A DNA stretch of 64,000 bases from Candidatus Dormiibacterota bacterium (GCA_963743835.1 CAVUQX010000004.1:706560-770559), one strand, 5' to 3'; shown: positions 1-64,000, counted from the first letter of the stretch. Program-made: numbers and translations. Notes: generated from the letters alone by a model not told the origin.

Positions 1-1
1 C

Positions 2-898
2 GTCTCGGGTCTGGAGGCCCTGCACAACGCAGGCGTCCTGCACCGAAACCTGACGCCTGACGCGGTGGTCGTCGAAACCACCGGTGCCGTACTGCTTCGA
101 GACGCGGGCTTGTCGGTACCGCCCACCGCGTCGGGATTGCTCGCCGGGCAGGAGCCATACAGCGCCCCCGAGGTTCTTGCGGGGTCAGCCTCAACATCGG
201 CCTCCGACCTGTATTCCGCCGTGGCAGTCTTCGTCGAGTCGATCGGCGGTCGCGCCTCCAAGACGGCTGTGCGCACCGATCTGCGCTCGCTCCTCGCCGA
301 AGGGATGGCCAAGGACCCGTCGAAGCGCCGTGCATCGCTGGATGCCTTCCGGGGTGAGTTGGACGACTACGCGCGAGCCACGATCGGCGAAACCTGGCGA
401 AAGGACGGACGCGCACAGTTGATCACCGCCGCCGCAGCACAGGCGAGCCGCGCTATCCGAGTGAGCTCGCCATCAGATCCAGCGCGTAATGGGGAGGATG
501 ACGCGGCGGCAGCGATCGCGCGCCTCCGGTCCCCCGGTCCCCGTGACCGGCGTGTTACGTGGGGTCTGGGTGTGCTCGCCTTTGCGGCGCTCCTGGCGAT
601 CGTCGTGCTCGTGCGCGGATTGACAGGAAACGTCGGACCCGCCACAGGCCCTCTCGGTCCACTCATCAATGCAATTCCGTTCTACGCTCAAGGCACACCC
701 ACGCCGAGCCCCACCGCGATCGGCGTCGCTCCCGCAACGAGTGCCGGCACCGTAACTCCGGGCGCGTTGGTGCCAAATCCCATCACGCAGCCCTCTGCAG
801 AGTCCGACTGGCGGGTCAAGGCCGGGACCCACGGTGCTGCCAACGCCCCCGCCCAATCCTCAGCTGCAGTCGCAGACCATCGGCTGGAAGTCTGCTAA
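2..898 (+). CDS. Ser/Thr-kinase-like membrane protein, C-lobe onward (5' partial; predicted pseudokinase)
   Basis: The frame is open from the window edge. VSGLEALHNAGVLHRNLTPDAVVVETTGAVLLRDAGL...YSAPEVLAG...SDLYSA matches kinase subdomains VIb-IX, but HRD is HRN, the catalytic-loop K/N are T/A, and DFG is DAG. A TM helix (WGLGVLAFAALLAIVVLV) and a Pro/Thr-rich linker follow. The ORF-track start at 65 is an internal GTG. Confidence 0.6.
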   Translation, partial: VSGLEALHNAGVLHRNLTPDAVVVETTGAVLLRDAGLSVPPTASGLLAGQEPYSAPEVLAGSASTSASDLYSAVAVFVESIGGRASKTAVRTDLRSLLAEGMAKDPSKRRASLDAFRGELDDYARATIGETWRKDGRAQLITAAAAQASRAIRVSSPSDPARNGEDDAAAAIARLRSPGPRDRRVTWGLGVLAFAALLAIVVLVRGLTGNVGPATGPLGPLINAIPFYAQGTPTPSPTAIGVAPATSAGTVTPGALVPNPITQPSAESDWRVKAGTHGAANAPAQSSAAVADHRLEVC

Positions 899-1649
899 AC
901 CTTCTGGGGCAGCGTACGGCGGGACCTACTTGGCGTCCGCCTCCGGCGGTGGCTCAGGCAATCCGGTGGTGTTCACCAGTCTGACGGGCGTGTGCAAGCC
1001 CATCGCGAGCAACGCATTTCGGTACGCCAGTGTCGGTACGTGCGAGATCGAGGCGACCCAATCGGGCAACTCGCGATATAACCCAGCAGCGCCAAGCGCG
1101 ATGATATTCACTGTCGGGCCGACCACCCAGGTCATCGCGTTCACCAGCAGTCCGTCCAATCCCACGTACCTGGGTAGTTACACGGTGACGGCATCTGCCC
1201 CGGGCGGTGCCGTGACGTTCTCTGCGGACACATCAAGCGCCGCGTGCAGCGTCACCGCTACTGGGGCCGTCACTTTCACGGCAGCTGGTGACTGCTTCAT
1301 CGACGCCAGCCAGGCGGGAAACCCGTATTACCTCCCGGCTCCTCCGATTCAGCAGCAAATAGTAGTTGCAAAGGCCTCCCAGACAGTCACCATGACGTCG
1401 AATTCGCCATGCAATCCATGCGCTACCCAGACACAATATGACCTGTCCGGGACTGCCACGTCAGGCCTAGCGGTCACGTTCGGTATCGACAGTTCGAGTA
1501 CGCCCGGGTCGTGCAGCATCGCCGGGAACGTGGTCACGTTCAATGCTGGCCTCGGGTTCCCGGGTAACTGCGTGATCGACTGGTTCCAGAACGGGGACCA
1601 GGACTACTTAGCCGCCCCTGTCCAATCACAGACCGTCGGCGTCTTGTAA
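834..1649 (+). CDS. Three tandem Ig-like Cys-pair repeats; probably the ectodomain of the upstream kinase-like ORF
   Basis: Three ~85-aa repeats of the form Q.I.F.S.P...G.Y.V.A...G..V.F....C.V...G.V.F...G.C.I.A.Q.GN..Y..A. Deleting one C from the C5 run at 846-850 joins it in frame to the upstream ORF (...GAANAPPNPQLQSQTIGWK...), giving one gene 2..1649. Confidence 0.55.
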   Translation: MLPTPPPNPQLQSQTIGWKSAKPSGAAYGGTYLASASGGGSGNPVVFTSLTGVCKPIASNAFRYASVGTCEIEATQSGNSRYNPAAPSAMIFTVGPTTQVIAFTSSPSNPTYLGSYTVTASAPGGAVTFSADTSSAACSVTATGAVTFTAAGDCFIDASQAGNPYYLPAPPIQQQIVVAKASQTVTMTSNSPCNPCATQTQYDLSGTATSGLAVTFGIDSSSTPGSCSIAGNVVTFNAGLGFPGNCVIDWFQNGDQDYLAAPVQSQTVGVL

Positions 1650-1787
1650 TCGATATTTGTGGCGGCGATTGCCATCCTTTGTTGCGCGCAGATCATCTGG
1701 CCAAGCCGAGATCCTATTTGCACCTACTCGCCTTGTCGCGACAGAAGCTCGTAGGCTTCTAACTCCCCACAACCGCCGCCCCGGGAC

Positions 1788-4106
1788 CTACCCCAACTTG
1801 AGATCGATCGGACTCGTCGCGCCCGTCAGTCCGGCGCTGAACAGGTACTGAACCGTGGTGCTCGGGCTCGGCGCTGTCTCGCCAATCACCTTGCTCGTTG
1901 AGAAGTTGATACCGATATAGAACGGCCCGGAGCCTGCGCTGACCTTGACGGTGACGGCGCCGCTGGTCGAAGTCTGAGTGATGGTGCTCGTCACCGCGCT
2001 GCAACTGCTCCCCGTCGCGTTGTCCCATACGGTGCTGCCACTGGCGACGAGCAGTTTCTTGCTGGTCTCACTGGTCGACTGCGTGATCTTGAACGTCCCG
2101 GTCGATGGAACCTTGACCCAGTACGTGAACGACGAGGGTGTCACCGTGCCGATTTTGCTGCCGCTGAGCGTGTACTGAAAGCTCGGGAGGCTGGTCGCAA
2201 ATCCCGATGCGAACTGCGCGCAGGTCGTTGCGATCGGCGTGATTTCGCTGATCTGCGGACCAACGGTGACCGGATCGGCGCCGCACTTGCTACTGGCGGC
2301 TGCATTATTCACATCGCCAGTAAAGGTCGCCGTCCACTCATAGGTGCCGATGGTTTTGGCGGTGAAACCGGTTGTGGTGTTGAAGGGTCCGTTCGTCTTG
2401 ACCGCAGTGACGGTCTCGGTGTGAATCGTCGTGGCACAGCTGCTGTCGCCCGGGCCATACAGCTTGAAGGTGATCGAGCCAGTTCCTGTCAGAGTGCTCG
2501 TACCAGCCAGGGTGGCACTGTCCTGCAGCGTCGTACCCGTGCCCGCGGACTTGGGATTCGCGGTGGAGGAGATTGTGGGTTTGGCGGTGATCAACACGGG
2601 CTCTCCGCACGTACTGGCCACCGCTGCATTGTTGACGTCGCCGCCATAGTTTGCGATCCAGTAATAGGTTCCCGCTGCTTTCGGCGTCCATGCGACCGTA
2701 TAGCTCGCCGACGAACCCGCGACGGTGCCGCTTCCGCTCACGCCGCTCACCGCCGTCGTGCAGGTGCTATTCGAGTACAACTTGAATGTCACGGTTCCCG
2801 TCGGCGCTATCGGCGCCCCTGACAAGGTGGCCGTGTCTTTAAGGGTTTTGATCGCCTTGCCGACCGTCCCGGTCGTCGGGCTGGCAACGGTGCTGATCGT
2901 TGGCGATGCCTTACCGATAATGATCCGCTCGGAGACTGCACCGCAGGTGCTGACCGTGCTGTTGTTCGCATCGCCGTTGTAGGCAGCCCCCCAGTAGTAG
3001 GTGCTCACCGAGGCGGGCGTCCACTTTGCGCTGAAAGACGTGGTCCCAGCAGAGATCGTCCCGCTTCCACTGACACCGGACACCGCGGTCGTGCATGTGG
3101 CATTCGTGTACAACGTGAACGTCACCGATCCGGTTGGCGATGCCCCACCGGTTATTGTTGCGGTGTCCTTGACGGCGATCTGCAGTCCGACTGTTCCCGA
3201 GGTCGGACTCGCCTGCGTGGTCAGCGTCGGCGATGCCTTGCCCACCGTCAACGGCTCGCTGCTGCAGCTGCTCTTGGTGGCGCTGTTGTTGGCATCACCC
3301 GAGAACGACGCCTGCCAGTAGAAGGTGCCCGCCGTCGGGAAGCTCAGCGTGTTCGAGTTTGGCACCGCCCCGGTACTCTCATTCACGGCCACGCTGCCCG
3401 CCGTCCGAGCGTTGAGCGAGCAAGCGTTGTTGCTGTACACCGTGTAGATCACCGTCGACGCAGTGCCACCTGGGGCGAACCCGCTCAGCGCCGCGGTGTC
3501 GAAGTCCGTGCCTCCCGCAGCGATCGAACTCGAATTCAACGCGGTCGTCAAAGTCGGGCTCGCCTGGCCCACGATCAGGGGCTCGCTGCTGCAGCTGCTC
3601 TTGGTAGCGCTGTTGTTGGCATCACCCGAGAACGACGCCTGCCAGTAGAAGGTGCCCGCGGTCGGGAAGCTCAGCGTGTTTGAGTTCGGCACCGCCCCGG
3701 TGTTCTCATTCACCGAGAGGGTGCCGGCAGCCCGGGCGTTCTGCGAGCAGGCGTTGTCGCTGTACACCGTGTAGGTCACCGTCGACGCGGTACCACCTGG
3801 GGCGAACCCGCTCAGCGCGGCGGTGTCGAAGTCCGTGCCCCCCGCCACGATCGAACTCGCATGCAGCGCCGTGGTCAGCGTCGGCGACGCCTTGCCCACC
3901 GTCAGCGGCTCGCTGCTGCAGCTGCTCAGCGTCGCTGCGTTGTTGGCATCGCCCGAGAACGACGCCTGCCAGTAAAAGGTGCCCGCCGTCGGGAAGCTCA
4001 GCGTGTTTGAGTTCGGCACCGCCCCGGTGTTCTCATTCACCGAGAGGGTGCCGGCAGCCCGGGCGTTCTGCGAGCAAGCGTTGTCGCTGTACACCGTGTA
4101 GGTCAC
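1788..4106 (-). CDS. Same surface protein, C-terminal fragment (restored gene 1788..6604, ~1605 aa)
   Basis: It continues the interrupted A module (..TYTVYSDNACSQNARAAG..). Two more A modules follow, then three diverged modules and a ~190-aa non-repeat C-terminal domain. There is no C-terminal TM segment or sorting signal. Confidence 0.8.
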   Translation of the reverse strand: MTYTVYSDNACSQNARAAGTLSVNENTGAVPNSNTLSFPTAGTFYWQASFSGDANNAATLSSCSSEPLTVGKASPTLTTALHASSIVAGGTDFDTAALSGFAPGGTASTVTYTVYSDNACSQNARAAGTLSVNENTGAVPNSNTLSFPTAGTFYWQASFSGDANNSATKSSCSSEPLIVGQASPTLTTALNSSSIAAGGTDFDTAALSGFAPGGTASTVIYTVYSNNACSLNARTAGSVAVNESTGAVPNSNTLSFPTAGTFYWQASFSGDANNSATKSSCSSEPLTVGKASPTLTTQASPTSGTVGLQIAVKDTATITGGASPTGSVTFTLYTNATCTTAVSGVSGSGTISAGTTSFSAKWTPASVSTYYWGAAYNGDANNSTVSTCGAVSERIIIGKASPTISTVASPTTGTVGKAIKTLKDTATLSGAPIAPTGTVTFKLYSNSTCTTAVSGVSGSGTVAGSSASYTVAWTPKAAGTYYWIANYGGDVNNAAVASTCGEPVLITAKPTISSTANPKSAGTGTTLQDSATLAGTSTLTGTGSITFKLYGPGDSSCATTIHTETVTAVKTNGPFNTTTGFTAKTIGTYEWTATFTGDVNNAAASSKCGADPVTVGPQISEITPIATTCAQFASGFATSLPSFQYTLSGSKIGTVTPSSFTYWVKVPSTGTFKITQSTSETSKKLLVASGSTVWDNATGSSCSAVTSTITQTSTSGAVTVKVSAGSGPFYIGINFSTSKVIGETAPSPSTTVQYLFSAGLTGATSPIDLKLG

Positions 4107-6139
4107 CGTCGACGCGGTACCACCTGGGCGAACCCGCTCAGCGCGGCGGTGTCGAAGTCCGTGCCCCCCGCCGCGATCGAACTCGCATGCAGCGCCGTGG
4201 TCAGCGTCGGCGACGCCTTGCCCACCGTCAGCGGCTCGCTGCTGCAGCTGCTCAGCGTCGCTGCATTGTTGGCATCGCCCGAGAACGACGCCTGCCAGTA
4301 GAAGGTGCCCGCCGTCGGGAAGCTCAGCGTGTTCGAGTTCGGCACCGCCCCGGTGTTCTCATTCACCGAGAGGGTGCCGGCAGCCCGGGCGTTCTGCGAG
4401 CAGGCGTTGTCGCTGTACACCGTGTAGATCACCGTCGACGCGGTACCACCTGGGGCGAACCCGCTCAGCGCGGCGGTGTCGAAGTCCGTGCCCCCCGCCG
4501 CGATCGAACTCGCATGCAGCGCCGTGGTCAGCGTCGGCGACGCCTTGCCCACCGTCAGCGGCTCGCTGCTGCAGCTGCTCAGCGTCGCTGCGTTGTTGGC
4601 ATCGCCCGAGAACGACGCCTGCCAGTAGAAGGTGCCCGCCGTCGGGAAGCTCAGCGTGTTCGAGTTCGGCACCGCCCCGGTGCTCTCATTCACGGCCACG
4701 CTGCCCGCCGTCCGGGCGTTCTGCGAGCAGGCGTTGTCGCTGTACACCGTGTAGATCACCGTCGACCCGCTCCCGCCCGGGGCGAACCCGCTCAGCGCCG
4801 CGGTGTCGAAGTCCGTGCCTCCCGCCGCGATCGAACTCGAATTCAACGCCGTCGTCAACGTCGGGCTCGCCTGGCCGATGATCACCTGCTCGGCGCTTCC
4901 ACCCTGGTCGTTCGCCGAGCTGTTGTTGGTGTCGCCCCCATAGCTCGCCGACCACTGGTACGTGCCCGGGGCGGTCGCCATGTATCCCGTCGGGGTCGCG
5001 TAGGCGCCGTTGCCGCTCACCGTCGCCGTCTCCGTGTCCACCACCGCGCTCGACGCATTGGTCAGCGTGAACGTGATCGTGCCCGTGGGCGCGCTTCCAC
5101 CCGCCAGGGTTGCGTCGTCCTGCACCGTCTGCCCCACAGCCGCCGCCGTCGGCGTCGCCGCCGTGGTCAGCGTCAGCGACGCCTTGCCCACCGTCAGCGG
5201 CTCGCTGCTGCAGCTGCTCAGCGTCGCTGCGTTGTTGGCATCGCCCGAGAACGACGCCTGCCAGTAGAAGGTGCCCGCCGTCGGGAAGCTCAGCGTGTTC
5301 GAGTTCGGCACCGCCCCGGTGCTCTCATTCACGGCCACGCTGCCCGCCGTCCGGGCGTTCTGCGAGCAGGCGTTGTCGCTGTACACCGTGTAGATCACCG
5401 TCGACCCGCTCCCGCCCGGGGCGAACCCGCTCAGCGCCGCGGTGTCGAAGTCCGTGCCTCCCGCCGCGATCGAACTCGAATTCAACGCCGTCGTCAACGT
5501 CGGGCTCGCCTGGCCGATGATCACCTGCTCGGCGCTTCCACCCTGGTCGTTCGCCGAGCTGTTGTTGGTGTCGCCCCCATAGCTCGCCGACCACTGGTAC
5601 GTGCCCGGGGCGATCGCCATGTATCCCGTCGGGGTCGCGTAGGCGCCGTTGCCGCTCACCGTCGCCGTCTCCGTGTCCACCACCGCGCTCGACGCATTGG
5701 TCAGCGTGAACGTGATCGTGCCCGTGGGCGCGCTTCCACCCGCCAGGGTTGCGTCGTCCTGCACCGTCTGCCCCACAGCCGCCGCCGTCGGCGTCGCCGC
5801 CGTGGTCAGCGTCGGACTCGCCTGGCCGATGATCACCTGCTTGGCTGTTCCACCCTGGTCGTTCGCCGAGCTGTTGTTGGTGTCGCCCCCATAGCTCGCC
5901 GACCACTGGTACGTGCCCGGGGCGGTCGCCATGTATCCCGTCGGGGTCGCGTAGGCGCCGTTCCCGCTCACCGTCGCCGTCTCCGTGTCCACCACCGCGC
6001 TCGACGCATTGGTCAGCGTGAAGGTGATCGTGCCCGTGGGTGCGCTCCCACCCGCGAGGGTCGCGTCGTCCTTCACCGTCTGCCCCACCGCCGCCGTCGT
6101 CGGCGTCGCCGCCGTGGTCAGCGTCGGACTCGCCTGGCC
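3243..6139 (-). repeat. Near-identical in-frame tandem coding repeats (327-bp A units, 312-bp B units, 639-bp B+A higher-order unit)
   Basis: The same 30-mer (gtcagcggctcgctgctgcagctgctcagc) recurs at 3901, 4227 and 4554, a spacing of 327 (326 across the indel). Antisense ORFs at 5010 and 5649 are identical and 639 bp apart. Copies differ by only a few bases. Confidence 0.9.
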
Positions 6140-6604
6140 GATCGTCACCTGGTTGGTGGTACTACTCGGATCGCTGCAGACGGATGTGGCTGTGCCGTTG
6201 ATTGAATCCGAGTAACTCGCCTCCCAGTAATAGGTTCCTGCCATAGGTGGCGTCCAATCCTGCGAGTAGGTGGCTGTATCGTTGACGATGTTCAGTGATC
6301 CCGTCCCCGTCACGCCCGGTACGGGCGTGTTGCAGGTCGAGTCGCTGTACAGGGTGAAAGCGACCGATGTGCTCGTGGGCGGGGCCGTCGTTCCCGAGAG
6401 CGTCGCCGTGGCCTCAAGACTGGAAATGTCCACGCCCGCCGTCCCCGAGGTCGGGCTCGCCTGCACAGTCACCGAACCCGACGCCGCGGCCTGCGTCGTT
6501 GGCGCCACCACCAAGAACGCCACGGCAACGAGCCAAGCTGACCACGCCGCCAAAGCTCGCCGAGAACGCGACACGCGCCCCGGCCGCTTCCGATGTCCCC
6601 TCAC
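4103..6604 (-). CDS. Giant secreted Ig-like tandem-repeat surface protein, N-terminal fragment (frameshift-interrupted)
   Basis: Signal peptide MRGHRKRPGRVSRSRRALAAWSAWLVAVAFLVVAPTTQAAA, then modules N1-B-B-A-B-A-A-A (B = 104 aa, A = 109 aa). Each module carries TF.L(Y/T)..C..Y.W.AS(Y/F).GD.NN..C. The ORF ends only because the G4 run seen in paralogous repeats is G3 at 4126-4128 (...SGFA/QVVPRRR* instead of ...SGFAPGGTASTV). Confidence 0.8.
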   Translation of the reverse strand: MRGHRKRPGRVSRSRRALAAWSAWLVAVAFLVVAPTTQAAASGSVTVQASPTSGTAGVDISSLEATATLSGTTAPPTSTSVAFTLYSDSTCNTPVPGVTGTGSLNIVNDTATYSQDWTPPMAGTYYWEASYSDSINGTATSVCSDPSSTTNQVTIGQASPTLTTAATPTTAAVGQTVKDDATLAGGSAPTGTITFTLTNASSAVVDTETATVSGNGAYATPTGYMATAPGTYQWSASYGGDTNNSSANDQGGTAKQVIIGQASPTLTTAATPTAAAVGQTVQDDATLAGGSAPTGTITFTLTNASSAVVDTETATVSGNGAYATPTGYMAIAPGTYQWSASYGGDTNNSSANDQGGSAEQVIIGQASPTLTTALNSSSIAAGGTDFDTAALSGFAPGGSGSTVIYTVYSDNACSQNARTAGSVAVNESTGAVPNSNTLSFPTAGTFYWQASFSGDANNAATLSSCSSEPLTVGKASLTLTTAATPTAAAVGQTVQDDATLAGGSAPTGTITFTLTNASSAVVDTETATVSGNGAYATPTGYMATAPGTYQWSASYGGDTNNSSANDQGGSAEQVIIGQASPTLTTALNSSSIAAGGTDFDTAALSGFAPGGSGSTVIYTVYSDNACSQNARTAGSVAVNESTGAVPNSNTLSFPTAGTFYWQASFSGDANNAATLSSCSSEPLTVGKASPTLTTALHASSIAAGGTDFDTAALSGFAPGGTASTVIYTVYSDNACSQNARAAGTLSVNENTGAVPNSNTLSFPTAGTFYWQASFSGDANNAATLSSCSSEPLTVGKASPTLTTALHASSIAAGGTDFDTAALSGFAQVVPRRR

Positions 6605-6875
6605 GTTCCGGTGTCTCCCCTGGCCCTACTCGCCGGGCAGCTCCCCTGCTCTCAGAGCAACTGGAGCGCGTCCGCAAATCCCCTTTCTAGCTCCGAGCCT
6701 TCCCGAAGCGAACCCCGCAAATAATGCGCTACGCGGCCATGGGATTGCCAGCGCCGGAATCGACGTCGGCATTGGCCGCCTTCCGGTGTCCAATCCCCCC
6801 GAACGACGAAGCTCCTACCGCCGAGGGAGATTTCTCAGCAGTAGGAGCTCGAAGGTCCTTGGGACGTTGTCGGCT

Positions 6876-7898
6876 CTAGCAGTGCAGCGTGGAGGCAAAC
6901 CTCTGATTGGTGACGGTGATCCCGGTGGCTCCGCCGTGGCGCGACGCATGGATCGTGCCTACGCCGGCGTACGTGAGCACATTCTCAATGAGGATGTTGC
7001 TGGCCGGGCCGGTCACGAACCATGCCGGCTGGCACCGGTTGATGCCGTAGTAGGTCTCGGTGTTGAGGATCGTGTTGGTGTCGTTGAAGAGCGCCAGGAT
7101 GCCGCCGTGGATGGTGATGTTGGTCAGGCGAGCTCCGTTCTGGCAGTCGATGTCGACGGCCGCGAATCCGCCCGTACCGTGATTGATCATGATCACGTTC
7201 GACACCACACTCCCGGTGATAGGGAACGCGTAGCAGGGCTTGGAGCCGGTCAGCCGCATCCCGAAGCCCGAGCCGGTCTCGGCAGTGACGTTCATCACGG
7301 TCGTGTTGTCAGCATTGCTGAACAGGACGGCGGGGACAGGGCTCTTTCGGATCGGGATGAGGCCAGGATTGAACGTATATGTGTTGAGGTTCAGGTCTTC
7401 GATGGTGTTTCCATCGGAGGTGATCTGGAAGATGTTCTGATCAGCGTGCTGGACCAGGAACGTCATGGTAGCCCCGGCGCCCTCGATGGTCACCCCGTAG
7501 GTGCCGCTGAGGTGGACGTTGCCCTGGAGGACGCAGACACCAGATGGGATGGTGACGACCCCACCCGGCTGCTTGCCGGCGGCGTCAACGGCCGCTTGAA
7601 TCAGCGGCGTGTTGTTGGTGACGCCATCGCACTGCGCTCCAGACGCGGTCACCGTGGCGTGCACGCTTCTGGCAGGTGCGCCGCCGTGGCCGGCGCTGGA
7701 GCGAAGAGACGGTGTCGCCTGCGCGGCGAGCGCCGAGGTGTGAGTGTGACCCACGCTAGTGTGAGTGCCGGGGTGGCTCGTGAGCAGTGCCGTCGGAGCC
7801 GGGACGGCGGCCGATGCGGGTGCCAATCCGGACTGCGCCATGAGAGCAACGGTTCCTACGGCGGCAACGACGGTGAAACGGAGGATGGGAATCTTCAT
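6876..7898 (-). CDS. Secreted right-handed beta-helix protein (pectate-lyase-fold / Pectate_lyase_3-like)
   Basis: Signal peptide MKIPILRFTVVAAVGTVALMAQSGLAPASA. CDGVTNNTPLIQAAVDAAGKQPGGVVTIPSGVCVL matches the N-terminal CDG.TDDT.A.Q.A...GG.V..P.G.Y cap of this fold. Periodic N.T(I/V).N(V/I) beta-helix rungs follow. Confidence 0.7.
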   Translation of the reverse strand: MKIPILRFTVVAAVGTVALMAQSGLAPASAAVPAPTALLTSHPGTHTSVGHTHTSALAAQATPSLRSSAGHGGAPARSVHATVTASGAQCDGVTNNTPLIQAAVDAAGKQPGGVVTIPSGVCVLQGNVHLSGTYGVTIEGAGATMTFLVQHADQNIFQITSDGNTIEDLNLNTYTFNPGLIPIRKSPVPAVLFSNADNTTVMNVTAETGSGFGMRLTGSKPCYAFPITGSVVSNVIMINHGTGGFAAVDIDCQNGARLTNITIHGGILALFNDTNTILNTETYYGINRCQPAWFVTGPASNILIENVLTYAGVGTIHASRHGGATGITVTNQRFASTLHC

Positions 7899-8227
7899 GG
7901 CTCGACCGTGTCATCGATTCGCGCTTGCCGATCGGACGATGAGCAACCGGAATGTGACAGGTCAGCGATTTGAGCGGGCACACAATCACAACAACCCAGG
8001 GGAAATGACACCGCTTCGAGATCGAATGACACGACGCTGGTACGCCAGGCGACGAACGACTGTTCGGGATGCGGTGACGGCCACAGAGTTGCGTTCACCC
8101 CCACCGATGCGCGACGAGGTTCGCGGGGACGCCGAACGAGTCGGTCGCGGCCGTCGTTGCGGCCGAGGCACCCCTGCGCCTGTATGATGCGGACGAGCAA
8201 AGGGGCGGTCGTAGGAAGGTTGTGCTG

Positions 8228-10274
8228 ATGAGGTTTGGAACAGGCCGGCGCGTCATTCGCCGTTCGATTGGTTTGGCGGGCGGCGTATTCGTCGCCGTCA
8301 GCGCCCTGGCGACACAGGCAGGCGCTGCGAACACCGGGGCAGCGAACTCCTTCAGCCCATTCGGGCACGATGGCAGCCACCTCAGCCGCAGTGAACAGGA
8401 CAGCATCGATCAGTGGCGCCTCGGCCACGGCCGGTCCGGCGACGTGCCCCCCCGGGTACCTGGTGACACACGACGCCAACCCGCCGCCGACGACGCCACC
8501 TCACATCATGGAGATCATGATGGAGAACACCGCGTACAGCGCGAACGATGGGAGCCCCTACGTCATCGGCAACCCCAAGGCTCCGTACATCAATAACACG
8601 CTGATCGGCACCGACAAGTACACGTCTCTTCCCAACTGGTTTTCGATTGAACACAACAGTCCGCTCGATTACATGGACGCCATATCCGGCTGCGATCACA
8701 ACGGATTCAACCGACCCTATCCAGATCCGACACTGGTCAACGAGCTCGACGGTGTCGGAACCACGTGGAAGGCGTACATGGACGGTCTGGCATCCGGGCA
8801 GACCTGCTATACGGGCCATGGGGCGGGTACCAATGGCTATGTGCAGAACCACAACCCGTTCATCTACTTCGAGCAGATCATCGGCAACACCACCGAGTGC
8901 AACGCCAACGTGGTCCCGTATTTCCAGTCGAGCTTCGCAGCGGATCTGAACAGCGGCAGTCCACCGGATTTCGTCTGGATCACACCCAGTACGTGTGATG
9001 ACATGCACAGTCGTTGCGCGCCGCTCAACAACCTGGTCGCCCAGGGTGATACGTGGCTGGCAAACAACCTCCCCACCGTGCTCTCGTCGAAGTGGTACAC
9101 GCAGGGCAATGGGATCGTCATCATTACCTGGGACGAAAGCGCAATCGCCGACGTCGCATGCCCGCCGTGGGGCGGTACCTCGTGCGGCGGCCACATCGCT
9201 ACGCTCGTGATCAGTCAGAATTCATGCGGGTCGTTCGCGGGGTCCGGGGATGAGTTCGGGATCCTCCATGGCATCGAAACCGCCTACGGAGTGGACTACC
9301 TCAACAACTCGGGCGGACCCAGCTGGACGTCTACCGACGACGTCACCCCGGCGTTCGCGGACGGGTCATGCGGTGGTGGCGGCACGGGCACGATTGCTGG
9401 GCAGGTGACCACCACACAGTCGGGCAATCCTCCCCTTCAAGGTGCGACCGTAACCTGCACGTGCAGCGGCACGAAGGCGACCACCGACGTGAACGGCGAT
9501 TACACGTTCGCCAACGTGAGCGTCGGCACGTACTCGTTGACCTTCTCCGACACCGGATATCTGACGCAGATGGTCAACGACGTCCTCGTGACGTCGGGCA
9601 ATACGACGACTGAGAACGTCGCTCTCGCACCGTCCGGAGCGCCCCCGGCGATCGTCCAGGACGTGGCGATGGGGGCGCAGGCAGTCGGCACGTCCTTCAC
9701 CGTGTCCACGGGTGCCACGTCAGCGAGCGATCTCCTCGCCGTCTCGACGGAGTTCGACGCCGGATCAGGTAAGGCGTCGGGTACCGTCACCGGGGTGACC
9801 GACAACATGCACGATGTCTGGACACAGGCGACGAGCGTCAATCCGACCACCCGCATCGGCGCCGCCGTCTGGTACGCACCGGGCGCAGCCGCGGGAGTGA
9901 CATCCGTGACCGTGACCTACTCCACCAGTGTCAATCCGGTGGTGCGGTTTTATGAGATCAGTGGAGCCTCCGCGTTCGATCAGGCGAAGTCCGCTTCGGG
10001 CACCAGCGCGGCTCCGAACAGCGGGACCACGGCGACAACCAGCAGCGGCAACGAGATCGTCATTGGCGACATCGGGTTCGTGACCACCACCACCGGCATC
10101 AGCGGCCTCACGCCGGGGTTCGCACTCGACGCGCTGTTGCGTAACTCGGCGTCGAACCACCAGAACTCGGAGCAGGGCGGGCATGAGGCTGTCTCGGCGA
10201 AGGGCGCGTTCTCGTTCTCGGGAACGCTCTCGAACTCGCAGGTCTGGGCTGCTGTGGTCGCCACATTCAAGTAG
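8228..10274 (+). CDS. Secreted phosphoesterase-family protein (PLC/acid-phosphatase type) + CarboxypepD_reg-like domain + unknown C-terminal domain (frameshifted)
   Basis: AGGAAGG RBS plus ATG 8228 gives signal peptide MRFGTGRRVIRRSIGLAGGVFVAVSALATQAGA in one frame. The enzyme body (PPHIMEIMMENTAY...NHNPFIYF...WITPSTCDDMH...VIITWDES) is in the ORF-track frame 8235..10274. Removing one C from the C7 run at 8447-8453 joins them (..SGDVPPGYLVTHD..). GTIAGQVTT..GATVTC..TDVNGDYTF.NV.VGTYSLTFS is a CarboxypepD_reg-type beta-sandwich. Confidence 0.7.
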
Positions 10275-10287
10275 GCAACGGCTGCCG

Positions 10288-11244
10288 ATGAGAGTTCTAC
10301 TCACCGGAACCGCCCGGTGCGGGAGCACATGGGCGGCGAACGTTCTCGGACGTGCCGACGGTGCGCGGGCGGTGTTCGAGCCGGACGGCCCCGCGTCGGA
10401 CGTGCTCGGCGCCATGGTGGCGGCGCGGCTGGGCTCGCATCCCGCGCTGCTGCCGGACCAGCGCAGCTTTTGGTACCGGCAGCTCTGGGACCTGGCCTTT
10501 GTAGGCGGCTGGCCGATGGCTCGCGCGGAAGGCGTGCGCGCCGCCGGCCGGCGCGTCTCGCGCATGCCCAAGGGGATCCGGGATGGTCTGGTGGCGACCC
10601 TCGCGATGGGCACGAGCCGGCTCCGCAAGCGTCCACGCAACGTGATCGTCAAATCGGTGAACTCAACCTTCTCGCTGGATTGGATCGCGCGGCGTTACGC
10701 GCCAAAGATGGTGATCATGCGGCGCAATCCCCTCAACACCATCTCCAGCTGCGCAGTGCTCGGTCTCTACGCCAAGCGCAACATCGGCGATCTCTCCGCT
10801 GTCAATCGTCTGGTGGTCGCTCCGCTCGGGATGACCACGCCAGGTGACGATGCATCAGAGGTGACCCGGGTTGCGTGGAACGTCGGACTGCTCACCACTG
10901 GGCTCAAGCAGGCTGCGGACCTTCACCCGGAGTGGGTCGTCGCCTCCCATGACGACCTCTGCCTCGACCCGTTGCCGAAGTTCGAAGCCCTCACCCGGCA
11001 GCTCGGGCTTGGCTGGACCGGGGCGATGGAGGAGTACGTGACCAAGTCGGACGACCCCAGCTTCACAGTGTTCGGCGGCAGCCAGCGAGTGCATCCAAAC
11101 GCGGCAACGTCGACAACCGGCAGTAGCCGGAGGAGCGAGGCGACCACGCAGTTCGCGCGCCGGCTCACGCCCGCGCAAATCGCGGAGGCGCGGTCCGTGC
11201 TTGCCGAGTTCCCGCTCGGCGACTGGGGACCCGAGGCCTACTGA
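10288..11244 (+). CDS. PAPS-type sulfotransferase, clade A (ST1)
   Basis: MRVLLTGTARCGSTW (5'-phosphosulfate-binding-loop-like), VIMRRNPLNTISS (3'-phosphate-binding-motif-like), HPEWVVASHDDLCLDP. The ATG is 13 nt after the upstream stop. It aligns full-length to the 24462 and 32770 copies. Confidence 0.8.
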   Translation: MRVLLTGTARCGSTWAANVLGRADGARAVFEPDGPASDVLGAMVAARLGSHPALLPDQRSFWYRQLWDLAFVGGWPMARAEGVRAAGRRVSRMPKGIRDGLVATLAMGTSRLRKRPRNVIVKSVNSTFSLDWIARRYAPKMVIMRRNPLNTISSCAVLGLYAKRNIGDLSAVNRLVVAPLGMTTPGDDASEVTRVAWNVGLLTTGLKQAADLHPEWVVASHDDLCLDPLPKFEALTRQLGLGWTGAMEEYVTKSDDPSFTVFGGSQRVHPNAATSTTGSSRRSEATTQFARRLTPAQIAEARSVLAEFPLGDWGPEAY

Positions 11245-11247
11245 ACG

Positions 11248-12261
11248 TCAGCGCGCGTCGCCGGCCATCTCCGGTTGACGCTCTGGCGCGCGGATCCATC
11301 CGCGCGATGGGTACTGTGCCAGCACTCGTTCGATCTCTTCGAGTTGCTCTTCGCTGAGGCGCTTGCGCCACCGGTTCGGTTGTTCGCGGGTGACACGGAT
11401 GTGGCTGAACCCTTCGCCTGGGCGGTTGGATTCGGTGAGAAACCGTTCAATACCCTCGCTCCACGTCAAGCCGACCTGGTCACACACCTCACGGATCCGC
11501 ACCAGCGGGTCGACACAGAGTTCCTCGTGGGTGACCAGCAACCACTCGGGGTGACGCTCGACGTGGCCGCCGAGCACCGTGGTGAGCAGACCGACCCACG
11601 CCGCGGTTCTCTCGGTGACGCTCGCGTTCGCGTCTGGCGCACTGATGCCCAGCGGTTCGAGATAGCGCTCGCGGATCGCGGGCCGGTCGAACAGGTCGAA
11701 CCCGTGAACCCCGAGCTCGATCCACGAGGAGATGGTGTTGAGCGGATTGCGCTGGATGACCACCACGCGTGGCTCGTAACGCCGCAGCAGCCATTCGACG
11801 TAGAAGTGCGCGTAGATCGATTTGACGAGCACGTGCGGTGAGCGTCCCGGAAGCGCCGACATCGCCTGAGCGGTGCGCCGCAGCAGCGGGTCGCGGATGC
11901 CGCGGGGCAGACGGAGTGCGGCACGGGCGGCACTCCGTCGCAAGCCCGGCTTGTTGGGCACACGATCGCTGAAGGAGAGGTCCCAGAGGGCGCGGAACTG
12001 CGGGGCCTCCTCGTCGCGCCCGATCATCGGGTACGGGCCAAACCCAAAGCGGCTCACACCGGTCCCGGTCGGGTCGGCATCGACGTTGTCCGGCTCCTTG
12101 ACGACGCGCGTCGCGTCGGCATGGCCGAGCGCGGTCGCCAGCCAGCGGGTTCCCGAACGAGCGACGCCGAGGAGCAGGACGCGGTCCGGGCGTCCTGGAA
12201 CGATTGATTTCGGAGCGAGTTCGGTCATGGGCAACGGGTCTCCTGGTGCGATCTCATTCAT
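11248..12261 (-). CDS. PAPS-type sulfotransferase, clade B (ST2)
   Basis: MNEIAP..VLLLGVARSGTRW, VVIQRNPLNTISSW, HPEWLLVTHEELCVDP. ATG 12261 overlaps the stop of the upstream TPR ORF (ATGAATGA). I do not believe the 490-aa ORF-track version, which is an Arg-rich extension overlapping that gene. Confidence 0.8.
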   Translation of the reverse strand: MNEIAPGDPLPMTELAPKSIVPGRPDRVLLLGVARSGTRWLATALGHADATRVVKEPDNVDADPTGTGVSRFGFGPYPMIGRDEEAPQFRALWDLSFSDRVPNKPGLRRSAARAALRLPRGIRDPLLRRTAQAMSALPGRSPHVLVKSIYAHFYVEWLLRRYEPRVVVIQRNPLNTISSWIELGVHGFDLFDRPAIRERYLEPLGISAPDANASVTERTAAWVGLLTTVLGGHVERHPEWLLVTHEELCVDPLVRIREVCDQVGLTWSEGIERFLTESNRPGEGFSHIRVTREQPNRWRKRLSEEQLEEIERVLAQYPSRGWIRAPERQPEMAGDAR

Positions 12262-14335
12262 CTTTTTTTGCTGTCTCGATGTACGCTTTGATGCGCGCAC
12301 GCGTGTCAGGCGCGGGGCCCGGAAGCGCGCCCAACGCCTGGTTGAAGGTTCCGACGGCTGCCCGCGTCTGACCGAGCTGGATCTGAATCCACCCCTTCGC
12401 AGCGAGGAGGTTCGACAAGCCGAACCCGTCGACTCCCGCTGTCTGGGTGTACGCGTTCGCATTGCCGATGAAGTTGGCGATCGCGGAGTCGATGCCGGTG
12501 AGAGCGGCTCCCGGGTCGCCCAGGGCAAGGTTGGCTTCCGCAAGGTCGTCGTAGGCCCCCGATCCCGAGCTCGAGTTCGCCGCCGCGCTCGCGCAGTCCG
12601 TGAGCGCGAGCGCGTATTCATGCCGGAGCACCTCTGCCTGGCACTCGTGAGCGAGCACCTGCGTGTTCTCTGTCTTGGTGAGCGCATCGGCCAGTGCCAG
12701 TTCGTAGTCCTGGTCCGCAAGCGTCAGGTTGCCGGTGGCGGTGGCGAGGTCACCACCCGCGACGTAGAGCAGCGAGGTCCCCGGGTCGAGCAACTGCGCG
12801 CGTTGATAGACGGTCCGGGCGTCGGCGAAATCGGAGATCGCCACGAGCCCGTCGATGGCGGTGAGCTGTTGGGTTGCGGTCGCTGAAGGAATCAACGCAG
12901 CGTGCTTGTAATCGGCCGTCGCTGCGGCGACGTTACCGATGACGCGGTATGCAACCGCTCGGCGAAGATAGAGGTCGGGACTCCGTGGCGACAGCGCGAT
13001 CGCCTCTGAGTAGTCGTGCACCGCGGCCCCGCCATTCTGTCCGCCGTTCAGATAACAATCGCCGCGACCGACGTATGCCGCGTAGTACGAGGGGAATTCC
13101 TGGAGGGCCTGCGTGTAATCGGCGATGCACAGGTCGGGTTGCCGGGCCGCACGTTGCAGGCGCGCGTCGTCGATGGATGATCCCAGAACGCTTGTGCTCG
13201 GTGCGACAGCGCCGGCCTGTTGTGCTTGCGTGATCAAATTCTGGAAATCGCCCGCGGACTGGCCGCATGACGCCAGTATCAGTGCGCCGGCAACTGCAAC
13301 CGATGCGACACCCGCGCCCACCCGCGTGGGTGTCTGCGGGACCGCCGGCTCCGGCGCATGCGGCTCTTCGCGCTGCTCGTCAGTCGGCTCGCTCCGGGCT
13401 CCGAAGCCGGCGATGAAGCGCACCGCGACGGAGAGAAGCAGCAGGGCGATCGCCACGCCGCCGTAGCCGATATCCACCGAGTACGGATCGGGTGCCACCG
13501 CGACGACGGCGAAGATGGACGGGACACCGAACCACTCGAGCGCCATCGCCACCGCTGTCACCGCCAGCATCGCCAGGCCGATGCTGCCGATCCACGTGGC
13601 GAGGCGCGACGGCGGAAAGGTCGCCTCTCGTGTTGGGACTGATGTTGCAGTGGCGAGGTCACGGAAGCGGCGGGGCACGCGAACCGCGAGCCAGATGGTT
13701 GCGACGAGCACGACGAGTGCGATCCCCTCTCCGATTCGTTCATATGGAAGTGTCGAGTACGTGAAAGAGAGCGTGGGAGAGGAACTCTGCGCGCTGTCCA
13801 GGTGGTAGAGGTTGAACAGGCCGTCGCCGAGACTGACGGGCTTGTGCGTATCGAGCCGCCACCCAGGGTCGTAATACCGGCGGAGTTCGACCCACTTCCC
13901 GTTGACGGAGTTGGTCGACGCTGTGATCTGCTCGTCAGTCGAGGTGAGCGTGATATCACTCACCGCGGTGGTGCGAACACCGAGGGCGGTGGCTGTCAGG
14001 GATGACCAGCTCAAGCACGGCCCGAGGGTCACCGCACTGGAGGTCGCGGTGGCGGTGACAATCTTGTTGGTGCCGCTGGTCGCCTGGAATGGGCCGTACA
14101 GGTTCCAGCCATTGGCCCTGGGAAGACCCTGGCCTGTAAGCAGTGGCAAGGACAGCTGTCCGCCGTTGATGGCGAGCGCTATCGACGGAGCCGTCGTCTG
14201 CGCCATCACCGCCGCAGTGCCTGCGAAGTCGGACAGGCACGTGTTGTTGACGTAGGGGAGTACCGACACCCTGTCGGGAAGGTTCGCCGGAGCGACGGGG
14301 TACTGGTTGTTGTCGAAGCTCTCGCGATAGGCCAC
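12254..14335 (-). CDS. C-terminal part of giant envelope protein: extracytoplasmic domain, 3 TM helices, TPR-like domain
   Basis: The frame stays open upstream of the listed GTG and reads ..ATPEILPALEALNIPVAYRESFDNNQYPV.., continuing the 13956..16196 membrane protein. TM helices include IALVVLVATIWLAV and LATWIGSIGLAMLAVTAVAMAL. A lipobox-like LILASC lies at 13265-13282, followed by ~335 aa of TPR-like A..Y..A(I/L)...P repeats. Confidence 0.65.
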   Translation of the reverse strand: MAYRESFDNNQYPVAPANLPDRVSVLPYVNNTCLSDFAGTAAVMAQTTAPSIALAINGGQLSLPLLTGQGLPRANGWNLYGPFQATSGTNKIVTATATSSAVTLGPCLSWSSLTATALGVRTTAVSDITLTSTDEQITASTNSVNGKWVELRRYYDPGWRLDTHKPVSLGDGLFNLYHLDSAQSSSPTLSFTYSTLPYERIGEGIALVVLVATIWLAVRVPRRFRDLATATSVPTREATFPPSRLATWIGSIGLAMLAVTAVAMALEWFGVPSIFAVVAVAPDPYSVDIGYGGVAIALLLLSVAVRFIAGFGARSEPTDEQREEPHAPEPAVPQTPTRVGAGVASVAVAGALILASCGQSAGDFQNLITQAQQAGAVAPSTSVLGSSIDDARLQRAARQPDLCIADYTQALQEFPSYYAAYVGRGDCYLNGGQNGGAAVHDYSEAIALSPRSPDLYLRRAVAYRVIGNVAAATADYKHAALIPSATATQQLTAIDGLVAISDFADARTVYQRAQLLDPGTSLLYVAGGDLATATGNLTLADQDYELALADALTKTENTQVLAHECQAEVLRHEYALALTDCASAAANSSSGSGAYDDLAEANLALGDPGAALTGIDSAIANFIGNANAYTQTAGVDGFGLSNLLAAKGWIQIQLGQTRAAVGTFNQALGALPGPAPDTRARIKAYIETAKKDE

Positions 14336-16196
14336 GGGGATGTTGAGCGCTTCGAGCGCCGGAAGGATCTCGGGAGTGGCCCACGTTCCTGAGTTCGACC
14401 TCCGCGACGGCAGGTGCGGTCGTGATGGCGGGTTGCGGTGAGCTCATCCGCCAGACCCAGATCGAAGTCGACCCGCTCCCCAGGATCATCGGCGACCCGA
14501 ACATCTGGCTCATCTGCTCCTGCAACCAGGCGCGCGTGATCCCTGTCGGGAGCGAACCCTCACCCTGCCCTCCGGGAACCACGACGTACCCGGCCCCCGC
14601 CATCTGCACGAGGTAGGGGAAGAGGTGTGGGTCCACGTAGCAGTACGCGATGACGTTGTCAGGGCAATACAGCTGGAACGGATCCCGCTGGTTGGTCCGG
14701 CTTCCCCCGAACTTGCCGGTGAGATTCACCGCCGGGTGTGTCGGCGATGCGATGAGGAAGTGGTGGTTGTGGATGCTGTTGCCCACCAGCGGTTGACCGA
14801 ACCAGAGCACCGGCCCGGGACGCGCGTCGGCAGCGAGAATCCGGGAGAACGCCACGTAGGCCGCGGGCTCTGGCGTTGGTTGCGTCGTCGATCCCAGCGC
14901 GCCGCTCTGCAGCACCACCACCGACCACCCGCTCAACGCAACGACACCTACCAGGGCAAGTACAGCGCCGGCTCGAAGCATGCGCGCCCGCAGCGCCGGA
15001 AGATGCGCTCCGACCCACTCGAAGGCGCCCGCCAATGCAATCGGAATGAGGATCGCGTATGCCAGCATGACGATGTACAGGAACTTCGATCCTTCGCGGA
15101 ACAGCTTCCATCCAGGGACGTGGATGTACATCCAGTCGTAGACCCCCCCGAGCGGGGCGTTGTCAGTCTTGGCAAAGAATGCGAAGAGCAGCGCCGCGAC
15201 CACGAGCCAGAGCACCTCAGGACGCATTCGACGAGCAAGGACCGGCGTCAGCGCAAGCAGCGGCAGGATCATATAGGCGGGATTCAGTGGCGCCTGGACA
15301 AGCTGCGCCGGGGTGCTGCCGGTCCAGAAGGCATCGACACCCGTGATGCCGTGACCGAGCGTGAGGACGTTGAAGTTCGGTGCCTGAGGAATCGGCAGGC
15401 CGACGCCGCCGTGGTAGGTCAGAAGCGGAACAAGCCAGAACGCCTGGAGCCCGACGAACACTGCGCCGGCGACGGCGCCCAGCGCAGTTCGGCGCAGAAA
15501 GGTCTGCAAGTTCCGGTCGGCCACCGAGACGATGACGAAATACATCGCCATGAGCAGGACGCAGAGATAGGCGGGACGAACATCGTAGAGTGCGACGACC
15601 GAAAGCAGCAGACCGGTGAACAGCGCCCAGCGAAATGAGAGCGTACGCACGGTCTTGAGGAAGGCGATCAGGACGAAGAACGAGACGATCTCGCCGAGCG
15701 CCAGCGGCACCTCACCGTCCGATTCGAGTATGAAGTACGTGGAGCCGAGGAGCAGTACGGGGGTCAGCAGCGCCCACTTGGTACGGCCCATGATCTCGCG
15801 CGCCAGCAACCAGCCTCCAACGGGAAGCAACACTGCGAACGGGACGAAGTAGAGCAGTTTTTCCGTGACGGTCCAGCCGGCTCCGAGAACGGCAAAGAGT
15901 CCCGCGATCGCATAGATCGGGAATCGGAACGCGGCCGAGAAGCGGTTCTCTCCTCCCAGGCCAAGCGAGCTGTCCCATACCGAGGGCCACGGGCTGTAAT
16001 TGGCGAGCACTGGATTGTCGGGCCAGTGCCAGTCTCCCGCAGAGAGCGGATTGGTCGACAGCCACGCATGTCTGATGCCGAGGCCAACAAGTGCGAGCAC
16101 GACCACCATCGCCCAGGGACGGTCCGAGATCCAGCGACCCTTCTCGGTCAACCATGCGACTGCGCGACTGCCTCGAACGGTCAATGCTCGGCTCAT
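13956..16196 (-). CDS. N-terminal polytopic membrane part of the same protein (GT-C-like glycosyltransferase/polymerase candidate)
   Basis: It has 12 or more hydrophobic helices with large loops, organised like GT-C-fold envelope glycosyltransferases. I cannot make a motif-level assignment by eye. Below about 14390 this frame becomes Arg/His-rich nonsense. An indel at the CCC run 14380-14382 or at AA/TT 14394-14395 would join it to the 12254 frame. Confidence 0.55.
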   Translation of the reverse strand: MSRALTVRGSRAVAWLTEKGRWISDRPWAMVVVLALVGLGIRHAWLSTNPLSAGDWHWPDNPVLANYSPWPSVWDSSLGLGGENRFSAAFRFPIYAIAGLFAVLGAGWTVTEKLLYFVPFAVLLPVGGWLLAREIMGRTKWALLTPVLLLGSTYFILESDGEVPLALGEIVSFFVLIAFLKTVRTLSFRWALFTGLLLSVVALYDVRPAYLCVLLMAMYFVIVSVADRNLQTFLRRTALGAVAGAVFVGLQAFWLVPLLTYHGGVGLPIPQAPNFNVLTLGHGITGVDAFWTGSTPAQLVQAPLNPAYMILPLLALTPVLARRMRPEVLWLVVAALLFAFFAKTDNAPLGGVYDWMYIHVPGWKLFREGSKFLYIVMLAYAILIPIALAGAFEWVGAHLPALRARMLRAGAVLALVGVVALSGWSVVVLQSGALGSTTQPTPEPAAYVAFSRILAADARPGPVLWFGQPLVGNSIHNHHFLIASPTHPAVNLTGKFGGSRTNQRDPFQLYCPDNVIAYCYVDPHLFPYLVQMAGAGYVVVPGGQGEGSLPTGITRAWLQEQMSQMFGSPMILGSGSTSIWVWRMSSPQPAITTAPAVAEVELRNVGHSRDPSGARSAQHPRGLSRELRQQPVPRRSGEPSRQGVGTPLRQQHVPVRLRRHCGGDGADDGSVDSARHQRRTAVLATAYRPGSSQGQWLEPVRPIPGDQRHQQDCHRHRDLQCGDPRAVLELVIPDSHRPRCSHHRGE

Positions 16197-16205
16197 CAGC
16201 GGTAC

Positions 16206-17570
16206 CTAGGCCGGTGCATTCGCCATGAGCCCCTTGCCGCCAGGATCGTCGATGGTCGGTCCGTCGGCGGCGGCCGCGAGCAGTCGCTGCCGCCGCTCCG
16301 TCAGGAGGTATTGCACGGCGAGTGCGACGAGGACCGCTGCGATGGCGATGTCGCTCATCAGCGAGACCACGAACAGTGAACTGTGGAACAGGTAGATGAG
16401 CAACGGCTTGATCAGCGCCCCGGGGATCAGCACCCAGAGGAGGTTGAGGTCGGCAAGCGACTGTTGTGTGTTGCTGAGCATCACTACTGCGGCCAGCAGC
16501 GGCATGCCCAGCGCGTACCAACCGATGTAGCCGGCCCCTCCTTCGTACGACTTTCCCGAGAAGTCATGAAGGATGCTCGTGCTGAGCAGGGAGAACACGA
16601 GCAAACCGAGCAGCCCTCCCACCAGCGCGATGCCTACGGAGGTGAACACCACGGACTTCGTCCCGCGCTGCCGGGCATGACGCGCTGCGACCTTGGGGAA
16701 GAGCACGCTCGTCACGCTTCCCATCGCGAAAAAGAGTGCGCGCGCCGTGACCGTGACCGCGCTGAATTGACCCGCCGATTTGCCCGGGTAGAAGTGCTGC
16801 ACGAGGACGACGTCGCTGCCGAGCAGCACCGATACGGTGATGGTGGACGTGACCGACACGAGCAGGAAACGCCACAGGGGCTTCCAGCCGGTGACCCCGC
16901 GCCCGCGACGCATCCGCGGCCAGACCATTGCAAGGGCAATGAGATAGAGCACCGCCGCGGCAACGCTGATGCCGAGCATGACCCCCTGCGGGCCGAGCCA
17001 GAAGGCGAAGATGATGACGAACACGACGCGGCTCAGGGCGATCCCAATGCTCAGCGCGCTCCAGGGTATCCAACGTTGTTCGCCCTGGAGGGAGGCGAGC
17101 ATTGGCGACGTGGCGAACATGAACGGCACTCCGACCGCGCCCACGATGACGTACGACAGGGGCACCGCCAGGTAGCTCGCGAGCAGTCCGCCTCCGATGA
17201 TGAACACAAGCCCGAGCGCGGTGCCGATCAATGTCAGCCGGCGGATCGTCATGCGCAACAGAGCGCTGCTTTCCACATCCGTGCCCTGTTTGGTGGCAAG
17301 TTCGCGGCTGGTCGTCCATGCGACCATCCGGCTGAAACCTGCCGCCGGCTGGGTCAGGACGGTGAAAAAGCTGAAGACGGCGAACACCTCGCCGTAAAGT
17401 CGCGGATTGAAGTGATGGCTGACCAGCGCCTGGAGCAGCAGCCCCAGCACACCCGCACCCCACGTTCCGGCGGCGGCCACGGCATTGTGCGTGATGAATT
17501 GACGGCGTTCGCGCTTCGCGCCCTCGTGCGAATTCACGTGCGTGCCTGCGGCATCATCGGAGTCACTCAT
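16206..17570 (-). CDS. Wzx-like oligosaccharide flippase (polysaccharide biosynthesis protein, MOP superfamily)
   Basis: About 12-14 TM helices in the typical MOP/Wzx layout (..VFAVFSFFTVLTQPAAGFSRMVAW.., ..SAGQFSAVTVTARALFFAMGSVTSVLFPKVA..). The likely start is ATG 17570 (MSDSDDAAG..). The stop is 9 nt before the next gene's start. Confidence 0.7.
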   Translation of the reverse strand: MSDSDDAAGTHVNSHEGAKRERRQFITHNAVAAAGTWGAGVLGLLLQALVSHHFNPRLYGEVFAVFSFFTVLTQPAAGFSRMVAWTTSRELATKQGTDVESSALLRMTIRRLTLIGTALGLVFIIGGGLLASYLAVPLSYVIVGAVGVPFMFATSPMLASLQGEQRWIPWSALSIGIALSRVVFVIIFAFWLGPQGVMLGISVAAAVLYLIALAMVWPRMRRGRGVTGWKPLWRFLLVSVTSTITVSVLLGSDVVLVQHFYPGKSAGQFSAVTVTARALFFAMGSVTSVLFPKVAARHARQRGTKSVVFTSVGIALVGGLLGLLVFSLLSTSILHDFSGKSYEGGAGYIGWYALGMPLLAAVVMLSNTQQSLADLNLLWVLIPGALIKPLLIYLFHSSLFVVSLMSDIAIAAVLVALAVQYLLTERRQRLLAAAADGPTIDDPGGKGLMANAPA

Positions 17571-17739
17571 CCGCCGCTCTCGTCCGCGACGTACGCAGAC
17601 GTCTCGGTAATGCTGACCGACACGCGACCTCCAATCCTGCCAAGACTCTTTTCGGCATTCGCCCCTCTTCCCCCTCAAGTCTACTAGAAAGTCGTCAGAC
17701 GCCCCAAATCAACAGCCACGAGTGCAATGGGACCGACGG

Positions 17740-18693
17740 TTACGACGCGGTAACGGGAGGGCGAACCCAGCCTCGTGTCGGGAATCTCTCGAGCACGCGT
17801 TGAATCTGCTCGACCTCAGCATCGGTGAGGCGCTGACGCCATTTGGTGGGTTCTTCCGTTGCGATTCGCACCGGCGCGAGACCCTCGCCGTGGCGGTTGT
17901 TGTCGTTGAGGAAGCGGTCGATGTCGTCCGTCCATTCCAGACCCACCTGTTCGGACACCCGACGGATCGTGGTCGAGGGATCGTCGCAGAGGTCCTCGTG
18001 GGTCACGAAGATCCACTCCGGGTGCCGGTCGAGCGCCTGGGCGATCACGTGCGTCAGCAGACCCACGTGCCACGCGATCTGAGCGACCTCGGGCTCACCG
18101 GCGCCGGGCGGTTCGATGCCGAGCGGCTCGATGAACCGGGTGTGGATGATCGGGCGCGTGGTGAGATCGAACAGCGGGATGTGGAGCTCGCGCCAGCTCG
18201 AGACCACGTTGAGCGGGTTCCGCTGCATGGCGATCACCTGTGGCCGATACCGGGCGACCAGCCACTCCAGGCTGAACGTGGCGTAGATCGTCTTGACCAC
18301 GACGCTCTGGGCTCGGCCTGGTCTGCGCGCCGAGATCGACGCGGCGCTTCGGACCAGCGGATCGCGAATCGATCGCGGCAGTCGCAGGAGGACCTTCGCC
18401 GCCGGGCGAAGTCGTCGTCGCTCGCGCAGCGCGAATGGCAGGCGCCCTGAGAACACCAGATCCCAGAGGGGAGCGAATTGCCCGGCATCGCTGTCGCTGT
18501 CGATGACCGGGTAGGGGCCGAAACCCCGTTGCCCGGCCGCGGCGTCATTCGAGGGGTCGGCATCGACGTTGTCCGGCTCGTAGTAGAACCGGACATCTCG
18601 GGCCCTGCCGAGGGCATGACCGAGCCACGAGGTCCCCGAGCGGGCGACGCCGACGAGCACAACCGGGCTGGACTTCGCGGCTCCGGATGGCAC
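17740..18693 (-). CDS. PAPS-type sulfotransferase, clade B (ST3)
   Basis: VVLVGVARSGTSW, VIAMQRNPLNVVSSW, HPEWIFVTHEDLCDDP. The start is uncertain. GTG 18693 lies 2 nt after the GT4 stop, while the ORF-track start at 18774 would overlap GT4 by 79 nt. Confidence 0.8.
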   Translation of the reverse strand: MPSGAAKSSPVVLVGVARSGTSWLGHALGRARDVRFYYEPDNVDADPSNDAAAGQRGFGPYPVIDSDSDAGQFAPLWDLVFSGRLPFALRERRRLRPAAKVLLRLPRSIRDPLVRSAASISARRPGRAQSVVVKTIYATFSLEWLVARYRPQVIAMQRNPLNVVSSWRELHIPLFDLTTRPIIHTRFIEPLGIEPPGAGEPEVAQIAWHVGLLTHVIAQALDRHPEWIFVTHEDLCDDPSTTIRRVSEQVGLEWTDDIDRFLNDNNRHGEGLAPVRIATEEPTKWRQRLTDAEVEQIQRVLERFPTRGWVRPPVTAS

Positions 18694-18695
18694 CT

Positions 18696-19896
18696 TCAGT
18701 TCTCGTTGACGCACGCCAGGACGTTCCTCCACTGGTCGATGATCAGCGGCCGCCCGTGATGTTCGGCCAGCCACGCATGCTGTGCAGCCACTCGGGAGCG
18801 GGCTGCGTCAGCACCTTCGGGTGCCGCAATGATACGAGCGACCAGGCCGGGCAGGGCGTCAAGCGGCGCCTCGAGCAGACCGGGCGCGCCGCTCAGGCCC
18901 TCGAAGGCGATGGGCGTCCCGGCGATTCTCTTGCCGTGGGCGAGATAGTGGAGGACCTTCGTCTTTACTCCCGCGCCGGTGGCCAGCGGGGCGAGGCACA
19001 GGTCCGCGGTGGCGATGATCGAGTTCGACGTCATCCACGGCGCCGAGGAGCACCACTCGAGCGCCCGCTTTGCCACCACCGATCAGCCCGTCGCTGCCTG
19101 GACCACAGATGACGATCGTCGTCGTCTCCGGGAGCGTCGGAGCAAGGACGTCGATCAGCCATCGGGCCGCCACCGCGTTGTGCTTGGCGGCGATCGTGCC
19201 GACAAACAGCAGGATCGGTCGATGCAGCAGGCCGCCGACCCGCTCGACAAGATCACGGTCGCCCGCTTCGGTCGTCCGTTCCGGCACGAACGCCGCGTGG
19301 TCGACGGTCATCAACTTGCCGCGCAGTGGTGCGTGGATGCGTCGCCACTCCGCAGCCTCGGCTTGACCGATCGCGACCGCCACACGACAGCGCCGGGCGG
19401 CCCAGCGTTCCAGCCCCCACCAGATGACCTGCTTGGTACGGTTCGAGACAGTCCGTTCGAGCCGCTCGTAGTGAAGCGTCTGACACTCGTTCGTGTCCCA
19501 GATCATGGGCACACGTGCCCCCGACACCTCGAGCGCCGGCATGAACATCGCGTTGGCCACGATGACGGCATCGGCATCGCGCGCGTGATCGCGGATCATG
19601 CGCGCCCACTCCATCGAGAAACCTCGCCATGGCTTTCGGTTGGGCACGTGGATAGCTCGCGCCCATGGGGGCGGCGGGCTGAGCGGCTGAGCCTCGCGAG
19701 TGCTGAGGATGGTCGGCGGCATCCCCAGGCTGGCCAGGCTCTCGGCGAGAATCCGCGAGCGAACCTGGAGGCCACCGTCCGGCTCGATGATCGAGCCGAA
19801 GGTTACGAGCAGCGGCCGGAGCGCACGCTGGGCATGATCATGGACGGCAACTCGCGTCGCCGGGTGTCGCGGCGATTCGGGATCGTTCCGTGGCAT
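18696..19896 (-). CDS. GT4-family (GT-B) glycosyltransferase (frameshifted)
   Basis: The N-terminal ORF 18859..19896 ends in nonsense after ..VVLLGAVDDV. ORF 18696..19079 carries the GT4 C-terminal signature ..SIIATADLCLAPLATGAGVKTKVLHYLAHGKRIAGTPIAFEGL. Removing one base at about 19022-19026 gives GAVDDVDSIIATADLCLAPL. Confidence 0.7.
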
Positions 19897-20767
19897 CTGC
19901 TACTGCGTAGACCTCACTGCTGCGGTCGCGGACGTGACCGCGAAGTCTCGTGTCAACGGCAACGTCGATGACCGCCGCAAGTTCGACGGCCTTGAGTGTG
20001 AACATGCCCGCGGTGAGCAACGGATGGCGCCCCAACGTCCGCCAGTTGCGGACATACGCAGCGCGAAAAATCGGATTTCCTTGTGCCATTGCACCACGTC
20101 CGTGCTTCCGGGCGAACGCGAGGTAGCCTGGCGCATAGTACCGCCGCTTCCTGTAAACGGTCCGGAGGCGGGTTCGACCCTCATCGTGATGAATGATCGC
20201 CCGAGTTCGGGGAAGTCGGCGGCCGCGTGCAACTCTTCGTGACAGATCCCAGTCCTCTCCCCCGTTCAGCTGTGCGTCGAACCCCCCGGCATCGGCGAAC
20301 GCGGCGCGAGTGTAGAAGCGCGCAGCCTCAATGGTGTCGTCTCCGTTGTAGCACCCGCGCTCCAGGGCTCGGCAGGCGGTCCAGAACCCCTCTCCGACCG
20401 TTTCCTCGGGGATGACGACCGCAGGCACACCGCCGGCGAGGAGGCGCGAGCCCTCGGCTACCACCTGAGGATCGAGGACCATGTCGGCGTCGATGAAGAG
20501 CAACAGGTCACCCGTGGCCAGCGACGCCCCGTGGTTTCGCTGAGCGCTCCGCTCCGGCCCGATCGTCGCAACCGTATCGGAATAGCGATTCGCGATCTCC
20601 AGGGTGTCGTCGCTCGAGTGGTTGTCCACGACCACGAGCTCGGTAGCTGCATGTGTCTGAGCGCGAATGCTTCTGAGGCAGGGTTCCAGCGTCTGACCCG
20701 AGTTGCGGGTGGTCACGATGACCGAGACCGTCTCCTGTCGGTCAACCGACATTCGAGATCTGGGCAT
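19838..20767 (-). CDS. GT2-family (GT-A) glycosyltransferase
   Basis: VSVIVTTRNSGQTLEPCLRSIRAQTH..ELVVVDNHSSDDT...LLLFIDADMV (DxD) is a classic GT2 N-terminal half. Confidence 0.8.
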   Translation of the reverse strand: MPRSRMSVDRQETVSVIVTTRNSGQTLEPCLRSIRAQTHAATELVVVDNHSSDDTLEIANRYSDTVATIGPERSAQRNHGASLATGDLLLFIDADMVLDPQVVAEGSRLLAGGVPAVVIPEETVGEGFWTACRALERGCYNGDDTIEAARFYTRAAFADAGGFDAQLNGGEDWDLSRRVARGRRLPRTRAIIHHDEGRTRLRTVYRKRRYYAPGYLAFARKHGRGAMAQGNPIFRAAYVRNWRTLGRHPLLTAGMFTLKAVELAAVIDVAVDTRLRGHVRDRSSEVYAVADATERSRIAATPGDASCRP

Positions 20768-23057
20768 CCTCCACCGTTTCGGTCTCGGTCACGGCGGTCA
20801 CGGCGGTCGCGGCGCTGACCGCGCTGTCGGCCTGACGGCCGGCGTCGATCGCACCCGCCAGCACGAGCCGAAGCTCGTTGGTGCTCCGCTCCCAGGAATG
20901 TGCCGCCGCCCACTCGATCCCCGCCGCGCTCATCGCCGCCCGGCGCTCTGGGTCTCCCAGCAGTCCAACGAGTGCCTCCGCAAGGGCGATCGGCTCCCCG
21001 TGCGGAACCAGAAGACCCGTGACGCCATCTCGGACCGAATCACGCAGACCGTTGACGTTCGATGCGACGACCGGGAGCCCACGAGCACCCGCCTCCACGG
21101 CGGAAACGCCCCAGCCCTCGAACGCTGATGGGCAGACCGCCACCCAGGCTTGCGCGGCGAGCTGGTCGCGGGCTGCGCCCGGCAGATAGCCATGGAAGCG
21201 TACGTGTGTTGCCAGCTTGAGGGACCACGCCAGCCGCTCGAGCCGCGTTCGATCGGGGCCCTGCCCAACGATGTCGAGCTTGGCGTTCGGGAAGGCGCGA
21301 AGCACGATCGGCATGGCCCGAATGATCACGTCGACGCCCTTCTGCGACGTCAGTCGCCCTGCGCAGAGGATTCTCGGCTCGGCGGCCGCCCTTCGGTCGA
21401 GCGGAGTGACTTCGACGACGCCGTTGTGGACGATGTGAATCTGGTCTGATTTGAACCCGAGTCCGACCAGATCGTCCCGTGTGCTCGCGGAGACCGCAAC
21501 CACCCGTGTGTTGCGGTAGACCCGCGGCATCAGTTTCCCCTCGAGAAAGTACCCAAGCCAGCGCAGGGGAGGATGCGTCTCGCGGCGGAAGATCTCGCGA
21601 TGGACGTGGTGGACGAGAAGAACCTTCGGGACCCGCGCGAAGAGCGGTGTGAAGAACGGGATCCCGTTCTCGCAGTCGACAATGACGTCGTACCGGCCAC
21701 GGAGCCTGAAGAGATACGAGATCGCAACGCTTGGATACAGGGTGAAGCGGCCTCCGACCCGGTGGACACGGATGCCGTCGAGCAACTCGTTCCTGCTGCT
21801 GCCCTTGTGCCGCTGGCAGAGCCACCCGACGTCAACCCCATTCTCGGCAAACCGACGGCCGATCTCATGCATGTAGATCTCAGCACCACCCGACCACGGG
21901 TGGCTGATGTCGCGCCAGTTGATGATCAGCACCCGCAACGGCCGTTCACGACCACGGAGCGGTGAGATCTCTCCCATGCTGGGTCCGAAGAACCCGCGAA
22001 CGAATGCGATCCCATACGTCAACGACACGAGCGGCAGACCGAGAGTGGCCAGGATCCGGTCGCCGGGGCGGGCGGGCCCCTTGGCGAACAGGACACCCGC
22101 TGCCTGCACCACAAACAGGACGAGGAGCAGCGAAGCGCCGATGTACTCCGCCAGCCTCAGATGGCGGATGGGCGAGAGGAGCACGAGGGCTGCCTCGACC
22201 AGCACGAACACCGCCAGGAGCGTCGGCAGCGCGTAGGGGTAGAAGGGCGCAACCTCACGGAATCGCCGTGCCATGTCGCCTCTCGCACGACCATACGCCG
22301 CGGTGTCGGCGAGGAAGGCCCCGGGGAAGCGTCGAGTCGTGGCGGCCACTGCCAGCCTGGGTTCGTAATGGATGTCGCATCCGAGAATGGAGCGCACCTT
22401 GTAGCAGAGTCGAACCGCCTCCCCGCCGATGCTCGGCGACTGGAATCCGCCCACGTCGCGGAAGACTTCTTCTCGGATGAGCAGGTTTGACCCGGTGAGC
22501 TCGGAAACTTTACGAGGCCGTTCGGCACGTGACACGTGGCCCGACGGAGTGGTCCCGAGATGACTGTTCAAGATCAGCGCGCTGACCCGTTCGGCTCGCC
22601 AGTGGCTCCTCGGCAGCACCGGTCCCCCGGCGACCGACACCTCGGGATTTTCGAAGTATTGGATCACGCGTTCCAGCCAGCCCTCCGGCAGCCGGACGCG
22701 ATCGTCCACAAACGCGAGGATCCCGCCGCGTGCCTCGGCCGCCGCTCGGTCGAAACGATCGCCGCGCGAGGCGGCATTGTAGGACACCACCTTGACGCCC
22801 TCGGGCGCCGAAGGCCACGCCTCCCTGGAAGCCACGATAACTTCGCACGACGAGTTGCCGATCACCTTCAGCATGTCGCCAAGCGATCGAGCCGTGCCTT
22901 CGTGCACAGCGTCAACCGCGACTATCAAGCTGAGCGCCGGCGCCTCATCGAAGACGCGTGCATCATCCTCCGCGTTGGCTGATCCCCTCATCGCCTTGTC
23001 CCCTTTCCCGGCACGCGCGTCTCCCCGGTACGGTGTCTCTCCGTCCGCGACCCCCAT
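20742..23057 (-). CDS. Fusion protein: GT2-like domain, multi-TM region, GT4 domain
   Basis: N-terminus LSLIVAVD...GGILAFVDDRV (GT-A-like). The centre has ~6 TM helices. The C-terminus runs PLRVLIINWRDISHPWSGGAEIY...GRLTSQKGVD...FEGWGVSAVEAGARGLPVVASNVNGLRDSV.DG.TG (GT4 E-x7-E region). The start is either 23057 or ATG 22991. Confidence 0.7.
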   Translation of the reverse strand: MGVADGETPYRGDARAGKGDKAMRGSANAEDDARVFDEAPALSLIVAVDAVHEGTARSLGDMLKVIGNSSCEVIVASREAWPSAPEGVKVVSYNAASRGDRFDRAAAEARGGILAFVDDRVRLPEGWLERVIQYFENPEVSVAGGPVLPRSHWRAERVSALILNSHLGTTPSGHVSRAERPRKVSELTGSNLLIREEVFRDVGGFQSPSIGGEAVRLCYKVRSILGCDIHYEPRLAVAATTRRFPGAFLADTAAYGRARGDMARRFREVAPFYPYALPTLLAVFVLVEAALVLLSPIRHLRLAEYIGASLLLVLFVVQAAGVLFAKGPARPGDRILATLGLPLVSLTYGIAFVRGFFGPSMGEISPLRGRERPLRVLIINWRDISHPWSGGAEIYMHEIGRRFAENGVDVGWLCQRHKGSSRNELLDGIRVHRVGGRFTLYPSVAISYLFRLRGRYDVIVDCENGIPFFTPLFARVPKVLLVHHVHREIFRRETHPPLRWLGYFLEGKLMPRVYRNTRVVAVSASTRDDLVGLGFKSDQIHIVHNGVVEVTPLDRRAAAEPRILCAGRLTSQKGVDVIIRAMPIVLRAFPNAKLDIVGQGPDRTRLERLAWSLKLATHVRFHGYLPGAARDQLAAQAWVAVCPSAFEGWGVSAVEAGARGLPVVASNVNGLRDSVRDGVTGLLVPHGEPIALAEALVGLLGDPERRAAMSAAGIEWAAAHSWERSTNELRLVLAGAIDAGRQADSAVSAATAVTAVTETETVEDAQISNVG

Positions 23058-23166
23058 AGCTGGGCCCCTCCTTCACCTGAGGCGCACAGCGAAGTTGTAA
23101 GTATGTGTCGCGTACCCACAGGCCGTCAAGGGCGCCGAACGGAGCAACCTCCCCACGCGAAGTCGA

Positions 23167-24306
23167 CTAGCTCACGACCGCCAGGTGCACCTGCGCCGAG
23201 GGTGCCCCGCTCCGGACCATCTGACCATAGGTGCAGTGGGACACCGTCCCTTCGGCGATCGCCTGTGCATCGATCACGATGTCGTTGTGACCGAGCGTCG
23301 AGTCGATGAGCAAGAAATTGCTGACGTCGCCGATGGTGAGCGTATAACCGCTGCTGGCGGTCATGGTCAGGCCACGAATGGTGACGTTCTTCGCCACCTT
23401 GCCGACGCCTTTCGCGCCGATGATGCCCACCTTGCCGCCTTCGCCGCTGCTCGTGAAGTTGGTGATCGTGATGTTGTCAGCGGGTGGCGTCAGCCAGAAG
23501 CCGTTACGGGCGCCACACTGCTGCGCGCCCGGTGTGTACCGGTAATCGGTCACAGTCGTCGATTGGTCGACATACAGCGCAAGCCGCGAGCCGGTATGGG
23601 TGACGTTGGTGATCGAGCTGTTCTGCTGGAAGCTCCAGGAGAATCCGTCGTTGCAGTCCAGCTCATTGAGAATGAGATTGTTGACGACGTTACCGGTGTT
23701 GTAGCTCGGCGCCAGGGGTTTCGCGCCCTTCGGGCCGGCGTAGTAGATCGCGAAATGGTTTGGGCCGCCGAGGATGGTCGTGTTAAGCGAACTCGTATCG
23801 TTCGCCTGGACGAAGAGCGCAGCACCGCCGCTGAACGTCTGAGTGTCGAGCGTGAGGTCCTCAACGATGCTGTGATCGATGTGCACCCCGAGTAGCCCTT
23901 TATTCGCCTTGCCTTCAATGAGTCGGGTCTGGTCACGGCCCGCGCCTTCCAACGTGATCGGGGCCGTCCCATCGATCACGATGGATCCGCCCGTACCGGT
24001 CTTGGACGCATTGAACAGGTATTTGCCCGCTGGCACGTACACGACGCCGCCGCCTGCCGCTTCGGCAGCCTGGATGGCGTCCCCAAATGCCGTCGTGTTG
24101 TCGCTCTGACCATCTCCGCGTGCACCGTACGACGTGACGCTGTACATGCCGCCAACTGACGCGGTGGGACTCGCTGACGGTCTCGGTGTGGCGGGCGGAG
24201 GGGACCCGCACGCCACTGCGAGGCACGAGCTGAGCGCGGCGACGACGGCAATCGCGGGTGTCGCGCGACCGTGTGGCCTTCTCAATACCGCGTCAGAACT
24301 GGCCAT
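23167..24306 (-). CDS. Right-handed beta-helix protein (Pectate_lyase_3-like), probable lipoprotein
   Basis: Signal with lipobox-like LAVACG. YGARGDGQSDNTTAFGDAIQAAEAAGGGVVYVPAGKYLF is the canonical N-terminal cap motif of this fold. Periodic N.T(I/V) rungs follow. Confidence 0.75.
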   Translation of the reverse strand: MASSDAVLRRPHGRATPAIAVVAALSSCLAVACGSPPPATPRPSASPTASVGGMYSVTSYGARGDGQSDNTTAFGDAIQAAEAAGGGVVYVPAGKYLFNASKTGTGGSIVIDGTAPITLEGAGRDQTRLIEGKANKGLLGVHIDHSIVEDLTLDTQTFSGGAALFVQANDTSSLNTTILGGPNHFAIYYAGPKGAKPLAPSYNTGNVVNNLILNELDCNDGFSWSFQQNSSITNVTHTGSRLALYVDQSTTVTDYRYTPGAQQCGARNGFWLTPPADNITITNFTSSGEGGKVGIIGAKGVGKVAKNVTIRGLTMTASSGYTLTIGDVSNFLLIDSTLGHNDIVIDAQAIAEGTVSHCTYGQMVRSGAPSAQVHLAVVS

Positions 24307-24461
24307 GGTCCTTCCCAGAATGCGCTGACTGGACTCTCGACGCGGGTCTACGCCGCGTCAGCCCGCAGCGCGCTCCCCGACCTCCATGCTGCCAAGTTCG
24401 TCACCACGGTGAAATGAGAGGTCACTGAGAAGGAACCGCCCGGCAATCCCTCTCGACTAGC

Positions 24462-25436
24462 ATGCGATCCAGTATGCGGATCCTGATCGCCGGCACGCAC
24501 CGGTGCGGTTCGACCTGGGTGGCCAATGTGCTTGGCCAGTCGCCGGGGATCCACAACGTCTTCGAGCCGGACAGCCCGTACACGGACATTCTTGGCACAG
24601 TCGTCCGGAACAGGCTCGGCGAGTACCCGGCACTCGAGGAGGGCGAGGCATCCTCGTGGTACTCGATGGTGTGGGATCTGGCGTTCGCCGGAGGCTGGCC
24701 ATGGAGCCGGTCTCCCTCGGCTCGGAGGCTGGGCCGTGGACTGTCCAAATCGCCTGCCGCGTTTCGCGATCACGGAGTCTCGGTGCTGGCGGAAACCATC
24801 GCGCTGACGGTGCCACAGCGTCAGCCTCACGTCATCGTCAAGTCAGCGAACTGCGGGTTCTCCCTGGAATGGATCGCGCACCGGTACGCCCCGCGGGTGG
24901 TCATCCAGCGGCGCAATCCACTGAACATAGTCTCCAGCTGGATGGCCCTCAATATCGAGCCAGACCCGCTCGACAGCGCGGCCGTGCGGCGCCTCTGGCT
25001 CTCACCGCTCGGGCTCGGCCAGCCTGCAAGGGGCCTGTCGCGAGTCGGCCAGGTCGCCTGGACGGTTGGGGTGCTCACCGTCGCGCTGAGAGAGACTGCG
25101 GAGCGACACCCGGAGTGGATCGTGATCTCGCACGACGATCTGTCAAATGATCCGTACGAGGGGTTCACGTCACTCTTCGCTCAACTCGGGTTGCCGTGGA
25201 CGCCGCGAGTAAAGGCGTACCTCGAGGCCGCCGATGACCCGGCATTCGTCGTCACCGGTGCCAATCCACGATCGCACCCAAATCAGCAGACCGCGGCGGC
25301 GGACGGCACCAGCCGGCGGATGCAGCAGGCAACGCAATATCAACGCCGCCTCGCGCCGGCGCAGGTCGCTGAAGCGCGCGCGGTACTTGACGACCTCCCC
25401 CTGGGCGACTGGGGGGTGCCGCCCGTCGAGGGTTGA
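24462..25436 (+). CDS. PAPS-type sulfotransferase, clade A (ST4)
   Basis: MRILIAGTHRCGSTW, VVIQRRNPLNIVSSW, HPEWIVISHDDLSNDP, C-terminal RRLAPAQVAEARAVLDDLPLGDWG. It is divergent from the beta-helix lipoprotein gene. The start is ATG 24462 or 24474. Confidence 0.8.
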   Translation: MRSSMRILIAGTHRCGSTWVANVLGQSPGIHNVFEPDSPYTDILGTVVRNRLGEYPALEEGEASSWYSMVWDLAFAGGWPWSRSPSARRLGRGLSKSPAAFRDHGVSVLAETIALTVPQRQPHVIVKSANCGFSLEWIAHRYAPRVVIQRRNPLNIVSSWMALNIEPDPLDSAAVRRLWLSPLGLGQPARGLSRVGQVAWTVGVLTVALRETAERHPEWIVISHDDLSNDPYEGFTSLFAQLGLPWTPRVKAYLEAADDPAFVVTGANPRSHPNQQTAAADGTSRRMQQATQYQRRLAPAQVAEARAVLDDLPLGDWGVPPVEG

Positions 25437-25615
25437 GCTTGCCACGGCGCCTTCGGCACGCTATGCTCAGGGCCTCGAAGGTGGTGGGCCGTAACAGGCT
25501 AGGGGGTTCAAGGTGAGGCATCTCAACATGCCGCACGGTGGCGTCGACGCTGCCGCGGGGTTTGCTCCACAATCCGTCCGGGGTCGTCGCGCTGAGGGAA
25601 ACCCGAGGTCCAGCC

Positions 25616-26335
25616 ATGATTGACGAACAACCGCAGCCCGTCGGCGATCGCCTCGCGTTGCCGCGCGTCCACACCAACTCGGCGCCGTGCCTCTTGTACC
25701 TCGTGCGCCACGGCACGACCACAATGAACATCGAAAACCGTTATCGGGGCCGGCGGGACATTCCGCTTGACGCGCAGGGGTATCAGGACGCCGTGGATGC
25801 TGCTCGGTTCCTCGGACCTCGCGGCATCACCGCCGTTTACACGGGTCCGCTGCGGCGCACCATCGCGACGGCGCAAATAATTGCGGACGCGGCCGGCGTC
25901 CCTGATATTCGCATGCTGCACGGTCTCATCAATCTCGATTACGGCGTGTGGGAAGGCATGACCTCGGACGAGGCGGCGATGTACGACCCGATCGCCTTCG
26001 ACCTCTATCGCAAGTCCCCGCTCGACGCCGTCTGTCCCAACGGGGAGCGGCTCAACCAGGCACAGGACCGGATGCTCGAAGCCATCCGGTTGATGGGCGG
26101 ACGACATGCGGGGGAGAGCATCGTTGCGATATCGCACGCGGTCATGATCCGGCTTGTCATGTCGTCGATCCTCCACCTCGACGGCGAGGATTGGCGCGTG
26201 CCGCTCGGAAGAGGATCGATCACCGAGGTCATCGTCGACGACGGCAAGATCTCGATCGGGCCAGGGCCCGGATACGCCGGCTCAGCCGACGTGCCGTTGA
26301 CGACGACGCAACTCCGCACCGCATCGTCGAGCTGA
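25616..26335 (+). CDS. Histidine phosphatase family protein (phosphoglycerate-mutase-like)
   Basis: LYLVRHGTTTMN (RHG catalytic motif), ..YTGPLRRTIATAQ.., ..VAISHAVMIR. (second His). The ORF-track start at 25538 is possible, but I prefer ATG 25616. Confidence 0.7.
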   Translation: MIDEQPQPVGDRLALPRVHTNSAPCLLYLVRHGTTTMNIENRYRGRRDIPLDAQGYQDAVDAARFLGPRGITAVYTGPLRRTIATAQIIADAAGVPDIRMLHGLINLDYGVWEGMTSDEAAMYDPIAFDLYRKSPLDAVCPNGERLNQAQDRMLEAIRLMGGRHAGESIVAISHAVMIRLVMSSILHLDGEDWRVPLGRGSITEVIVDDGKISIGPGPGYAGSADVPLTTTQLRTASSS

Positions 26336-26372
26336 CCGCCGCGCGGGAACTCACTGGCGCCGCCGCCTTGGT

Positions 26373-27374
26373 TCAGGATGGTCGGGCAGATGAGACTCCG
26401 CGAGGCCTGACCCACCCGCGATTCGGGAAAGTCGCGAGAATCGTGCGCAGCTCCGACTGCTGGTCTGGTGTCAGCCGCGTGCGCCATGCGTCGACCTGTT
26501 CGCGCCGCACACGGTTCGCCTCCTGGGTGCCCACGACAGCCGCCGTGAAGGTGTTCTCTCCTCCTCGAAAGAGCGGCTCGATGTACCCGCCTTCGCGGAG
26601 GTACTTTTCGGTTGCCGGCGTCCAGATCAGTCCGAGGCGGTCGTAGAGATCACCAAAGCGCGTCTCCGCGGCTTCGCAGAGATCGTCGTGAGTGGCAAGA
26701 ATCCAGTCGGGATGCCGGTCAACCAGCGACCCCAACTGGGTCGCGAGCGCGCCAATCCACCAGCCGACCATCGTGACGTTCGAGGCGCCATGCGGCGGAG
26801 GCTCGACGCCGAGAGGCCGCAGGTGGCGTTCGACAATTGCCGGGCGCCGGTGCACGTCGAAGGCGTCGACGTTGAGACGAAGCCAGCTCGACGCGATGTT
26901 GAGCGGATCGCGCTGAAGCACGACGATATTCGGGCGAAACCGTTCGTAAATCCACTCAACCGAGAAGTGGGCCATGACCGACGACACCACGACGTGAGAT
27001 CGGTGCGGGGCCACCGCACCGAGCCCGCGGGCGGCAACTTTGAGCAGCGGATCGCGCACCGGACGAGGAAGTCGAAAGACGGCGCGGGTCACTCGCCTCC
27101 CCCAGCCGCGCCGCAACGCCAGTGCTCGCCGTCCCTGGAATGCGAGATCCCACAGCGCTGCATATTGGGGGGCGGCGTCGCCGGCCTCGAGAACCGGGTA
27201 GGGGCCGAATCCGAGTCGCGTCACCCCGGTCTGCGCCGAAGCGGCCGTATCGACGTTGTCCGGCTCACGAACGAACGACGTTCCCTCGGCGCACGAGAGC
27301 GCGCGCAGGGTCCAGGTGCTGCCGGACCGCGGCGAGCTTACGACGAGGACGCGGCTTGCTCCAGGATCGCTCAC
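26373..27374 (-). CDS. PAPS-type sulfotransferase, clade B (ST5)
   Basis: VLVVSSPRSGSTW, VVLQRDPLNIASSW, HPDWILATHDDLCEAA, C-terminal WRTRLTPDQQSELRTILATFPNRGWVRP. It starts 51 nt downstream of the sorting-signal protein gene. Confidence 0.8.
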   Translation of the reverse strand: MSDPGASRVLVVSSPRSGSTWTLRALSCAEGTSFVREPDNVDTAASAQTGVTRLGFGPYPVLEAGDAAPQYAALWDLAFQGRRALALRRGWGRRVTRAVFRLPRPVRDPLLKVAARGLGAVAPHRSHVVVSSVMAHFSVEWIYERFRPNIVVLQRDPLNIASSWLRLNVDAFDVHRRPAIVERHLRPLGVEPPPHGASNVTMVGWWIGALATQLGSLVDRHPDWILATHDDLCEAAETRFGDLYDRLGLIWTPATEKYLREGGYIEPLFRGGENTFTAAVVGTQEANRVRREQVDAWRTRLTPDQQSELRTILATFPNRGWVRPRGVSSARPS

Positions 27375-27425
27375 CGCGGAGCGCGCCGCCTCAGTCCGAG
27401 GCTCGGGTGCAACGCCGGAAATGGA

Positions 27426-28295
27426 CTACGGGGTTGGCGGCGAAGGCCAGCGACGCGAGCTCCGCACGATCGCCGCGATACCCAGACCGACGAGGCCCAA
27501 ACCAGTCAGCGGCAGCATGATCCCGCCGGACCCGGTCCCGGGGGTCGTGATGCCCTGGACACCGCCGACCGGAGTTGGCGAGCTGGTCGCGGGAGATACC
27601 GACCCGGTGGGACTCGGTGTTGCTGTAGGAGTGGGAGTAGGTGTGGGAGTCGGCGTGGTGCACGCCGACGACCGGTCACCGACCTGTCCATCCACCCAGC
27701 GATGCTCCGAACGGTACTGGCCGATGGTCATCGTGGTCAGCGGTTCGCCGTAGATGAGATCAACCTGAAAGGCGCAATCGGGCACATGCACGGTGAGCAC
27801 CTGCGTCGTTGCCGTGAGGCAGGGATCGCCCGGCGTGGTGGGATCGGTTCCCGCGCTGTAGCTCGCGCAGTCGAACAGGTTCTGTTGTGAGGTGCTGCTC
27901 GACGCTGTATTGCTGACCAGGGTGATCTCGGGTCCCGCCGCTCCGGGCGCCGGCGTCGCAGGCGCGAGGGTGAAGTGCGCTGTGACGATGTCCCCCGCAG
28001 AAACGTTGCCGAATAGCGTGCATACCGTTGTGGTCTGCCCCGCATGCTCAATCGCGAACCAGTAGCTCTCCAGGACCTTGTTGGTCGAGTTGGTCGGATT
28101 GTTGAGGTTGGCTTGATGACCGCACGACGGCGCCGTCGGGGCCGAGCTGGCGTGCCGAGCCGCGGCTTGTACCGGCAACATGCCAACCGTCAAGAGGAAA
28201 ACGCCCGCAGTCAGAATCGAGACTGCGCCGGCTCGACGCAGCAGAACTCCCGCCCGGACGCCCATGTGATCTCCTCCAGTGCATTTCCGCCACAC
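27426..28295 (-). CDS. Surface protein with Thr/Pro linker and C-terminal LPXTG-type sorting signal
   Basis: N-terminal signal (..AGVFLLTVGMLPVQAAA), an unknown ~180-aa domain and a TPTPTPTPTPTATPSPT linker. The C-terminus is GGVQGITTPGTGSGGIMLPLTG-LGLVGLGIAAIV-RSSRR (LPLTG + hydrophobic stretch + basic tail). Confidence 0.65.
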   Translation of the reverse strand: MWRKCTGGDHMGVRAGVLLRRAGAVSILTAGVFLLTVGMLPVQAAARHASSAPTAPSCGHQANLNNPTNSTNKVLESYWFAIEHAGQTTTVCTLFGNVSAGDIVTAHFTLAPATPAPGAAGPEITLVSNTASSSTSQQNLFDCASYSAGTDPTTPGDPCLTATTQVLTVHVPDCAFQVDLIYGEPLTTMTIGQYRSEHRWVDGQVGDRSSACTTPTPTPTPTPTATPSPTGSVSPATSSPTPVGGVQGITTPGTGSGGIMLPLTGLGLVGLGIAAIVRSSRRWPSPPTP

Positions 28296-28376
28296 GTTGA
28301 AACTTTCGGGGCGTATGGAGCGTGATCATATGCTAGGCGGACCCAAGAACTCAACCGCAACCTCCCTAGGAGACAA

Positions 28377-29225
28377 GTGAAGACAGACCAAGACGAGGCG
28401 GAACCCATGGAATCGACCTGGAGTGATCATGAGGTTTCGCGGCAGATCGCAACCGAGGCCGGACACCTCCTGGTCGGGCTACGAGACTCGGTGCCCGAGT
28501 CCGTCGACGAACGCTGGCTTCGCGACGAGGGCGATGCCCGCTCCCACAGGATGATCATGGATCGTCTCGCCGAGCTGCGTCCCGATGACGCGATCCTGTC
28601 GGAGGAAGGCAAGGACGATCAGGTGCGTTTGAGGCACCAGCGCGTCTGGGTGATCGATCCTCTGGACGGCACCCGAGAGTTCGGGGAACCGCCACGCGAG
28701 GACTGGGCCGTCCATGTTGCCCTGTGCGTCGATGGAGAACCGGTTGTCGGTTCGGTGGCACTCCCAGCGCAAGGGCGCGTCTTCACCACGGCCGGGGCAT
28801 TTCCGGACCCAACCGACGACACGCATCCGCTTCGGATGGTGGCGAGCCGGACGCGAGCGCCCTTGATCGTCAGCGAGGTTGCGTCCGCCCTCGGCGCGGA
28901 ACTGGTCTACATGGGCTCGGCAGGAGCCAAGGCGATGAGTGTCGTGTCGGGTGATGCCGACATCTACCTCCATGCGGGCGGTCAGTACGAGTGGGATTCG
29001 GCCGCGCCTGTGGCTGTCGCAATGGCCGCGGGATTGCATTGCTCTCGTATCGACGGATCGCCCCTCGTCTATAACCAGGCCAATCCATACATGCCAGATC
29101 TCCTCATCTGCAAACGATCCATTGCGACGACGGTCTTGGCGCTCGTGGCGGCGCACGCTGATCCCACCCACACAGATTCCAATCCGGTCGCCCCAGGGAG
29201 TGGCGTCGGAACGCATGGTGTATGA
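28377..29225 (+). CDS. cysQ: 3'(2'),5'-bisphosphate nucleotidase (PAP phosphatase), IMPase superfamily
   Basis: AGGAG RBS 6 nt before GTG 28377. It has LSEEG, VWVIDPLDGTREF and EWDSAAP, the three IMPase/CysQ metal and substrate motifs. The DPLDGT(R/K)EF variant is typical of CysQ. Confidence 0.7.
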   Translation: MKTDQDEAEPMESTWSDHEVSRQIATEAGHLLVGLRDSVPESVDERWLRDEGDARSHRMIMDRLAELRPDDAILSEEGKDDQVRLRHQRVWVIDPLDGTREFGEPPREDWAVHVALCVDGEPVVGSVALPAQGRVFTTAGAFPDPTDDTHPLRMVASRTRAPLIVSEVASALGAELVYMGSAGAKAMSVVSGDADIYLHAGGQYEWDSAAPVAVAMAAGLHCSRIDGSPLVYNQANPYMPDLLICKRSIATTVLALVAAHADPTHTDSNPVAPGSGVGTHGV

Positions 29226-29348
29226 TCGTTAAGCTTCTGGAGCGATCTCGGAGCGCTGGGTTTTGGGGTTGTGGATCGCCGCTCGAGAGTGGCAACGAGT
29301 GACATTGAATTCGGATGAGCCGGGCGCGGCAGGGAAGGACAGATCGAA

Positions 29349-30435
29349 ATGAGAAGGCAAACGCTGCTTCGTAGAACTCCTGATTGCCGCCGGAGTCGTG
29401 GTGGTGCTGGCTATCGTCGCGTTCGGACCCACCGTCCTTTCCCACTTCACGAAGGCAAAGGTGAACCCGCAACTTGCGACGGTCGAACCACGGACCTTCA
29501 ATGTGCTCGCGTCCGCTGCTGGTGTGCTTCAGCCGGCGAACCTTCAGAACGTCAACTTCACGATCTCCGGAACGGTGCAGGCGGTGAACGTGTCGGTCGG
29601 TGAGAAGGTCAACGCAAAGCAGCTCCTTGCCTCGCTCAACGACAGCACGCAGCAGGGGGAGTTGAGCGCTGCCGAATTCGCGGTGAGCGCGGCCGATGCG
29701 GCCATCCTCCAGGCTGAAGCCACCGGATCCGCCGCGCAGGTAGCCCAGGCGAGAGCGCAACTGGCCAACGCTGACGTCAGTCTGACCACCGCGCGTGAGC
29801 ATGAGGCCGAGACGAAGCTGTCGGCGCCCGAGACAGGGACCGTCCTTGCCGTCAACGGTATCGTGGGCGATACCGTGAGCGCCGGAAACTCCGGCTTCAC
29901 CAGCCCGGTGAGCAATGGTGGATCGGCGATCGCCAACGGGTTCATCGTCATCGGCAACAGTGCACAGTTCGATTTCTGGGCCCCGTTCAGCCAGACCGAG
30001 GATGTGCAGCTGACCTCGGGCCAGGCAGCGATCGTCACGGTCGATGCACTACCCGGGTCGGCGTTTCCGGCGAAGGTCTCCATCATCGAGCCGAGCGCCA
30101 CTCAAGTCGGTGGGGTTTCCGAATACTATGCCGAGATTCAACTGAGTACGACTGACCCCCGGCTGCGAAACGGTCAAACGGGATCGGTCAGCGTGACGGT
30201 CGCCACTGCGAGCAGCGTGCTCGCAGTGCCGTCGACGGCGCTCTTCACGGGCCCCAACAACCAGACCCAGGTCGACGTCTGGTCCCAGGGACAGGCATAC
30301 GCGACGACAGTCCAGATCGGATTGGTTGGCAGCACGCTGACTGAGATCAAATCCGGCCTCACGCAGGGCGAGCAGGTCCTGCTGTCGCCGAGCGGGCTGA
30401 CCCAGCTCCCGGCAGCCTCGCCCTCGCCGACGTGA
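29349..30435 (+). CDS. Periplasmic adaptor / membrane-fusion protein of MacA/HlyD type (probable frameshift near start)
   Basis: The body in frame 29398..30435 has a TM anchor (VVVLAIVAFGP), lipoyl-like GTVQAVNVSVGEKV and ..APETGTVLAVNGIVGDTV, and a coiled-coil region. GGAAGGA RBS + ATG 29349 is in another frame. Dropping one A of the AAA run at 29359-29361 gives MRRQRCFVELLIAAGVVVVLAIV. Confidence 0.65.
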
Positions 30436-30470
30436 CCGCGCAGATACGTTGAGCCTGTCGCCTCGCAGTC

Positions 30471-31151
30471 ATGATTGAGCTTGCATCGGTCGGCAGAACA
30501 TACGGCAGCGCTTCGGCCCCGGTTACGGCGCTCCGCGATGTGAACCTGTTGATCCAGCGCGGTGAATTCGTGGCGATCGTCGGGCCATCCGGCTCGGGGA
30601 AGTCGACACTGCTCAATCTGATCGGCTGCCTCGATCAGCCAACGTCAGGGCGCCTCCTGTTTCTGGGCGAGGACACGAGCACGCTGAACGACACCAAGCT
30701 TTCTCGCATCCGCAATCGCTCGATTGGATTCGTATTCCAGATGTTCAACCTGGTTCCCGAGTTGACGGTGTATGAAAACATCGAGCTGCCGCTGGTGTAT
30801 GCGGGAGTGACTCGAGAGCGCCGAGCCCTCACAACCAAAGTCCTCGAGCGCGTCGGCATGGCACACCGCGCCGACCACCCGGCGAGCCTGCTGTCGGGAG
30901 GTGAGCAGCAGCGCGTTGCGATCGCGCGAGCGCTCGTGAACGACCCTGCGCTGATCCTGGCGGACGAGCCGACCGGCAGCATCGATCCCGACAGCGCAGA
31001 GCAGGTGATGGAGCTCCTCGGCGAGTTGCATGACCAGGCCCGGACAATCGTGCTGGTGACCCACAACATGTCGGTTGCCGCCGTCGCCCAGCGGGTGGTA
31101 CGTATAGAAGGCGGAACCATCAACGAGATCGGGCGCAGCAGTGCGGCCTGA
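30471..31151 (+). CDS. ABC transporter ATP-binding protein (MacB/LolD/FtsE type)
   Basis: Walker A GPSGSGKST, Q-loop, signature LSGGEQQRVAIARAL, Walker B LILADEPTG, H-loop VTHN. Confidence 0.9.
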   Translation: MIELASVGRTYGSASAPVTALRDVNLLIQRGEFVAIVGPSGSGKSTLLNLIGCLDQPTSGRLLFLGEDTSTLNDTKLSRIRNRSIGFVFQMFNLVPELTVYENIELPLVYAGVTRERRALTTKVLERVGMAHRADHPASLLSGGEQQRVAIARALVNDPALILADEPTGSIDPDSAEQVMELLGELHDQARTIVLVTHNMSVAAVAQRVVRIEGGTINEIGRSSAA

Positions 31152-31205
31152 CGATTGCGCGGAACCGGCTGGGGTGATGCCGGCTCCGGACTGGACGCAC
31201 CTGCG

Positions 31206-32438
31206 ATGAAGGTCCGCGACGCGATGCTGGTCGCATTCCGCGGCCTGACCCGTCATTGGGTACGCGCCACGCTCAATGTCCTCGGCATCGTGGCAGGCGT
31301 CGCGTCGGTCATCATGCTCGTCTCGGTAGCGCATGCAGTGAGCAGCACCGCCAAGGCGTCGGTCGAGGGTCTCGGCGCAAATCTGGTGGTGGTTTATCCG
31401 TCGGGTCCCTCCTCATCAGGTATCCAGCGAGGCATTGGCGGCACGTCGAGCCTGACCCGCAGTGATGCTGACGCGCTCGGTAATCCAGCGAACGTTCCCG
31501 ATGCGGTTCAGGCCGTTCCGACCGCGGGGGTCAGCCAGAACGTCGTCGCGGGCTCGCATGCATGGCAAACCGATGTCCTCGGCAGCACACCGGGGTTCGG
31601 GGTCGCGCGCGGTTACACGGTGAGCCAGGGGCTGTCGTTCGGTCCGGCTGCGATCACCGCGGCGCAGCCCGTGGTCATCCTCGGCCAGACCGTGGCCAGG
31701 GAGATCTTTCCAACTGTCAACCCGATCGGCCAGACCGTGCTCATCAACACGCAGCAGTTCAAGGTCATCGGCGAGTACGCACCACGCGGATATTCCGGCA
31801 CGTTCAACCAGGACGATCTCGTGGTCATGCCGATCACGACCCTCTGGGATGAGGTTCTTCCCGCCAGCGCGGCCCAGATCCAGCAGATCCTCGTGCAGGC
31901 AACCAGCCCGAGCACCACGTCGAACGTGGCGGCCGAGGTCTCCAACACCCTGCTCCGACAGCACGGGATCACCGACCCTGCGCTCGCAGACTTCACCGTG
32001 CAAACGCAGCAGGACCTCGTGGCCAGCGCCGAGCGAGTGGGCACCGTCATGCAGTGGATGCTCGGTGCGGTGGCAGTCATCGCGCTGCTCACAGGCGGGA
32101 TTGGGATCATGAGCCTCATGCTCGCGACCGTCGGTGAGCGCGCCTATGAGATCGGTGTGCGCCGCGCGGTGGGCGCCAGTCGGGAGGACATCCTCGGTCA
32201 GTTCCTGATCGAAGCCCTCCTGCTCGCGGTGCTTGGCGCCATCGCCGGCATCGCGCTGGGGTACGGCGGCGCGACCTTCATGGGCGACGTCCTGACCGAC
32301 CTGCCGGCGCCGGTCATCACCGGCTTCGCCATACTCATCGCGGCGGGCGTGGCGTTGGTCATCGGTGTGGGCGCCGGGCTCTACCCCGCGGTCCGAGCCT
32401 CGCTGCTGCAGCCGGTGGAGGCCGTGAGGCGACAATGA
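31206..32438 (+). CDS. ABC transporter permease, MacB-like (MacB_PCD + FtsX domains)
   Basis: N-terminal TM (ATLNVLGIVAGVASVIMLVSV), a ~230-aa extracytoplasmic domain, and C-terminal FtsX-type helices (..ALLTGGIGIMSLMLATVGERAYEIGVRRAVGASR.DIL.QFL.EA..L). Confidence 0.85.
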   Translation: MKVRDAMLVAFRGLTRHWVRATLNVLGIVAGVASVIMLVSVAHAVSSTAKASVEGLGANLVVVYPSGPSSSGIQRGIGGTSSLTRSDADALGNPANVPDAVQAVPTAGVSQNVVAGSHAWQTDVLGSTPGFGVARGYTVSQGLSFGPAAITAAQPVVILGQTVAREIFPTVNPIGQTVLINTQQFKVIGEYAPRGYSGTFNQDDLVVMPITTLWDEVLPASAAQIQQILVQATSPSTTSNVAAEVSNTLLRQHGITDPALADFTVQTQQDLVASAERVGTVMQWMLGAVAVIALLTGGIGIMSLMLATVGERAYEIGVRRAVGASREDILGQFLIEALLLAVLGAIAGIALGYGGATFMGDVLTDLPAPVITGFAILIAAGVALVIGVGAGLYPAVRASLLQPVEAVRRQ

Positions 32439-32773
32439 GCGTCGCATCAATGATCAGGTTGCTCAATTTCTCGCGTTCGCCGGTGACGGCTGCGGCCGGG
32501 TCGGGCGTGATCATCCTGGCGGCCGTGGTCGGGGTGATCTTCGCGGCCGATAGTGCCGCCGCTCCCTCCAACGGCACGGCCGCTCAGTACACGGCCGCGC
32601 CGCTCAACCAAGCGCCGCTAGTGCTGCCAAAGCCATGCGTCGTCACCAAGAATCACCAGACGTGCGCCGCGAGGGCAGCCAAGCCGCACCGCGCGAAGCA
32701 GGTGACGAGGCAGCCTGCCCAACCGACTGCGCTGCCGGTGGCGACGGTCGCGCCGAACCCGACCAGCCCATGA
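32435..32773 (+). CDS. Small membrane-anchored protein of unknown function
   Basis: High third-position GC. The ATGA start overlaps the permease stop and the stop overlaps the ST6 start. One TM helix (GVIILAAVVGVIFAA), then an Ala/Pro-rich tail with a C-x8-C pair. I recognise no homology. Confidence 0.5.
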   Translation: MSVASMIRLLNFSRSPVTAAAGSGVIILAAVVGVIFAADSAAAPSNGTAAQYTAAPLNQAPLVLPKPCVVTKNHQTCAARAAKPHRAKQVTRQPAQPTALPVATVAPNPTSP

Positions 32774-33726
32774 AGGTGTTGGTCGCCGGGGCGGCGCGCT
32801 GCGGAAGCACGTGGGCCGCGAACGTTTTGGGACACGCCACGGGGACTCGCACCGTGTACGAGCCGGACGGGCACAACTCGGACGTGCTGGGAGCCGTCGC
32901 CGCAGCCAGGCTCGGCGAATACCCCGTCCTCGAGGCAGGCGCCTCCAGCTACTGGTACCGGCTGATCTGGGACCTCGCGTTCGCCGGCGGGTGGCCGTGG
33001 GACAAGGTCGAGTCAGCCCGTGCTGCGGGACGCCGGTTGGTGCATGTGCCGCCGGTGATGCGCGACTACCTCGTCGCCGGCCTGGCTGAAGGCACCCGTT
33101 TCACGCGCCGTCGCCCCCGCCACGTGGTCGTGAAGTCGGTCAACTCAATCTTCTCGCTTGACTGGATCGCGGAGCGGTACTCGCCGACGGTGGTCATCCT
33201 CCGTCGCAACCCGCTCAACATCGTCTCCAGCTGGCTGGTGCTCGGCATGTGGAGCGAGCATGCGATCGGCAACCATCCCCTGGTTCGAGAGCGATACCTG
33301 AGCTCGCTCGGTCTCCAATCGCCCAACGGCACATCGTCACCGGTGAGGATCGCTGCCTGGAACGTTGGCCTGCTGACGCGCGCCCTCAAAGACGCAGCCG
33401 ACCGCCACCCCTCCTGGATCGTTGCGTCGCACGATGAGTTGTGTCTCGACCCGATGACGAGCTTTCAAGCACTGACCGCGCGCATTGGCCTGCAGTGGTC
33501 GGCCGACATGGAGCAGTACCTCACCGAGTCGGAAGACCCCAAGTTCACGGTGCATCACGGCACGGTGAAGGTCCACCCGAACGCCGTCACCGCGACCACG
33601 TCGGGCAGCCGTCGTGAGCAGCAGGCGACCCAGTTTACGCGCCGGCTCACCCCCGCCCAAACCGCGGAGGCGCGGTCGGTCCTCGAGGCGTTCGATCTCG
33701 GCGATTGGGGACCTCAGACCGTCTGA
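32770..33726 (+). CDS. PAPS-type sulfotransferase, clade A (ST6)
   Basis: MKVLVAGAARCGSTW, VVILRRNPLNIVSSW, HPSWIVASHDELCLDP, C-terminal RRLTPAQTAEARSVLEAFDLGDWGP. I do not believe the ORF-track upstream extension from 32635. Confidence 0.8.
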   Translation: MKVLVAGAARCGSTWAANVLGHATGTRTVYEPDGHNSDVLGAVAAARLGEYPVLEAGASSYWYRLIWDLAFAGGWPWDKVESARAAGRRLVHVPPVMRDYLVAGLAEGTRFTRRRPRHVVVKSVNSIFSLDWIAERYSPTVVILRRNPLNIVSSWLVLGMWSEHAIGNHPLVRERYLSSLGLQSPNGTSSPVRIAAWNVGLLTRALKDAADRHPSWIVASHDELCLDPMTSFQALTARIGLQWSADMEQYLTESEDPKFTVHHGTVKVHPNAVTATTSGSRREQQATQFTRRLTPAQTAEARSVLEAFDLGDWGPQTV

Positions 33727-33941
33727 GCCCATCGTCCCTCCAGGCGCCGTGGGACACGAATTCATGGACCACGGGGCGCCCGGGAGCCGCATCCGGCGTC
33801 ACCGGCCCGGCATTCCTGATCGTCCGTGGCTGTCGATGCCCTTAAATGGCGAGGGACCTCGCCGCAATCACCGCGGCGAAGTCCCCCTGAGTCAGCCGGA
33901 GTGGCTCACGCGCCGTCGGCTTCCCTTCCTGTGATGACGCG

Positions 33942-35558
33942 TTAGCTCTGGCGGCGCACCCTCCGGAGCTCCGCTGCTGCGACGGAGCTCAGACCGAGGC
34001 CACCGAGCAGGAGGCCCATTGCCGGAGCAGCCGGGACCCCGACGCCGGTGCCCGGGGTCGTGATGCCCTGCACGCCACTGCTCACCGCGGTGATGCGCAC
34101 CGGCTCAAGGCCGCACCTGCCGTTGGAGCTGACGTTGTTGGCGTCGCCGTTGTAGACCGCGATCCAGTTGTATGTGCCGGCGATCTTGGTTCCACTGAAG
34201 CTCGCGGATCTTGCGGTTCCGTCCGCCCCGAGCGCAACCGTGCTCGTGAAGATTGCCGCAGCGTGGCACGTGGTGTCAGCCGGGCTGTATAGCGAGAACG
34301 TGACCGTGCCACCGGGATGCAGGCCATTCGAGACCTTCGCGGTATCGAAGATCACGGTACCAGCGACCCCGCCGGCCGACGGAGTCGAGGTGATCCCGTC
34401 GGAGTGCTTGCCGATGGTGACGACTTCCTTGTCGCAGCCACTGCGTGCCTCGGTGTTGTTGCTGTCACCGCCGTAGTCGGCAACCCATTGGTAGACGCCG
34501 ATTTCGGTGGTGGTGTAGCCGGGAGCGGGAACGCTGGCCTTCCCGTTGACGAGCGCGATCGGGCCCGCCATGAAGATCCAGCCGTGCGGAGCACCAGCGG
34601 AAGTCTGGTTGAAGTCGCACGTCGAGTTGCCCGGTGCGAAGAGGTAGAAACGGATGTTGCCGGTCGGGTTGTCGCCGATGACCGTTGCCGAATCCGTGAG
34701 CGCCGTGCCAACAGGTGCACCGCCCGCGTTCGACGGCTGCGTGTCAATGCTCGTCGGCATCTTGCCGATGGTCACAGCCTCCTTGCCGCACCCACTCCGC
34801 GCCTCTGTGTTGTTGCTGTCACCGCCGTAATCCGCGACCCATTGGTAGACGCCGGTCTCCGTCGTGGTGTAGCCGGGCGCAGGAACGCTGGCCTTCCCGT
34901 TGACGAGCGCGATCGGGCCCGCCATGAAGATCCAGCCGTGCGGAGCACCACCCGAAGTCTGGTTGAAGTTGCAGGTCGTGTTGTCCGGCCCGAACAGATA
35001 GAAACGCACGTTTCCGGTTGGGTTGAATCCATTGACGGTCGCCGAGTCGGTGAGGGCGGTGCCGACGGGCGCGCCCTTGGCATTCGATGGCGTCGTGTCG
35101 ATGCTCGTCGGCTGCTTGTTGACCGTGACCGGCTCGTCGCCGCACGCGGTCGGGCCCGACTCGATCGCACCTCCGCTGGTGATCACGATCTCCGCAGTCC
35201 ACTCGAAGGTCCCCGTCGACTGGGCCACATACGAGGCCGAGGTAACCGTGCTGTCGGTCAGCGACGCGGTTGTGACCGGCTCATTGTCGGTAAAGACCGG
35301 GCTTGCGCCCGGAACGCCGCAGGTCCCGGCCGCCCAAAGGAAGAAGGTCACGTGCCGGGAGCTGTCCGCATAGACGACCGCCTGGTCGGCAAGGGCGGTC
35401 TTGCCCACCACCCCCACGGACGGTTGTGGCGTCGTGCCGATGATGTAATGCGCCGACGCTGACATCGTGGTGGCGAGGCCGGCGACCGCCACCCCGAGGA
35501 CGGCGCCGCCGCCGATGGCCAAGGTGCGAGCTTTTTTCGCCCAGCCGTGTTGCCGCAT
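33942..35558 (-). CDS. Surface protein with four Ig-like modules and a C-terminal sorting-signal-like tail
   Basis: Signal (..LATTMSASA). Four modules share the adhesin grammar (..TF.LY...C...Y.W.A.Y.GD.NN...C..E.V.I), and modules 2 and 3 are a 354-bp near-duplicate. The tail is SSGVQGITTPGTGVGVPAAPAMGLLLGGLGLSSVAAAELRRVRRQS. Confidence 0.7.
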   Translation of the reverse strand: MRQHGWAKKARTLAIGGGAVLGVAVAGLATTMSASAHYIIGTTPQPSVGVVGKTALADQAVVYADSSRHVTFFLWAAGTCGVPGASPVFTDNEPVTTASLTDSTVTSASYVAQSTGTFEWTAEIVITSGGAIESGPTACGDEPVTVNKQPTSIDTTPSNAKGAPVGTALTDSATVNGFNPTGNVRFYLFGPDNTTCNFNQTSGGAPHGWIFMAGPIALVNGKASVPAPGYTTTETGVYQWVADYGGDSNNTEARSGCGKEAVTIGKMPTSIDTQPSNAGGAPVGTALTDSATVIGDNPTGNIRFYLFAPGNSTCDFNQTSAGAPHGWIFMAGPIALVNGKASVPAPGYTTTEIGVYQWVADYGGDSNNTEARSGCDKEVVTIGKHSDGITSTPSAGGVAGTVIFDTAKVSNGLHPGGTVTFSLYSPADTTCHAAAIFTSTVALGADGTARSASFSGTKIAGTYNWIAVYNGDANNVSSNGRCGLEPVRITAVSSGVQGITTPGTGVGVPAAPAMGLLLGGLGLSSVAAAELRRVRRQS

Positions 35559-35897
35559 GGATAACCCTCCTGACGCGGCGCCTCCCAGCGCCCCCTGCTA
35601 ACCCTGACCCGCCCACTACACCTATGTCGCGAACGCTTCGAACACGTCGTTCCAATCGAACGGCGTTATTGTAACAAACGCTCTGCTACGCCGCAAGTTC
35701 TGAGATCGGAACTGTTGGAACGGGCCCTTAGGTCGGCCTTTATCGAGGCGCCATGGGGCCCGCCCCAGACGCCCTCGATGCCGATTCGCCCCCCAGCGAG
35801 GACGCCGCGAGCCGGGACCCGCACACCGGACATCGATCCAACCGGGGACGGAGGCGCGGCCCCAATGGGCCGCACCCCGCAGTCACCGGTCGTGCCC

Positions 35898-36524
35898 TCA
35901 AACGGGAACGACGGTCCTCTTGAAGTTGGCGTTGGTCACGAATGCGAACGAGCAGTAGATGGCTGCGATGGCGGTGAGAAGGCCGATGCCGCCGGAGATC
36001 TGGTTCCAACCCGCGCTCGGCGCGCTCTTTGCCCAGAAGGCGATTGCCAGCGTGATGAACGTCAGAGCGAGGAGGAAGAACACCAAGGAGACCCCACGCG
36101 ACGCCCCACCCAGCGAGGCGACGAACATGTAGGCCGTGAAGATGCCCCATCCGAGCGCGTACATGCCGAGGATGGGGGTCGGATCCTTGGGGAGATCCGG
36201 TGCGAACGTCGTCTCGATCAGCACGAAGCTGAGCCAGAACAAGCCGTAACTCGTGAACGCGGTTGCCCCGAACGTGTTCCCGACCCTGAACTCCCACATC
36301 CCGGCGAAGATCTGTCCGAGTCCACCGAAGGCTATGGCCGTCGCCAGGACGACTGACAACGAACCAGCGGTCGGTCCAGGAGCCGCCGAGATGAAGCCGA
36401 CGTTGATGACTGAGAGCAAGAGTGTCGTCAGTCCGAATCCGATCAGCCCCAGCGGCGCTGGGTTTGCGACCGGTGCCACCAACTCCGCCACATAGGGCGG
36501 GCCGGGCGAAACTGCGGTTGCCAT
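35898..36524 (-). CDS. GPR1/FUN34/YaaH-family acetate/succinate channel (SatP-like)
   Basis: The family signature NPAPLGLIGFGLTT is near the N-terminus, with six TM helices. It lies directly downstream of acs. Confidence 0.8.
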   Translation of the reverse strand: MATAVSPGPPYVAELVAPVANPAPLGLIGFGLTTLLLSVINVGFISAAPGPTAGSLSVVLATAIAFGGLGQIFAGMWEFRVGNTFGATAFTSYGLFWLSFVLIETTFAPDLPKDPTPILGMYALGWGIFTAYMFVASLGGASRGVSLVFFLLALTFITLAIAFWAKSAPSAGWNQISGGIGLLTAIAAIYCSFAFVTNANFKRTVVPV

Positions 36525-36609
36525 AGGTTGGTAGCCCTCCTAATGAGTTCCGGGATACCTGACACCCCGGAGTGTGTTCGTAATCGAACTGTCCCCCATC
36601 GCGACGGAT

Positions 36610-38574
36610 CTACTGTTCTTTGGCTTCCTCCTCAGTGGCGCGGCGCTGGAGATCCGCGACGATGCTCGAATCGGCGAGCGTCGTTGTGTCGCCGAGCTTG
36701 CGGTTCTCGGCGATGTCGCGGAGCAGGCGGCGCATGATCTTTCCACTTCGCGTTTTGGGCAGATCTGGCGTAAACGCGATCCATTTCGGTTTTGCGATCG
36801 GACCGATGAGCTTGGCGACGTGGTCGCGCAGTTCGGCGATGAGCCCGGTCAACTCATCGTAACCGGCTCGCAGCGTGACGAACGCCGAGATCGCCTGCCC
36901 GGTCTCGGGGTCGCTCTTGGCCACGACCGCGGCCTCGGCCACCGCCGGGTGGTCCACGAGCGCCGACTCGACCTCGGCGGTCGAGATGCGGTGACCGGCA
37001 ACGTTCATGACGTCATCAACTCGTCCCATGAACCAGAAGTAGCCATCCTCGTCGATGCGAGCGCCGTCGCCGGCGAAGTACTGGGTGCCGAAGCGATTCC
37101 AGTAGGTCTCTTTGTACCGCTCGTCATCACCCCAGATGCCACGCAGCATCCCCGGCCACGGCTTGGTGAGCGTGACGTAGCCTCCGCCGCCGAGCGCCAC
37201 CGGGTTCCCCGCCTCGTCCACCACCGCCGCACCGATGCCCGGGAGCGGTTTGGTCGCCGATCCGGGCTTGAGCGTGGTCACACCGGCGAGGGGCGCGATC
37301 ATGATCCCGCCGGTCTCGGTCTGCCACCAGGTGTCAACCACCGGGGTTCGATCGCCGCCGATATGCTCGCGGTACCACATCCAGGCCTCCGGGTTGATCG
37401 GCTCGCCGACAGTGCCGAGCAGGCGGAGGCTCGAGAGGTCGTGCTTCTCGGGAAACTCCGGGCCCCACTTCATGAAGGTGCGGATGGCGGTGGGCGCGCA
37501 GTAGAGGACGGTGACCCCGTACTTCTCGATGATCGACCACCAGCGATCCTTGGCCGGGAAGTCCGGCGTGCCCTCGTACATCACCGAGGTCACGCCGTTG
37601 CCGAGCGGCCCGTAGACGATGTACGAGTGCCCGGTTACCCAGCCAACGTCGGCCGCGCACCAGTAGACGGTGTCGGGCTGGATGTCGAACACCAGGTCGT
37701 GCGTGAACATCGCGTAGAGGTGATAGCCGCCGGTGGTGTGCTTGATCCCCTTCGGCTTGGCCGTGGTGCCTGAGGTGTAGAGAGTGAAGAGGAGGTCCTC
37801 CGAACCCATGTGCTCCGGTTCGCAGGTGTCCGACTCGCCCTCGACGAGGTCGTGGTACCAGTGGTCGCGACCCTCGGTCATCGGCACCTCATTGCCCGTG
37901 CGGCGCACGACCACCACGTTCTTGACCGTCGGCGAGCCCTCGCACGCCTCGTCGACGCTTCGCTTGAGGGGCACGAGGCCGCCGCGGCGCCAGCCCTCAT
38001 CGGCAGTGATGATCGCGACTGCGGCGGCGTCGTTCATGCGATCCCGAACGGCCTCGGCGCTGAACCCGCCGAAGACCACCGAGTGCGCTGCCCCGATTCG
38101 AGCGCAGGCGAGCATCGCCATGGGCAGCTCCGGGATCATCGGCATGTAGATCCCGACCCGGTCGCCCCGCTTGATCCCGAGCTTCTTGAGCGCGTTGGCG
38201 AAGCGGCAGACCCCGGAGAGCAGCTCGGCGTAGGTGATCGCTCGCGTGTCGCCCTGCTCACCCTCGAAGTGGTAGGCGACCTTCTCGCCCTTTCCGGCCT
38301 CGACGTGGCGGTCCAGGCAGTTGTAGGAGACGTTCAGCTCACCACCGACGAACCACTTGGCGAAGGGAAGATCCCATTCGAGCACCGTGTCGAACGGCCT
38401 GTACCAGCTGACGTACTTCTTCGCCTGCTCAGCCCAGAAGCCCTCGGGGTCGGCAGCCGCGGCTTCGAAGAGGCTCTGGTCGGTGACCCGCGCTTTCGCG
38501 AGGAACTCCGGGCTCGGAGCGAACGTACGCCGCTCGTCGAGCAGGGTGTCGATGGTTCTGGCCCGCTCGCTCAT
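36610..38574 (-). CDS. acs: Acetyl-CoA synthetase
   Basis: Full-length Acs-like sequence: [11 protein letters not shown] (AMP motif), ..WWQTETGG.., ..[36 protein letters not shown] before ATG 38574. I do not believe the ORF-track start at 38628. Confidence 0.9.
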
Positions 38575-38849
38575 CACGACCTCCTGGACGGCGCCCTGAC
38601 AAAATTGATTTCCGCGCATTAATTGCACTAGTGCGGTCGCTTAGGCAAGCACTTCCGGAGATTCGGTTCGAGGTCGACCCCGTGCGATCGCCGGTCTCGA
38701 CCGGTTGGACGACCAACCAGTTGCGGCCTCTGGCTCCCCGGTTGATATCGGCGATCCGTCACGACTTGCAACCAACTCTTCACACGTTGCCATCGGGCGC
38801 GGACCGAGAACGCGTCGATACTGGCATTCGGGGTGGACAGGACGGTGTC

Positions 38850-39434
38850 ATGGGCACCGCCGCTCTGGAGGATCCGACCATTTCTATGCGTGCGACGCGA
38901 CCGCGCAGGCGCCGGTCTTCGGGCCAGGGCCTGGTTGAGTTTGCCATCGTTGGCGGCCTCCTCTTCTTCCTGATCTTCTCGGTCATGAACGCGGGCTTCT
39001 ATCTGTATGGAGCTAACGCCATGCAGTACGCCGCCGATATCGGAGTAGCTGCAATCGCCGCCGAGGGTAACTACGACAACACCGGGATCCCGCAGCCGAA
39101 CAACGCCGACACGATCGCGATCGGCCGGATGGACAGCGATGGGCTCCAGAGCACGCCTTTGGTGTCTGTATCAGAGGTCGACGTCTACAAGGAGACGGTG
39201 ACCGCGGGCGTCTTCAGCGATGCCACCGGCTGCGCCGCGGGGGTTTGCGAAAACCGCTACACGGCATCGGGATCGACGATCGGGACAATCCAATGGAGTC
39301 CGGCGGTACGCAACGTTGGACCAACGCCAGACTACGCCAAGCTGGTCATCCACTTCTCCTACACACTGCTGATCGGGACGACAACCTTCACCAGCACGAC
39401 GGTCAACCTCTTCCGCCTGGAGCCGCAGCAGTGA
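38850..39434 (+). CDS. TadE-like pseudopilin / pilus assembly protein
   Basis: N-terminal GQGLVEFAIVGGLLFFLIFSVMNAGFYL is the TadE-type hydrophobic leader. The start is ATG 38850 or 38886. Confidence 0.6.
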   Translation: MGTAALEDPTISMRATRPRRRRSSGQGLVEFAIVGGLLFFLIFSVMNAGFYLYGANAMQYAADIGVAAIAAEGNYDNTGIPQPNNADTIAIGRMDSDGLQSTPLVSVSEVDVYKETVTAGVFSDATGCAAGVCENRYTASGSTIGTIQWSPAVRNVGPTPDYAKLVIHFSYTLLIGTTTFTSTTVNLFRLEPQQ

Positions 39435-40051
39435 TGCGCCTGCGCGATACGCGCAGTGGCCAGGCCATGGTGGAGATGGCGCTCCTGCTGCCGGTCCTGC
39501 TCTTGCTGTTCCTCGGCGCGTGGACCGCCGCAAACCTCATCGATGACAACAACGCCGCCGCACAGGCCACGCGCGCGGGTGCCCGCCTGGCAGCCGAGCT
39601 CGGTAATGCCTCGGCCTCGGGCTTGACCCAGACGCAGGTCGACCGAGACATCATCGATCAGGTGCTGCCGATCGTCAAACCCCAGTTGACGAATGCCCAG
39701 GTAACTGAGATCGACATCTATGAGCCGAGTGGCTGCACGGGCACGACGCCCTTCAACAGCGGCACATGTCCGCCCAACAATGGCGCCTACTGCACGAGCG
39801 CATTCGTGAACGCGTGGACGCCCGTGTGCGCCGGCGTCACCGAGCCAATCGATGTCTACAGCGTGACCAACTACGTCGCAACGTACCCGTGCACGACGTG
39901 CACCTACACGCTGGCCCTTCGGTTGCAGACGCATCCGAACGAGGCTGAGCTCGGCGTCCGCCTCGTCTTCAAGTACACGTCGCCAGCGCTGACGTTCTTC
40001 ACCCAGACAGACACTCAATACACCGTTATGCGGCTTGCGCCGACAGCATGA
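39434..40051 (+). CDS. TadE-like pseudopilin / pilus assembly protein
   Basis: MRLRDTRSGQAMVEMALLLPVLLLLFLGAWTAANL. The ATG overlaps the previous stop (GTGATG). Confidence 0.65.
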   Translation: MRLRDTRSGQAMVEMALLLPVLLLLFLGAWTAANLIDDNNAAAQATRAGARLAAELGNASASGLTQTQVDRDIIDQVLPIVKPQLTNAQVTEIDIYEPSGCTGTTPFNSGTCPPNNGAYCTSAFVNAWTPVCAGVTEPIDVYSVTNYVATYPCTTCTYTLALRLQTHPNEAELGVRLVFKYTSPALTFFTQTDTQYTVMRLAPTA

Positions 40052-42003
40052 GGATGACCATGAGACCAGCACCGCACCGGTCCCGCCGGCGCTCCACGAA
40101 GGGTCAAGCGATGGCGATCTTCGCCCTCGTCTCGGTCCTCCTTTTCGTCGTAGCCGGCCTCGCCGTCGACGCCGGCTCAAGCTACCTGACCAGCAACCGG
40201 CTCGAGCGCGCAGCCGCGGCCGCCGCGCTGGCCGGAGTCGCGTATCTTCCGGGTGACTATCCCGATGCGCAGAACGCCGCGCTGGTCGAGGCTGCGCGCG
40301 ATGGATTCCCGAACGCCGGTTCCGCAAACACGTGCCCAGGCAGTCCAACGCCGTCGCCATGTGTGATCACGTCGCAGCCGAAGACCAATGAGCTCACGGT
40401 CACAATCTCCGCTTCGGTATCGACGATCTTCCTTCGCCTTGTCGGCTTCGGCTCGCATACCGTTGTTCGCGCCGAGACCGCGCAGTACCTCCCACCGATC
40501 TCACTCGGACAGCCTGGTGCACAGCAGGGAGCCGATATCGCCGGGCTCGGCGTCACCGGGTACTTCGAGCGCCAGGAGGGATGGGGAAACCCGCGATCTG
40601 AGGGCGACCCGTTCACACCGACGCCATTCCAGAACACCAGCACATGCGGACCGACGAAGAGCGACCCCTGCAGCGCGGCAGGGTCGCCCGATTACCACTC
40701 CATCAGTGCGGCCGATGGCACCGAGACCCCAGACGCGACACTCGAGTACCAGGGCGGGTCGAACTACCTGATCGATCTCCCACCAGGAGCGACGACGGAC
40801 GTACAGGTCTACAACCCCGCATTCGCGCCGGACGGGTGCGGCGGTGGCAGCACCGCACCTCCGTTCTGCTACCACGAGAACGACACGAGTCTTAACGGGT
40901 CCGGCTCGGCGTGCACCGAATACTCGGCCATGGCATACACCCTCTTCTCGGTCTCGACGCTGTCCTCGCGGCTCTCGGACACCAAAGTGGGTCAGGAGAT
41001 CTTCTACCCGTATAACGAAACGAACAGCCCGACCAACTACTTCTACTACGCTCCCGGAGCAAACGGCGGGAGCTGCCCCAGCCAAACGACCGTGGCAGGC
41101 ACCAACCCGAACTATCACCAGTGGGTTTCGGTGCTGACGTACAACCCGACCCTGGCCACGGATCCGGAGAACTACAACGCTAGAAACGGCCCCTCGCCTC
41201 CTGCCAGCAGCGCCAACCGGTTCAACGGAACCCTGAGCAATGTCGGGGGGACGGTCGACAAATTCTACCGTCTCGAAGTCGACTCCGAGCAGTGGAACGG
41301 CTGGCCGAGTTGCGCGGCAACTGTCGGACCGTGCACGACCCCTAACTCGACGGTAGCCAACGGTGGCAACGGATACTCGAACGCCCACAAGGGCTACGCG
41401 GTGCGTCTCGTCAGTCCCGGCACCTCGGCGTGCACGAGTTGCGGCACCGTCTCCGGAATGGACGACATGACCGTGTTCACCCCTGTAGACGGGTCAACCG
41501 ATCCTCAGTTCGCGATTCCTCTCTTCAGCATCGACCCGACCGCCTACGCGGGCGAGACCATCAATGTCGACCTTTTTGACGTCGGTGATGTCAGCGGCGG
41601 CGCGGCATATGTCGGACTTCAGGAGCCCGACGGGGTCACCTGGGCCACTGCAAACAGCATGACCGACCTCGGGGCAGATCTTGGAGGGTCGGCACCACCG
41701 AGCGGCAGTGCGAATGTGACCTCACTGGGTAACTGGCCCTCCGGCGGCGCTGCATGTAGCGCGTGCTACCAAACAGAGGCAGCCAGTAGCGGGGGCACAG
41801 CAATCTACAACGGACAGTGGGTCCAGATACAAGTGCAGGTGCCTGCGTCGTTCACCGCCCCAGGTGGGGTTGCATGCACCACCAGTGGGACGTCGAACTG
41901 CTACTGGAGCCTCGTCTATGACGTCGCGCCGAGCGCTGTCGCCGGCGACACATTCGCCGTCGAAGTCGGATTCAGCGGTAGCCCGGACCACCTCCTCCCG
42001 TAG
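40048..42003 (+). CDS. TadG-like protein (Tad_N-type N-terminus) with large Ser/Thr/Pro/Gly-rich extracellular domain
   Basis: KGQAMAIFALVSVLLFVVAGLAVDAGSSYLTSNRLERAAAAAALAGV matches the 'putative Flp pilus-assembly TadE/G-like' N-terminal domain. The start overlaps the previous stop. Confidence 0.65.
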   Translation: MRMTMRPAPHRSRRRSTKGQAMAIFALVSVLLFVVAGLAVDAGSSYLTSNRLERAAAAAALAGVAYLPGDYPDAQNAALVEAARDGFPNAGSANTCPGSPTPSPCVITSQPKTNELTVTISASVSTIFLRLVGFGSHTVVRAETAQYLPPISLGQPGAQQGADIAGLGVTGYFERQEGWGNPRSEGDPFTPTPFQNTSTCGPTKSDPCSAAGSPDYHSISAADGTETPDATLEYQGGSNYLIDLPPGATTDVQVYNPAFAPDGCGGGSTAPPFCYHENDTSLNGSGSACTEYSAMAYTLFSVSTLSSRLSDTKVGQEIFYPYNETNSPTNYFYYAPGANGGSCPSQTTVAGTNPNYHQWVSVLTYNPTLATDPENYNARNGPSPPASSANRFNGTLSNVGGTVDKFYRLEVDSEQWNGWPSCAATVGPCTTPNSTVANGGNGYSNAHKGYAVRLVSPGTSACTSCGTVSGMDDMTVFTPVDGSTDPQFAIPLFSIDPTAYAGETINVDLFDVGDVSGGAAYVGLQEPDGVTWATANSMTDLGADLGGSAPPSGSANVTSLGNWPSGGAACSACYQTEAASSGGTAIYNGQWVQIQVQVPASFTAPGGVACTTSGTSNCYWSLVYDVAPSAVAGDTFAVEVGFSGSPDHLLP

Positions 42004-42046
42004 TCCAAACGCTCACAGCGAACTCTGAGCCTCCGCTCAGATCGCC

Positions 42047-44152
42047 GTGAGCGACGGGCGGCACAGTGAGGCCATGGCTTCCCGCCCGTTCTTCGACGAT
42101 CCCCCGCCGGCGATCCCGGCTGCCCCGCCTCGGATCCGGGACGCGGGCGGTGGCGCGCTGCCCGTCTGCGGGGCGAGATCGCTGGTCCGCGGCCACCAGG
42201 AGGACGCGGCCTGGGTGCGCCCATCGCTGATCGGGCTGCTGGGCATCGCCGCGCTCCTCTACCTCTGGGACCTCGGCGCCTCGGGGTGGGCGAACGCCTT
42301 CTACTCAGCGGCGGTCCAGGCCGGTTCGACGAGTTGGAAGGCGTTCTTCTTCGGATCGTTCGACGCGTCGAACTTCATCACGGTTGACAAATCACCTGCC
42401 GCGCTGTGGGTGATGGACCTCTCGGCTCGCCTGTTCGGCGTCAATGCGTGGAGCATCCTCGTGCCCCAGGCACTCGAGGGTGTGGCCACGGTGGGCTTCA
42501 CCTATCTCACAGTCCGCAGATGGTTCTCACCCGCCGCGGCCTTGATCGCCGGCGCGACGGTTGCGCTGACGCCGGTCGCGGCGCTGATGTTCCGCTTCGA
42601 CAACCCCGATGCCCTGCTCGTGCTCCTGCTCACCATCGCCACCTACGCGACGGTTCGCGCCGTCGAGGCCGGCAAGACGAAGTGGCTCGTGCTCGCCGCA
42701 ACCCTGGTCGGATTCGCGTTCCTGACCAAGATGCTCCAGGCATTTCTCGTCGTGCCGGCGTTCGGCCTCGTCTATCTCGTTGCCGCACCGGTGTCGCTCC
42801 GGCGCCGCATCGCTCAGCTTGCGATCGCTGCTGGTGCGATGGTCGTCGCATCGGGCTGGTGGGTGGCGATCGTCCAGCTCACGCCCGCTGCGGACCGCCC
42901 GTACATCGGCGGATCGCAGAACAACAGCATCCTCAATCTGATCTTTGGCTACAACGGATTCGGCAGGCTCACCGGCAACGAGGCCGGGAGCGTCGGGGGC
43001 GCCGGAACCACCGGATCGATGTGGGGCCCCACAGGCCTCACCCGCCTGTTCAACGCCAGCTTCGGCGGCCAGGTCTCCTGGCTCCTTCCCGCCGCGTTGA
43101 TCCTGCTGATCGCCGGCCTCGTGTTCACACTGCGGCGCGGCCGCACCGATCGAACGCGCGCAGCCCTCATCCTGTGGGGCGGCTCACTGGTCGTCACCGC
43201 ACTGGTCTTCAGCCTGGCCGCCGGCATCATCCATCCCTATTACACGGTGGCGCTCGCCCCCGCGATCGGCGCGCTGGTCGGCATCGGCAGCGTGCTGCTC
43301 TGGCGGGAGCGCTCGCGGGTATGGGCGCGCCTCGTGCTCGCGGGAACGGTTGCGGTGACGAGCGTCTGGTCGGTCGTGCTCCTGGAGCGCAGCCCTGACT
43401 TCGCTCCTGCGCTCGCCCCAGCCGTCGCCGTCCTCGGCGTCGGCGCGGCAATCGCGATCCTTGGCATGCCGCTGCTGCATCGACGTGTCGTGGCAGGGGT
43501 GCTCGCCGTCGCGATCGCAGCGGCGTTCGCTGGGCCGGCCGCGTACACGATCGACACCGTCCTGACCGCTCACTCCGGCGCCATCCCGTCGGCCGGGCCC
43601 GCGGTCACCGCGGTGACGACCGGCGGCGTGCCCGGCGGCTTCGCCGGCCGCGGCGCGCCGCGGGCCTTTCCCGGTGGCTTCGGCGGCGGCGGCTTCCTCC
43701 CTGGAGGCGGCTTCGGTAACCCGGGCGGCTTCACCGGCCGAGGGGGTTTCCCGCGCGGTGCCGGCGGCGGTGGCTTCGCCGGCGGAGGCGGGTTCCTGAA
43801 CGCGAGCACGCCGGGCGCCGCGCTGGTCACGCTGCTGCAGACCAATGCCGGCCACTACAGCTGGGTTGCAGCCACAATCGATGCTAACTCAGCGGCCGGG
43901 TACCAGCTCGCGACCGACGATCCGATCATGGCGATCGGGGGCTTCAACGGCACCGATCCGGCACCGAGCCTCGCGCAGTTCGAGCAATACGTCGCCCAGG
44001 GCCGCATCCACTATTTCATCGGGTCCGGGCGAACACTCGGCGCGTCTGGCAATGCGACCTCCGGCCAGATCGCGCAGTGGATCGAGCAACACTTCACCGC
44101 CACCACGGTCGACGGCGTGACCGTGTACGACCTGACCCAGCCTGCCTCCTGA
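42047..44152 (+). CDS. GT39-family (PMT/ArnT-like, GT-C) glycosyltransferase
   Basis: ..FITVDKSPAALWVMDLSARLFGVNAWSILVPQALEGVATV..LTPVAALMFRFDNPDALLVLL.. is the conserved N-terminal GT39 region, with about 12 TM helices. A Gly/Phe-rich insert precedes the C-terminal soluble domain. The start is uncertain (GTG 42047 or ATG 42074). Confidence 0.75.
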   Translation: MSDGRHSEAMASRPFFDDPPPAIPAAPPRIRDAGGGALPVCGARSLVRGHQEDAAWVRPSLIGLLGIAALLYLWDLGASGWANAFYSAAVQAGSTSWKAFFFGSFDASNFITVDKSPAALWVMDLSARLFGVNAWSILVPQALEGVATVGFTYLTVRRWFSPAAALIAGATVALTPVAALMFRFDNPDALLVLLLTIATYATVRAVEAGKTKWLVLAATLVGFAFLTKMLQAFLVVPAFGLVYLVAAPVSLRRRIAQLAIAAGAMVVASGWWVAIVQLTPAADRPYIGGSQNNSILNLIFGYNGFGRLTGNEAGSVGGAGTTGSMWGPTGLTRLFNASFGGQVSWLLPAALILLIAGLVFTLRRGRTDRTRAALILWGGSLVVTALVFSLAAGIIHPYYTVALAPAIGALVGIGSVLLWRERSRVWARLVLAGTVAVTSVWSVVLLERSPDFAPALAPAVAVLGVGAAIAILGMPLLHRRVVAGVLAVAIAAAFAGPAAYTIDTVLTAHSGAIPSAGPAVTAVTTGGVPGGFAGRGAPRAFPGGFGGGGFLPGGGFGNPGGFTGRGGFPRGAGGGGFAGGGGFLNASTPGAALVTLLQTNAGHYSWVAATIDANSAAGYQLATDDPIMAIGGFNGTDPAPSLAQFEQYVAQGRIHYFIGSGRTLGASGNATSGQIAQWIEQHFTATTVDGVTVYDLTQPAS

Positions 44153-44156
44153 TCGG

Positions 44157-45209
44157 CTAGTGGCTCGACCACGCGGCGGCCGACGTCGCATCCAGGTCGA
44201 CCCGGGAATCGGTGACCCGGCGTGGCGCGCCGGGATGCGCACCAGTCGCGCCGGCGATGTACCAGAGCCCGAAGGTTCCATCCGGGTCCGACGCATTCAT
44301 ATAGAGCAGGCCGTCGCTGCTCGACGACCACGATGGCGAGTTGCAGAGACAGTTCGCGACAACCACACGCAGTGGGCCGAGTGCGTTGCCGGCAAGGGTT
44401 GCAACCTCGAGGCTCGCCGTCGGGCCCGAGTTGGTGCACACCATCGCCACGGTCACACCGTCCGCCGCGACTGCGGGCGCGCCGCAATCCTGGTGCGGCG
44501 TGGTGAGCGACCGCATCGAGCTGTTCGGCGTGGTCTGCAGGCCGAGCACCGTCACCACGGTTCCCTTGCCGGTGTTCGCAAAGCTCGAATAGAGGACGCT
44601 GCCGTCCGGCAGCGGCACCGGCTGGATGTCACCACCCGTGTAGAGGTCGGGCACGGACCAGCGGGTTGCGCCACTAACGCCCGCCTCGCCGACGCTGAAC
44701 GCCGCGCCCAGCGGCGCCGACCACAACGAGAAATCCACCTCGTAGCCCTGCCCGGGTGCAGGCTTCGGCGAATCCGTCGCGAAGTACACGCTGGTCCCAT
44801 CAGGGCCAATCGCCGGCCAGAGGATCCAGTGGTCCAGCTGCAGCGTTCCGTTGCTCGTCGCCTGGTTGGCCGAGGTCATCTGGCTGATGACGTGACCCGA
44901 AGCGCTCACGTGATAGAGGTCGGAGTACACGTCGAACCTGCGGATCACGAGCAGCGAGCCGTCCGGCAGGACCCGCGGCTGGGTCCAGTCGCCGCCCTGC
45001 GGGAGCGCCAGACGGCGCACCGTCGAACCCGAGATCGCATAGATGGAGCCCTGCTGACTGACGTAGACAGTGCCCGGCAGGCGCACCTGCGGGCTCGTGG
45101 TGGTGATGAGTGACGCGGTGGTGGCGTGCGTCTGGAGCACCGCGAGCGTGCGGTTGGCAACCAGCCCGATGGCCAGCATGAGGCAGATGAGCGTCGCTGC
45201 CCGCCTCAT
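44157..45209 (-). CDS. Secreted TolB/PD40-like beta-propeller protein
   Basis: Signal/anchor MRRAATLICLMLAIGLVA. Repeated ..PDGS.., ..GPDGTSVYFA.., ..LPDGSVLYSS.., ..SSDGLLYMN.. blades follow. It starts 1 nt after the LCP stop. Confidence 0.5.
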   Translation of the reverse strand: MRRAATLICLMLAIGLVANRTLAVLQTHATTASLITTTSPQVRLPGTVYVSQQGSIYAISGSTVRRLALPQGGDWTQPRVLPDGSLLVIRRFDVYSDLYHVSASGHVISQMTSANQATSNGTLQLDHWILWPAIGPDGTSVYFATDSPKPAPGQGYEVDFSLWSAPLGAAFSVGEAGVSGATRWSVPDLYTGGDIQPVPLPDGSVLYSSFANTGKGTVVTVLGLQTTPNSSMRSLTTPHQDCGAPAVAADGVTVAMVCTNSGPTASLEVATLAGNALGPLRVVVANCLCNSPSWSSSSDGLLYMNASDPDGTFGLWYIAGATGAHPGAPRRVTDSRVDLDATSAAAWSSH

Positions 45210-45210
45210 C

Positions 45211-46248
45211 TCACGCCACCGCCGGGAAATACTTCGCGACCTCGGGCCGGATCAATGCCCAGTTGGGCATCAGCGCGTTCTGGCCGCCGACGTAGGCGGT
45301 GCTCGTGTACGGAGGCAGCAGGACGACCTGCGTGATCGAGCCGAGCGGCACCGATCCCGCGATCGGCAGCAGGCCGCTCACCTGGCCGATGCTCATGTCG
45401 GTCTGGAAGTTTGAGCCCAGCGAGGTCGCGATGCTCGGGATGTCCGCGATCGACATCTGCTTCGTCTTGGCACGCAGCGCGATCAGGATCTGCTGCTGCC
45501 GCTGCGAGCGCGCGAAGTCGCCGTAGGCGTCGTCGTGACGCGCGCGCACGTACTCGAGCGCGAGCGTCCCGCTCATGTGCTGCGCACCGGGAAGCACCAG
45601 GATCCGCTGGTAGTCGTAAGGGTTGCCGCCGGAGAGATCCGCCGGGTAGTAGTCGTCCATCACCGGGTTGTTGGCGATCACGTTGACCCCGCCGAGCTCA
45701 TTGAGGACCGACACGAGCCCCTGGAGCCCGATCCACGCGTAATAGTCGACGTGGACGCGGAGGTCGCGCTCCACGGTCTGAATCGCGCACTGGGCACCAC
45801 CGTGCAGGAACGCCTGGTCGATCTTGCCGCTGCCCCCCGTGCAGAGGCGGACCCAGAGGTCGCGCGGGATCGAGAGCATGGTCACGTGATGGGTCGCCGG
45901 GTCGACCCGGGTGAGGATCATCGACTGGGTCAAGAAGTCCCCGTTGAACTTGGAATCGCTGTCCGATCCCAGGAGCAGCAAGGTGAACGGCGACCTCGAG
46001 GAGAGGTTCTCGCTCGCCGAGACCGGCTTGAGCTGCGCGGTTCCACCAAGTGACGTGTTGACCTGGCCGGTGTCGCGAAGTGCCACCTGGATGGCGGGGA
46101 GGAAGTACAGGGCCACGCCGGCAACGATCGAGACGAGGAACCCCGCCGCGACGAACGATCCACTGGTGACCCGCTGACGGCCGGTCCTCAAGGACGCGCG
46201 TCGGCGCCGGACGATGCGGCGGCCTGAAAGATCGTACGAACGAGGCAA
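45211..46248 (-). CDS. LCP (LytR-CpsA-Psr) family glycopolymer-peptidoglycan ligase
   Basis: N-terminal TM, then FTLLLLGSDSD...SMILTRVDP....VTMLSIPRDLWV....GKIDQAF is the LCP core signature. Confidence 0.8.
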   Translation of the reverse strand: MPRSYDLSGRRIVRRRRASLRTGRQRVTSGSFVAAGFLVSIVAGVALYFLPAIQVALRDTGQVNTSLGGTAQLKPVSASENLSSRSPFTLLLLGSDSDSKFNGDFLTQSMILTRVDPATHHVTMLSIPRDLWVRLCTGGSGKIDQAFLHGGAQCAIQTVERDLRVHVDYYAWIGLQGLVSVLNELGGVNVIANNPVMDDYYPADLSGGNPYDYQRILVLPGAQHMSGTLALEYVRARHDDAYGDFARSQRQQQILIALRAKTKQMSIADIPSIATSLGSNFQTDMSIGQVSGLLPIAGSVPLGSITQVVLLPPYTSTAYVGGQNALMPNWALIRPEVAKYFPAVA

Positions 46249-46382
46249 CCTCGAACCTCAGGTGAGACGTGGAGGAGGACGCGAGTTCAAGGACGGGCAG
46301 CGGCGGCGAGCGCTGCGGCCGTCAGATGGTACCCCGAGGTCGCGTGTCGCGACCATGAAGTGCATGTACGCTCTCCGCGGAC

Positions 46383-47015
46383 ATGAGCAAGGCGAGGCTG
46401 GAAGCCTTCAGCGACGGCGTCATCGCCGTGGCCATCACCCTCCTGGCGCTCGACCTCACGGTTCCCCAACCGCAACACGGCGAGCTGCTCACCCAGCTCG
46501 GCGACCACTGGCCGCAGTTCGCCGCCTACGTGGTGAGCTTCTTCACCATCGGGATCATCTGGGTGAACCACCACGCGCGGGTCAGCCTCATCGTCGTGGT
46601 CGACCGCACGCTGCTCTTTCTCAACCTCGTGCTGCTGCTGTTCGTTGTGCTCATCCCCTTCGCCACCGCGACCATGGCCACGTATCTCACCAGCGGCGGC
46701 GAGGAGTCGCACATCGCGATGGCGATCTATGCGGTGGTGCTCGAGGGCATGGCGCTGAGCTTCACCGCGATGTTCGAGTGGTCGCTCGGCGAGGGGCGCA
46801 CGCTGGTCGACGTGCCCCTCGATCAGCGCCGCAACGCGCGCGTCCGCGCGTCGATCGGGACGCTCGTCTACGCAGCCGTCTTCGCCGTCGCGTTCATAAG
46901 CGCCCCGCTGGCGCTGGGGCTCGCGGGGGTCACCGCGATCTATTACGTCTTCGCGCCGGTGCCCCATAACACGGTCGAAGCCGTGGTCGAGGAGCTCACG
47001 GCCGGCCCCTTGTGA
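46383..47015 (+). CDS. TMEM175/DUF1211-family membrane protein (putative K+ channel)
   Basis: N-terminal RLEAFSDGVIAVAITLLALDL is the family hallmark. Six TM helices. Confidence 0.75.
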   Translation: MSKARLEAFSDGVIAVAITLLALDLTVPQPQHGELLTQLGDHWPQFAAYVVSFFTIGIIWVNHHARVSLIVVVDRTLLFLNLVLLLFVVLIPFATATMATYLTSGGEESHIAMAIYAVVLEGMALSFTAMFEWSLGEGRTLVDVPLDQRRNARVRASIGTLVYAAVFAVAFISAPLALGLAGVTAIYYVFAPVPHNTVEAVVEELTAGPL

Positions 47016-47127
47016 GTGACACCCGCGCCATCATGGGTCTCAGCAATGTCACAGACATGGCTCAGGCCACACTGAGCTTCGGGCCTCATGCTGCGAAGTG
47101 TCACCAAACTGAAAACCTCGGAGCCTG

Positions 47128-48439
47128 ATGATGACCAGCGAGATGCAGGAATACCCCCCGTACAACCCACCCCCGCCCCCCGGCGAGCCGGCAGGCGCCT
47201 CATATGGTCATTGGTCCTCCGACCCCCAGTGGGGCCCTCCCAGCTGGCCGCAGACCCCACAGGCTAAGCGCGGACGGTCCGGCCTTCGTCGCACCGCGCT
47301 CGCGGCCTTCGCGATCGCATGTGTCGGTGCCGGCGGCGGCACCGCCTGGGCGCTGACCACCGCGTCGATCACCTCCCACACGCCGAGCGGGTCGTCCCCT
47401 TCGGGAGGCTCGACCGGCACGGGCAACACCCCGGGCACGAAGTCAAGTTCCTCCCGCAGGTGGTGCGCTCTCCGCAGCCACCATCGCGAGAATCGACGCG
47501 TCGGTGGTGGACATCAATGCCGATGTCGCGGGCGGTAGCGGCCAGGTCGCCGGCACCGGCATGATCATCAGCTCGAACGGCCTTGTGCTGACCAACAATC
47601 ACGTCATCGATCACACCGTGAACATCACGGCACAGATCGACGGCACCGGCACCACGTACAAGGTGAAGGTCATCGGCTACGACGCCAAGGATGACGTCGG
47701 CCTCGTTCAGCTCGAGAATGCGTCCAACCTTCCGACCATCCCCCTCGGCGATTCGTCGAAGCTCTCGGTCGGCGACGCGATCACCGTGCTCGGCAATGCG
47801 CTTGGCAAGGGCGGCACACCGGCGGATGTCAGTGGCACGATCGCTGGACTTGGCGCCCAGATCACGGCGAGCGACGACAATGGCAACAGCGAGACCCTGA
47901 CCGGCATGCTCCAGGTCAGCGCCGCGATTCAACCCGGTGACTCGGGTGGTCCGGAGGTCAACTCGGCCGGTCAGGTCATCGGCATGACCACCGCGGGTCA
48001 GACCTCGGGGAATCCCGGTCAGGAGGCCGCGTCGACCACAGGGTTCGCGATCCCGGTCAACAAGGCGATGACGATCATCTCCGAGATCCGCGCCGGCAGC
48101 GGTACGAACATCCACATCGGGAACGCGGCCCTGCTCGGGGTGGCGATCGCAACCACCCAACCAGGGCTCCAAGGGATCGCTCCCGACTGCACGGCCTCCC
48201 TCGCCACGGCAGGCGCCTGGGTCAGCGCCGTCAACCAGAACCCTGCCCGCAGCGCCGGTGTGGCAGTCTGCAGCCGTATCACCAGCATCGGAGGGACCGC
48301 GATTTCGACCCAGAACGACCTGTCCAACGCGATGGAGGGATTCCAGGCTGGGCAGACCGTGACCCTCACCTGGATGGACGCGTCGGGCGCGAGCCACAGC
48401 GCCAACGTCACACTCGGCCAGGCCAGCTTCCCCGACTGA
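47128..48439 (+). CDS. HtrA-like trypsin-fold serine protease with PDZ domain (frameshifted)
   Basis: ORF 47128..47538 supplies a Pro-rich N-terminus plus TM anchor (ALAAFAIACVGAGGG). ORF 47504..48439 supplies the protease (..TNNHVI.., ..DDVGLV.., ..GDSGGP..) and the PDZ domain. The protease frame reads ..PPAGGALSAATIARIDASVVDINA upstream of 47504, so a 1-nt indel lies at about 47440-47450. Confidence 0.75.
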
Positions 48440-48450
48440 CACCGGGGGAT

Positions 48451-48481
48451 CCTCCGCCGCCGGACGCGACTCCGGCGGAGG
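48451..48481 (+). terminator. Terminator-like GC hairpin after the protease gene
   Basis: CCTCCGCCG (48451-48459) pairs with CGGCGGAGG (48473-48481) across a 13-nt loop, 12 nt after the stop. There is no U-tract. Confidence 0.3.
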
Positions 48482-48552
48482 CTGACTAGTCCCGTTGGCG
48501 AGCTGATGATGGACGCGGCCAAGCAGGGGTCGCGCCGTACCTCAGCTGGCTC

Positions 48553-48990
48553 GTCCTGCGTCGCGGAGCAGGAGGGGTCAGCCACGCCGCTGCTCAGCTT
48601 GGCAGCGCCCTCCCTCGCGCAAGCAGATTGTCGCACTCACTCGGGCGCCGCCAAATTCGCTGCGTCGCGGCTGACCCCTCCCGCTCCGAGCCCGCGCTCA
48701 GCTTAGGCGACGCCGCTTCTCGCTCGGTAGCGTCCAGCCTGGGTTTCGCTGACCTCGGACGCTGCCAGATTGCCGCTGTGCGCATGCACCGGCCGAAGGC
48801 TCCCCGACGAGCGCCTCAAGAGGATGGCGACCTCCTGAGCTGACCACGACCTCGGAGCGGGAGGAGGGAGCCGCGACGCAGCGAATTTGTGAGCGCCGGA
48901 GAGAGCGCGACAATCTGCTTGCGCGAACGGAGGCGCTGACAAGCTGAGCAGGGGCGCGGCTCCCTCCTCCCGCTCCGCGACGCAGAGCGC
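48553..48990. repeat. Nested inverted-repeat element (two ~140-bp arms around a 160-bp core)
   Basis: Arm L 48553-48690 and arm R 48851-48990 are inverted copies that are mostly identical by eye, for example gcaagcagattgtcgc and caaattcgctgcgtcgcggct in both. Each arm has its own internal 19-nt inverted repeat (48565-48583 vs 48669-48687). It is flanked by the direct repeat CCGGCGGAGGCTGA(C/A)TAGTCC at 48472-48492 and 49023-49043. Confidence 0.8.
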
Positions 48991-49197
48991 GTTCTCTGAA
49001 GCCGGAGAGGCCCCGGCGGAGGCTGAATAGTCCGGTTTGAAGCCGGAGCCGGGGTCTCCTCCGGCGCTATCCCATCGCCCGTAACATCAGCGATTCCGCG
49101 GCGTGATGACGCGTTTGAAGCGTCGAGGCTATAACTCAGGAAGCCCCTGAGGGGGCCCGCCTCGAGCCGGCGCCAGGCTCGCGCGGGAGATCGTGAT

Positions 49198-51888
49198 GTG
49201 TCACGACGTTTGGTGACCGCCAAGCAGCGTGCGGGTGATGCCAGGGCCGCCCCGGAGAACCGGCCCACGGCGAGCTCTGGCAGCGTCGCGCCCATCTGGA
49301 TCCTCAACATCGGCATGGCCCTCGCGGCTGCAGCGGTCTATGTGGCGTTCATCGCGCCGCTGCGGCGGCCGAGCGGCGTGGCGGTCCTCTCGATCGCCTT
49401 GCTAGTGGCCGCATTCGCGGTCGGCGAGTGGTGGCGCGTGTTCATCCACTTCCGCCAGGAGGCTCAGTCATACTCGCTGAGCGAGATCCCGCTGGTGATC
49501 GGTGTTTTTGCGCTCGCGGGAGACCCAGGAGAGCTGGTGCTTGCTCGCGTTGTCGGCGCAGCAATCGGGCTCGGCCTGCTCCGCCGGCAGGAACCGAAGC
49601 GGCTCGTGTTCAACCTCGCCAGCTTCGCCATCGAGACCGAGACGCTGTCGCTCCTCGTCAACCACATCTCCGGCACCAACGCGGCCAGCTGGGTGGTGTG
49701 GCTTTGGGTGCTGCTGTTCATGTCGATCGCATCGCTGCTGGGGTTCGGACTCACGGTGATCGCGATCTCCCTGGCGGAGGGCCGGCAGCCACACCGGCAA
49801 TGGCTTCAGCCGATCGTCATCGTGCTCATCGGCGGATTCGCGAACTGCAGCCTCGAACTCGTGATCGTCGCGCTCGGCAGGAGCAACCCGGCGATACTGT
49901 TCCTCCTGCTGACACCGCTCGCCGCAATCGTCGCCGCGTACGTGCTCTACACGCGCGAATACCAGAAGAACCAGCGGCTCAAGAACCTGTACACGTCGAG
50001 CGGCATGCTGCAACGCGCGAGCTCCGGAGGCGCCGCGATTCCAGAGCTGCTCGACCACTACTGCACTGTCTTCCGAGTCGACACCGCGATGGTGTCACTG
50101 CTGCCGGTCGCGACCGGCACCGGCTCGTCGCGCACCATCAGCACCAGGCGCGGCGTGCGCGACGCGGTTGACATGGTGCTGAGCGCCGAGCAGCTCGAGC
50201 GACTCCTTCCGCTGCTCGACGAGGCCACGTCGTCGTATGTCGATGCCGGGTTCGAGGTCGTCCAGCGAGGCGTGATCATCACGCCGTCGACGTCGAATCC
50301 CGACCTGCGCAGATGGCTGAGTGAGCAAGGCTTTCGCGACGCCATGGCGACGCTCCTTCAGGGCGAGGGCACCCTGCTCGGGACCCTGATCGTCGCCAAC
50401 CGGCTGAGCGACCTGGGCAGCTTCAACAGCGACGACCTCCGTGACTTCGACGCCTATGCCGCGCAGATCACCGTTGCCGTGCAGAACACCAGCCTCGGCG
50501 ATCGTCTCCACCGGCAGGCGTTCTACGACACGCTCACCGGTCTCTCCAATCGCGCCTTGTTCATGGACCGTCTCGAGCACGCGCTCACGCGCCGCGAGCG
50601 GAACGGTGAGTCACTGGCGGTGCTGTTCCTTGACCTCGACAACTTCAAGGAGATCAACGACAGCCTCGGACACATGGCCGGCGACGAGTTGCTCGCTCGC
50701 GTGGCCGACAGCCTGAAGACCGTGTTGCGCGCATCGGACACGCCCGCACGTTTCGGCGGCGACGAGTTCGCGATCCTCGTCGAGGAAACCGCCGATCGCG
50801 AGGACACGCTCCGTGTCGTCGATCGCGTCGAGTTGGTGTTCAAGTCTCGTTTCAAGGTTGGCGGGCGCGAGGTCACGATCAGCGCGTCGATCGGGGTCGC
50901 GGTCACGGCGTCGCGGGACATCTCAGCCGAGGAGCTGGTGGGACGCGCCGACGTGGCCATGTACCGGGCAAAGCTCAAAGGCAAGGACACGTCGGAGATC
51001 TTCGAACCCGGGATGCAGGATGTGGTGTCCCGCCGGCTCGAGGTGCGCACCGACCTCGAGCGCGCCGTCGACGACCGCGAGTTGGTAGTCCTCTATCAAC
51101 CGATCGTCGACATGGCGTCCAGCACGCCGGTGGGTGTCGAAGCGCTGGTGCGCTGGAAGCATCCCCGCTGGGGCATGGTCGGGCCGGCTGAATTCATCGG
51201 CATCGCCGAGGAGACGGGCATCATCCGCGAGCTCGGCCTCCACGTCCTCGAAGTGGCGTGCAGGCAATGGCAGGCCTGGCATGTCGGCCTCGACGATGAG
51301 CCGACGGTGACGATGAGCGTCAACGTCTCGCCCCGCCAGCTGCGACACCCGGACTTTGTCAAGGATGTGAGCCGCATCCTCGTCAAGACCGGGCTGCTGC
51401 CCTCGCATCTCACCCTCGAGATCACCGAGAGCTTTATGGTCGACGACCCGGCGAGCGCCCGCGCGCGGCTGCACGAGCTCAAGACGCTCGGGGTTCGCAT
51501 CTCGATGGACGACTTCGGCACCGGCTACTCCTCGCTTGCCTCGCTCCAGGACCTGCCCCTGGACATCTTGAAGATCGACAAGCTGTTCGTCGATCACGTC
51601 GCCGAGGATCCGCGCCGGACGGCATTCGCTCAGGCGATCATCCGGATGGGCAAGACGCTCGGGCTCGGACTTGTCGCCGAGGGCGTCGAGAACGCCGACC
51701 AGGCCGAGCGCCTTCAGAGCCTCGGCTGCCGCTTCGCCCAGGGCTTCTACTTCTCGCGACCGGTGCACGCGGATGAGATCCAGAAGATGCTGCTGGCATC
51801 GCACGCCATCCGGGTGAACGGGGGGCGCTGGGTCCAGCCAGACCCCGCCGGTCAGCGTGCGCGGCTGCGCGTGCTCGAGAGCGCTTAG
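49198..51888 (+). CDS. Membrane-anchored GAF-like sensor with GGDEF diguanylate cyclase and EAL phosphodiesterase domains
   Basis: About 8 N-terminal TM helices. GGDEF domain: ..DTLTGLSNR..LDLDNFKEINDSLGH..RFGGDEFAILV. EAL domain: ..LYQPIVD..VEALVRW..DDFGTGYSSL..KIDKLFV. Both active-site motifs are intact. The start is uncertain (GTG 49198 or ATG 49315). Confidence 0.85.
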   Translation: MSRRLVTAKQRAGDARAAPENRPTASSGSVAPIWILNIGMALAAAAVYVAFIAPLRRPSGVAVLSIALLVAAFAVGEWWRVFIHFRQEAQSYSLSEIPLVIGVFALAGDPGELVLARVVGAAIGLGLLRRQEPKRLVFNLASFAIETETLSLLVNHISGTNAASWVVWLWVLLFMSIASLLGFGLTVIAISLAEGRQPHRQWLQPIVIVLIGGFANCSLELVIVALGRSNPAILFLLLTPLAAIVAAYVLYTREYQKNQRLKNLYTSSGMLQRASSGGAAIPELLDHYCTVFRVDTAMVSLLPVATGTGSSRTISTRRGVRDAVDMVLSAEQLERLLPLLDEATSSYVDAGFEVVQRGVIITPSTSNPDLRRWLSEQGFRDAMATLLQGEGTLLGTLIVANRLSDLGSFNSDDLRDFDAYAAQITVAVQNTSLGDRLHRQAFYDTLTGLSNRALFMDRLEHALTRRERNGESLAVLFLDLDNFKEINDSLGHMAGDELLARVADSLKTVLRASDTPARFGGDEFAILVEETADREDTLRVVDRVELVFKSRFKVGGREVTISASIGVAVTASRDISAEELVGRADVAMYRAKLKGKDTSEIFEPGMQDVVSRRLEVRTDLERAVDDRELVVLYQPIVDMASSTPVGVEALVRWKHPRWGMVGPAEFIGIAEETGIIRELGLHVLEVACRQWQAWHVGLDDEPTVTMSVNVSPRQLRHPDFVKDVSRILVKTGLLPSHLTLEITESFMVDDPASARARLHELKTLGVRISMDDFGTGYSSLASLQDLPLDILKIDKLFVDHVAEDPRRTAFAQAIIRMGKTLGLGLVAEGVENADQAERLQSLGCRFAQGFYFSRPVHADEIQKMLLASHAIRVNGGRWVQPDPAGQRARLRVLESA

Positions 51889-52121
51889 CTCAGAGCCAGG
51901 GGGCTCACGGGGGGATTCCCCGTGGCTGGGGAGCTTAGGTCCGAAACAGGGGGCTCACGGGGGATTCCCCGTGGCTCGGGAGCTTAGGTCCGAAACAGGG
52001 GGCTCACGGGGGATTCCCCGTGGCTCGGGAGCTTAGGTCCGAAACAGGGGGCTCACGGGGGATTCCCCGTGGCTCGGGAGCTTAGGTCCGAAACAGGGGG
52101 CTCACGGGGGATTCCCCCGTG
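51883..52121. repeat. Tandem 49-bp repeat, about 4.5 copies, each with a 7-bp-stem hairpin
   Basis: The unit is gcttaggtccgaaacagggggctcacgggggattccccgtggctcggga, with identical copies at 51933, 51982 and 52031. There is a diverged copy at 51883 that contains the GGDEF-EAL stop codon, and a truncated copy at 52080. The hairpin is CACGGGG-GATT-CCCCGTG. Confidence 0.9.
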
Positions 52122-52123
52122 TG

Positions 52124-53087
52124 TCAGAAGATCGCGTCGATGCGGGCGAGGAGGTCCGGGGTGAGCTTGGCGAGCACGTCGAGCGCGCCGAGATTCTCCC
52201 GGACCTGCTCCACACGAACTCGCACCGGTGATGACCGTCGAGACATGTGGGTTGGATGCGCACCATGCGATCGCGAGCTGCGCGGTGCTGGCCCCGAGCT
52301 CGCGTGCGATCACACCGAGCTCGCCAACGCGCCGGTTGGCGTCCGCGCTGGTCACGTTCTCCTTGAGCCATCCGTAGCCGGGGAGCGCGGCGCGGCTGTC
52401 GGACGGGACGCCCTCGCTGTACTTGCCGCTGAGGAGGCCCGAGGCGAGCGGGCTCCAGGTCGTCAGGCCGAGACCGATCCGGTCGTAGAGCGGCGCGAAC
52501 TCGCGCTCGACCTTGGCGCGCTCGAAGAGGTTGTACTGCGGCTGCTCCATCACCGGCCTGTGCAGGTGGTGGCGATCGGCGATCTCCCACGCTTGGAGGA
52601 TCGCCTCGGCGCTCCACTCGGACGTGCCCCAGTACAGGGCGCGACCCGAGCTGATGATGTCGTGCATCGCTCGCACCGTCTCCTCGATCGGCGTCTCGGG
52701 ATCGGGACGGTGGCAGAAGATGAGGTCGAGGAAGTCGAGACCGAGACGGCGCAACGACCCGTCCACGGCGTGGAGCAGGTACTTGCGATTGAGCGTGTTC
52801 CGCATGTTGACCGCGCCCTCGATCCCCCAAAAGAACTTGCTCGAGATGACGTAGCTCTCCCGCGGCCATCCGAGCTCCGCGATCGCCTCGCCCATGATGG
52901 TTTCCGATCGGCCCCCGGCGTAGACCTCGGCGTTGTCGAAGAAGTTGACGCCGGCGTCGTACGCGGCCGCGAGGCAGTCGCGAGCGCTGCTGCCGGCGAG
53001 CTGAGGGCCGAAACTGACCCACGATCCAAATGAAAGAACGCTGACCTGAAGCCCCGAGCGGCCGAGGTGCCGATACTGCATCTCCAT
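52124..53087 (-). CDS. Aldo-keto reductase (Kv-beta-like AKR family) (frameshifted near 3' end)
   Basis: [60 protein letters not shown].. Removing one base of AA at 52217-52218 restores the canonical end [35 protein letters not shown]. The 721-aa ORF-track entry is a chimera. Confidence 0.85.
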
Positions 53088-53138
53088 GACGCACGAGAAT
53101 AGAGCCCTGGGGCAAGGCCGCGGCGCGCGCAAGCGGCG

Positions 53139-53546
53139 ATGAGCCAGCTCGACACGCTCACCGGTTGGATCGCGGCGGCATTGTTCGGTGTGGCCATCGG
53201 GTCGTCGCTGGTGAACCGATGGAGGCTCTCCGGTGGACGAAGCTTCTCGATGGGATGGTTCCGCGCTCACAACTGGCTCGGCGCCGTAGCGGCGGCGGCG
53301 GGGGTCGCGCACTGCCTGTCGTCGGTCACCCGGACCACACTTCCCGCCGGCGAGGAGATTGGCATCTGGGCCGGGGCGGCAGCGGTCGGCCTGCTCGTCC
53401 TCACCGCGTTCGCCGGCAGCGGTCTCTCCGGCGCAAGGCGCGACGCCCGGCGACGGATCCGGCGCAACCACGTCGCCACCATGTTCGCGGTGCTCGCGGT
53501 AGGGGTCGTGCACACCGCGCTGAACGGCCCGCTCGCAGGCCGATGA
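53139..53546 (+). CDS. Small membrane protein of unknown function (about 4 TM helices)
   Basis: High third-position GC and four hydrophobic helices ([62 protein letters not shown]). I recognise no family. Confidence 0.5.
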
Positions 53547-53654
53547 GCAGGGGCAAGGCGCGTGCCCGCGCCGGACGGGACTCTGGCAAGATTGACCTCC
53601 GCACCCGCGGGCTAGTGATATGGACCTGATGCGCGATCGTGGGAGGCACGCTCG

Positions 53655-55370
53655 ATGACTGAGACCACCGAGGCTGCAGCCCCGTCCGGTGCGGGCGCCG
53701 AACCGGCCGCCCCCAAGCCCCCGGCGAGCGAGCTCGACCCTCGTCGCTGGCTCGCCCTGGCGAGCGTGATGACCGCGCTCTTCATGGTGCTGCTCGACGT
53801 CTCGATCGTGAACGTCGCGATCCCTGCGATCCGTTCCAACCTCTCCGCCAACAACGCCGACATCCAGTTCGTCATCGCCGGCTACGGCCTCGCCTATGCG
53901 GTGCTGCTCATCACCGGCGGTCGACTTGGTGACATCTTTGGCAGAAAGCGACTGTTCATCATCGGGATGTCGGGGTTCGTGATCGCCTCCGCGCTCTGCG
54001 GCCTCGCCCAGAGCGCGATCATGCTCGATCTCTCCCGGGTGCTCCAGGGCGCGATGGCGGCGATGATGTATCCGCAGGTCCTGTCGGTCATCCAGGTCAC
54101 CTTCCCACCCCAGGAGCGCGCTCGCGTCTTCGGCCTGGTCGGAGCGGTGATCGGCATCGCGACCATCACGGGACCGCTCGCCGGTGGGCTGATCATCCGC
54201 AACGACATCACCGGCCAATCCTGGCGGTGGATCTTCCTGGTCAACCTGCCGATCGGCATCGGCGCGCTGATCGCCGCAACCCGGCTGATCACCGAGTCTC
54301 GCGCTCCCAACGCCAAACGTCTCGACTTTGGCGGCGTGATCCTCTCCACCGCGGGGATCCTGCTGCTCGTCTATCCACTCGTCGAGGGGCAGGTCGCCGG
54401 ATGGCCCGCCTGGACCTTCATCTGCATGGCGATCAGCCCGGTGATGCTCGCACTGTTCATCCTGTACGAGCGGTCGCTGCCGTCGACCCGGTTTCCGCTG
54501 GTGCAGCTCTCACTGTTCCGGATCCGTTCCTTCAGCGTCGGGGTGGCGATCTCCGCGATCTTCATCGCCGGGATCCCCGCGTTCTTCTTCACCTTCAGCC
54601 TGATGGTCCAGGTCGGCCTGGGATTCAGCGCGCTCAACGCGGGCTTGACGACGATCCCCTGGAGCCTCGCCTCCGCGGTCGCATCCTTCATGTCGACCCG
54701 CGTTGCTCCACGACTTGGCAAGTACACGATCGCGATCGGATCGGCGCTGCTCGTGATCGGCATCCTCGGTGTCATCGGGACCCTGCACCTCCAGGGCACC
54801 AAGCTCACCGGGTGGGACCTGATCCCGTCGTTCGTGGTGAGCGGGCTCGGCCTCGGGACCGTCATCGCGCCGCTGCTCAACATCATCCTGGCGGGCGTGC
54901 CCGGTAGGGACGCCGGCTCCGCGTCGGGTGTGCTCACCACGTTTCAGCAGCTCGGCGGCGCCATCGGCGTCGCGGTTGTCGGCGTGGTGTTCTTCGGTCT
55001 TCTCACGAGCCGTGCACCCGATGCGATCGCATCGGTGACCCCGCAGCTCCAGTCGCAGCTCGCGGCCGCCAACGTGCCGCCTCAGGCCGCTTCGGCGCTC
55101 GTCGCGAAGTTCTCCACCTGCTTCAAGGAGCAGGCCTCCGCGAGCGATCCATCCGCTCCGATCCCCGGATGTTCACGGACGTCAGGATCACCCCAGGTGA
55201 CTGCGGCATTCGCGACCGCTGCGCAGGCCGGGCTTGCGCGCGACTTCGTGACTTCCGTCGAGCGAATCCTGTTCTTCAACGTCGGCTTCTGGGCGCTCAC
55301 CGGGATACTTTCGATGCTGCTGCCGCGGGCCCGGCCGCAACCGGTTGCCGGAGCCGCGCACGCCGCCTGA
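53655..55370 (+). CDS. MFS transporter, DHA2 (EmrB/QacA, 14-TMS) drug:H+ antiporter family
   Basis: ..[25 protein letters not shown].. and ..[15 protein letters not shown].. are DHA2 motifs. About 14 TM helices. Confidence 0.85.
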
Positions 55371-55424
55371 CATGAGGACGGGCTGCCAGTCCTCGATCGA
55401 GGTACCGGCAGCCCGCGGGGGAGA

Positions 55425-55625
55425 CTAGTTGGACAGGCCGTGGCTCACGTTGGAGAAGACGTTGTTCACGGTCTTGCCCAGCGTGGTGAGGATGACGATA
55501 ACGACGATCGAGATGAGGACAAGGATCAGCGCATATTCGATCATGCCCTGACCTTCCTGGTTATTCCTGAGCCTTTCCACAAGCTCACGGATGCGTTCCC
55601 CGACCTCCAAAACCCTGTTGCCCAT
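55425..55625 (-). CDS. flp: Flp-family type IVb pilin precursor
   Basis: A 66-aa ORF hidden inside the 208-aa ORF-track entry. GGAGA RBS about 9 nt before ATG 55625. ..NNQEGQGMIEYALILVLISIVVIVILTTLG is the Flp motif (G/xxxEY plus a hydrophobic helix). Confidence 0.7.
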   Translation of the reverse strand: MGNRVLEVGERIRELVERLRNNQEGQGMIEYALILVLISIVVIVILTTLGKTVNNVFSNVSHGLSN

Positions 55626-55692
55626 TTTTGATATCTCCGATAAAGACGTTTCCCCGTGTAGCGAGGCGACCCATTCAGAATGGGCGGTGATC

Positions 55693-56766
55693 TCAAACCC
55701 TTCCGGAAAGCCTGGTAACAGGTAGTCGCACAAGGATTCGCGTTCCGCTGACGTATTCGTCATCGAGTGTGATGGCCCCCTTGTGGGCGGAGACGATGGC
55801 GGCACAGATCGCGAGCCCGAGTCCGGCGCCACCGGTCTTGCGGGACCGCGATGAGTCACCGCGCGAGAACCGCTCGAAGATGACCGGACGCAGCGACGCT
55901 GGGATTCCGGGCCCGCTGTCGGTGATCGAGATGCCACATGAGGCCGGTGGAAGGGGCGCGAGCGCGACATCGACGCGCCCACCTCGTGGCGTGTAGGCGA
56001 GCGCGTTTTCGAGAAGGTTGTCAAAAAGGCGGCCGAGGAGCAGGGCGTCACCCTCCACCACCCCCTCGCAGTCGAGCTGTTCGGTCAGCGCGACGCCGAG
56101 CGTGGTCGCATGGCCCTCCCAGCGGGCGAACGCCTCCTCGAGCACGTCGGTGATGTCGATTCGCGAGATCGAGGTGATGAGCCCCCCGGCGTCGCCGCGG
56201 GACAGGGTCAAAAGGGACTCAGAGATCTTCACCAGGCGTTGCGTGTTCTTGAGCGCGAGCTTCACGGTCGCGGTGAGCTCGTCGGGTGTGCGGGGCTGCA
56301 GCAGGGTGATCTCGAGATCGCTCTGGAGTGCCGACAGCGGGTTTCGCAACTCGTGGGCCGCATCCGCGGTGAACCTGCGCAGCTGATCTGCGGTCGCCAT
56401 CTGGGCCTGGTCGCGAGCGATCAGCGACCGGACCGTCAGCTCGCTCAGGCACGCGGTCACCACCACGGCGACGAACTGGAACTTGGCGGTGAGCGGGTCG
56501 ACTGCGCCGGTGAGGGCGGTGACCAGGGTGATGAGCACGGCGGCTGCGGTGATCGACGCGGCGTACGGGGTCGGCAGCAGCCAGGTCGCGAAGAGCACCG
56601 CCAGCAACAGCATCCCGCCGAGGGTCGGGTTGTTCGGAACGGCGATCTCGATGACCAGAACCAGTGCGAGCATGGCCATGCAGCCGAGGAACAGGGTCAC
56701 GCGACCGACCAGCGGGGTCGGTTGCCGGGGGCTGAACGCGTCGCGACGCTTGATCACGGCGTTCAT
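55693..56766 (-). CDS. Sensor histidine kinase (HisKA + HATPase_c)
   Basis: Two N-terminal TM helices, H-box AAHELRNPLSAL, N-box LLENALAYT, G-boxes DSGPGI and GGAGLGLAI. ATG 56766 overlaps the response-regulator stop (ATGA). Confidence 0.85.
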   Translation of the reverse strand: MNAVIKRRDAFSPRQPTPLVGRVTLFLGCMAMLALVLVIEIAVPNNPTLGGMLLLAVLFATWLLPTPYAASITAAAVLITLVTALTGAVDPLTAKFQFVAVVVTACLSELTVRSLIARDQAQMATADQLRRFTADAAHELRNPLSALQSDLEITLLQPRTPDELTATVKLALKNTQRLVKISESLLTLSRGDAGGLITSISRIDITDVLEEAFARWEGHATTLGVALTEQLDCEGVVEGDALLLGRLFDNLLENALAYTPRGGRVDVALAPLPPASCGISITDSGPGIPASLRPVIFERFSRGDSSRSRKTGGAGLGLAICAAIVSAHKGAITLDDEYVSGTRILVRLPVTRLSGRV

Positions 56767-57458
56767 GACAGGGCTGCGGCTTCGCCGCTGATGAGGCGGT
56801 ATCCGACACCGCGGCAGGTCTCGATGAGCACCGATGCGCTCGCCGCCTGCAGTTTCCGACGCACCTTCCCGGCATACACCTCGACGAGCCCGGATTCGAC
56901 GGTCTGGGCATCGCCCCACACCGCGTCGTGGATCTGCTCCTTGCTGAGCACCTGGGCGGGGTGGCGGAGGAAAAGCTCGAGGATCTCGTACTCGCGGCGC
57001 GTGGTGGGCACGACGTCGCCCCCGACCGTGACCTGGCGGGCAGCGCTGTCCATGGAGAGGTTGCCCGCCTGGAGGACCTCGAGCTGTGGCGCGATCCGGC
57101 GGCGGCCCAGCGCTCGGACCCGCGCGAGGACCTCCTCGAAGTGAAACGGCTTGGCCAGGTAGTCGTCGGCGCCGGCGTCGAAACCGGTGAGGCGGTCCTT
57201 GACGTCGTCGCGGGCGGTGAGCATGAGAACCGCCGTCGGCGCCCCCTGGAGCCGAAGGTGGCGGCAGAGAGCGATGCCGTCGACGTCGCCACCGAGCATG
57301 ACGTCGAGGACGGCGACGTCATACGCCAGGCCGGAGCGGAGGGTCTCGATCGCCTCCTCACCGCTCAGGGCGACATCGACCGAGATCCCGGCCTCGGCGA
57401 GCCCGCGAGCGAGGCTTCCGGCAACCTCCGGTTCGTCCTCGACGACGAGTACGCGCAT
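56763..57458 (-). CDS. OmpR-family response regulator
   Basis: MRVLVVEDEPEV..DVAVLDVMLGG.DG..LTARDD..D.GADDYL.KPF plus a winged-helix C-terminus (..TRREYEILELF......GVGYRL). Confidence 0.9.
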   Translation of the reverse strand: MRVLVVEDEPEVAGSLARGLAEAGISVDVALSGEEAIETLRSGLAYDVAVLDVMLGGDVDGIALCRHLRLQGAPTAVLMLTARDDVKDRLTGFDAGADDYLAKPFHFEEVLARVRALGRRRIAPQLEVLQAGNLSMDSAARQVTVGGDVVPTTRREYEILELFLRHPAQVLSKEQIHDAVWGDAQTVESGLVEVYAGKVRRKLQAASASVLIETCRGVGYRLISGEAAALS

Positions 57459-57523
57459 GGCCGGCATCGTATGCATCGATCCCGGCCGGCACCGGCTTCG
57501 CGAGTGACTCGATACTTGGTCGG

Positions 57524-58114
57524 ATGAAGGACGTCATCGCGACCGGCGACGACCTGGCCATCCGGCGGGTGCGAGATGAGGACGGCGACTACGCTCGCCT
57601 GGTCGGCTGGCGGAACAGCCCGCACGTCAGGGAGTGGTGGGACCCCGACGAACCGCCGGTGACGTTACAGGGGGTGATCGAGGAGCTCGGCCTGCGCGGC
57701 GCCCGGGACGATCCGACCGTTCCATGCATCATCGAGCTTGCCGGCGAACCGGTCGGCTTCATCCAGTTCTATCCCTGGGACGCCGAAAAGGCCTACCTTG
57801 CCGAGATCGGGCTGAGCCTGCCCGAGGGAGCCTGGGGGCTCGACATCTTCATCGGCGACGGCCGCCTTGCGGGCCGGGGGATCGGGTCGCGGGCGGTCAG
57901 GCTGCTCTCCGACCATCTCTTCACCGTGGAGGCGGCCACGGTGGTCGCGCTGATCACCGAGGCCACCAACGCCCGATCCCACGCCTCGTACCGGCATGCG
58001 GGGATGCGGTTGTCCGGCGAGCCCTTCCTCGACGTCGACACCCGCGGCGGGCAGCGGGTGGAATCGATCCTCATGATCCGCGACCGGCCTGGCGGAACAG
58101 CTGGCGGGCGATGA
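57524..58114 (+). CDS. GNAT-family N-acetyltransferase (aminoglycoside-acetyltransferase-like)
   Basis: ..VGFIQFYPW... followed by IGDGRLAGRGIGSRAVRLLSDHLF (the acetyl-CoA-binding R/Q-x-x-G-x-G/A motif). Confidence 0.7.
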   Translation: MKDVIATGDDLAIRRVRDEDGDYARLVGWRNSPHVREWWDPDEPPVTLQGVIEELGLRGARDDPTVPCIIELAGEPVGFIQFYPWDAEKAYLAEIGLSLPEGAWGLDIFIGDGRLAGRGIGSRAVRLLSDHLFTVEAATVVALITEATNARSHASYRHAGMRLSGEPFLDVDTRGGQRVESILMIRDRPGGTAGGR

Positions 58115-59216
58115 TCTCGCGCTGCACCTCGGACGCACCCTCGTAGATACGCGTGCCACGGACGTCGCGGTAGAGGTGCTCCAGGAGGTGTCCGCGCTCG
58201 AGCGCCCGGGCGCCGTGCACCTGGATGGCCACGTCGATCGCGAGCATCGCCGTCTCCGTGGCGAAGAGCTTCGCCATCGCCGCGGCCTCGGTGTTCGGGG
58301 TGATCCCGGCGTCATGTGCGGCTGCCGCGGAGTGGACGAGCAGGCGGGAGGCCTGGACCCGGGTCGCGACGTCGGCGAGCTGATGGGTCAGTCCCTGGAG
58401 CGCCGACAGGGGGTGGCCGAAAGCCTGGCGTTCGGCGGCATGGGCGACCGCGGCGTCGAGCGCAGCCTGAGCCATGCCGACGGCGCAGGCGCCGACGCTG
58501 GGACGGAAGAGGTCGAGTGTCCGCATCGCAACGCCGAACCCCTGGTCGACCTCGCCGATGACGTTCTCCGCCGGCACCGCGACGCCGTCGAATTGCAGGC
58601 GGCCGATCGGGTGGTCGGCCACGAACGGGATCGGCTCGCCGGACAGTCCGGCGCTCTCACGCGGCACCGCGAACGCCGTGATCCCTCGCGCGCCGGCACC
58701 GGGGGTGGTCCGCGCGAAGACCGTGTAGACGTCGGCGTCCGGCGCGTTGGAGATGAACACCTTCTCGCCGGTCAGGCGGAACCCGGGGCCGTCGGGCTCG
58801 GCGGCGAGCCCGAGTGCGGCCACGTCCGAACCCGCATCCGGCTCGGTGAGCGCGAAGGCTGCGACCGCCTCGCCCGAAGCGACCCGCGGGATCCAGACGT
58901 CGACCACCTCGGGCCGGCCGGCGGCCAGGATTGGATGGGCACCCAATCCCTGGAGCGCGAAGGCGGTCTCGGCCGCCGTCGAATACCGTGCCAGGCCTTC
59001 GCGGACCAGGCAGAGGTTGAGCGCCGGGACCTCGCGACCACGCTCCAGCACCTCGGGGACGAGCCCATGCGCGGAAAGCGCCGCGACCAGCTCGCGGTTG
59101 ACCCTGCCCGGTTCACCGCCGTTCGCGATCGGCGCCAGGACGTCCCGCGCCAGCGCCTCGCTGCGGGCCAGCAGCTCGCGATGTCCCGCCGTCAGATGCG
59201 CGTAGGTCGCGCTCAC
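58071..59216 (-). CDS. Acyl-CoA dehydrogenase
   Basis: Full-length ACAD pattern: ..AFALTEPDAGSD.., ..GEKVFISNA.., ..ERQAFG.PL...Q......A.M.., ..YEGASEVQREIIAR. Confidence 0.85.
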   Translation of the reverse strand: MSATYAHLTAGHRELLARSEALARDVLAPIANGGEPGRVNRELVAALSAHGLVPEVLERGREVPALNLCLVREGLARYSTAAETAFALQGLGAHPILAAGRPEVVDVWIPRVASGEAVAAFALTEPDAGSDVAALGLAAEPDGPGFRLTGEKVFISNAPDADVYTVFARTTPGAGARGITAFAVPRESAGLSGEPIPFVADHPIGRLQFDGVAVPAENVIGEVDQGFGVAMRTLDLFRPSVGACAVGMAQAALDAAVAHAAERQAFGHPLSALQGLTHQLADVATRVQASRLLVHSAAAAHDAGITPNTEAAAMAKLFATETAMLAIDVAIQVHGARALERGHLLEHLYRDVRGTRIYEGASEVQREIIARQLFRQAGRGS

Positions 59217-59617
59217 CGGACGACGGCGATGCCGACCAGCTCGACGAGTGCCTTCGGGTCGAAGAGCTCGGCGATACCGAGCACCGCCATGGCAGGGTAG
59301 CGGCGGCCGAAATGCGTCCGCCAGACGCTCCCCAGCTCGGCCATGGATGCTCGATAGGCAGCGAGGTCGGTCACGAAGATCTGGAGCGAGACGAGATCGT
59401 CGGGCTGCCCCCCGGCGGCCTGCAGCGCGGCGACGAGGTTCCGGGCGGCGAGGTCGAACTGCTCGACCATCGACACCCCAAAGATGGTCCCGTCCGGCGC
59501 CTGGGCGGTCTGACCGCCGAGGTACACGGTCCGGCCCGGCGCCGCGACCACCGCGTGCGCGTAGCCGACCGGCGCGGGGAGGTCAGTGGCGGTGACGATC
59601 TCGTGCTCGGTGCTCAT
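59213..59617 (-). CDS. RidA/YjgF/L-PSP family protein
   Basis: ..APVGYAHAVVAAPGRTVYLGGQTA....G... ..LVSLQIFVTDL... ..PAMAVLGIAEL.. ATG 59617 overlaps the upstream stop (ATGA). The 300-aa ORF-track version is an artefactual extension. Confidence 0.7.
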   Translation of the reverse strand: MSTEHEIVTATDLPAPVGYAHAVVAAPGRTVYLGGQTAQAPDGTIFGVSMVEQFDLAARNLVAALQAAGGQPDDLVSLQIFVTDLAAYRASMAELGSVWRTHFGRRYPAMAVLGIAELFDPKALVELVGIAVVR

Positions 59618-60441
59618 CGACCCTCCCATCTCGGTGCGCGCCCCTCGGTCCAGGCGCGGTGATACTCGGCGTGATCGTGGCTGCCCATGAGCAGCGCCTG
59701 CGTCATCGCGTCGAGCTCGAGCGCTCCCGGCAATCCCATGTCGAGCTCGCGAGTGAGCAGCACCTTGGTCGCCGAGTAGGCGAGAGCCGGCCCATCGGCG
59801 AGACGGCGAGCCATGGTCAGAGCCGTTTCCGGGAGCACATCGTCGTCCACCACGGCGGTGGCGAGGCCGATCTCGAGGGCGCGCTCGGCGTCCACCGTGT
59901 CGCCGAGCAGCAGCAGCTCGCTGGCCCGCCCGAAGCCGATGACCCGAGGCAGCAGGTACGCGGACCCCATGTCCGCGCCTGCCAGCCCGACCTTGGTGAA
60001 CAGAAACGCGAAGCGGGCGGAGCGGGCCAGGAGGCGGATGTCCGCCGCGAGCGCGATCACCGCCCCGGCACCGGCGGCGATGCCGTTGACGGCGGCGAGC
60101 ACCGGCAGGGGACACTCGCGAAGCGCCCGGACCACCGAGCCGGTCATGCGCGTGAACTCGAGGAGATCGCCTGACTGCATCGACTGCAGGGCACCGATGA
60201 TCTCGACGACGTCGCCGCCCGAGCAGAATCCCCGGCCGCTGCCGGTGATCACGACCACGTGTGTGTCGCCGCGGTGAGGCAGCTCGGCGAGCAGGTCGCG
60301 AAGATCGGCATACACGTCGAACGTGAGCGCCCCGAGCTTCTCGGGGCGCGCGAGTGTGATCGTGGCGATGCCCTCGTCGACGCTGAAATCGAAATGCTGC
60401 CAGCGTTCGGTGAACCCGGCCGATGCCCGGAAGCGTGTCAA
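59614..60441 (-). CDS. Enoyl-CoA hydratase/isomerase (crotonase) family protein
   Basis: ..IATITLARPEKLGALT..VVVITGSGRGFCSGGDV.. (oxyanion-hole motif) ..LPVLAAVNGIAAGAGAVIALAADIR.. The probable TTG start at 60441 overlaps the upstream stop. Confidence 0.75.
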   Translation of the reverse strand: MTRFRASAGFTERWQHFDFSVDEGIATITLARPEKLGALTFDVYADLRDLLAELPHRGDTHVVVITGSGRGFCSGGDVVEIIGALQSMQSGDLLEFTRMTGSVVRALRECPLPVLAAVNGIAAGAGAVIALAADIRLLARSARFAFLFTKVGLAGADMGSAYLLPRVIGFGRASELLLLGDTVDAERALEIGLATAVVDDDVLPETALTMARRLADGPALAYSATKVLLTRELDMGLPGALELDAMTQALLMGSHDHAEYHRAWTEGRAPRWEGR

Positions 60442-62018
60442 GCCTCTCTGCCTCCCGCGCCGTCGGTGGGAGCGAGCACGCGGAGCGCGGCCCGATCGAT
60501 CTTGCCCGAGCCGGTGCGTGGCAGCTCGGCGACGATGCGCACCTCGCGCGGAACCTTGTGAGGAGCGAGGCGCTCGCGGACGAACTGGCGCAACCCCTCC
60601 GGGCTCGTCGCCGAGGCGGCCCGGAGCACCACCCAGGCCTGGCCGAATGTCAGCCCGTCGCGTTCGGCCGCCACCACGGCACATTCGACCACATCGGGGT
60701 GACCGCCGAGGCAGCGCTCGATCTCGGCGGGCGCAACCCAGATCCCGCCCACCTTGAGCAGGTCGTCGGCTCTGCCCCGATAGGTGAAGTACCCGTCGGT
60801 GCCGCGCTCCACGAGGTCGCCGCTCCTGACCAGCCCGTCGGCGTACGTCTCGGCGGACGCACCGGTATCCAGCCAGTACATCAGGGCTCCACTCTCGCCT
60901 CGGACCCAGAGCCGGCCGATCTGCCCGTCCGCGAGCGGTCGCCCGCCCTCGTCGACAACCTCAGCCTGGTAGCCGGGAACGACCTCGCCGATGGTCCCCG
61001 GGCGGACGCGGCCGGGCCGGTTCGAGATGTAGATGTGATACGCCTCGGACGATCCGATTCCGTCGAGCACCTCGACACCGAATGCCTCGTCCCAGCGGCG
61101 ATGGAGTGGCTCTGGCAGGGCCTCGCCGGCCGACGTGCACAGGCGCAGGCAGCTCAGGTCCTGGGACGCGGCGCTGGGGTGATCGAGCATCGCCTGCATC
61201 ATGGTCGGCACGTTGACGAGGATCGTCGGCCGGTGCCGCGCGATCAGTTCGAAGATGAGCTCAGTCGTCGTCCTCTCGGCGAAGATCACACCCGTCGCGC
61301 CGACGCCGAAGGGAAACAGCGCCGCGAGGTCGCGGGCGTAGCCGAAAAACAGCTTCGGCACCGGCAGGACGACGTCCTCTGCGCGGATGTCGAGCACGCC
61401 GCGGGCATATGCCCGATGGCTGAAGATCGGGCTGCGGGCGGTGTGGACGCAGGCCTTCGGTTTGCCGGTGCTCCCGGTGGTGAACTTCCAGATGACGATG
61501 TCGTCCTGCGCCATCGGGGCGGCGTCGAGGTCGTCGGGCTGGCGCGAGACCAGCGCTTCGAATGACACCTCGCCCTCGTGCAGATCGCTCGCGGCGGCCC
61601 CGACGACCAGCAACCGCGGGCGCGCGCCGCTGGCAGCCGAAGCTTCGCGCATCCGGTCGAGCGTCACCGCATCGACGACCACCACCGTCGCCGCCGTGTA
61701 GTCGAGGTAGTACGTGTAATCCTTGGGCTGCAGGAACGTGTACACCTCGGCGGTCACGGCCCCGATCTTCTGCACCGCGTACCAGGTGGCGACGAACTCC
61801 ACCGAGTTGGCCAGGGCCAGGAGTACCCGCTCGTGAGCCTGGACGCCGAGCTCGAGGAGCCCGTTGCCCACGCGGTTGCTGAGGGCGGAAAGCTCGGCAT
61901 AGGTGCAGCTGCCCGCCGGTCCGGTCAGCGCCGTCCGCTCTCCCCGCCCCTCGATCACGTTGCGGTCCAGGAAGGCCGTGGCCAGGTTGACGCCGGGCGC
62001 GGTTCCCACCGCGCTCAC
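60438..62018 (-). CDS. Aromatic-acid-CoA ligase (benzoate / 2-aminobenzoate / salicylate-CoA ligase-like, ANL superfamily)
   Basis: ..WKFTTGSTGKPKACVH.. (AMP motif), ..GDL.....DGYFTYRGRADDLLKVGGIWVAPAEIE.., ..LPRTGSGKIDR. Overall it resembles the benzoate-CoA ligase subgroup. I infer substrate class from neighbouring genes only. Confidence 0.7.
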   Translation of the reverse strand: MSAVGTAPGVNLATAFLDRNVIEGRGERTALTGPAGSCTYAELSALSNRVGNGLLELGVQAHERVLLALANSVEFVATWYAVQKIGAVTAEVYTFLQPKDYTYYLDYTAATVVVVDAVTLDRMREASAASGARPRLLVVGAAASDLHEGEVSFEALVSRQPDDLDAAPMAQDDIVIWKFTTGSTGKPKACVHTARSPIFSHRAYARGVLDIRAEDVVLPVPKLFFGYARDLAALFPFGVGATGVIFAERTTTELIFELIARHRPTILVNVPTMMQAMLDHPSAASQDLSCLRLCTSAGEALPEPLHRRWDEAFGVEVLDGIGSSEAYHIYISNRPGRVRPGTIGEVVPGYQAEVVDEGGRPLADGQIGRLWVRGESGALMYWLDTGASAETYADGLVRSGDLVERGTDGYFTYRGRADDLLKVGGIWVAPAEIERCLGGHPDVVECAVVAAERDGLTFGQAWVVLRAASATSPEGLRQFVRERLAPHKVPREVRIVAELPRTGSGKIDRAALRVLAPTDGAGGREA

Positions 62019-62806
62019 ACCCGCTGCGCCGCCTCGACGTGTGAGCGGATCAGGTCGACCAGGAGACGGCTGAGGGTGGCGAGCGTGCCGTCGCCCTCGG
62101 TCGCGGTCGCCTCGGCGGGCGCGCCGCAGTAGGCGCGATCCATGCCCATGGCGAGGAAGTCGGTCTGGCCTGCCGCCATGGCCGCGGGCATGTCCAGCTC
62201 GTAGGCGGGCAGCCGGCGCATCGTCTCGGCCTCGACGAGCTCAGGGCGCGTGGCGAGGACGAGCGAGGTCTCGTAGCGCCCGGCGTGAGCAGCCCCGCTC
62301 TTGAACTCGGGGGTCAGCTGCTCGGCGACGGCACGCCGGGTGAGATCCAGGAAGCCCGCCTTCGCCTCGTCGGCGGCGCGGCGGAGCGTGGCCACCTGGG
62401 CAGGCTCGAAGTGGCTGTTGACGATCACGTGGTGGCGGAAGCCCTGGGCGCGGAGGGACGCGCACACCTCGACGACCATCGCGTGCAGCGTGTCCTCGCT
62501 GATCGTCACCGCGCCGGTGAAGGCCGCCGAGTAGCGGGTCACGCCGAATCCGATCTCGGGCAGCACCAGCGCTCGCACGGCGCGGTCGTCGGCGAGCGCC
62601 ATCGCCGCGCGCTCACAGATCGCCGTCGAGATGATCGAGTCGGTGCCGAGCGGCGCGTGGGGGCCGTGCGGTTCCACCGCGCCGACGGGCAGGAGCAACA
62701 CGGGCACCGGTCCGCTGTCGAGCAGCGCTCGGGCGCGCGGCGAGGTCAGATCGGCGAAATGGATCGACGCAGGCATGCTGAGGACGCCACATTCACGACG
62801 TTCCAC
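62015..62806 (-). CDS. Creatininase-family amidohydrolase
   Basis: ..VLLLPVGAVEPHGPHAPLGTDS.. is the creatininase-family metal-binding motif. The start is 62806 or ATG 62776. Confidence 0.65.
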   Translation of the reverse strand: MERRECGVLSMPASIHFADLTSPRARALLDSGPVPVLLLPVGAVEPHGPHAPLGTDSIISTAICERAAMALADDRAVRALVLPEIGFGVTRYSAAFTGAVTISEDTLHAMVVEVCASLRAQGFRHHVIVNSHFEPAQVATLRRAADEAKAGFLDLTRRAVAEQLTPEFKSGAAHAGRYETSLVLATRPELVEAETMRRLPAYELDMPAAMAAGQTDFLAMGMDRAYCGAPAEATATEGDGTLATLSRLLVDLIRSHVEAAQRV

Positions 62807-62831
62807 ACTTTACAGTTGCGCCCAGACTCAC

Positions 62832-64000
62832 ATGCGAATTGCGGTTGTCGGGGGCGGGCCGGGCGGACTTTACTTTGCGGCGCTCACCAAACAGCTCGAC
62901 CCGACCCACGAGGTCACCGTGTGGGAGCGCAACGCCGACGACGACACCTTCGGCTTCGGCGTGGTCTTCTCCGATGAGACGCTCGGCGGTATCGAACACG
63001 CCGACCCGGCGATCCACGAGGCGATGTCTCGTGAGTTCGCACGATGGGACGACATCGACATCCATTACCGGGGAGAGGTGATCACGTCGGGTGGCCACGG
63101 TTTCGCGGCGATGAGCCGCAAGCGGCTGCTCCAGATTCTGCACGCCCGCTGTCGCGAGCTTGGTGTGACGCTGCGCTTCAACACCGAAGCACCGCCCGCC
63201 GGCGAGCTCGCGATGACCCATGACCTGGTGGTAGGCGCAGACGGCGTGAACTCGACGATACGGAGCCGGTACGCGGAAACGTTTCGACCGCACCTCGAGA
63301 TGCGCCGCTGCAAGTTCATGTGGCTTGGGACCGACCTCGTCTTCGATGCGTTCAAGTTCTATATCGTCGAGACGCCGCACGGCATCATGCAGATCCACGG
63401 CTACCCGTACGACGCGACCGGGAGCACCTTCATCGTGGAGATGAACGACACGGTGTGGCGCGGCGCCGGCTTCGAGGCACTTGCCGCGCGCAGGTTCGAT
63501 CCCGGTGAGAGCGATATCGCCGGCATCGCGGAGATACGCCGGCTCTTCGCGCCAATCCTCGACGATCATGCTGTGCACGCGAACAACTCGAGATGGATCA
63601 GCTTCACCACCGTGCGCAACCAGTGCTGGCATCACGCCAACGTCGTGATCCTCGGTGATGCCGCGCACACCGCGCACTTCTCGATCGGATCGGGCACCAA
63701 GCTCGCCATGGAGGACGCGCTCGCACTCGCCGCAGGCCTGCACGAGAACGAGACCGTCGCGGAGGCGCTCGAGGCGTACGAGGTGGAGCGCAAACCGGTG
63801 GTGGTGTCGACTCAGCGGGCTGCGCAGGCGAGCCTCGAATGGTTCGAAAACCTCGGTCAGTACGTCCATCAGGAACCGTTGCAGTTCGCGTTCAACATCT
63901 TGACGCGGAGCCGCCGGGTCACCTACGACAACCTGCGCCTGCGCGACCCGGAATTCGTCGGCGAGGTCGACGCCTGGTTCGCGAGCCGGGTGAACGCACA
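62832..64000 (+). CDS. FAD monooxygenase domain of a salicylyl-CoA 5-hydroxylase / 2-aminobenzoyl-CoA monooxygenase-reductase-like protein (3' partial)
   Basis: It is not in the ORF track because it has no stop inside the window. MRIAVVGGGPGGLYFAALTKQLDPTHEVTVWERNADDDTFGFGVVFSDETL...VVGADGVNSTIR...VVILGDAAHTAHFSIGSGTKLAMEDA (GxGxxG, DG and GD FAD motifs). The frame is open to position 64000. Confidence 0.7.
   Translation, partial: MRIAVVGGGPGGLYFAALTKQLDPTHEVTVWERNADDDTFGFGVVFSDETLGGIEHADPAIHEAMSREFARWDDIDIHYRGEVITSGGHGFAAMSRKRLLQILHARCRELGVTLRFNTEAPPAGELAMTHDLVVGADGVNSTIRSRYAETFRPHLEMRRCKFMWLGTDLVFDAFKFYIVETPHGIMQIHGYPYDATGSTFIVEMNDTVWRGAGFEALAARRFDPGESDIAGIAEIRRLFAPILDDHAVHANNSRWISFTTVRNQCWHHANVVILGDAAHTAHFSIGSGTKLAMEDALALAAGLHENETVAEALEAYEVERKPVVVSTQRAAQASLEWFENLGQYVHQEPLQFAFNILTRSRRVTYDNLRLRDPEFVGEVDAWFASRVNA

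Follow-up and report, generated by a model that had tools for sequence, protein, structure and literature searches.

Organization of the locus and the sulfotransferase paralogues

The 64,000-nucleotide stretch of DNA analysed here (hereafter, the window) comes from a metagenome-assembled genome (MAG) of Candidatus Dormibacterota and contains an island in which six paralogous sulfotransferase genes (ST1-ST6) are interspersed with genes for glycosyltransferases, a flippase, an exporter and surface proteins. An earlier note, made from the sequence alone, had taken the locus for a monoderm-type high-GC one, but the host is not a high-GC Gram-positive bacterium or actinobacterium. The clade A paralogues are ST1 (10288..11244, plus strand), ST4 (24462..25436, plus strand) and ST6 (32770..33726, plus strand), the last of which has an orthologue adjoining ABC transporter genes in locus L011. 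Clade B includes ST2 (11248..12261, minus strand) and ST5 (26373..27374, minus strand). The core sulfotransferase, ST3 (17740..18693, minus strand), is found in each related cluster and is assigned by Pfam (PF13469, E = 2e-10), structural model, fold search and tree.

All six open reading frames are present and full-length at the positions reported previously, and their translated products (318-337 aa) align end to end, with 31-60% identity in pairwise BLASTP comparisons (E about 3e-50 to 2e-141, coverage 88-100%). When all ORFs of 230 aa or more in the window are scanned with HMMs, exactly six copies are detected, and these go to the Sulfotransfer_3/_1 families: ST2, ST3 and ST4 are above the Pfam gathering score of Sulfotransfer_3 and ST5 above that of Sulfotransfer_1, whereas ST1 and ST6 are slightly under the gathering scores yet are paralogues of the others at E about 1e-50 or better. 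The six N-terminal loop sequences quoted in the earlier note are all correct. The central motif, described there as ending in SSW, does so in four copies (RNPLNxxSSW) and in the ST5 variant (RDPLNIASSW) but not in ST1, where it reads RNPLNTISSC. The predicted PAPS-contacting elements are all kept across 36 homologues: these are the 5'-PSB loop, the 3'-PB motif (RNPLNxxSS), a Glu residue and a C-terminal motif, WRxRL(T/S). In this set the invariant columns are R-x-G-x-x-W, E-P-D, R-x-P-x-N-x-x-S-S, H and R(L); ST5 carries Ser in place of a strand Lys. In profile alignments, 'GVPRSGTT...GEE' of TPST2 and 'GVKKGGT...AEPHF' of 3-OST-3 are matched by the PSB loop together with the invariant Glu, and this Glu falls at the catalytic Glu region in both TPST2 and heparan sulfate 3-OST.

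The AF2 model of ST3 (pLDDT 87, pTM 0.88) has a five-stranded sulfotransferase core, and in a Foldseek search of the PDB all 50 matches listed are of the sulfotransferase fold. The nearest structural neighbours among these matches are tyrosylprotein sulfotransferases, not carbohydrate sulfotransferases (TMq 0.51 vs 0.40-0.49 for other sulfotransferases; 14% identity). Judging from sequence and predicted structure, the assignment of the six copies to the PAPS-dependent sulfotransferase fold holds. None of the six contains a transmembrane (TM) or signal segment, so that the enzymes are probably cytoplasmic.

The core operon

The core operon runs on the minus strand from 23057 to 11248 in the order given in the earlier note, namely GT2-TM-GT4 fusion, GT2, GT4, ST3, Wzx-like flippase, a 1314-aa GT-C/TPR protein and ST2. 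All genes are co-directional, with spacings of -59 to +169 nt, that is, overlaps or short gaps, and there is an 8-nt overlap between the stop of the GT-C gene and the start of ST2, which closes the operon. The location of ST3 and ST2 inside this tightly packed string ties both sulfotransferases to the glycan operon.

The operon opens with a fusion glycosyltransferase (20742..23057, minus strand; Pfam, TM helices) in which GT2 and PimB/PimA-like GT4 domains are joined by 4/5 TM helices; a QxxRW synthase motif was not found in this protein. It is followed by a GT2 enzyme (19838..20767, minus strand; PF00535, E = 5e-21), with heparosan synthase B and PglI as the nearest PDB matches, and by a GT4 enzyme (18859..19896, minus strand; Glyco_transf_4, with an orthologue that matches Glyco_trans_1_4), which brings the total to four GT domains. 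The flippase candidate of the MOP superfamily (16206..17570, minus strand; ~454 aa, ~12 TM helices) has no Pfam match in the window copy, and the earlier reading of it as Wzx-like holds through orthologues that match PF01943 and carry the IMG name O-antigen/teichoic acid export protein. In one relative, flippase and GT-C protein apparently form a single fused product of 1824 aa.

The GT-C-fold membrane glycosyltransferase (12254..16196, minus strand; 1314 aa if intact) was assigned from a fold search, Pfam TPR matches and TM helices. It consists of ~11 TM helices, a soluble domain, 4 further TM helices and C-terminal TPR repeats. A sequence profile yields no match in the PDB; in the fold search, all 27 best PDB matches are GT-C enzymes, with AftD at the top, although the model is of moderate confidence (pLDDT 70) and TMq reaches 0.53. 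This result upholds the GT-C-like reading of the earlier note. A G-D-W sequence just after TM1 is near-invariant, and the WWDYG motif is absent from the protein. The gene is located where the earlier note placed it but is not the single ORF reported there: compared with the intact 1314-aa orthologue, a 1-nt insertion (an extra A) near 14395 splits it into two overlapping ORFs (12254-14335 and 13956-16196). Unless this frameshift is an assembly error, the genome in question may not make the product.

The earlier description of Wzx-type assembly is half right. The Wzx-like flippase is there; Wzy, a co-polymerase (PCP), OPX and a Wzm/Wzt transporter are absent from the window and the related loci, and an initiating phosphoglycosyltransferase and nucleotide-sugar genes are absent from the window and every fetched locus.

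Accessory and flanking genes

The PAP (3'-phosphoadenosine-5'-phosphate) phosphatase gene cysQ, previously noted within the island, is confirmed at 28377..29225 (plus strand). Its product is of the mycobacterial type, with M. tuberculosis CysQ 5DJF as the best PDB match (E = 1e-66; the runner-up scores 58 bits) and TIGR01331 as the top NCBIfam model, at a score under its cut-off. PAPS-synthesis genes were not found in the window or any fetched locus. Downstream, a MacAB-type tripartite ABC exporter (29398..32438, plus strand; Pfam, NCBIfam) comprises a HlyD/MacA-like adaptor, an ATPase and a MacB_PCD+FtsX permease; such an exporter adjoins the core operon in L011, L014/L015 and the P0107 contig.

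Two proteins contain a pectate-lyase fold. The first, apparently secreted (6876..7898, minus strand; weak match to Pect-lyase_RHGA_epim, E = 2e-4; right-handed beta-helix with an N-terminal hydrophobic segment), is syntenic in L004-L008, and the second, a probable lipoprotein with an N-terminus ending in LAVACGS (23167..24306, minus strand; PF12708, E = 1e-13), is present in distant clusters as well. A phosphoesterase of the PLC/AcpA family with a CarboxypepD_reg domain (8235..10274, plus strand; PF04185, E = 1e-15; PF13620, E = 3e-15) is syntenic, and a histidine phosphatase (25538..26335, plus strand; His_Phos_1, E = 1.5e-44) is syntenic in most loci. A phosphoesterase gene is also located a few genes away from a distant family member.

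The candidate glycan acceptor is an anchored Thr/Pro-rich surface protein (27426..28295, minus strand), recognized by its sequence features and conserved C-terminal signal. An N-terminal signal/TM segment is followed by a Cys-containing domain of ~180 aa and a (Thr-Pro)n stalk; beyond the stalk come a conserved GGVQGITTPGTG box, an xPxTG-like motif and a TM helix, and the protein ends in an Arg-rich tail. The C-terminal signal is kept in all 12 orthologues examined. In L011 the gene is directly upstream of the GT operon, and in L014 an analogous Thr-rich LAFTG protein occupies the same position; a protein of this kind adjoins the operon in three divergent lineages. A Big_3_5 surface protein (33942..35558, minus strand; Pfam), which marks the right flank of the island, ends with a GVQGITTPGTG, TM and Arg-rich signal; its C-terminal box is identical to that of the anchored protein in 12 of 13 positions. 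The possible left flank is an Ig-like surface protein with ~12 tandem 327-nt Big_3_5 repeats (1788..6604, minus strand; Pfam), split by an apparent 1-nt deletion into two ORFs (4103-6604 and 1788-4106); the repeat spacing is 327 nt throughout save one 326-nt step right at the ORF junction. The LCP gene (45211-46248) and the 'GT39' gene (PMT_2/YkcB_C GT-C, 42047-44152) previously listed as nearby do exist but are not demonstrably members of the island, being located outside it, 8-12 kb past ST6 and behind yaaH-family, acetyl-CoA synthetase and Tad pilin genes.

Conservation and selection

Thirteen related loci keep the arrangement of the island, as do more distant lineages. The order of the core genes is the same in 11 of the 13 loci, those that span the core operon; the L009 locus ends inside the GT-C gene, and ST2 is missing in L003, L004 and L007. 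In the distant lineages, the core order is kept, and MacB/HlyD and pectate-lyase-fold genes are always present. The number of sulfotransferases per locus varies from 1 to 6, and in single-sulfotransferase relatives the lone copy sits between GT4 and the flippase. In the tree, the six copies form six separate orthogroups. Codon comparison shows all six to be under purifying selection, with dN/dS of about 0.04-0.14 in comparisons with relatives that are at least about 75% identical, and 0.23-0.27 for ST2 and ST6 against the most distant locus, L011.

Predicted product and comparison with known systems

Building on the enzyme families, catalytic motifs, synteny and purifying selection observed here, we propose that the island is probably a Dormibacterota-wide biosynthetic cluster for a multiply sulfated extracytoplasmic glycoconjugate, with the substrate, order of steps, acceptor and topology inferred. 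The multiply sulfated envelope glycan or glycoconjugate suggested in the earlier note is thus supported by the family, motif, fold and neighbourhood analyses. The GT2 and GT4 enzymes would assemble a short oligosaccharide on polyprenyl-phosphate at the cytoplasmic side of the membrane, with the initiating enzyme encoded outside the island. There, each of the six soluble, signal-less sulfotransferases would sulfate a different position of the lipid-linked glycan while CysQ clears the inhibitory by-product PAP. The Wzx-like MOP protein would then flip the sulfated lipid-linked glycan, and the AftD/YfhO-like GT-C enzyme, with its TPR domain facing outward, would hand it over to an extracytoplasmic acceptor. 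Release or trimming might fall to the MacAB-type exporter and the pectate-lyase-fold proteins. AftD/YfhO-type GT-C enzymes normally move single sugars from polyprenyl-monophosphate donors, and the en bloc transfer postulated here for a sulfated oligosaccharide is therefore speculative.

For the acceptor, we lean towards the Thr/Pro-rich anchored protein(s) of the cluster, with a wall polymer as the alternative. A protein acceptor is hinted at by the presence of such a protein beside the operon in the three lineages and by the precedent of TfpW of Pseudomonas aeruginosa, a GT-C enzyme whose TPR domain is periplasmic and which O-glycosylates the pilin encoded beside it (bioRxiv 10.1101/2020.04.19.049825). 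Both enzymes have an extracytoplasmic TPR domain behind a GT-C domain of 11 TM helices, and both are encoded next to the acceptor (in the island, the candidate acceptor). TfpW, however, has 646 aa and transfers D-arabinofuranose without any sulfation, whereas the 1314-aa island protein is AftD-like and contains an additional soluble domain and four more TM helices; sequence similarity between the two was not detected.

The logic of the proposed mechanism also applies to S-layer glycosylation in Halobacterium salinarum, where, on the cytoplasmic side, a short oligosaccharide is assembled on a lipid carrier and receives its sulfate groups; once it has been flipped, a GT-C enzyme transfers it to a surface protein that bears a Thr-rich stalk and, at its C-terminus, an anchor signal. 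That system is archaeal and dolichol-based, whereas the island is bacterial, and its transferase is AglB, of the STT3 type with the WWDYG motif that the island enzyme lacks. We know of no relationship between the archaeal sulfotransferases and those of the island.

Alternatively, the product could be a secreted or capsular sulfated polysaccharide similar to synechan, with repeat units sulfated on a lipid carrier, flipped by Wzx and polymerized or elongated outside by the GT-C/TPR protein, and with the pectate-lyase-fold enzymes and the MacAB-type system serving to release or process the polymer. We regard this as rather unlikely, given that the polymerization and export components listed above are lacking in the window and related loci, that there are four GT domains only and no QxxRW synthase motif, and that the TPR domain and the neighbouring mucin-like anchored protein favour a protein acceptor. 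Conversely, beta-helix enzymes are typical of exopolysaccharide loci, and secreted proteins of this fold are kept in the cluster even in distant lineages; moreover, AftD, the top structural match of the GT-C protein, is a polysaccharide-building enzyme with the same layout of 11 TM helices, soluble domain and extra C-terminal TM helices.

Furthermore, the known bacterial clusters for sulfated glycans produce polysaccharides (PMC8205485, PMC11766843). The xss cluster of Synechocystis sp. PCC 6803, responsible for the sulfated exopolysaccharide synechan (PMC8205485, PMC13125312), resembles the island in that PAPS-type sulfotransferases occur among GTs and a Wzx-type flippase, with an extracellular sulfated glycan as the product. 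It encodes, however, two sulfotransferases from different subfamilies compared with six paralogues of one subfamily, and involves Wzy, PCP, OPX (elsewhere in the genome) and XssQRS regulators, none of which is in the island. The island, which belongs to another phylum, differs further by the GT-C/TPR enzyme, the MacAB-type exporter, CysQ and the anchored Thr/Pro-rich protein. The cluster for the sulfated capsular polysaccharide of Cobetia marina, likewise a non-cyanobacterial bacterium, combines GTs, sulfotransferase(s) and cysQ but also includes cysNC, cysD, a sulfate permease and the KpsMT/KpsSC ABC-transporter pathway (PMC11766843), whereas the island has no PAPS-synthesis or Kps genes. The wps-1 cluster of Actinoplanes missouriensis, with a predicted sulfated EPS as the product (PMC13390465), is also terrabacterial and high-GC and has a Wzx-type flippase, the sulfated glycan being only predicted in both cases; it encodes two sulfotransferases of different families, Wzy and Wzz and lacks the GT-C/TPR enzyme, CysQ and MacAB-type exporter of the island.

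A sulfated glycolipid, similar to mycobacterial sulfolipid-1 or archaeal sulfated glycolipids, that is made in the cytoplasm and pulled out of the membrane by the MacB-type transporter, as DevBCA does for heterocyst glycolipids, appears improbable. The consistent link of a MacAB/DevBCA-like exporter to the cluster, the mycobacterial type of CysQ (in M. tuberculosis, CysQ is linked to sulfolipid levels) and the similarity of the GT4 domains to the PimA/PimB lipid mannosyltransferases are compatible with such a product. The GT-C enzyme and the MOP flippase, however, imply extracytoplasmic transfer from a lipid-linked donor, which is needless for a free glycolipid; acyltransferase, PKS and lipid-tailoring genes are absent from the island, and the DevB/DevC models score far below their cut-offs. 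The Stf0/sulfolipid-1 system shares with the island a cytoplasmic PAPS-dependent sulfotransferase that acts on a sugar and the control of PAP by mycobacterial-type CysQ, but it relies on one sulfotransferase only, from another Pfam family, yields a trehalose-lipid product and has an MmpL exporter, and it lacks a GT-C enzyme and a flippase.

The top Foldseek and profile matches to tyrosylprotein sulfotransferases, together with the adjacency of ST6 to adaptor, ABC and permease genes in the window and in L011, which recalls the raxST-raxA-raxB arrangement, could suggest sulfation of a peptide or protein (for example, tyrosine O-sulfation of the TPST or RaxST kind) with export via the adjoining HlyD/ABC/MacB system, the GT operon being a neighbour with a separate function. 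This seems very improbable, considering that the structural margin of TPST is small and the Sulfotransfer_3 fold is not predictive of the acceptor, that ST2 and the universal ST3 are embedded among overlapping or nearly abutting GT, flippase and GT-C genes, that the sole sulfotransferase of single-copy relatives lies between GT4 and the flippase, and that the transporter is MacB-type, with neither a peptidase-containing ABC transporter nor an obvious precursor peptide in the island. Finally, it is hardly credible that the cluster is decaying or non-functional in this genome, with the frameshifts denoting pseudogenes and some sulfotransferases catalytically dead: the insertion in the GT-C gene, the deletion in the Ig-repeat gene, and the RDPLNIASS motif and missing near-invariant strand Lys of ST5 might be so interpreted, but the six copies retain the invariant PSB, Glu-Pro-Asp, 3'-PB and C-terminal residues under strong purifying selection, L013 and L014-L016 have an intact orthologue of the GT-C gene, and two single-base indels per 64 kb of a MAG are equally compatible with assembly error, to which this gene appears prone given that shortened GT-C orthologues are common among database gene calls.

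The multiply sulfated extracytoplasmic glycoconjugate that we favour would be made by an uncultured bacterium of soil and peat, and would represent a heavily sulfated surface sugar of a kind that is rare and little studied in bacteria.

Sulfotransferase Paralogs

Six paralogous sulfotransferases of 318–337 aa are encoded in the window: ST1 (10288-11244, plus strand), ST4 (24462-25436, plus) and ST6 (32770-33726, plus), which form clade A, and ST2 (11248-12261, minus), ST3 (17740-18693, minus) and ST5 (26373-27374, minus), which form clade B. All six open reading frames lie where the earlier note, made from the sequence alone, had placed them, and the proteins indeed align end to end (full-length in alignment A1), with 31–60% pairwise identity (BLASTP E 3e-50 to 2e-141). 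An HMM scan of window ORFs of at least 230 aa recovers exactly these six family copies. The proposed family is borne out by profile HMMs, which match Sulfotransfer_3 and/or Sulfotransfer_1 to every copy; ST2-ST5 reach the gathering score (PF13469, cut-off 27 bits: ST3 41.7, ST4 31.5, ST2 31.1; PF00685, cut-off 22 bits: ST2 26.7, ST3 22.5, ST5 22.4). ST1 (19.7) and ST6 (24.2) fall just under the gathering cut-off, yet are full-length paralogs of the other copies at E<1e-50.

The N-terminal loops were quoted exactly and conform to x-R-[CS]-G-[ST]-x-W in all six proteins, in agreement with their identification as the 5'-phosphosulfate-binding loop; the R, G and W are invariant in 36 homologs, and in the ST3 model the loop sits between a strand (residues 11-14) and a helix (21-28). 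The proposed 3'-phosphate-binding motif is likewise present in each copy as R-[ND]-P-L-N-x-x-S-S, with R158, P160, N162, S165 and S166 (ST3 numbering) invariant in the 36 homologs, and follows strand 152-157 to open helix 160-169 of the model. Its longer form with a terminal Trp holds for four copies (RNPLNxxSSW) and for ST5 (RDPLNIASSW), not for ST1, which reads RNPLNTISSC. In SULT1E1, this motif reads RNPKD..S. Other columns invariant among the 36 homologs (alignment A3) include an E-P-D triplet 21 residues past the loop Arg, a His in an H-[DE]-[DE]-L strand-helix element and an Arg in the C-terminal W-R-x-R-L-[TS]. In PAPS sulfotransferases, the conserved columns are established as the 5'-phosphosulfate loop, the 3'-phosphate motif and the 'WKxxFT' region (family regions I, II and IV).

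The one copy modeled, ST3, yields an AlphaFold (AF2) structure built on alignment A3 (pLDDT 87.2, pTM 0.88) that shows the sulfotransferase alpha/beta fold, with the strand-loop-helix elements correctly placed. A Foldseek search of the PDB returned 63 matches at E<=1e-3, and all 50 of those listed have the sulfotransferase fold: TPST1/2 rank first (TMq ~0.5), followed by Stf1, the olefin-synthase sulfotransferase domain and Stf9, with plant SOTs, cytosolic SULTs and retinol dehydratase among the further matches. Thus, at the level of family and predicted fold, the six proteins are sulfotransferases; the acceptor is not revealed by the fold neighbors of ST3. The catalytic base is a His in cytosolic SULTs and a Glu in TPST and heparan sulfate sulfotransferases. 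When PDB sequences were searched with a profile, the loop and invariant Glu aligned, in low-scoring segments, with TPST2 'GVPRSGTT...GEE' and 3-OST-3 'GVKKGGT...AEPHF', and because of this match the Glu of E-P-D is suggested to be the catalytic base, as in the TPST/heparan type, rather than a SULT-type His.

None of the six sulfotransferases contains a signal peptide or a transmembrane (TM) segment. The window and 19 related loci gave no credible motif match to sat, cysD, cysN, cysC or CysH (ATP sulfurylase, APS kinase). The gene in the middle of the island that had been read as cysQ was identified convincingly at the sequence level as a CysQ of the mycobacterial type: the match to Mycobacterium tuberculosis CysQ (5DJF) covers residues 13-258 at E 1.1e-66 (228 bits), the next PDB match scores 58 bits, and TIGR01331 is the best NCBIfam model at 126 bits, under its equivalog cut-off of 228.8. 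The clustered CysQ would provide indirect support for PAPS-dependent activity and PAPS supply.

Evolution of the Sulfotransferase Family

In a neighbor-joining tree of 60 family members from the window and 17 related loci, the six proteins fall into six clean orthogroups, each window copy grouping with its positional orthologs from other species. The dN/dS values against orthologs are 0.04-0.14 for all six, at dS of 0.1-1.3. The separate orthogroups together with the low dN/dS therefore indicate old, individually maintained paralogs, as would be expected of enzymes that differ in regio- or substrate specificity. Among related clusters, ST3 is the universal core copy; within +/-10 kb of ST3, the span covered for the related loci, there is a single copy in loci L014 and L015 and on the contig that encodes the protein P0107, three to five copies elsewhere and six in the window.

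The wider family comprises 467 clusters at 50% identity with E<1e-30 and 2578 with E<1e-10; no characterized or structurally solved close relative was found. Two metagenomic proteins, P0206 (673 aa) and P0303 (711 aa), each contain two stretches that match the sulfotransferase profile and are probably tandem fusions, which suggests recurrent duplication in this family. In two further loci (L018 and L019), a distant family member adjoins two Methyltransf_21 (RfbT-like) methyltransferase genes, with a Phosphoesterase-family gene a few genes on; this is another context of the glycan-tailoring type, and the sulfotransferase-phosphoesterase association repeats that in the window.

The Core Operon

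The minus-strand gene string running from 23057 to 11248 has the order originally described, namely a GT2-TM-GT4 fusion, GT2, GT4, ST3, flippase, a giant GT-C/TPR protein and ST2, with genes that overlap or stand at most 169 nt apart. The first gene encodes a GT2 domain, 4/5 TM segments and a PimA/PimB-like GT4 domain; a synthase-dependent pathway was ruled out for this fusion given that it has no QxxRW motif. The nearest solved relatives of the stand-alone GT2, which is followed by the GT4, are heparosan synthase B and PglI.

The flippase candidate has 12 TM segments, and its assignment to the MOP family depends on homologs since the window copy itself has no Pfam or NCBIfam match even at E<=5. 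In particular, its orthologs match Polysacc_synt, an ortholog with 79% identity (P0148) scores 27.7 bits against PF01943 (cut-off 28.2), a distant homolog (P0205) matches PF01943, PF13440 and MurJ, and the IMG label of the family is 'O-antigen/teichoic acid export membrane protein'. The earlier description of the island as Wzx-type glycan assembly is thus only half supported: apart from the MOP/Wzx-like flippase candidate, the scanned window products and the gene lists of the related loci contain no Wzy, co-polymerase (PCP; Wzz/Wzc), OPX, initiating phosphoglycosyltransferase or nucleotide-sugar genes. A highly divergent Wzy can evade HMMs; no unassigned polytopic membrane protein is left in the island.

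The giant protein (12254..16196, minus strand) is, when intact, 1314 aa long and consists of approximately 11 TM segments, a soluble domain of ~390 aa, four further TM segments and C-terminal TPR repeats. Its interpretation as a GT-C enzyme is backed by a model of residues 1-600 (pLDDT 69.7, moderate confidence), the 27 best Foldseek matches of which (E<=4e-3) are all GT-C enzymes, including AftD (E 5e-6, TMq 0.53), ArnT, AftA, STT3/AglB/PglB, ALG9/12 and PMT. There is no match to the N-terminal domain at the sequence level in Pfam, NCBIfam or a profile search of the PDB, so that the protein is predicted, with moderate confidence and by fold alone, to be a GT-C glycosyltransferase. A near-invariant G54-D55-W56 immediately follows TM1, and the layout and a YYDPGW element are akin to those of AftD/YfhO-type enzymes. 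An STT3/PglB/AglB-type oligosaccharyltransferase was ruled out: WWDYG is missing, and W[WYF][DE][YWF][GW] is absent throughout the intact ortholog.

In the window, the giant gene is split into two overlapping ORFs by one extra A near 14395 (14340-14450, minus strand), where the sequence reads GTCGAACTC as opposed to GTCGACTC in the two nearest loci, L013 and L001. Many database orthologs are truncated as well (430-1005 aa), suggesting that this gene is prone to assembly or gene-calling errors. On the 56-kb contig of a distant relative that encodes P0107 (JGI sample 3300047160), the flippase-like and GT-C/TPR parts are combined in a single 1824-aa product, which, read from the gene product alone, looks like a natural gene fusion; such a fusion would support functional coupling of the flippase and the GT-C enzyme.

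Predicted Anchored Surface Proteins

A gene at 27426-28295 (minus strand) encodes a Thr/Pro-rich surface protein of 289 aa that belongs to no database family. It consists of an N-terminal signal/TM segment, a Cys-containing domain, a (Thr-Pro)n stalk and a strictly conserved GGVQGITTPGTG box, followed by an xPxTG-like pentapeptide, a TM helix and an Arg-rich tail. The same C-terminal box, TM helix and tail are present in a Big_3_5 protein (33942-35558). This tripartite signal (GVQGITTPGTG box, TM helix and Arg-rich tail; 27426-27560 and 33942-34080, minus strand) recurs in orthologs from loci L001-L013, has no Pfam or NCBIfam match and may be an undescribed Dormibacterota sorting or anchoring signal. 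The alternative that the anchored protein is a canonical LPXTG sortase substrate is tenable only in part: the pentapeptide is variable (LPLIG, LPIGG, VPFTG, LSPTG, VPIVG), the box upstream of it is strictly conserved among orthologs, and neither a sortase nor an exosortase gene turned up in the window.

Just upstream of the glycosyltransferase operon in L014 lies a gene for a protein whose Thr-rich stalk is very long and which also has LAFTG and a TM helix. Its homology with the anchored protein of the window is not significant by BLASTP, so the analogy between them is limited to position and architecture. Stalks rich in Thr and Pro are well-known sites of O-glycosylation. A bacterial precedent is TfpW, a GT-C enzyme with an extracytoplasmic TPR domain that glycosylates an adjacently encoded pilin (bioRxiv 10.1101/2020.04.19.049825). 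By analogy, the anchored Thr/Pro-rich protein is a candidate glycan acceptor.

Host Lineage and Conservation of the Neighborhood

The closest proteins and loci all come from Candidatus Dormibacterota (AD3) MAGs from palsa/peat and Danish soils; the nearest loci over 21 kb of DNA are L013 (96% identity) and L001 (PMOL01000005.1; 93%). The host, previously taken to be of a monoderm-type high-GC kind, is accordingly not an actinobacterium but a member of an uncultured sister phylum of Chloroflexota (PMC10608941), for which the literature searched offered nothing usable on envelope architecture or the PAPS pathway. The GC content inside the island (0.63-0.68) resembles that of the flanks and thus gives no sign of recent acquisition.

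Conservation of the neighborhood, on which the earlier note had made its interpretation depend, is extensive: the order GT fusion-GT2-GT4-ST3-flippase-GT-C-ST2 is retained in every locus that extends across it (11 of 13; 74-96% DNA identity). Among them, L011 is the most divergent (ST3 58% identical) and has a compact cluster with the order ST6-permease-ATPase-adaptor-anchored protein-GT fusion-GT2-GT4-ST3-flippase-GT-C-ST2, an arrangement that links both the ABC system and the anchored protein with the operon. In more distant lineages, the retained order is GT fusion-GT4-ST-flippase-GT-C-MacB-adaptor-(GT2)-pectate-lyase-fold. An 11.6-kb contig labeled 'Candidatus Acidiferrales bacterium' (Acidobacteriota; L009, DATLRX010000024.1) has this cluster too, with ~80% DNA identity to the window, and is probably a mis-binned Dormibacterota contig.

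Other conserved partners are two secreted pectate-lyase-fold proteins, a histidine phosphatase and a PLC/AcpA-family phosphoesterase. An array of Ig-like repeats (2870-6510, minus strand) comprises ~12 tandem Big_3_5 repeats of 327 nt (312 nt in some), with one 326-nt step that coincides exactly with the junction of ORF 4103-6604 and ORF 1788-4106, indicating that the two are probably one ~1600-aa surface protein interrupted by a 1-nt deletion. The array also contains two pairs of 300-nt repeats, 639 nt apart, with 100% identity, which points to a very recent duplication or else an assembly artifact. Beside the sulfotransferase island, and not demonstrably part of it, is a surface block (38631-46248) with three Tad-type pilin/TadG-like genes (38631-42003), a second GT-C gene (PMT_2 and YkcB_C; 42047-44152), a PD40-repeat protein (44157-45209) and an LCP glycopolymer ligase (45211-46248), the latter ~10 kb past the island behind unrelated genes. 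The LCP and GT39-type (PMT_2) genes to which the earlier note had pointed are thus placed beyond the island. A GAF-GGDEF-EAL protein of c-di-GMP turnover (49198-51888), ~14 kb from the island, could be relevant to surface-glycan regulation. Rfam and tRNA scans of the window gave no matches.

Predicted Assembly Pathway

We consider it fairly probable that the cluster assembles a lipid-linked oligosaccharide that is sulfated in the cytoplasm, flipped, and transferred outside the membrane by the GT-C/TPR enzyme. The families, motifs, operon structure, synteny, selection and sulfotransferases devoid of signal or TM segments are observed, and the steps are reconstructed from them. The four GT domains would build a polyprenyl-phosphate-linked oligosaccharide, the simplest sulfotransferase acceptor; each of the six paralogs would sulfate a different position, presumably before export because PAPS is cytoplasmic; CysQ would clear PAP; the MOP protein would flip the sulfated product; and the GT-C/TPR enzyme would pass it to an extracytoplasmic acceptor. 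Within this scheme, we lean slightly toward a protein acceptor over a wall polymer or a free polysaccharide.

A synechan-like polysaccharide is the strongest competing product, unlikely as it is. The island shares with the synechan xss cluster sulfotransferases within a glycan assembly locus, but xss encodes two of these with Wzx/Wzy/PCP, whereas here there are six paralogs without Wzy/PCP (PMC8205485). A sulfated glycolipid exported by a MacB system appears improbable; a MacA/MacB-type adaptor-ATPase-permease trio is indeed a conserved partner, alongside the flippase and the GT-C/TPR enzyme. Peptide sulfation of the TPST/RaxST kind, for which TPST2 is the best fold and profile match of ST3 by a narrow margin (TMq 0.51, 14% identity, profile E 0.01), is about as improbable; the exporter is MacB-type and not a peptidase-containing ABC transporter, and no precursor peptide was identified. 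A decaying locus is very improbable; the frameshifts in the giant and Ig-repeat genes may be assembly errors.

A more specific form of the lipid-linked scheme, which we offer as speculative, is a Dormibacterota 'sulfomucin' or proteoglycan-like surface: a lipid-linked short oligosaccharide, hyper-sulfated at up to six positions, would be put by an undescribed AftD-like GT-C/TPR enzyme (sometimes fused to the flippase) onto the Thr/Pro-rich stalks of proteins with the undescribed GVQGITTPGTG, TM and Arg-tail signal. If true, this would give the whole phylum a sulfated O-glycoprotein envelope layer, something for which bacteria offer no precedent.

Comparison with Known Clusters and Implications

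Sulfated glycans play a central part in the biology of animals and algae. In bacteria, they are considered rare; published accounts place them almost entirely in cyanobacteria (PMC8205485, PMC13390465), apart from sporadic marine cases (PMC11766843). In Cobetia, the sulfated capsule cluster contains cysNC/cysD/cysQ and Kps transport (PMC11766843), and the predicted Actinoplanes wps-1 cluster contains two sulfotransferases with Wzx/Wzy/Wzz (PMC13390465). Like xss, both place sulfotransferases within a glycan assembly locus; the present island differs in the number and family of its sulfotransferases, the GT-C/TPR enzyme, the MacAB-type exporter, the associated anchored mucin-like protein and the phylum. 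Its sulfotransferase density is the highest among the clusters compared (six vs. two in xss and wps-1), and its assembly logic is unusual, with a flippase and a GT-C/TPR enzyme replacing Wzy/PCP, in addition to the MacAB-type exporter. Within the literature library searched in full text, no paper links Dormibacterota with a sulfotransferase.

Through this cluster, the known range of sulfated glycoconjugates would come to include an abundant, uncultured phylum of soil and peat. The six orthogroups represent a ready panel of probably regiospecific bacterial sulfotransferases for glycoengineering. For the organisms themselves, a surface that is polyanionic and strongly hydrated could influence responses to desiccation, freezing and acidity, as well as metal binding, in the cold and nutrient-poor soils in which Dormibacterota persist.
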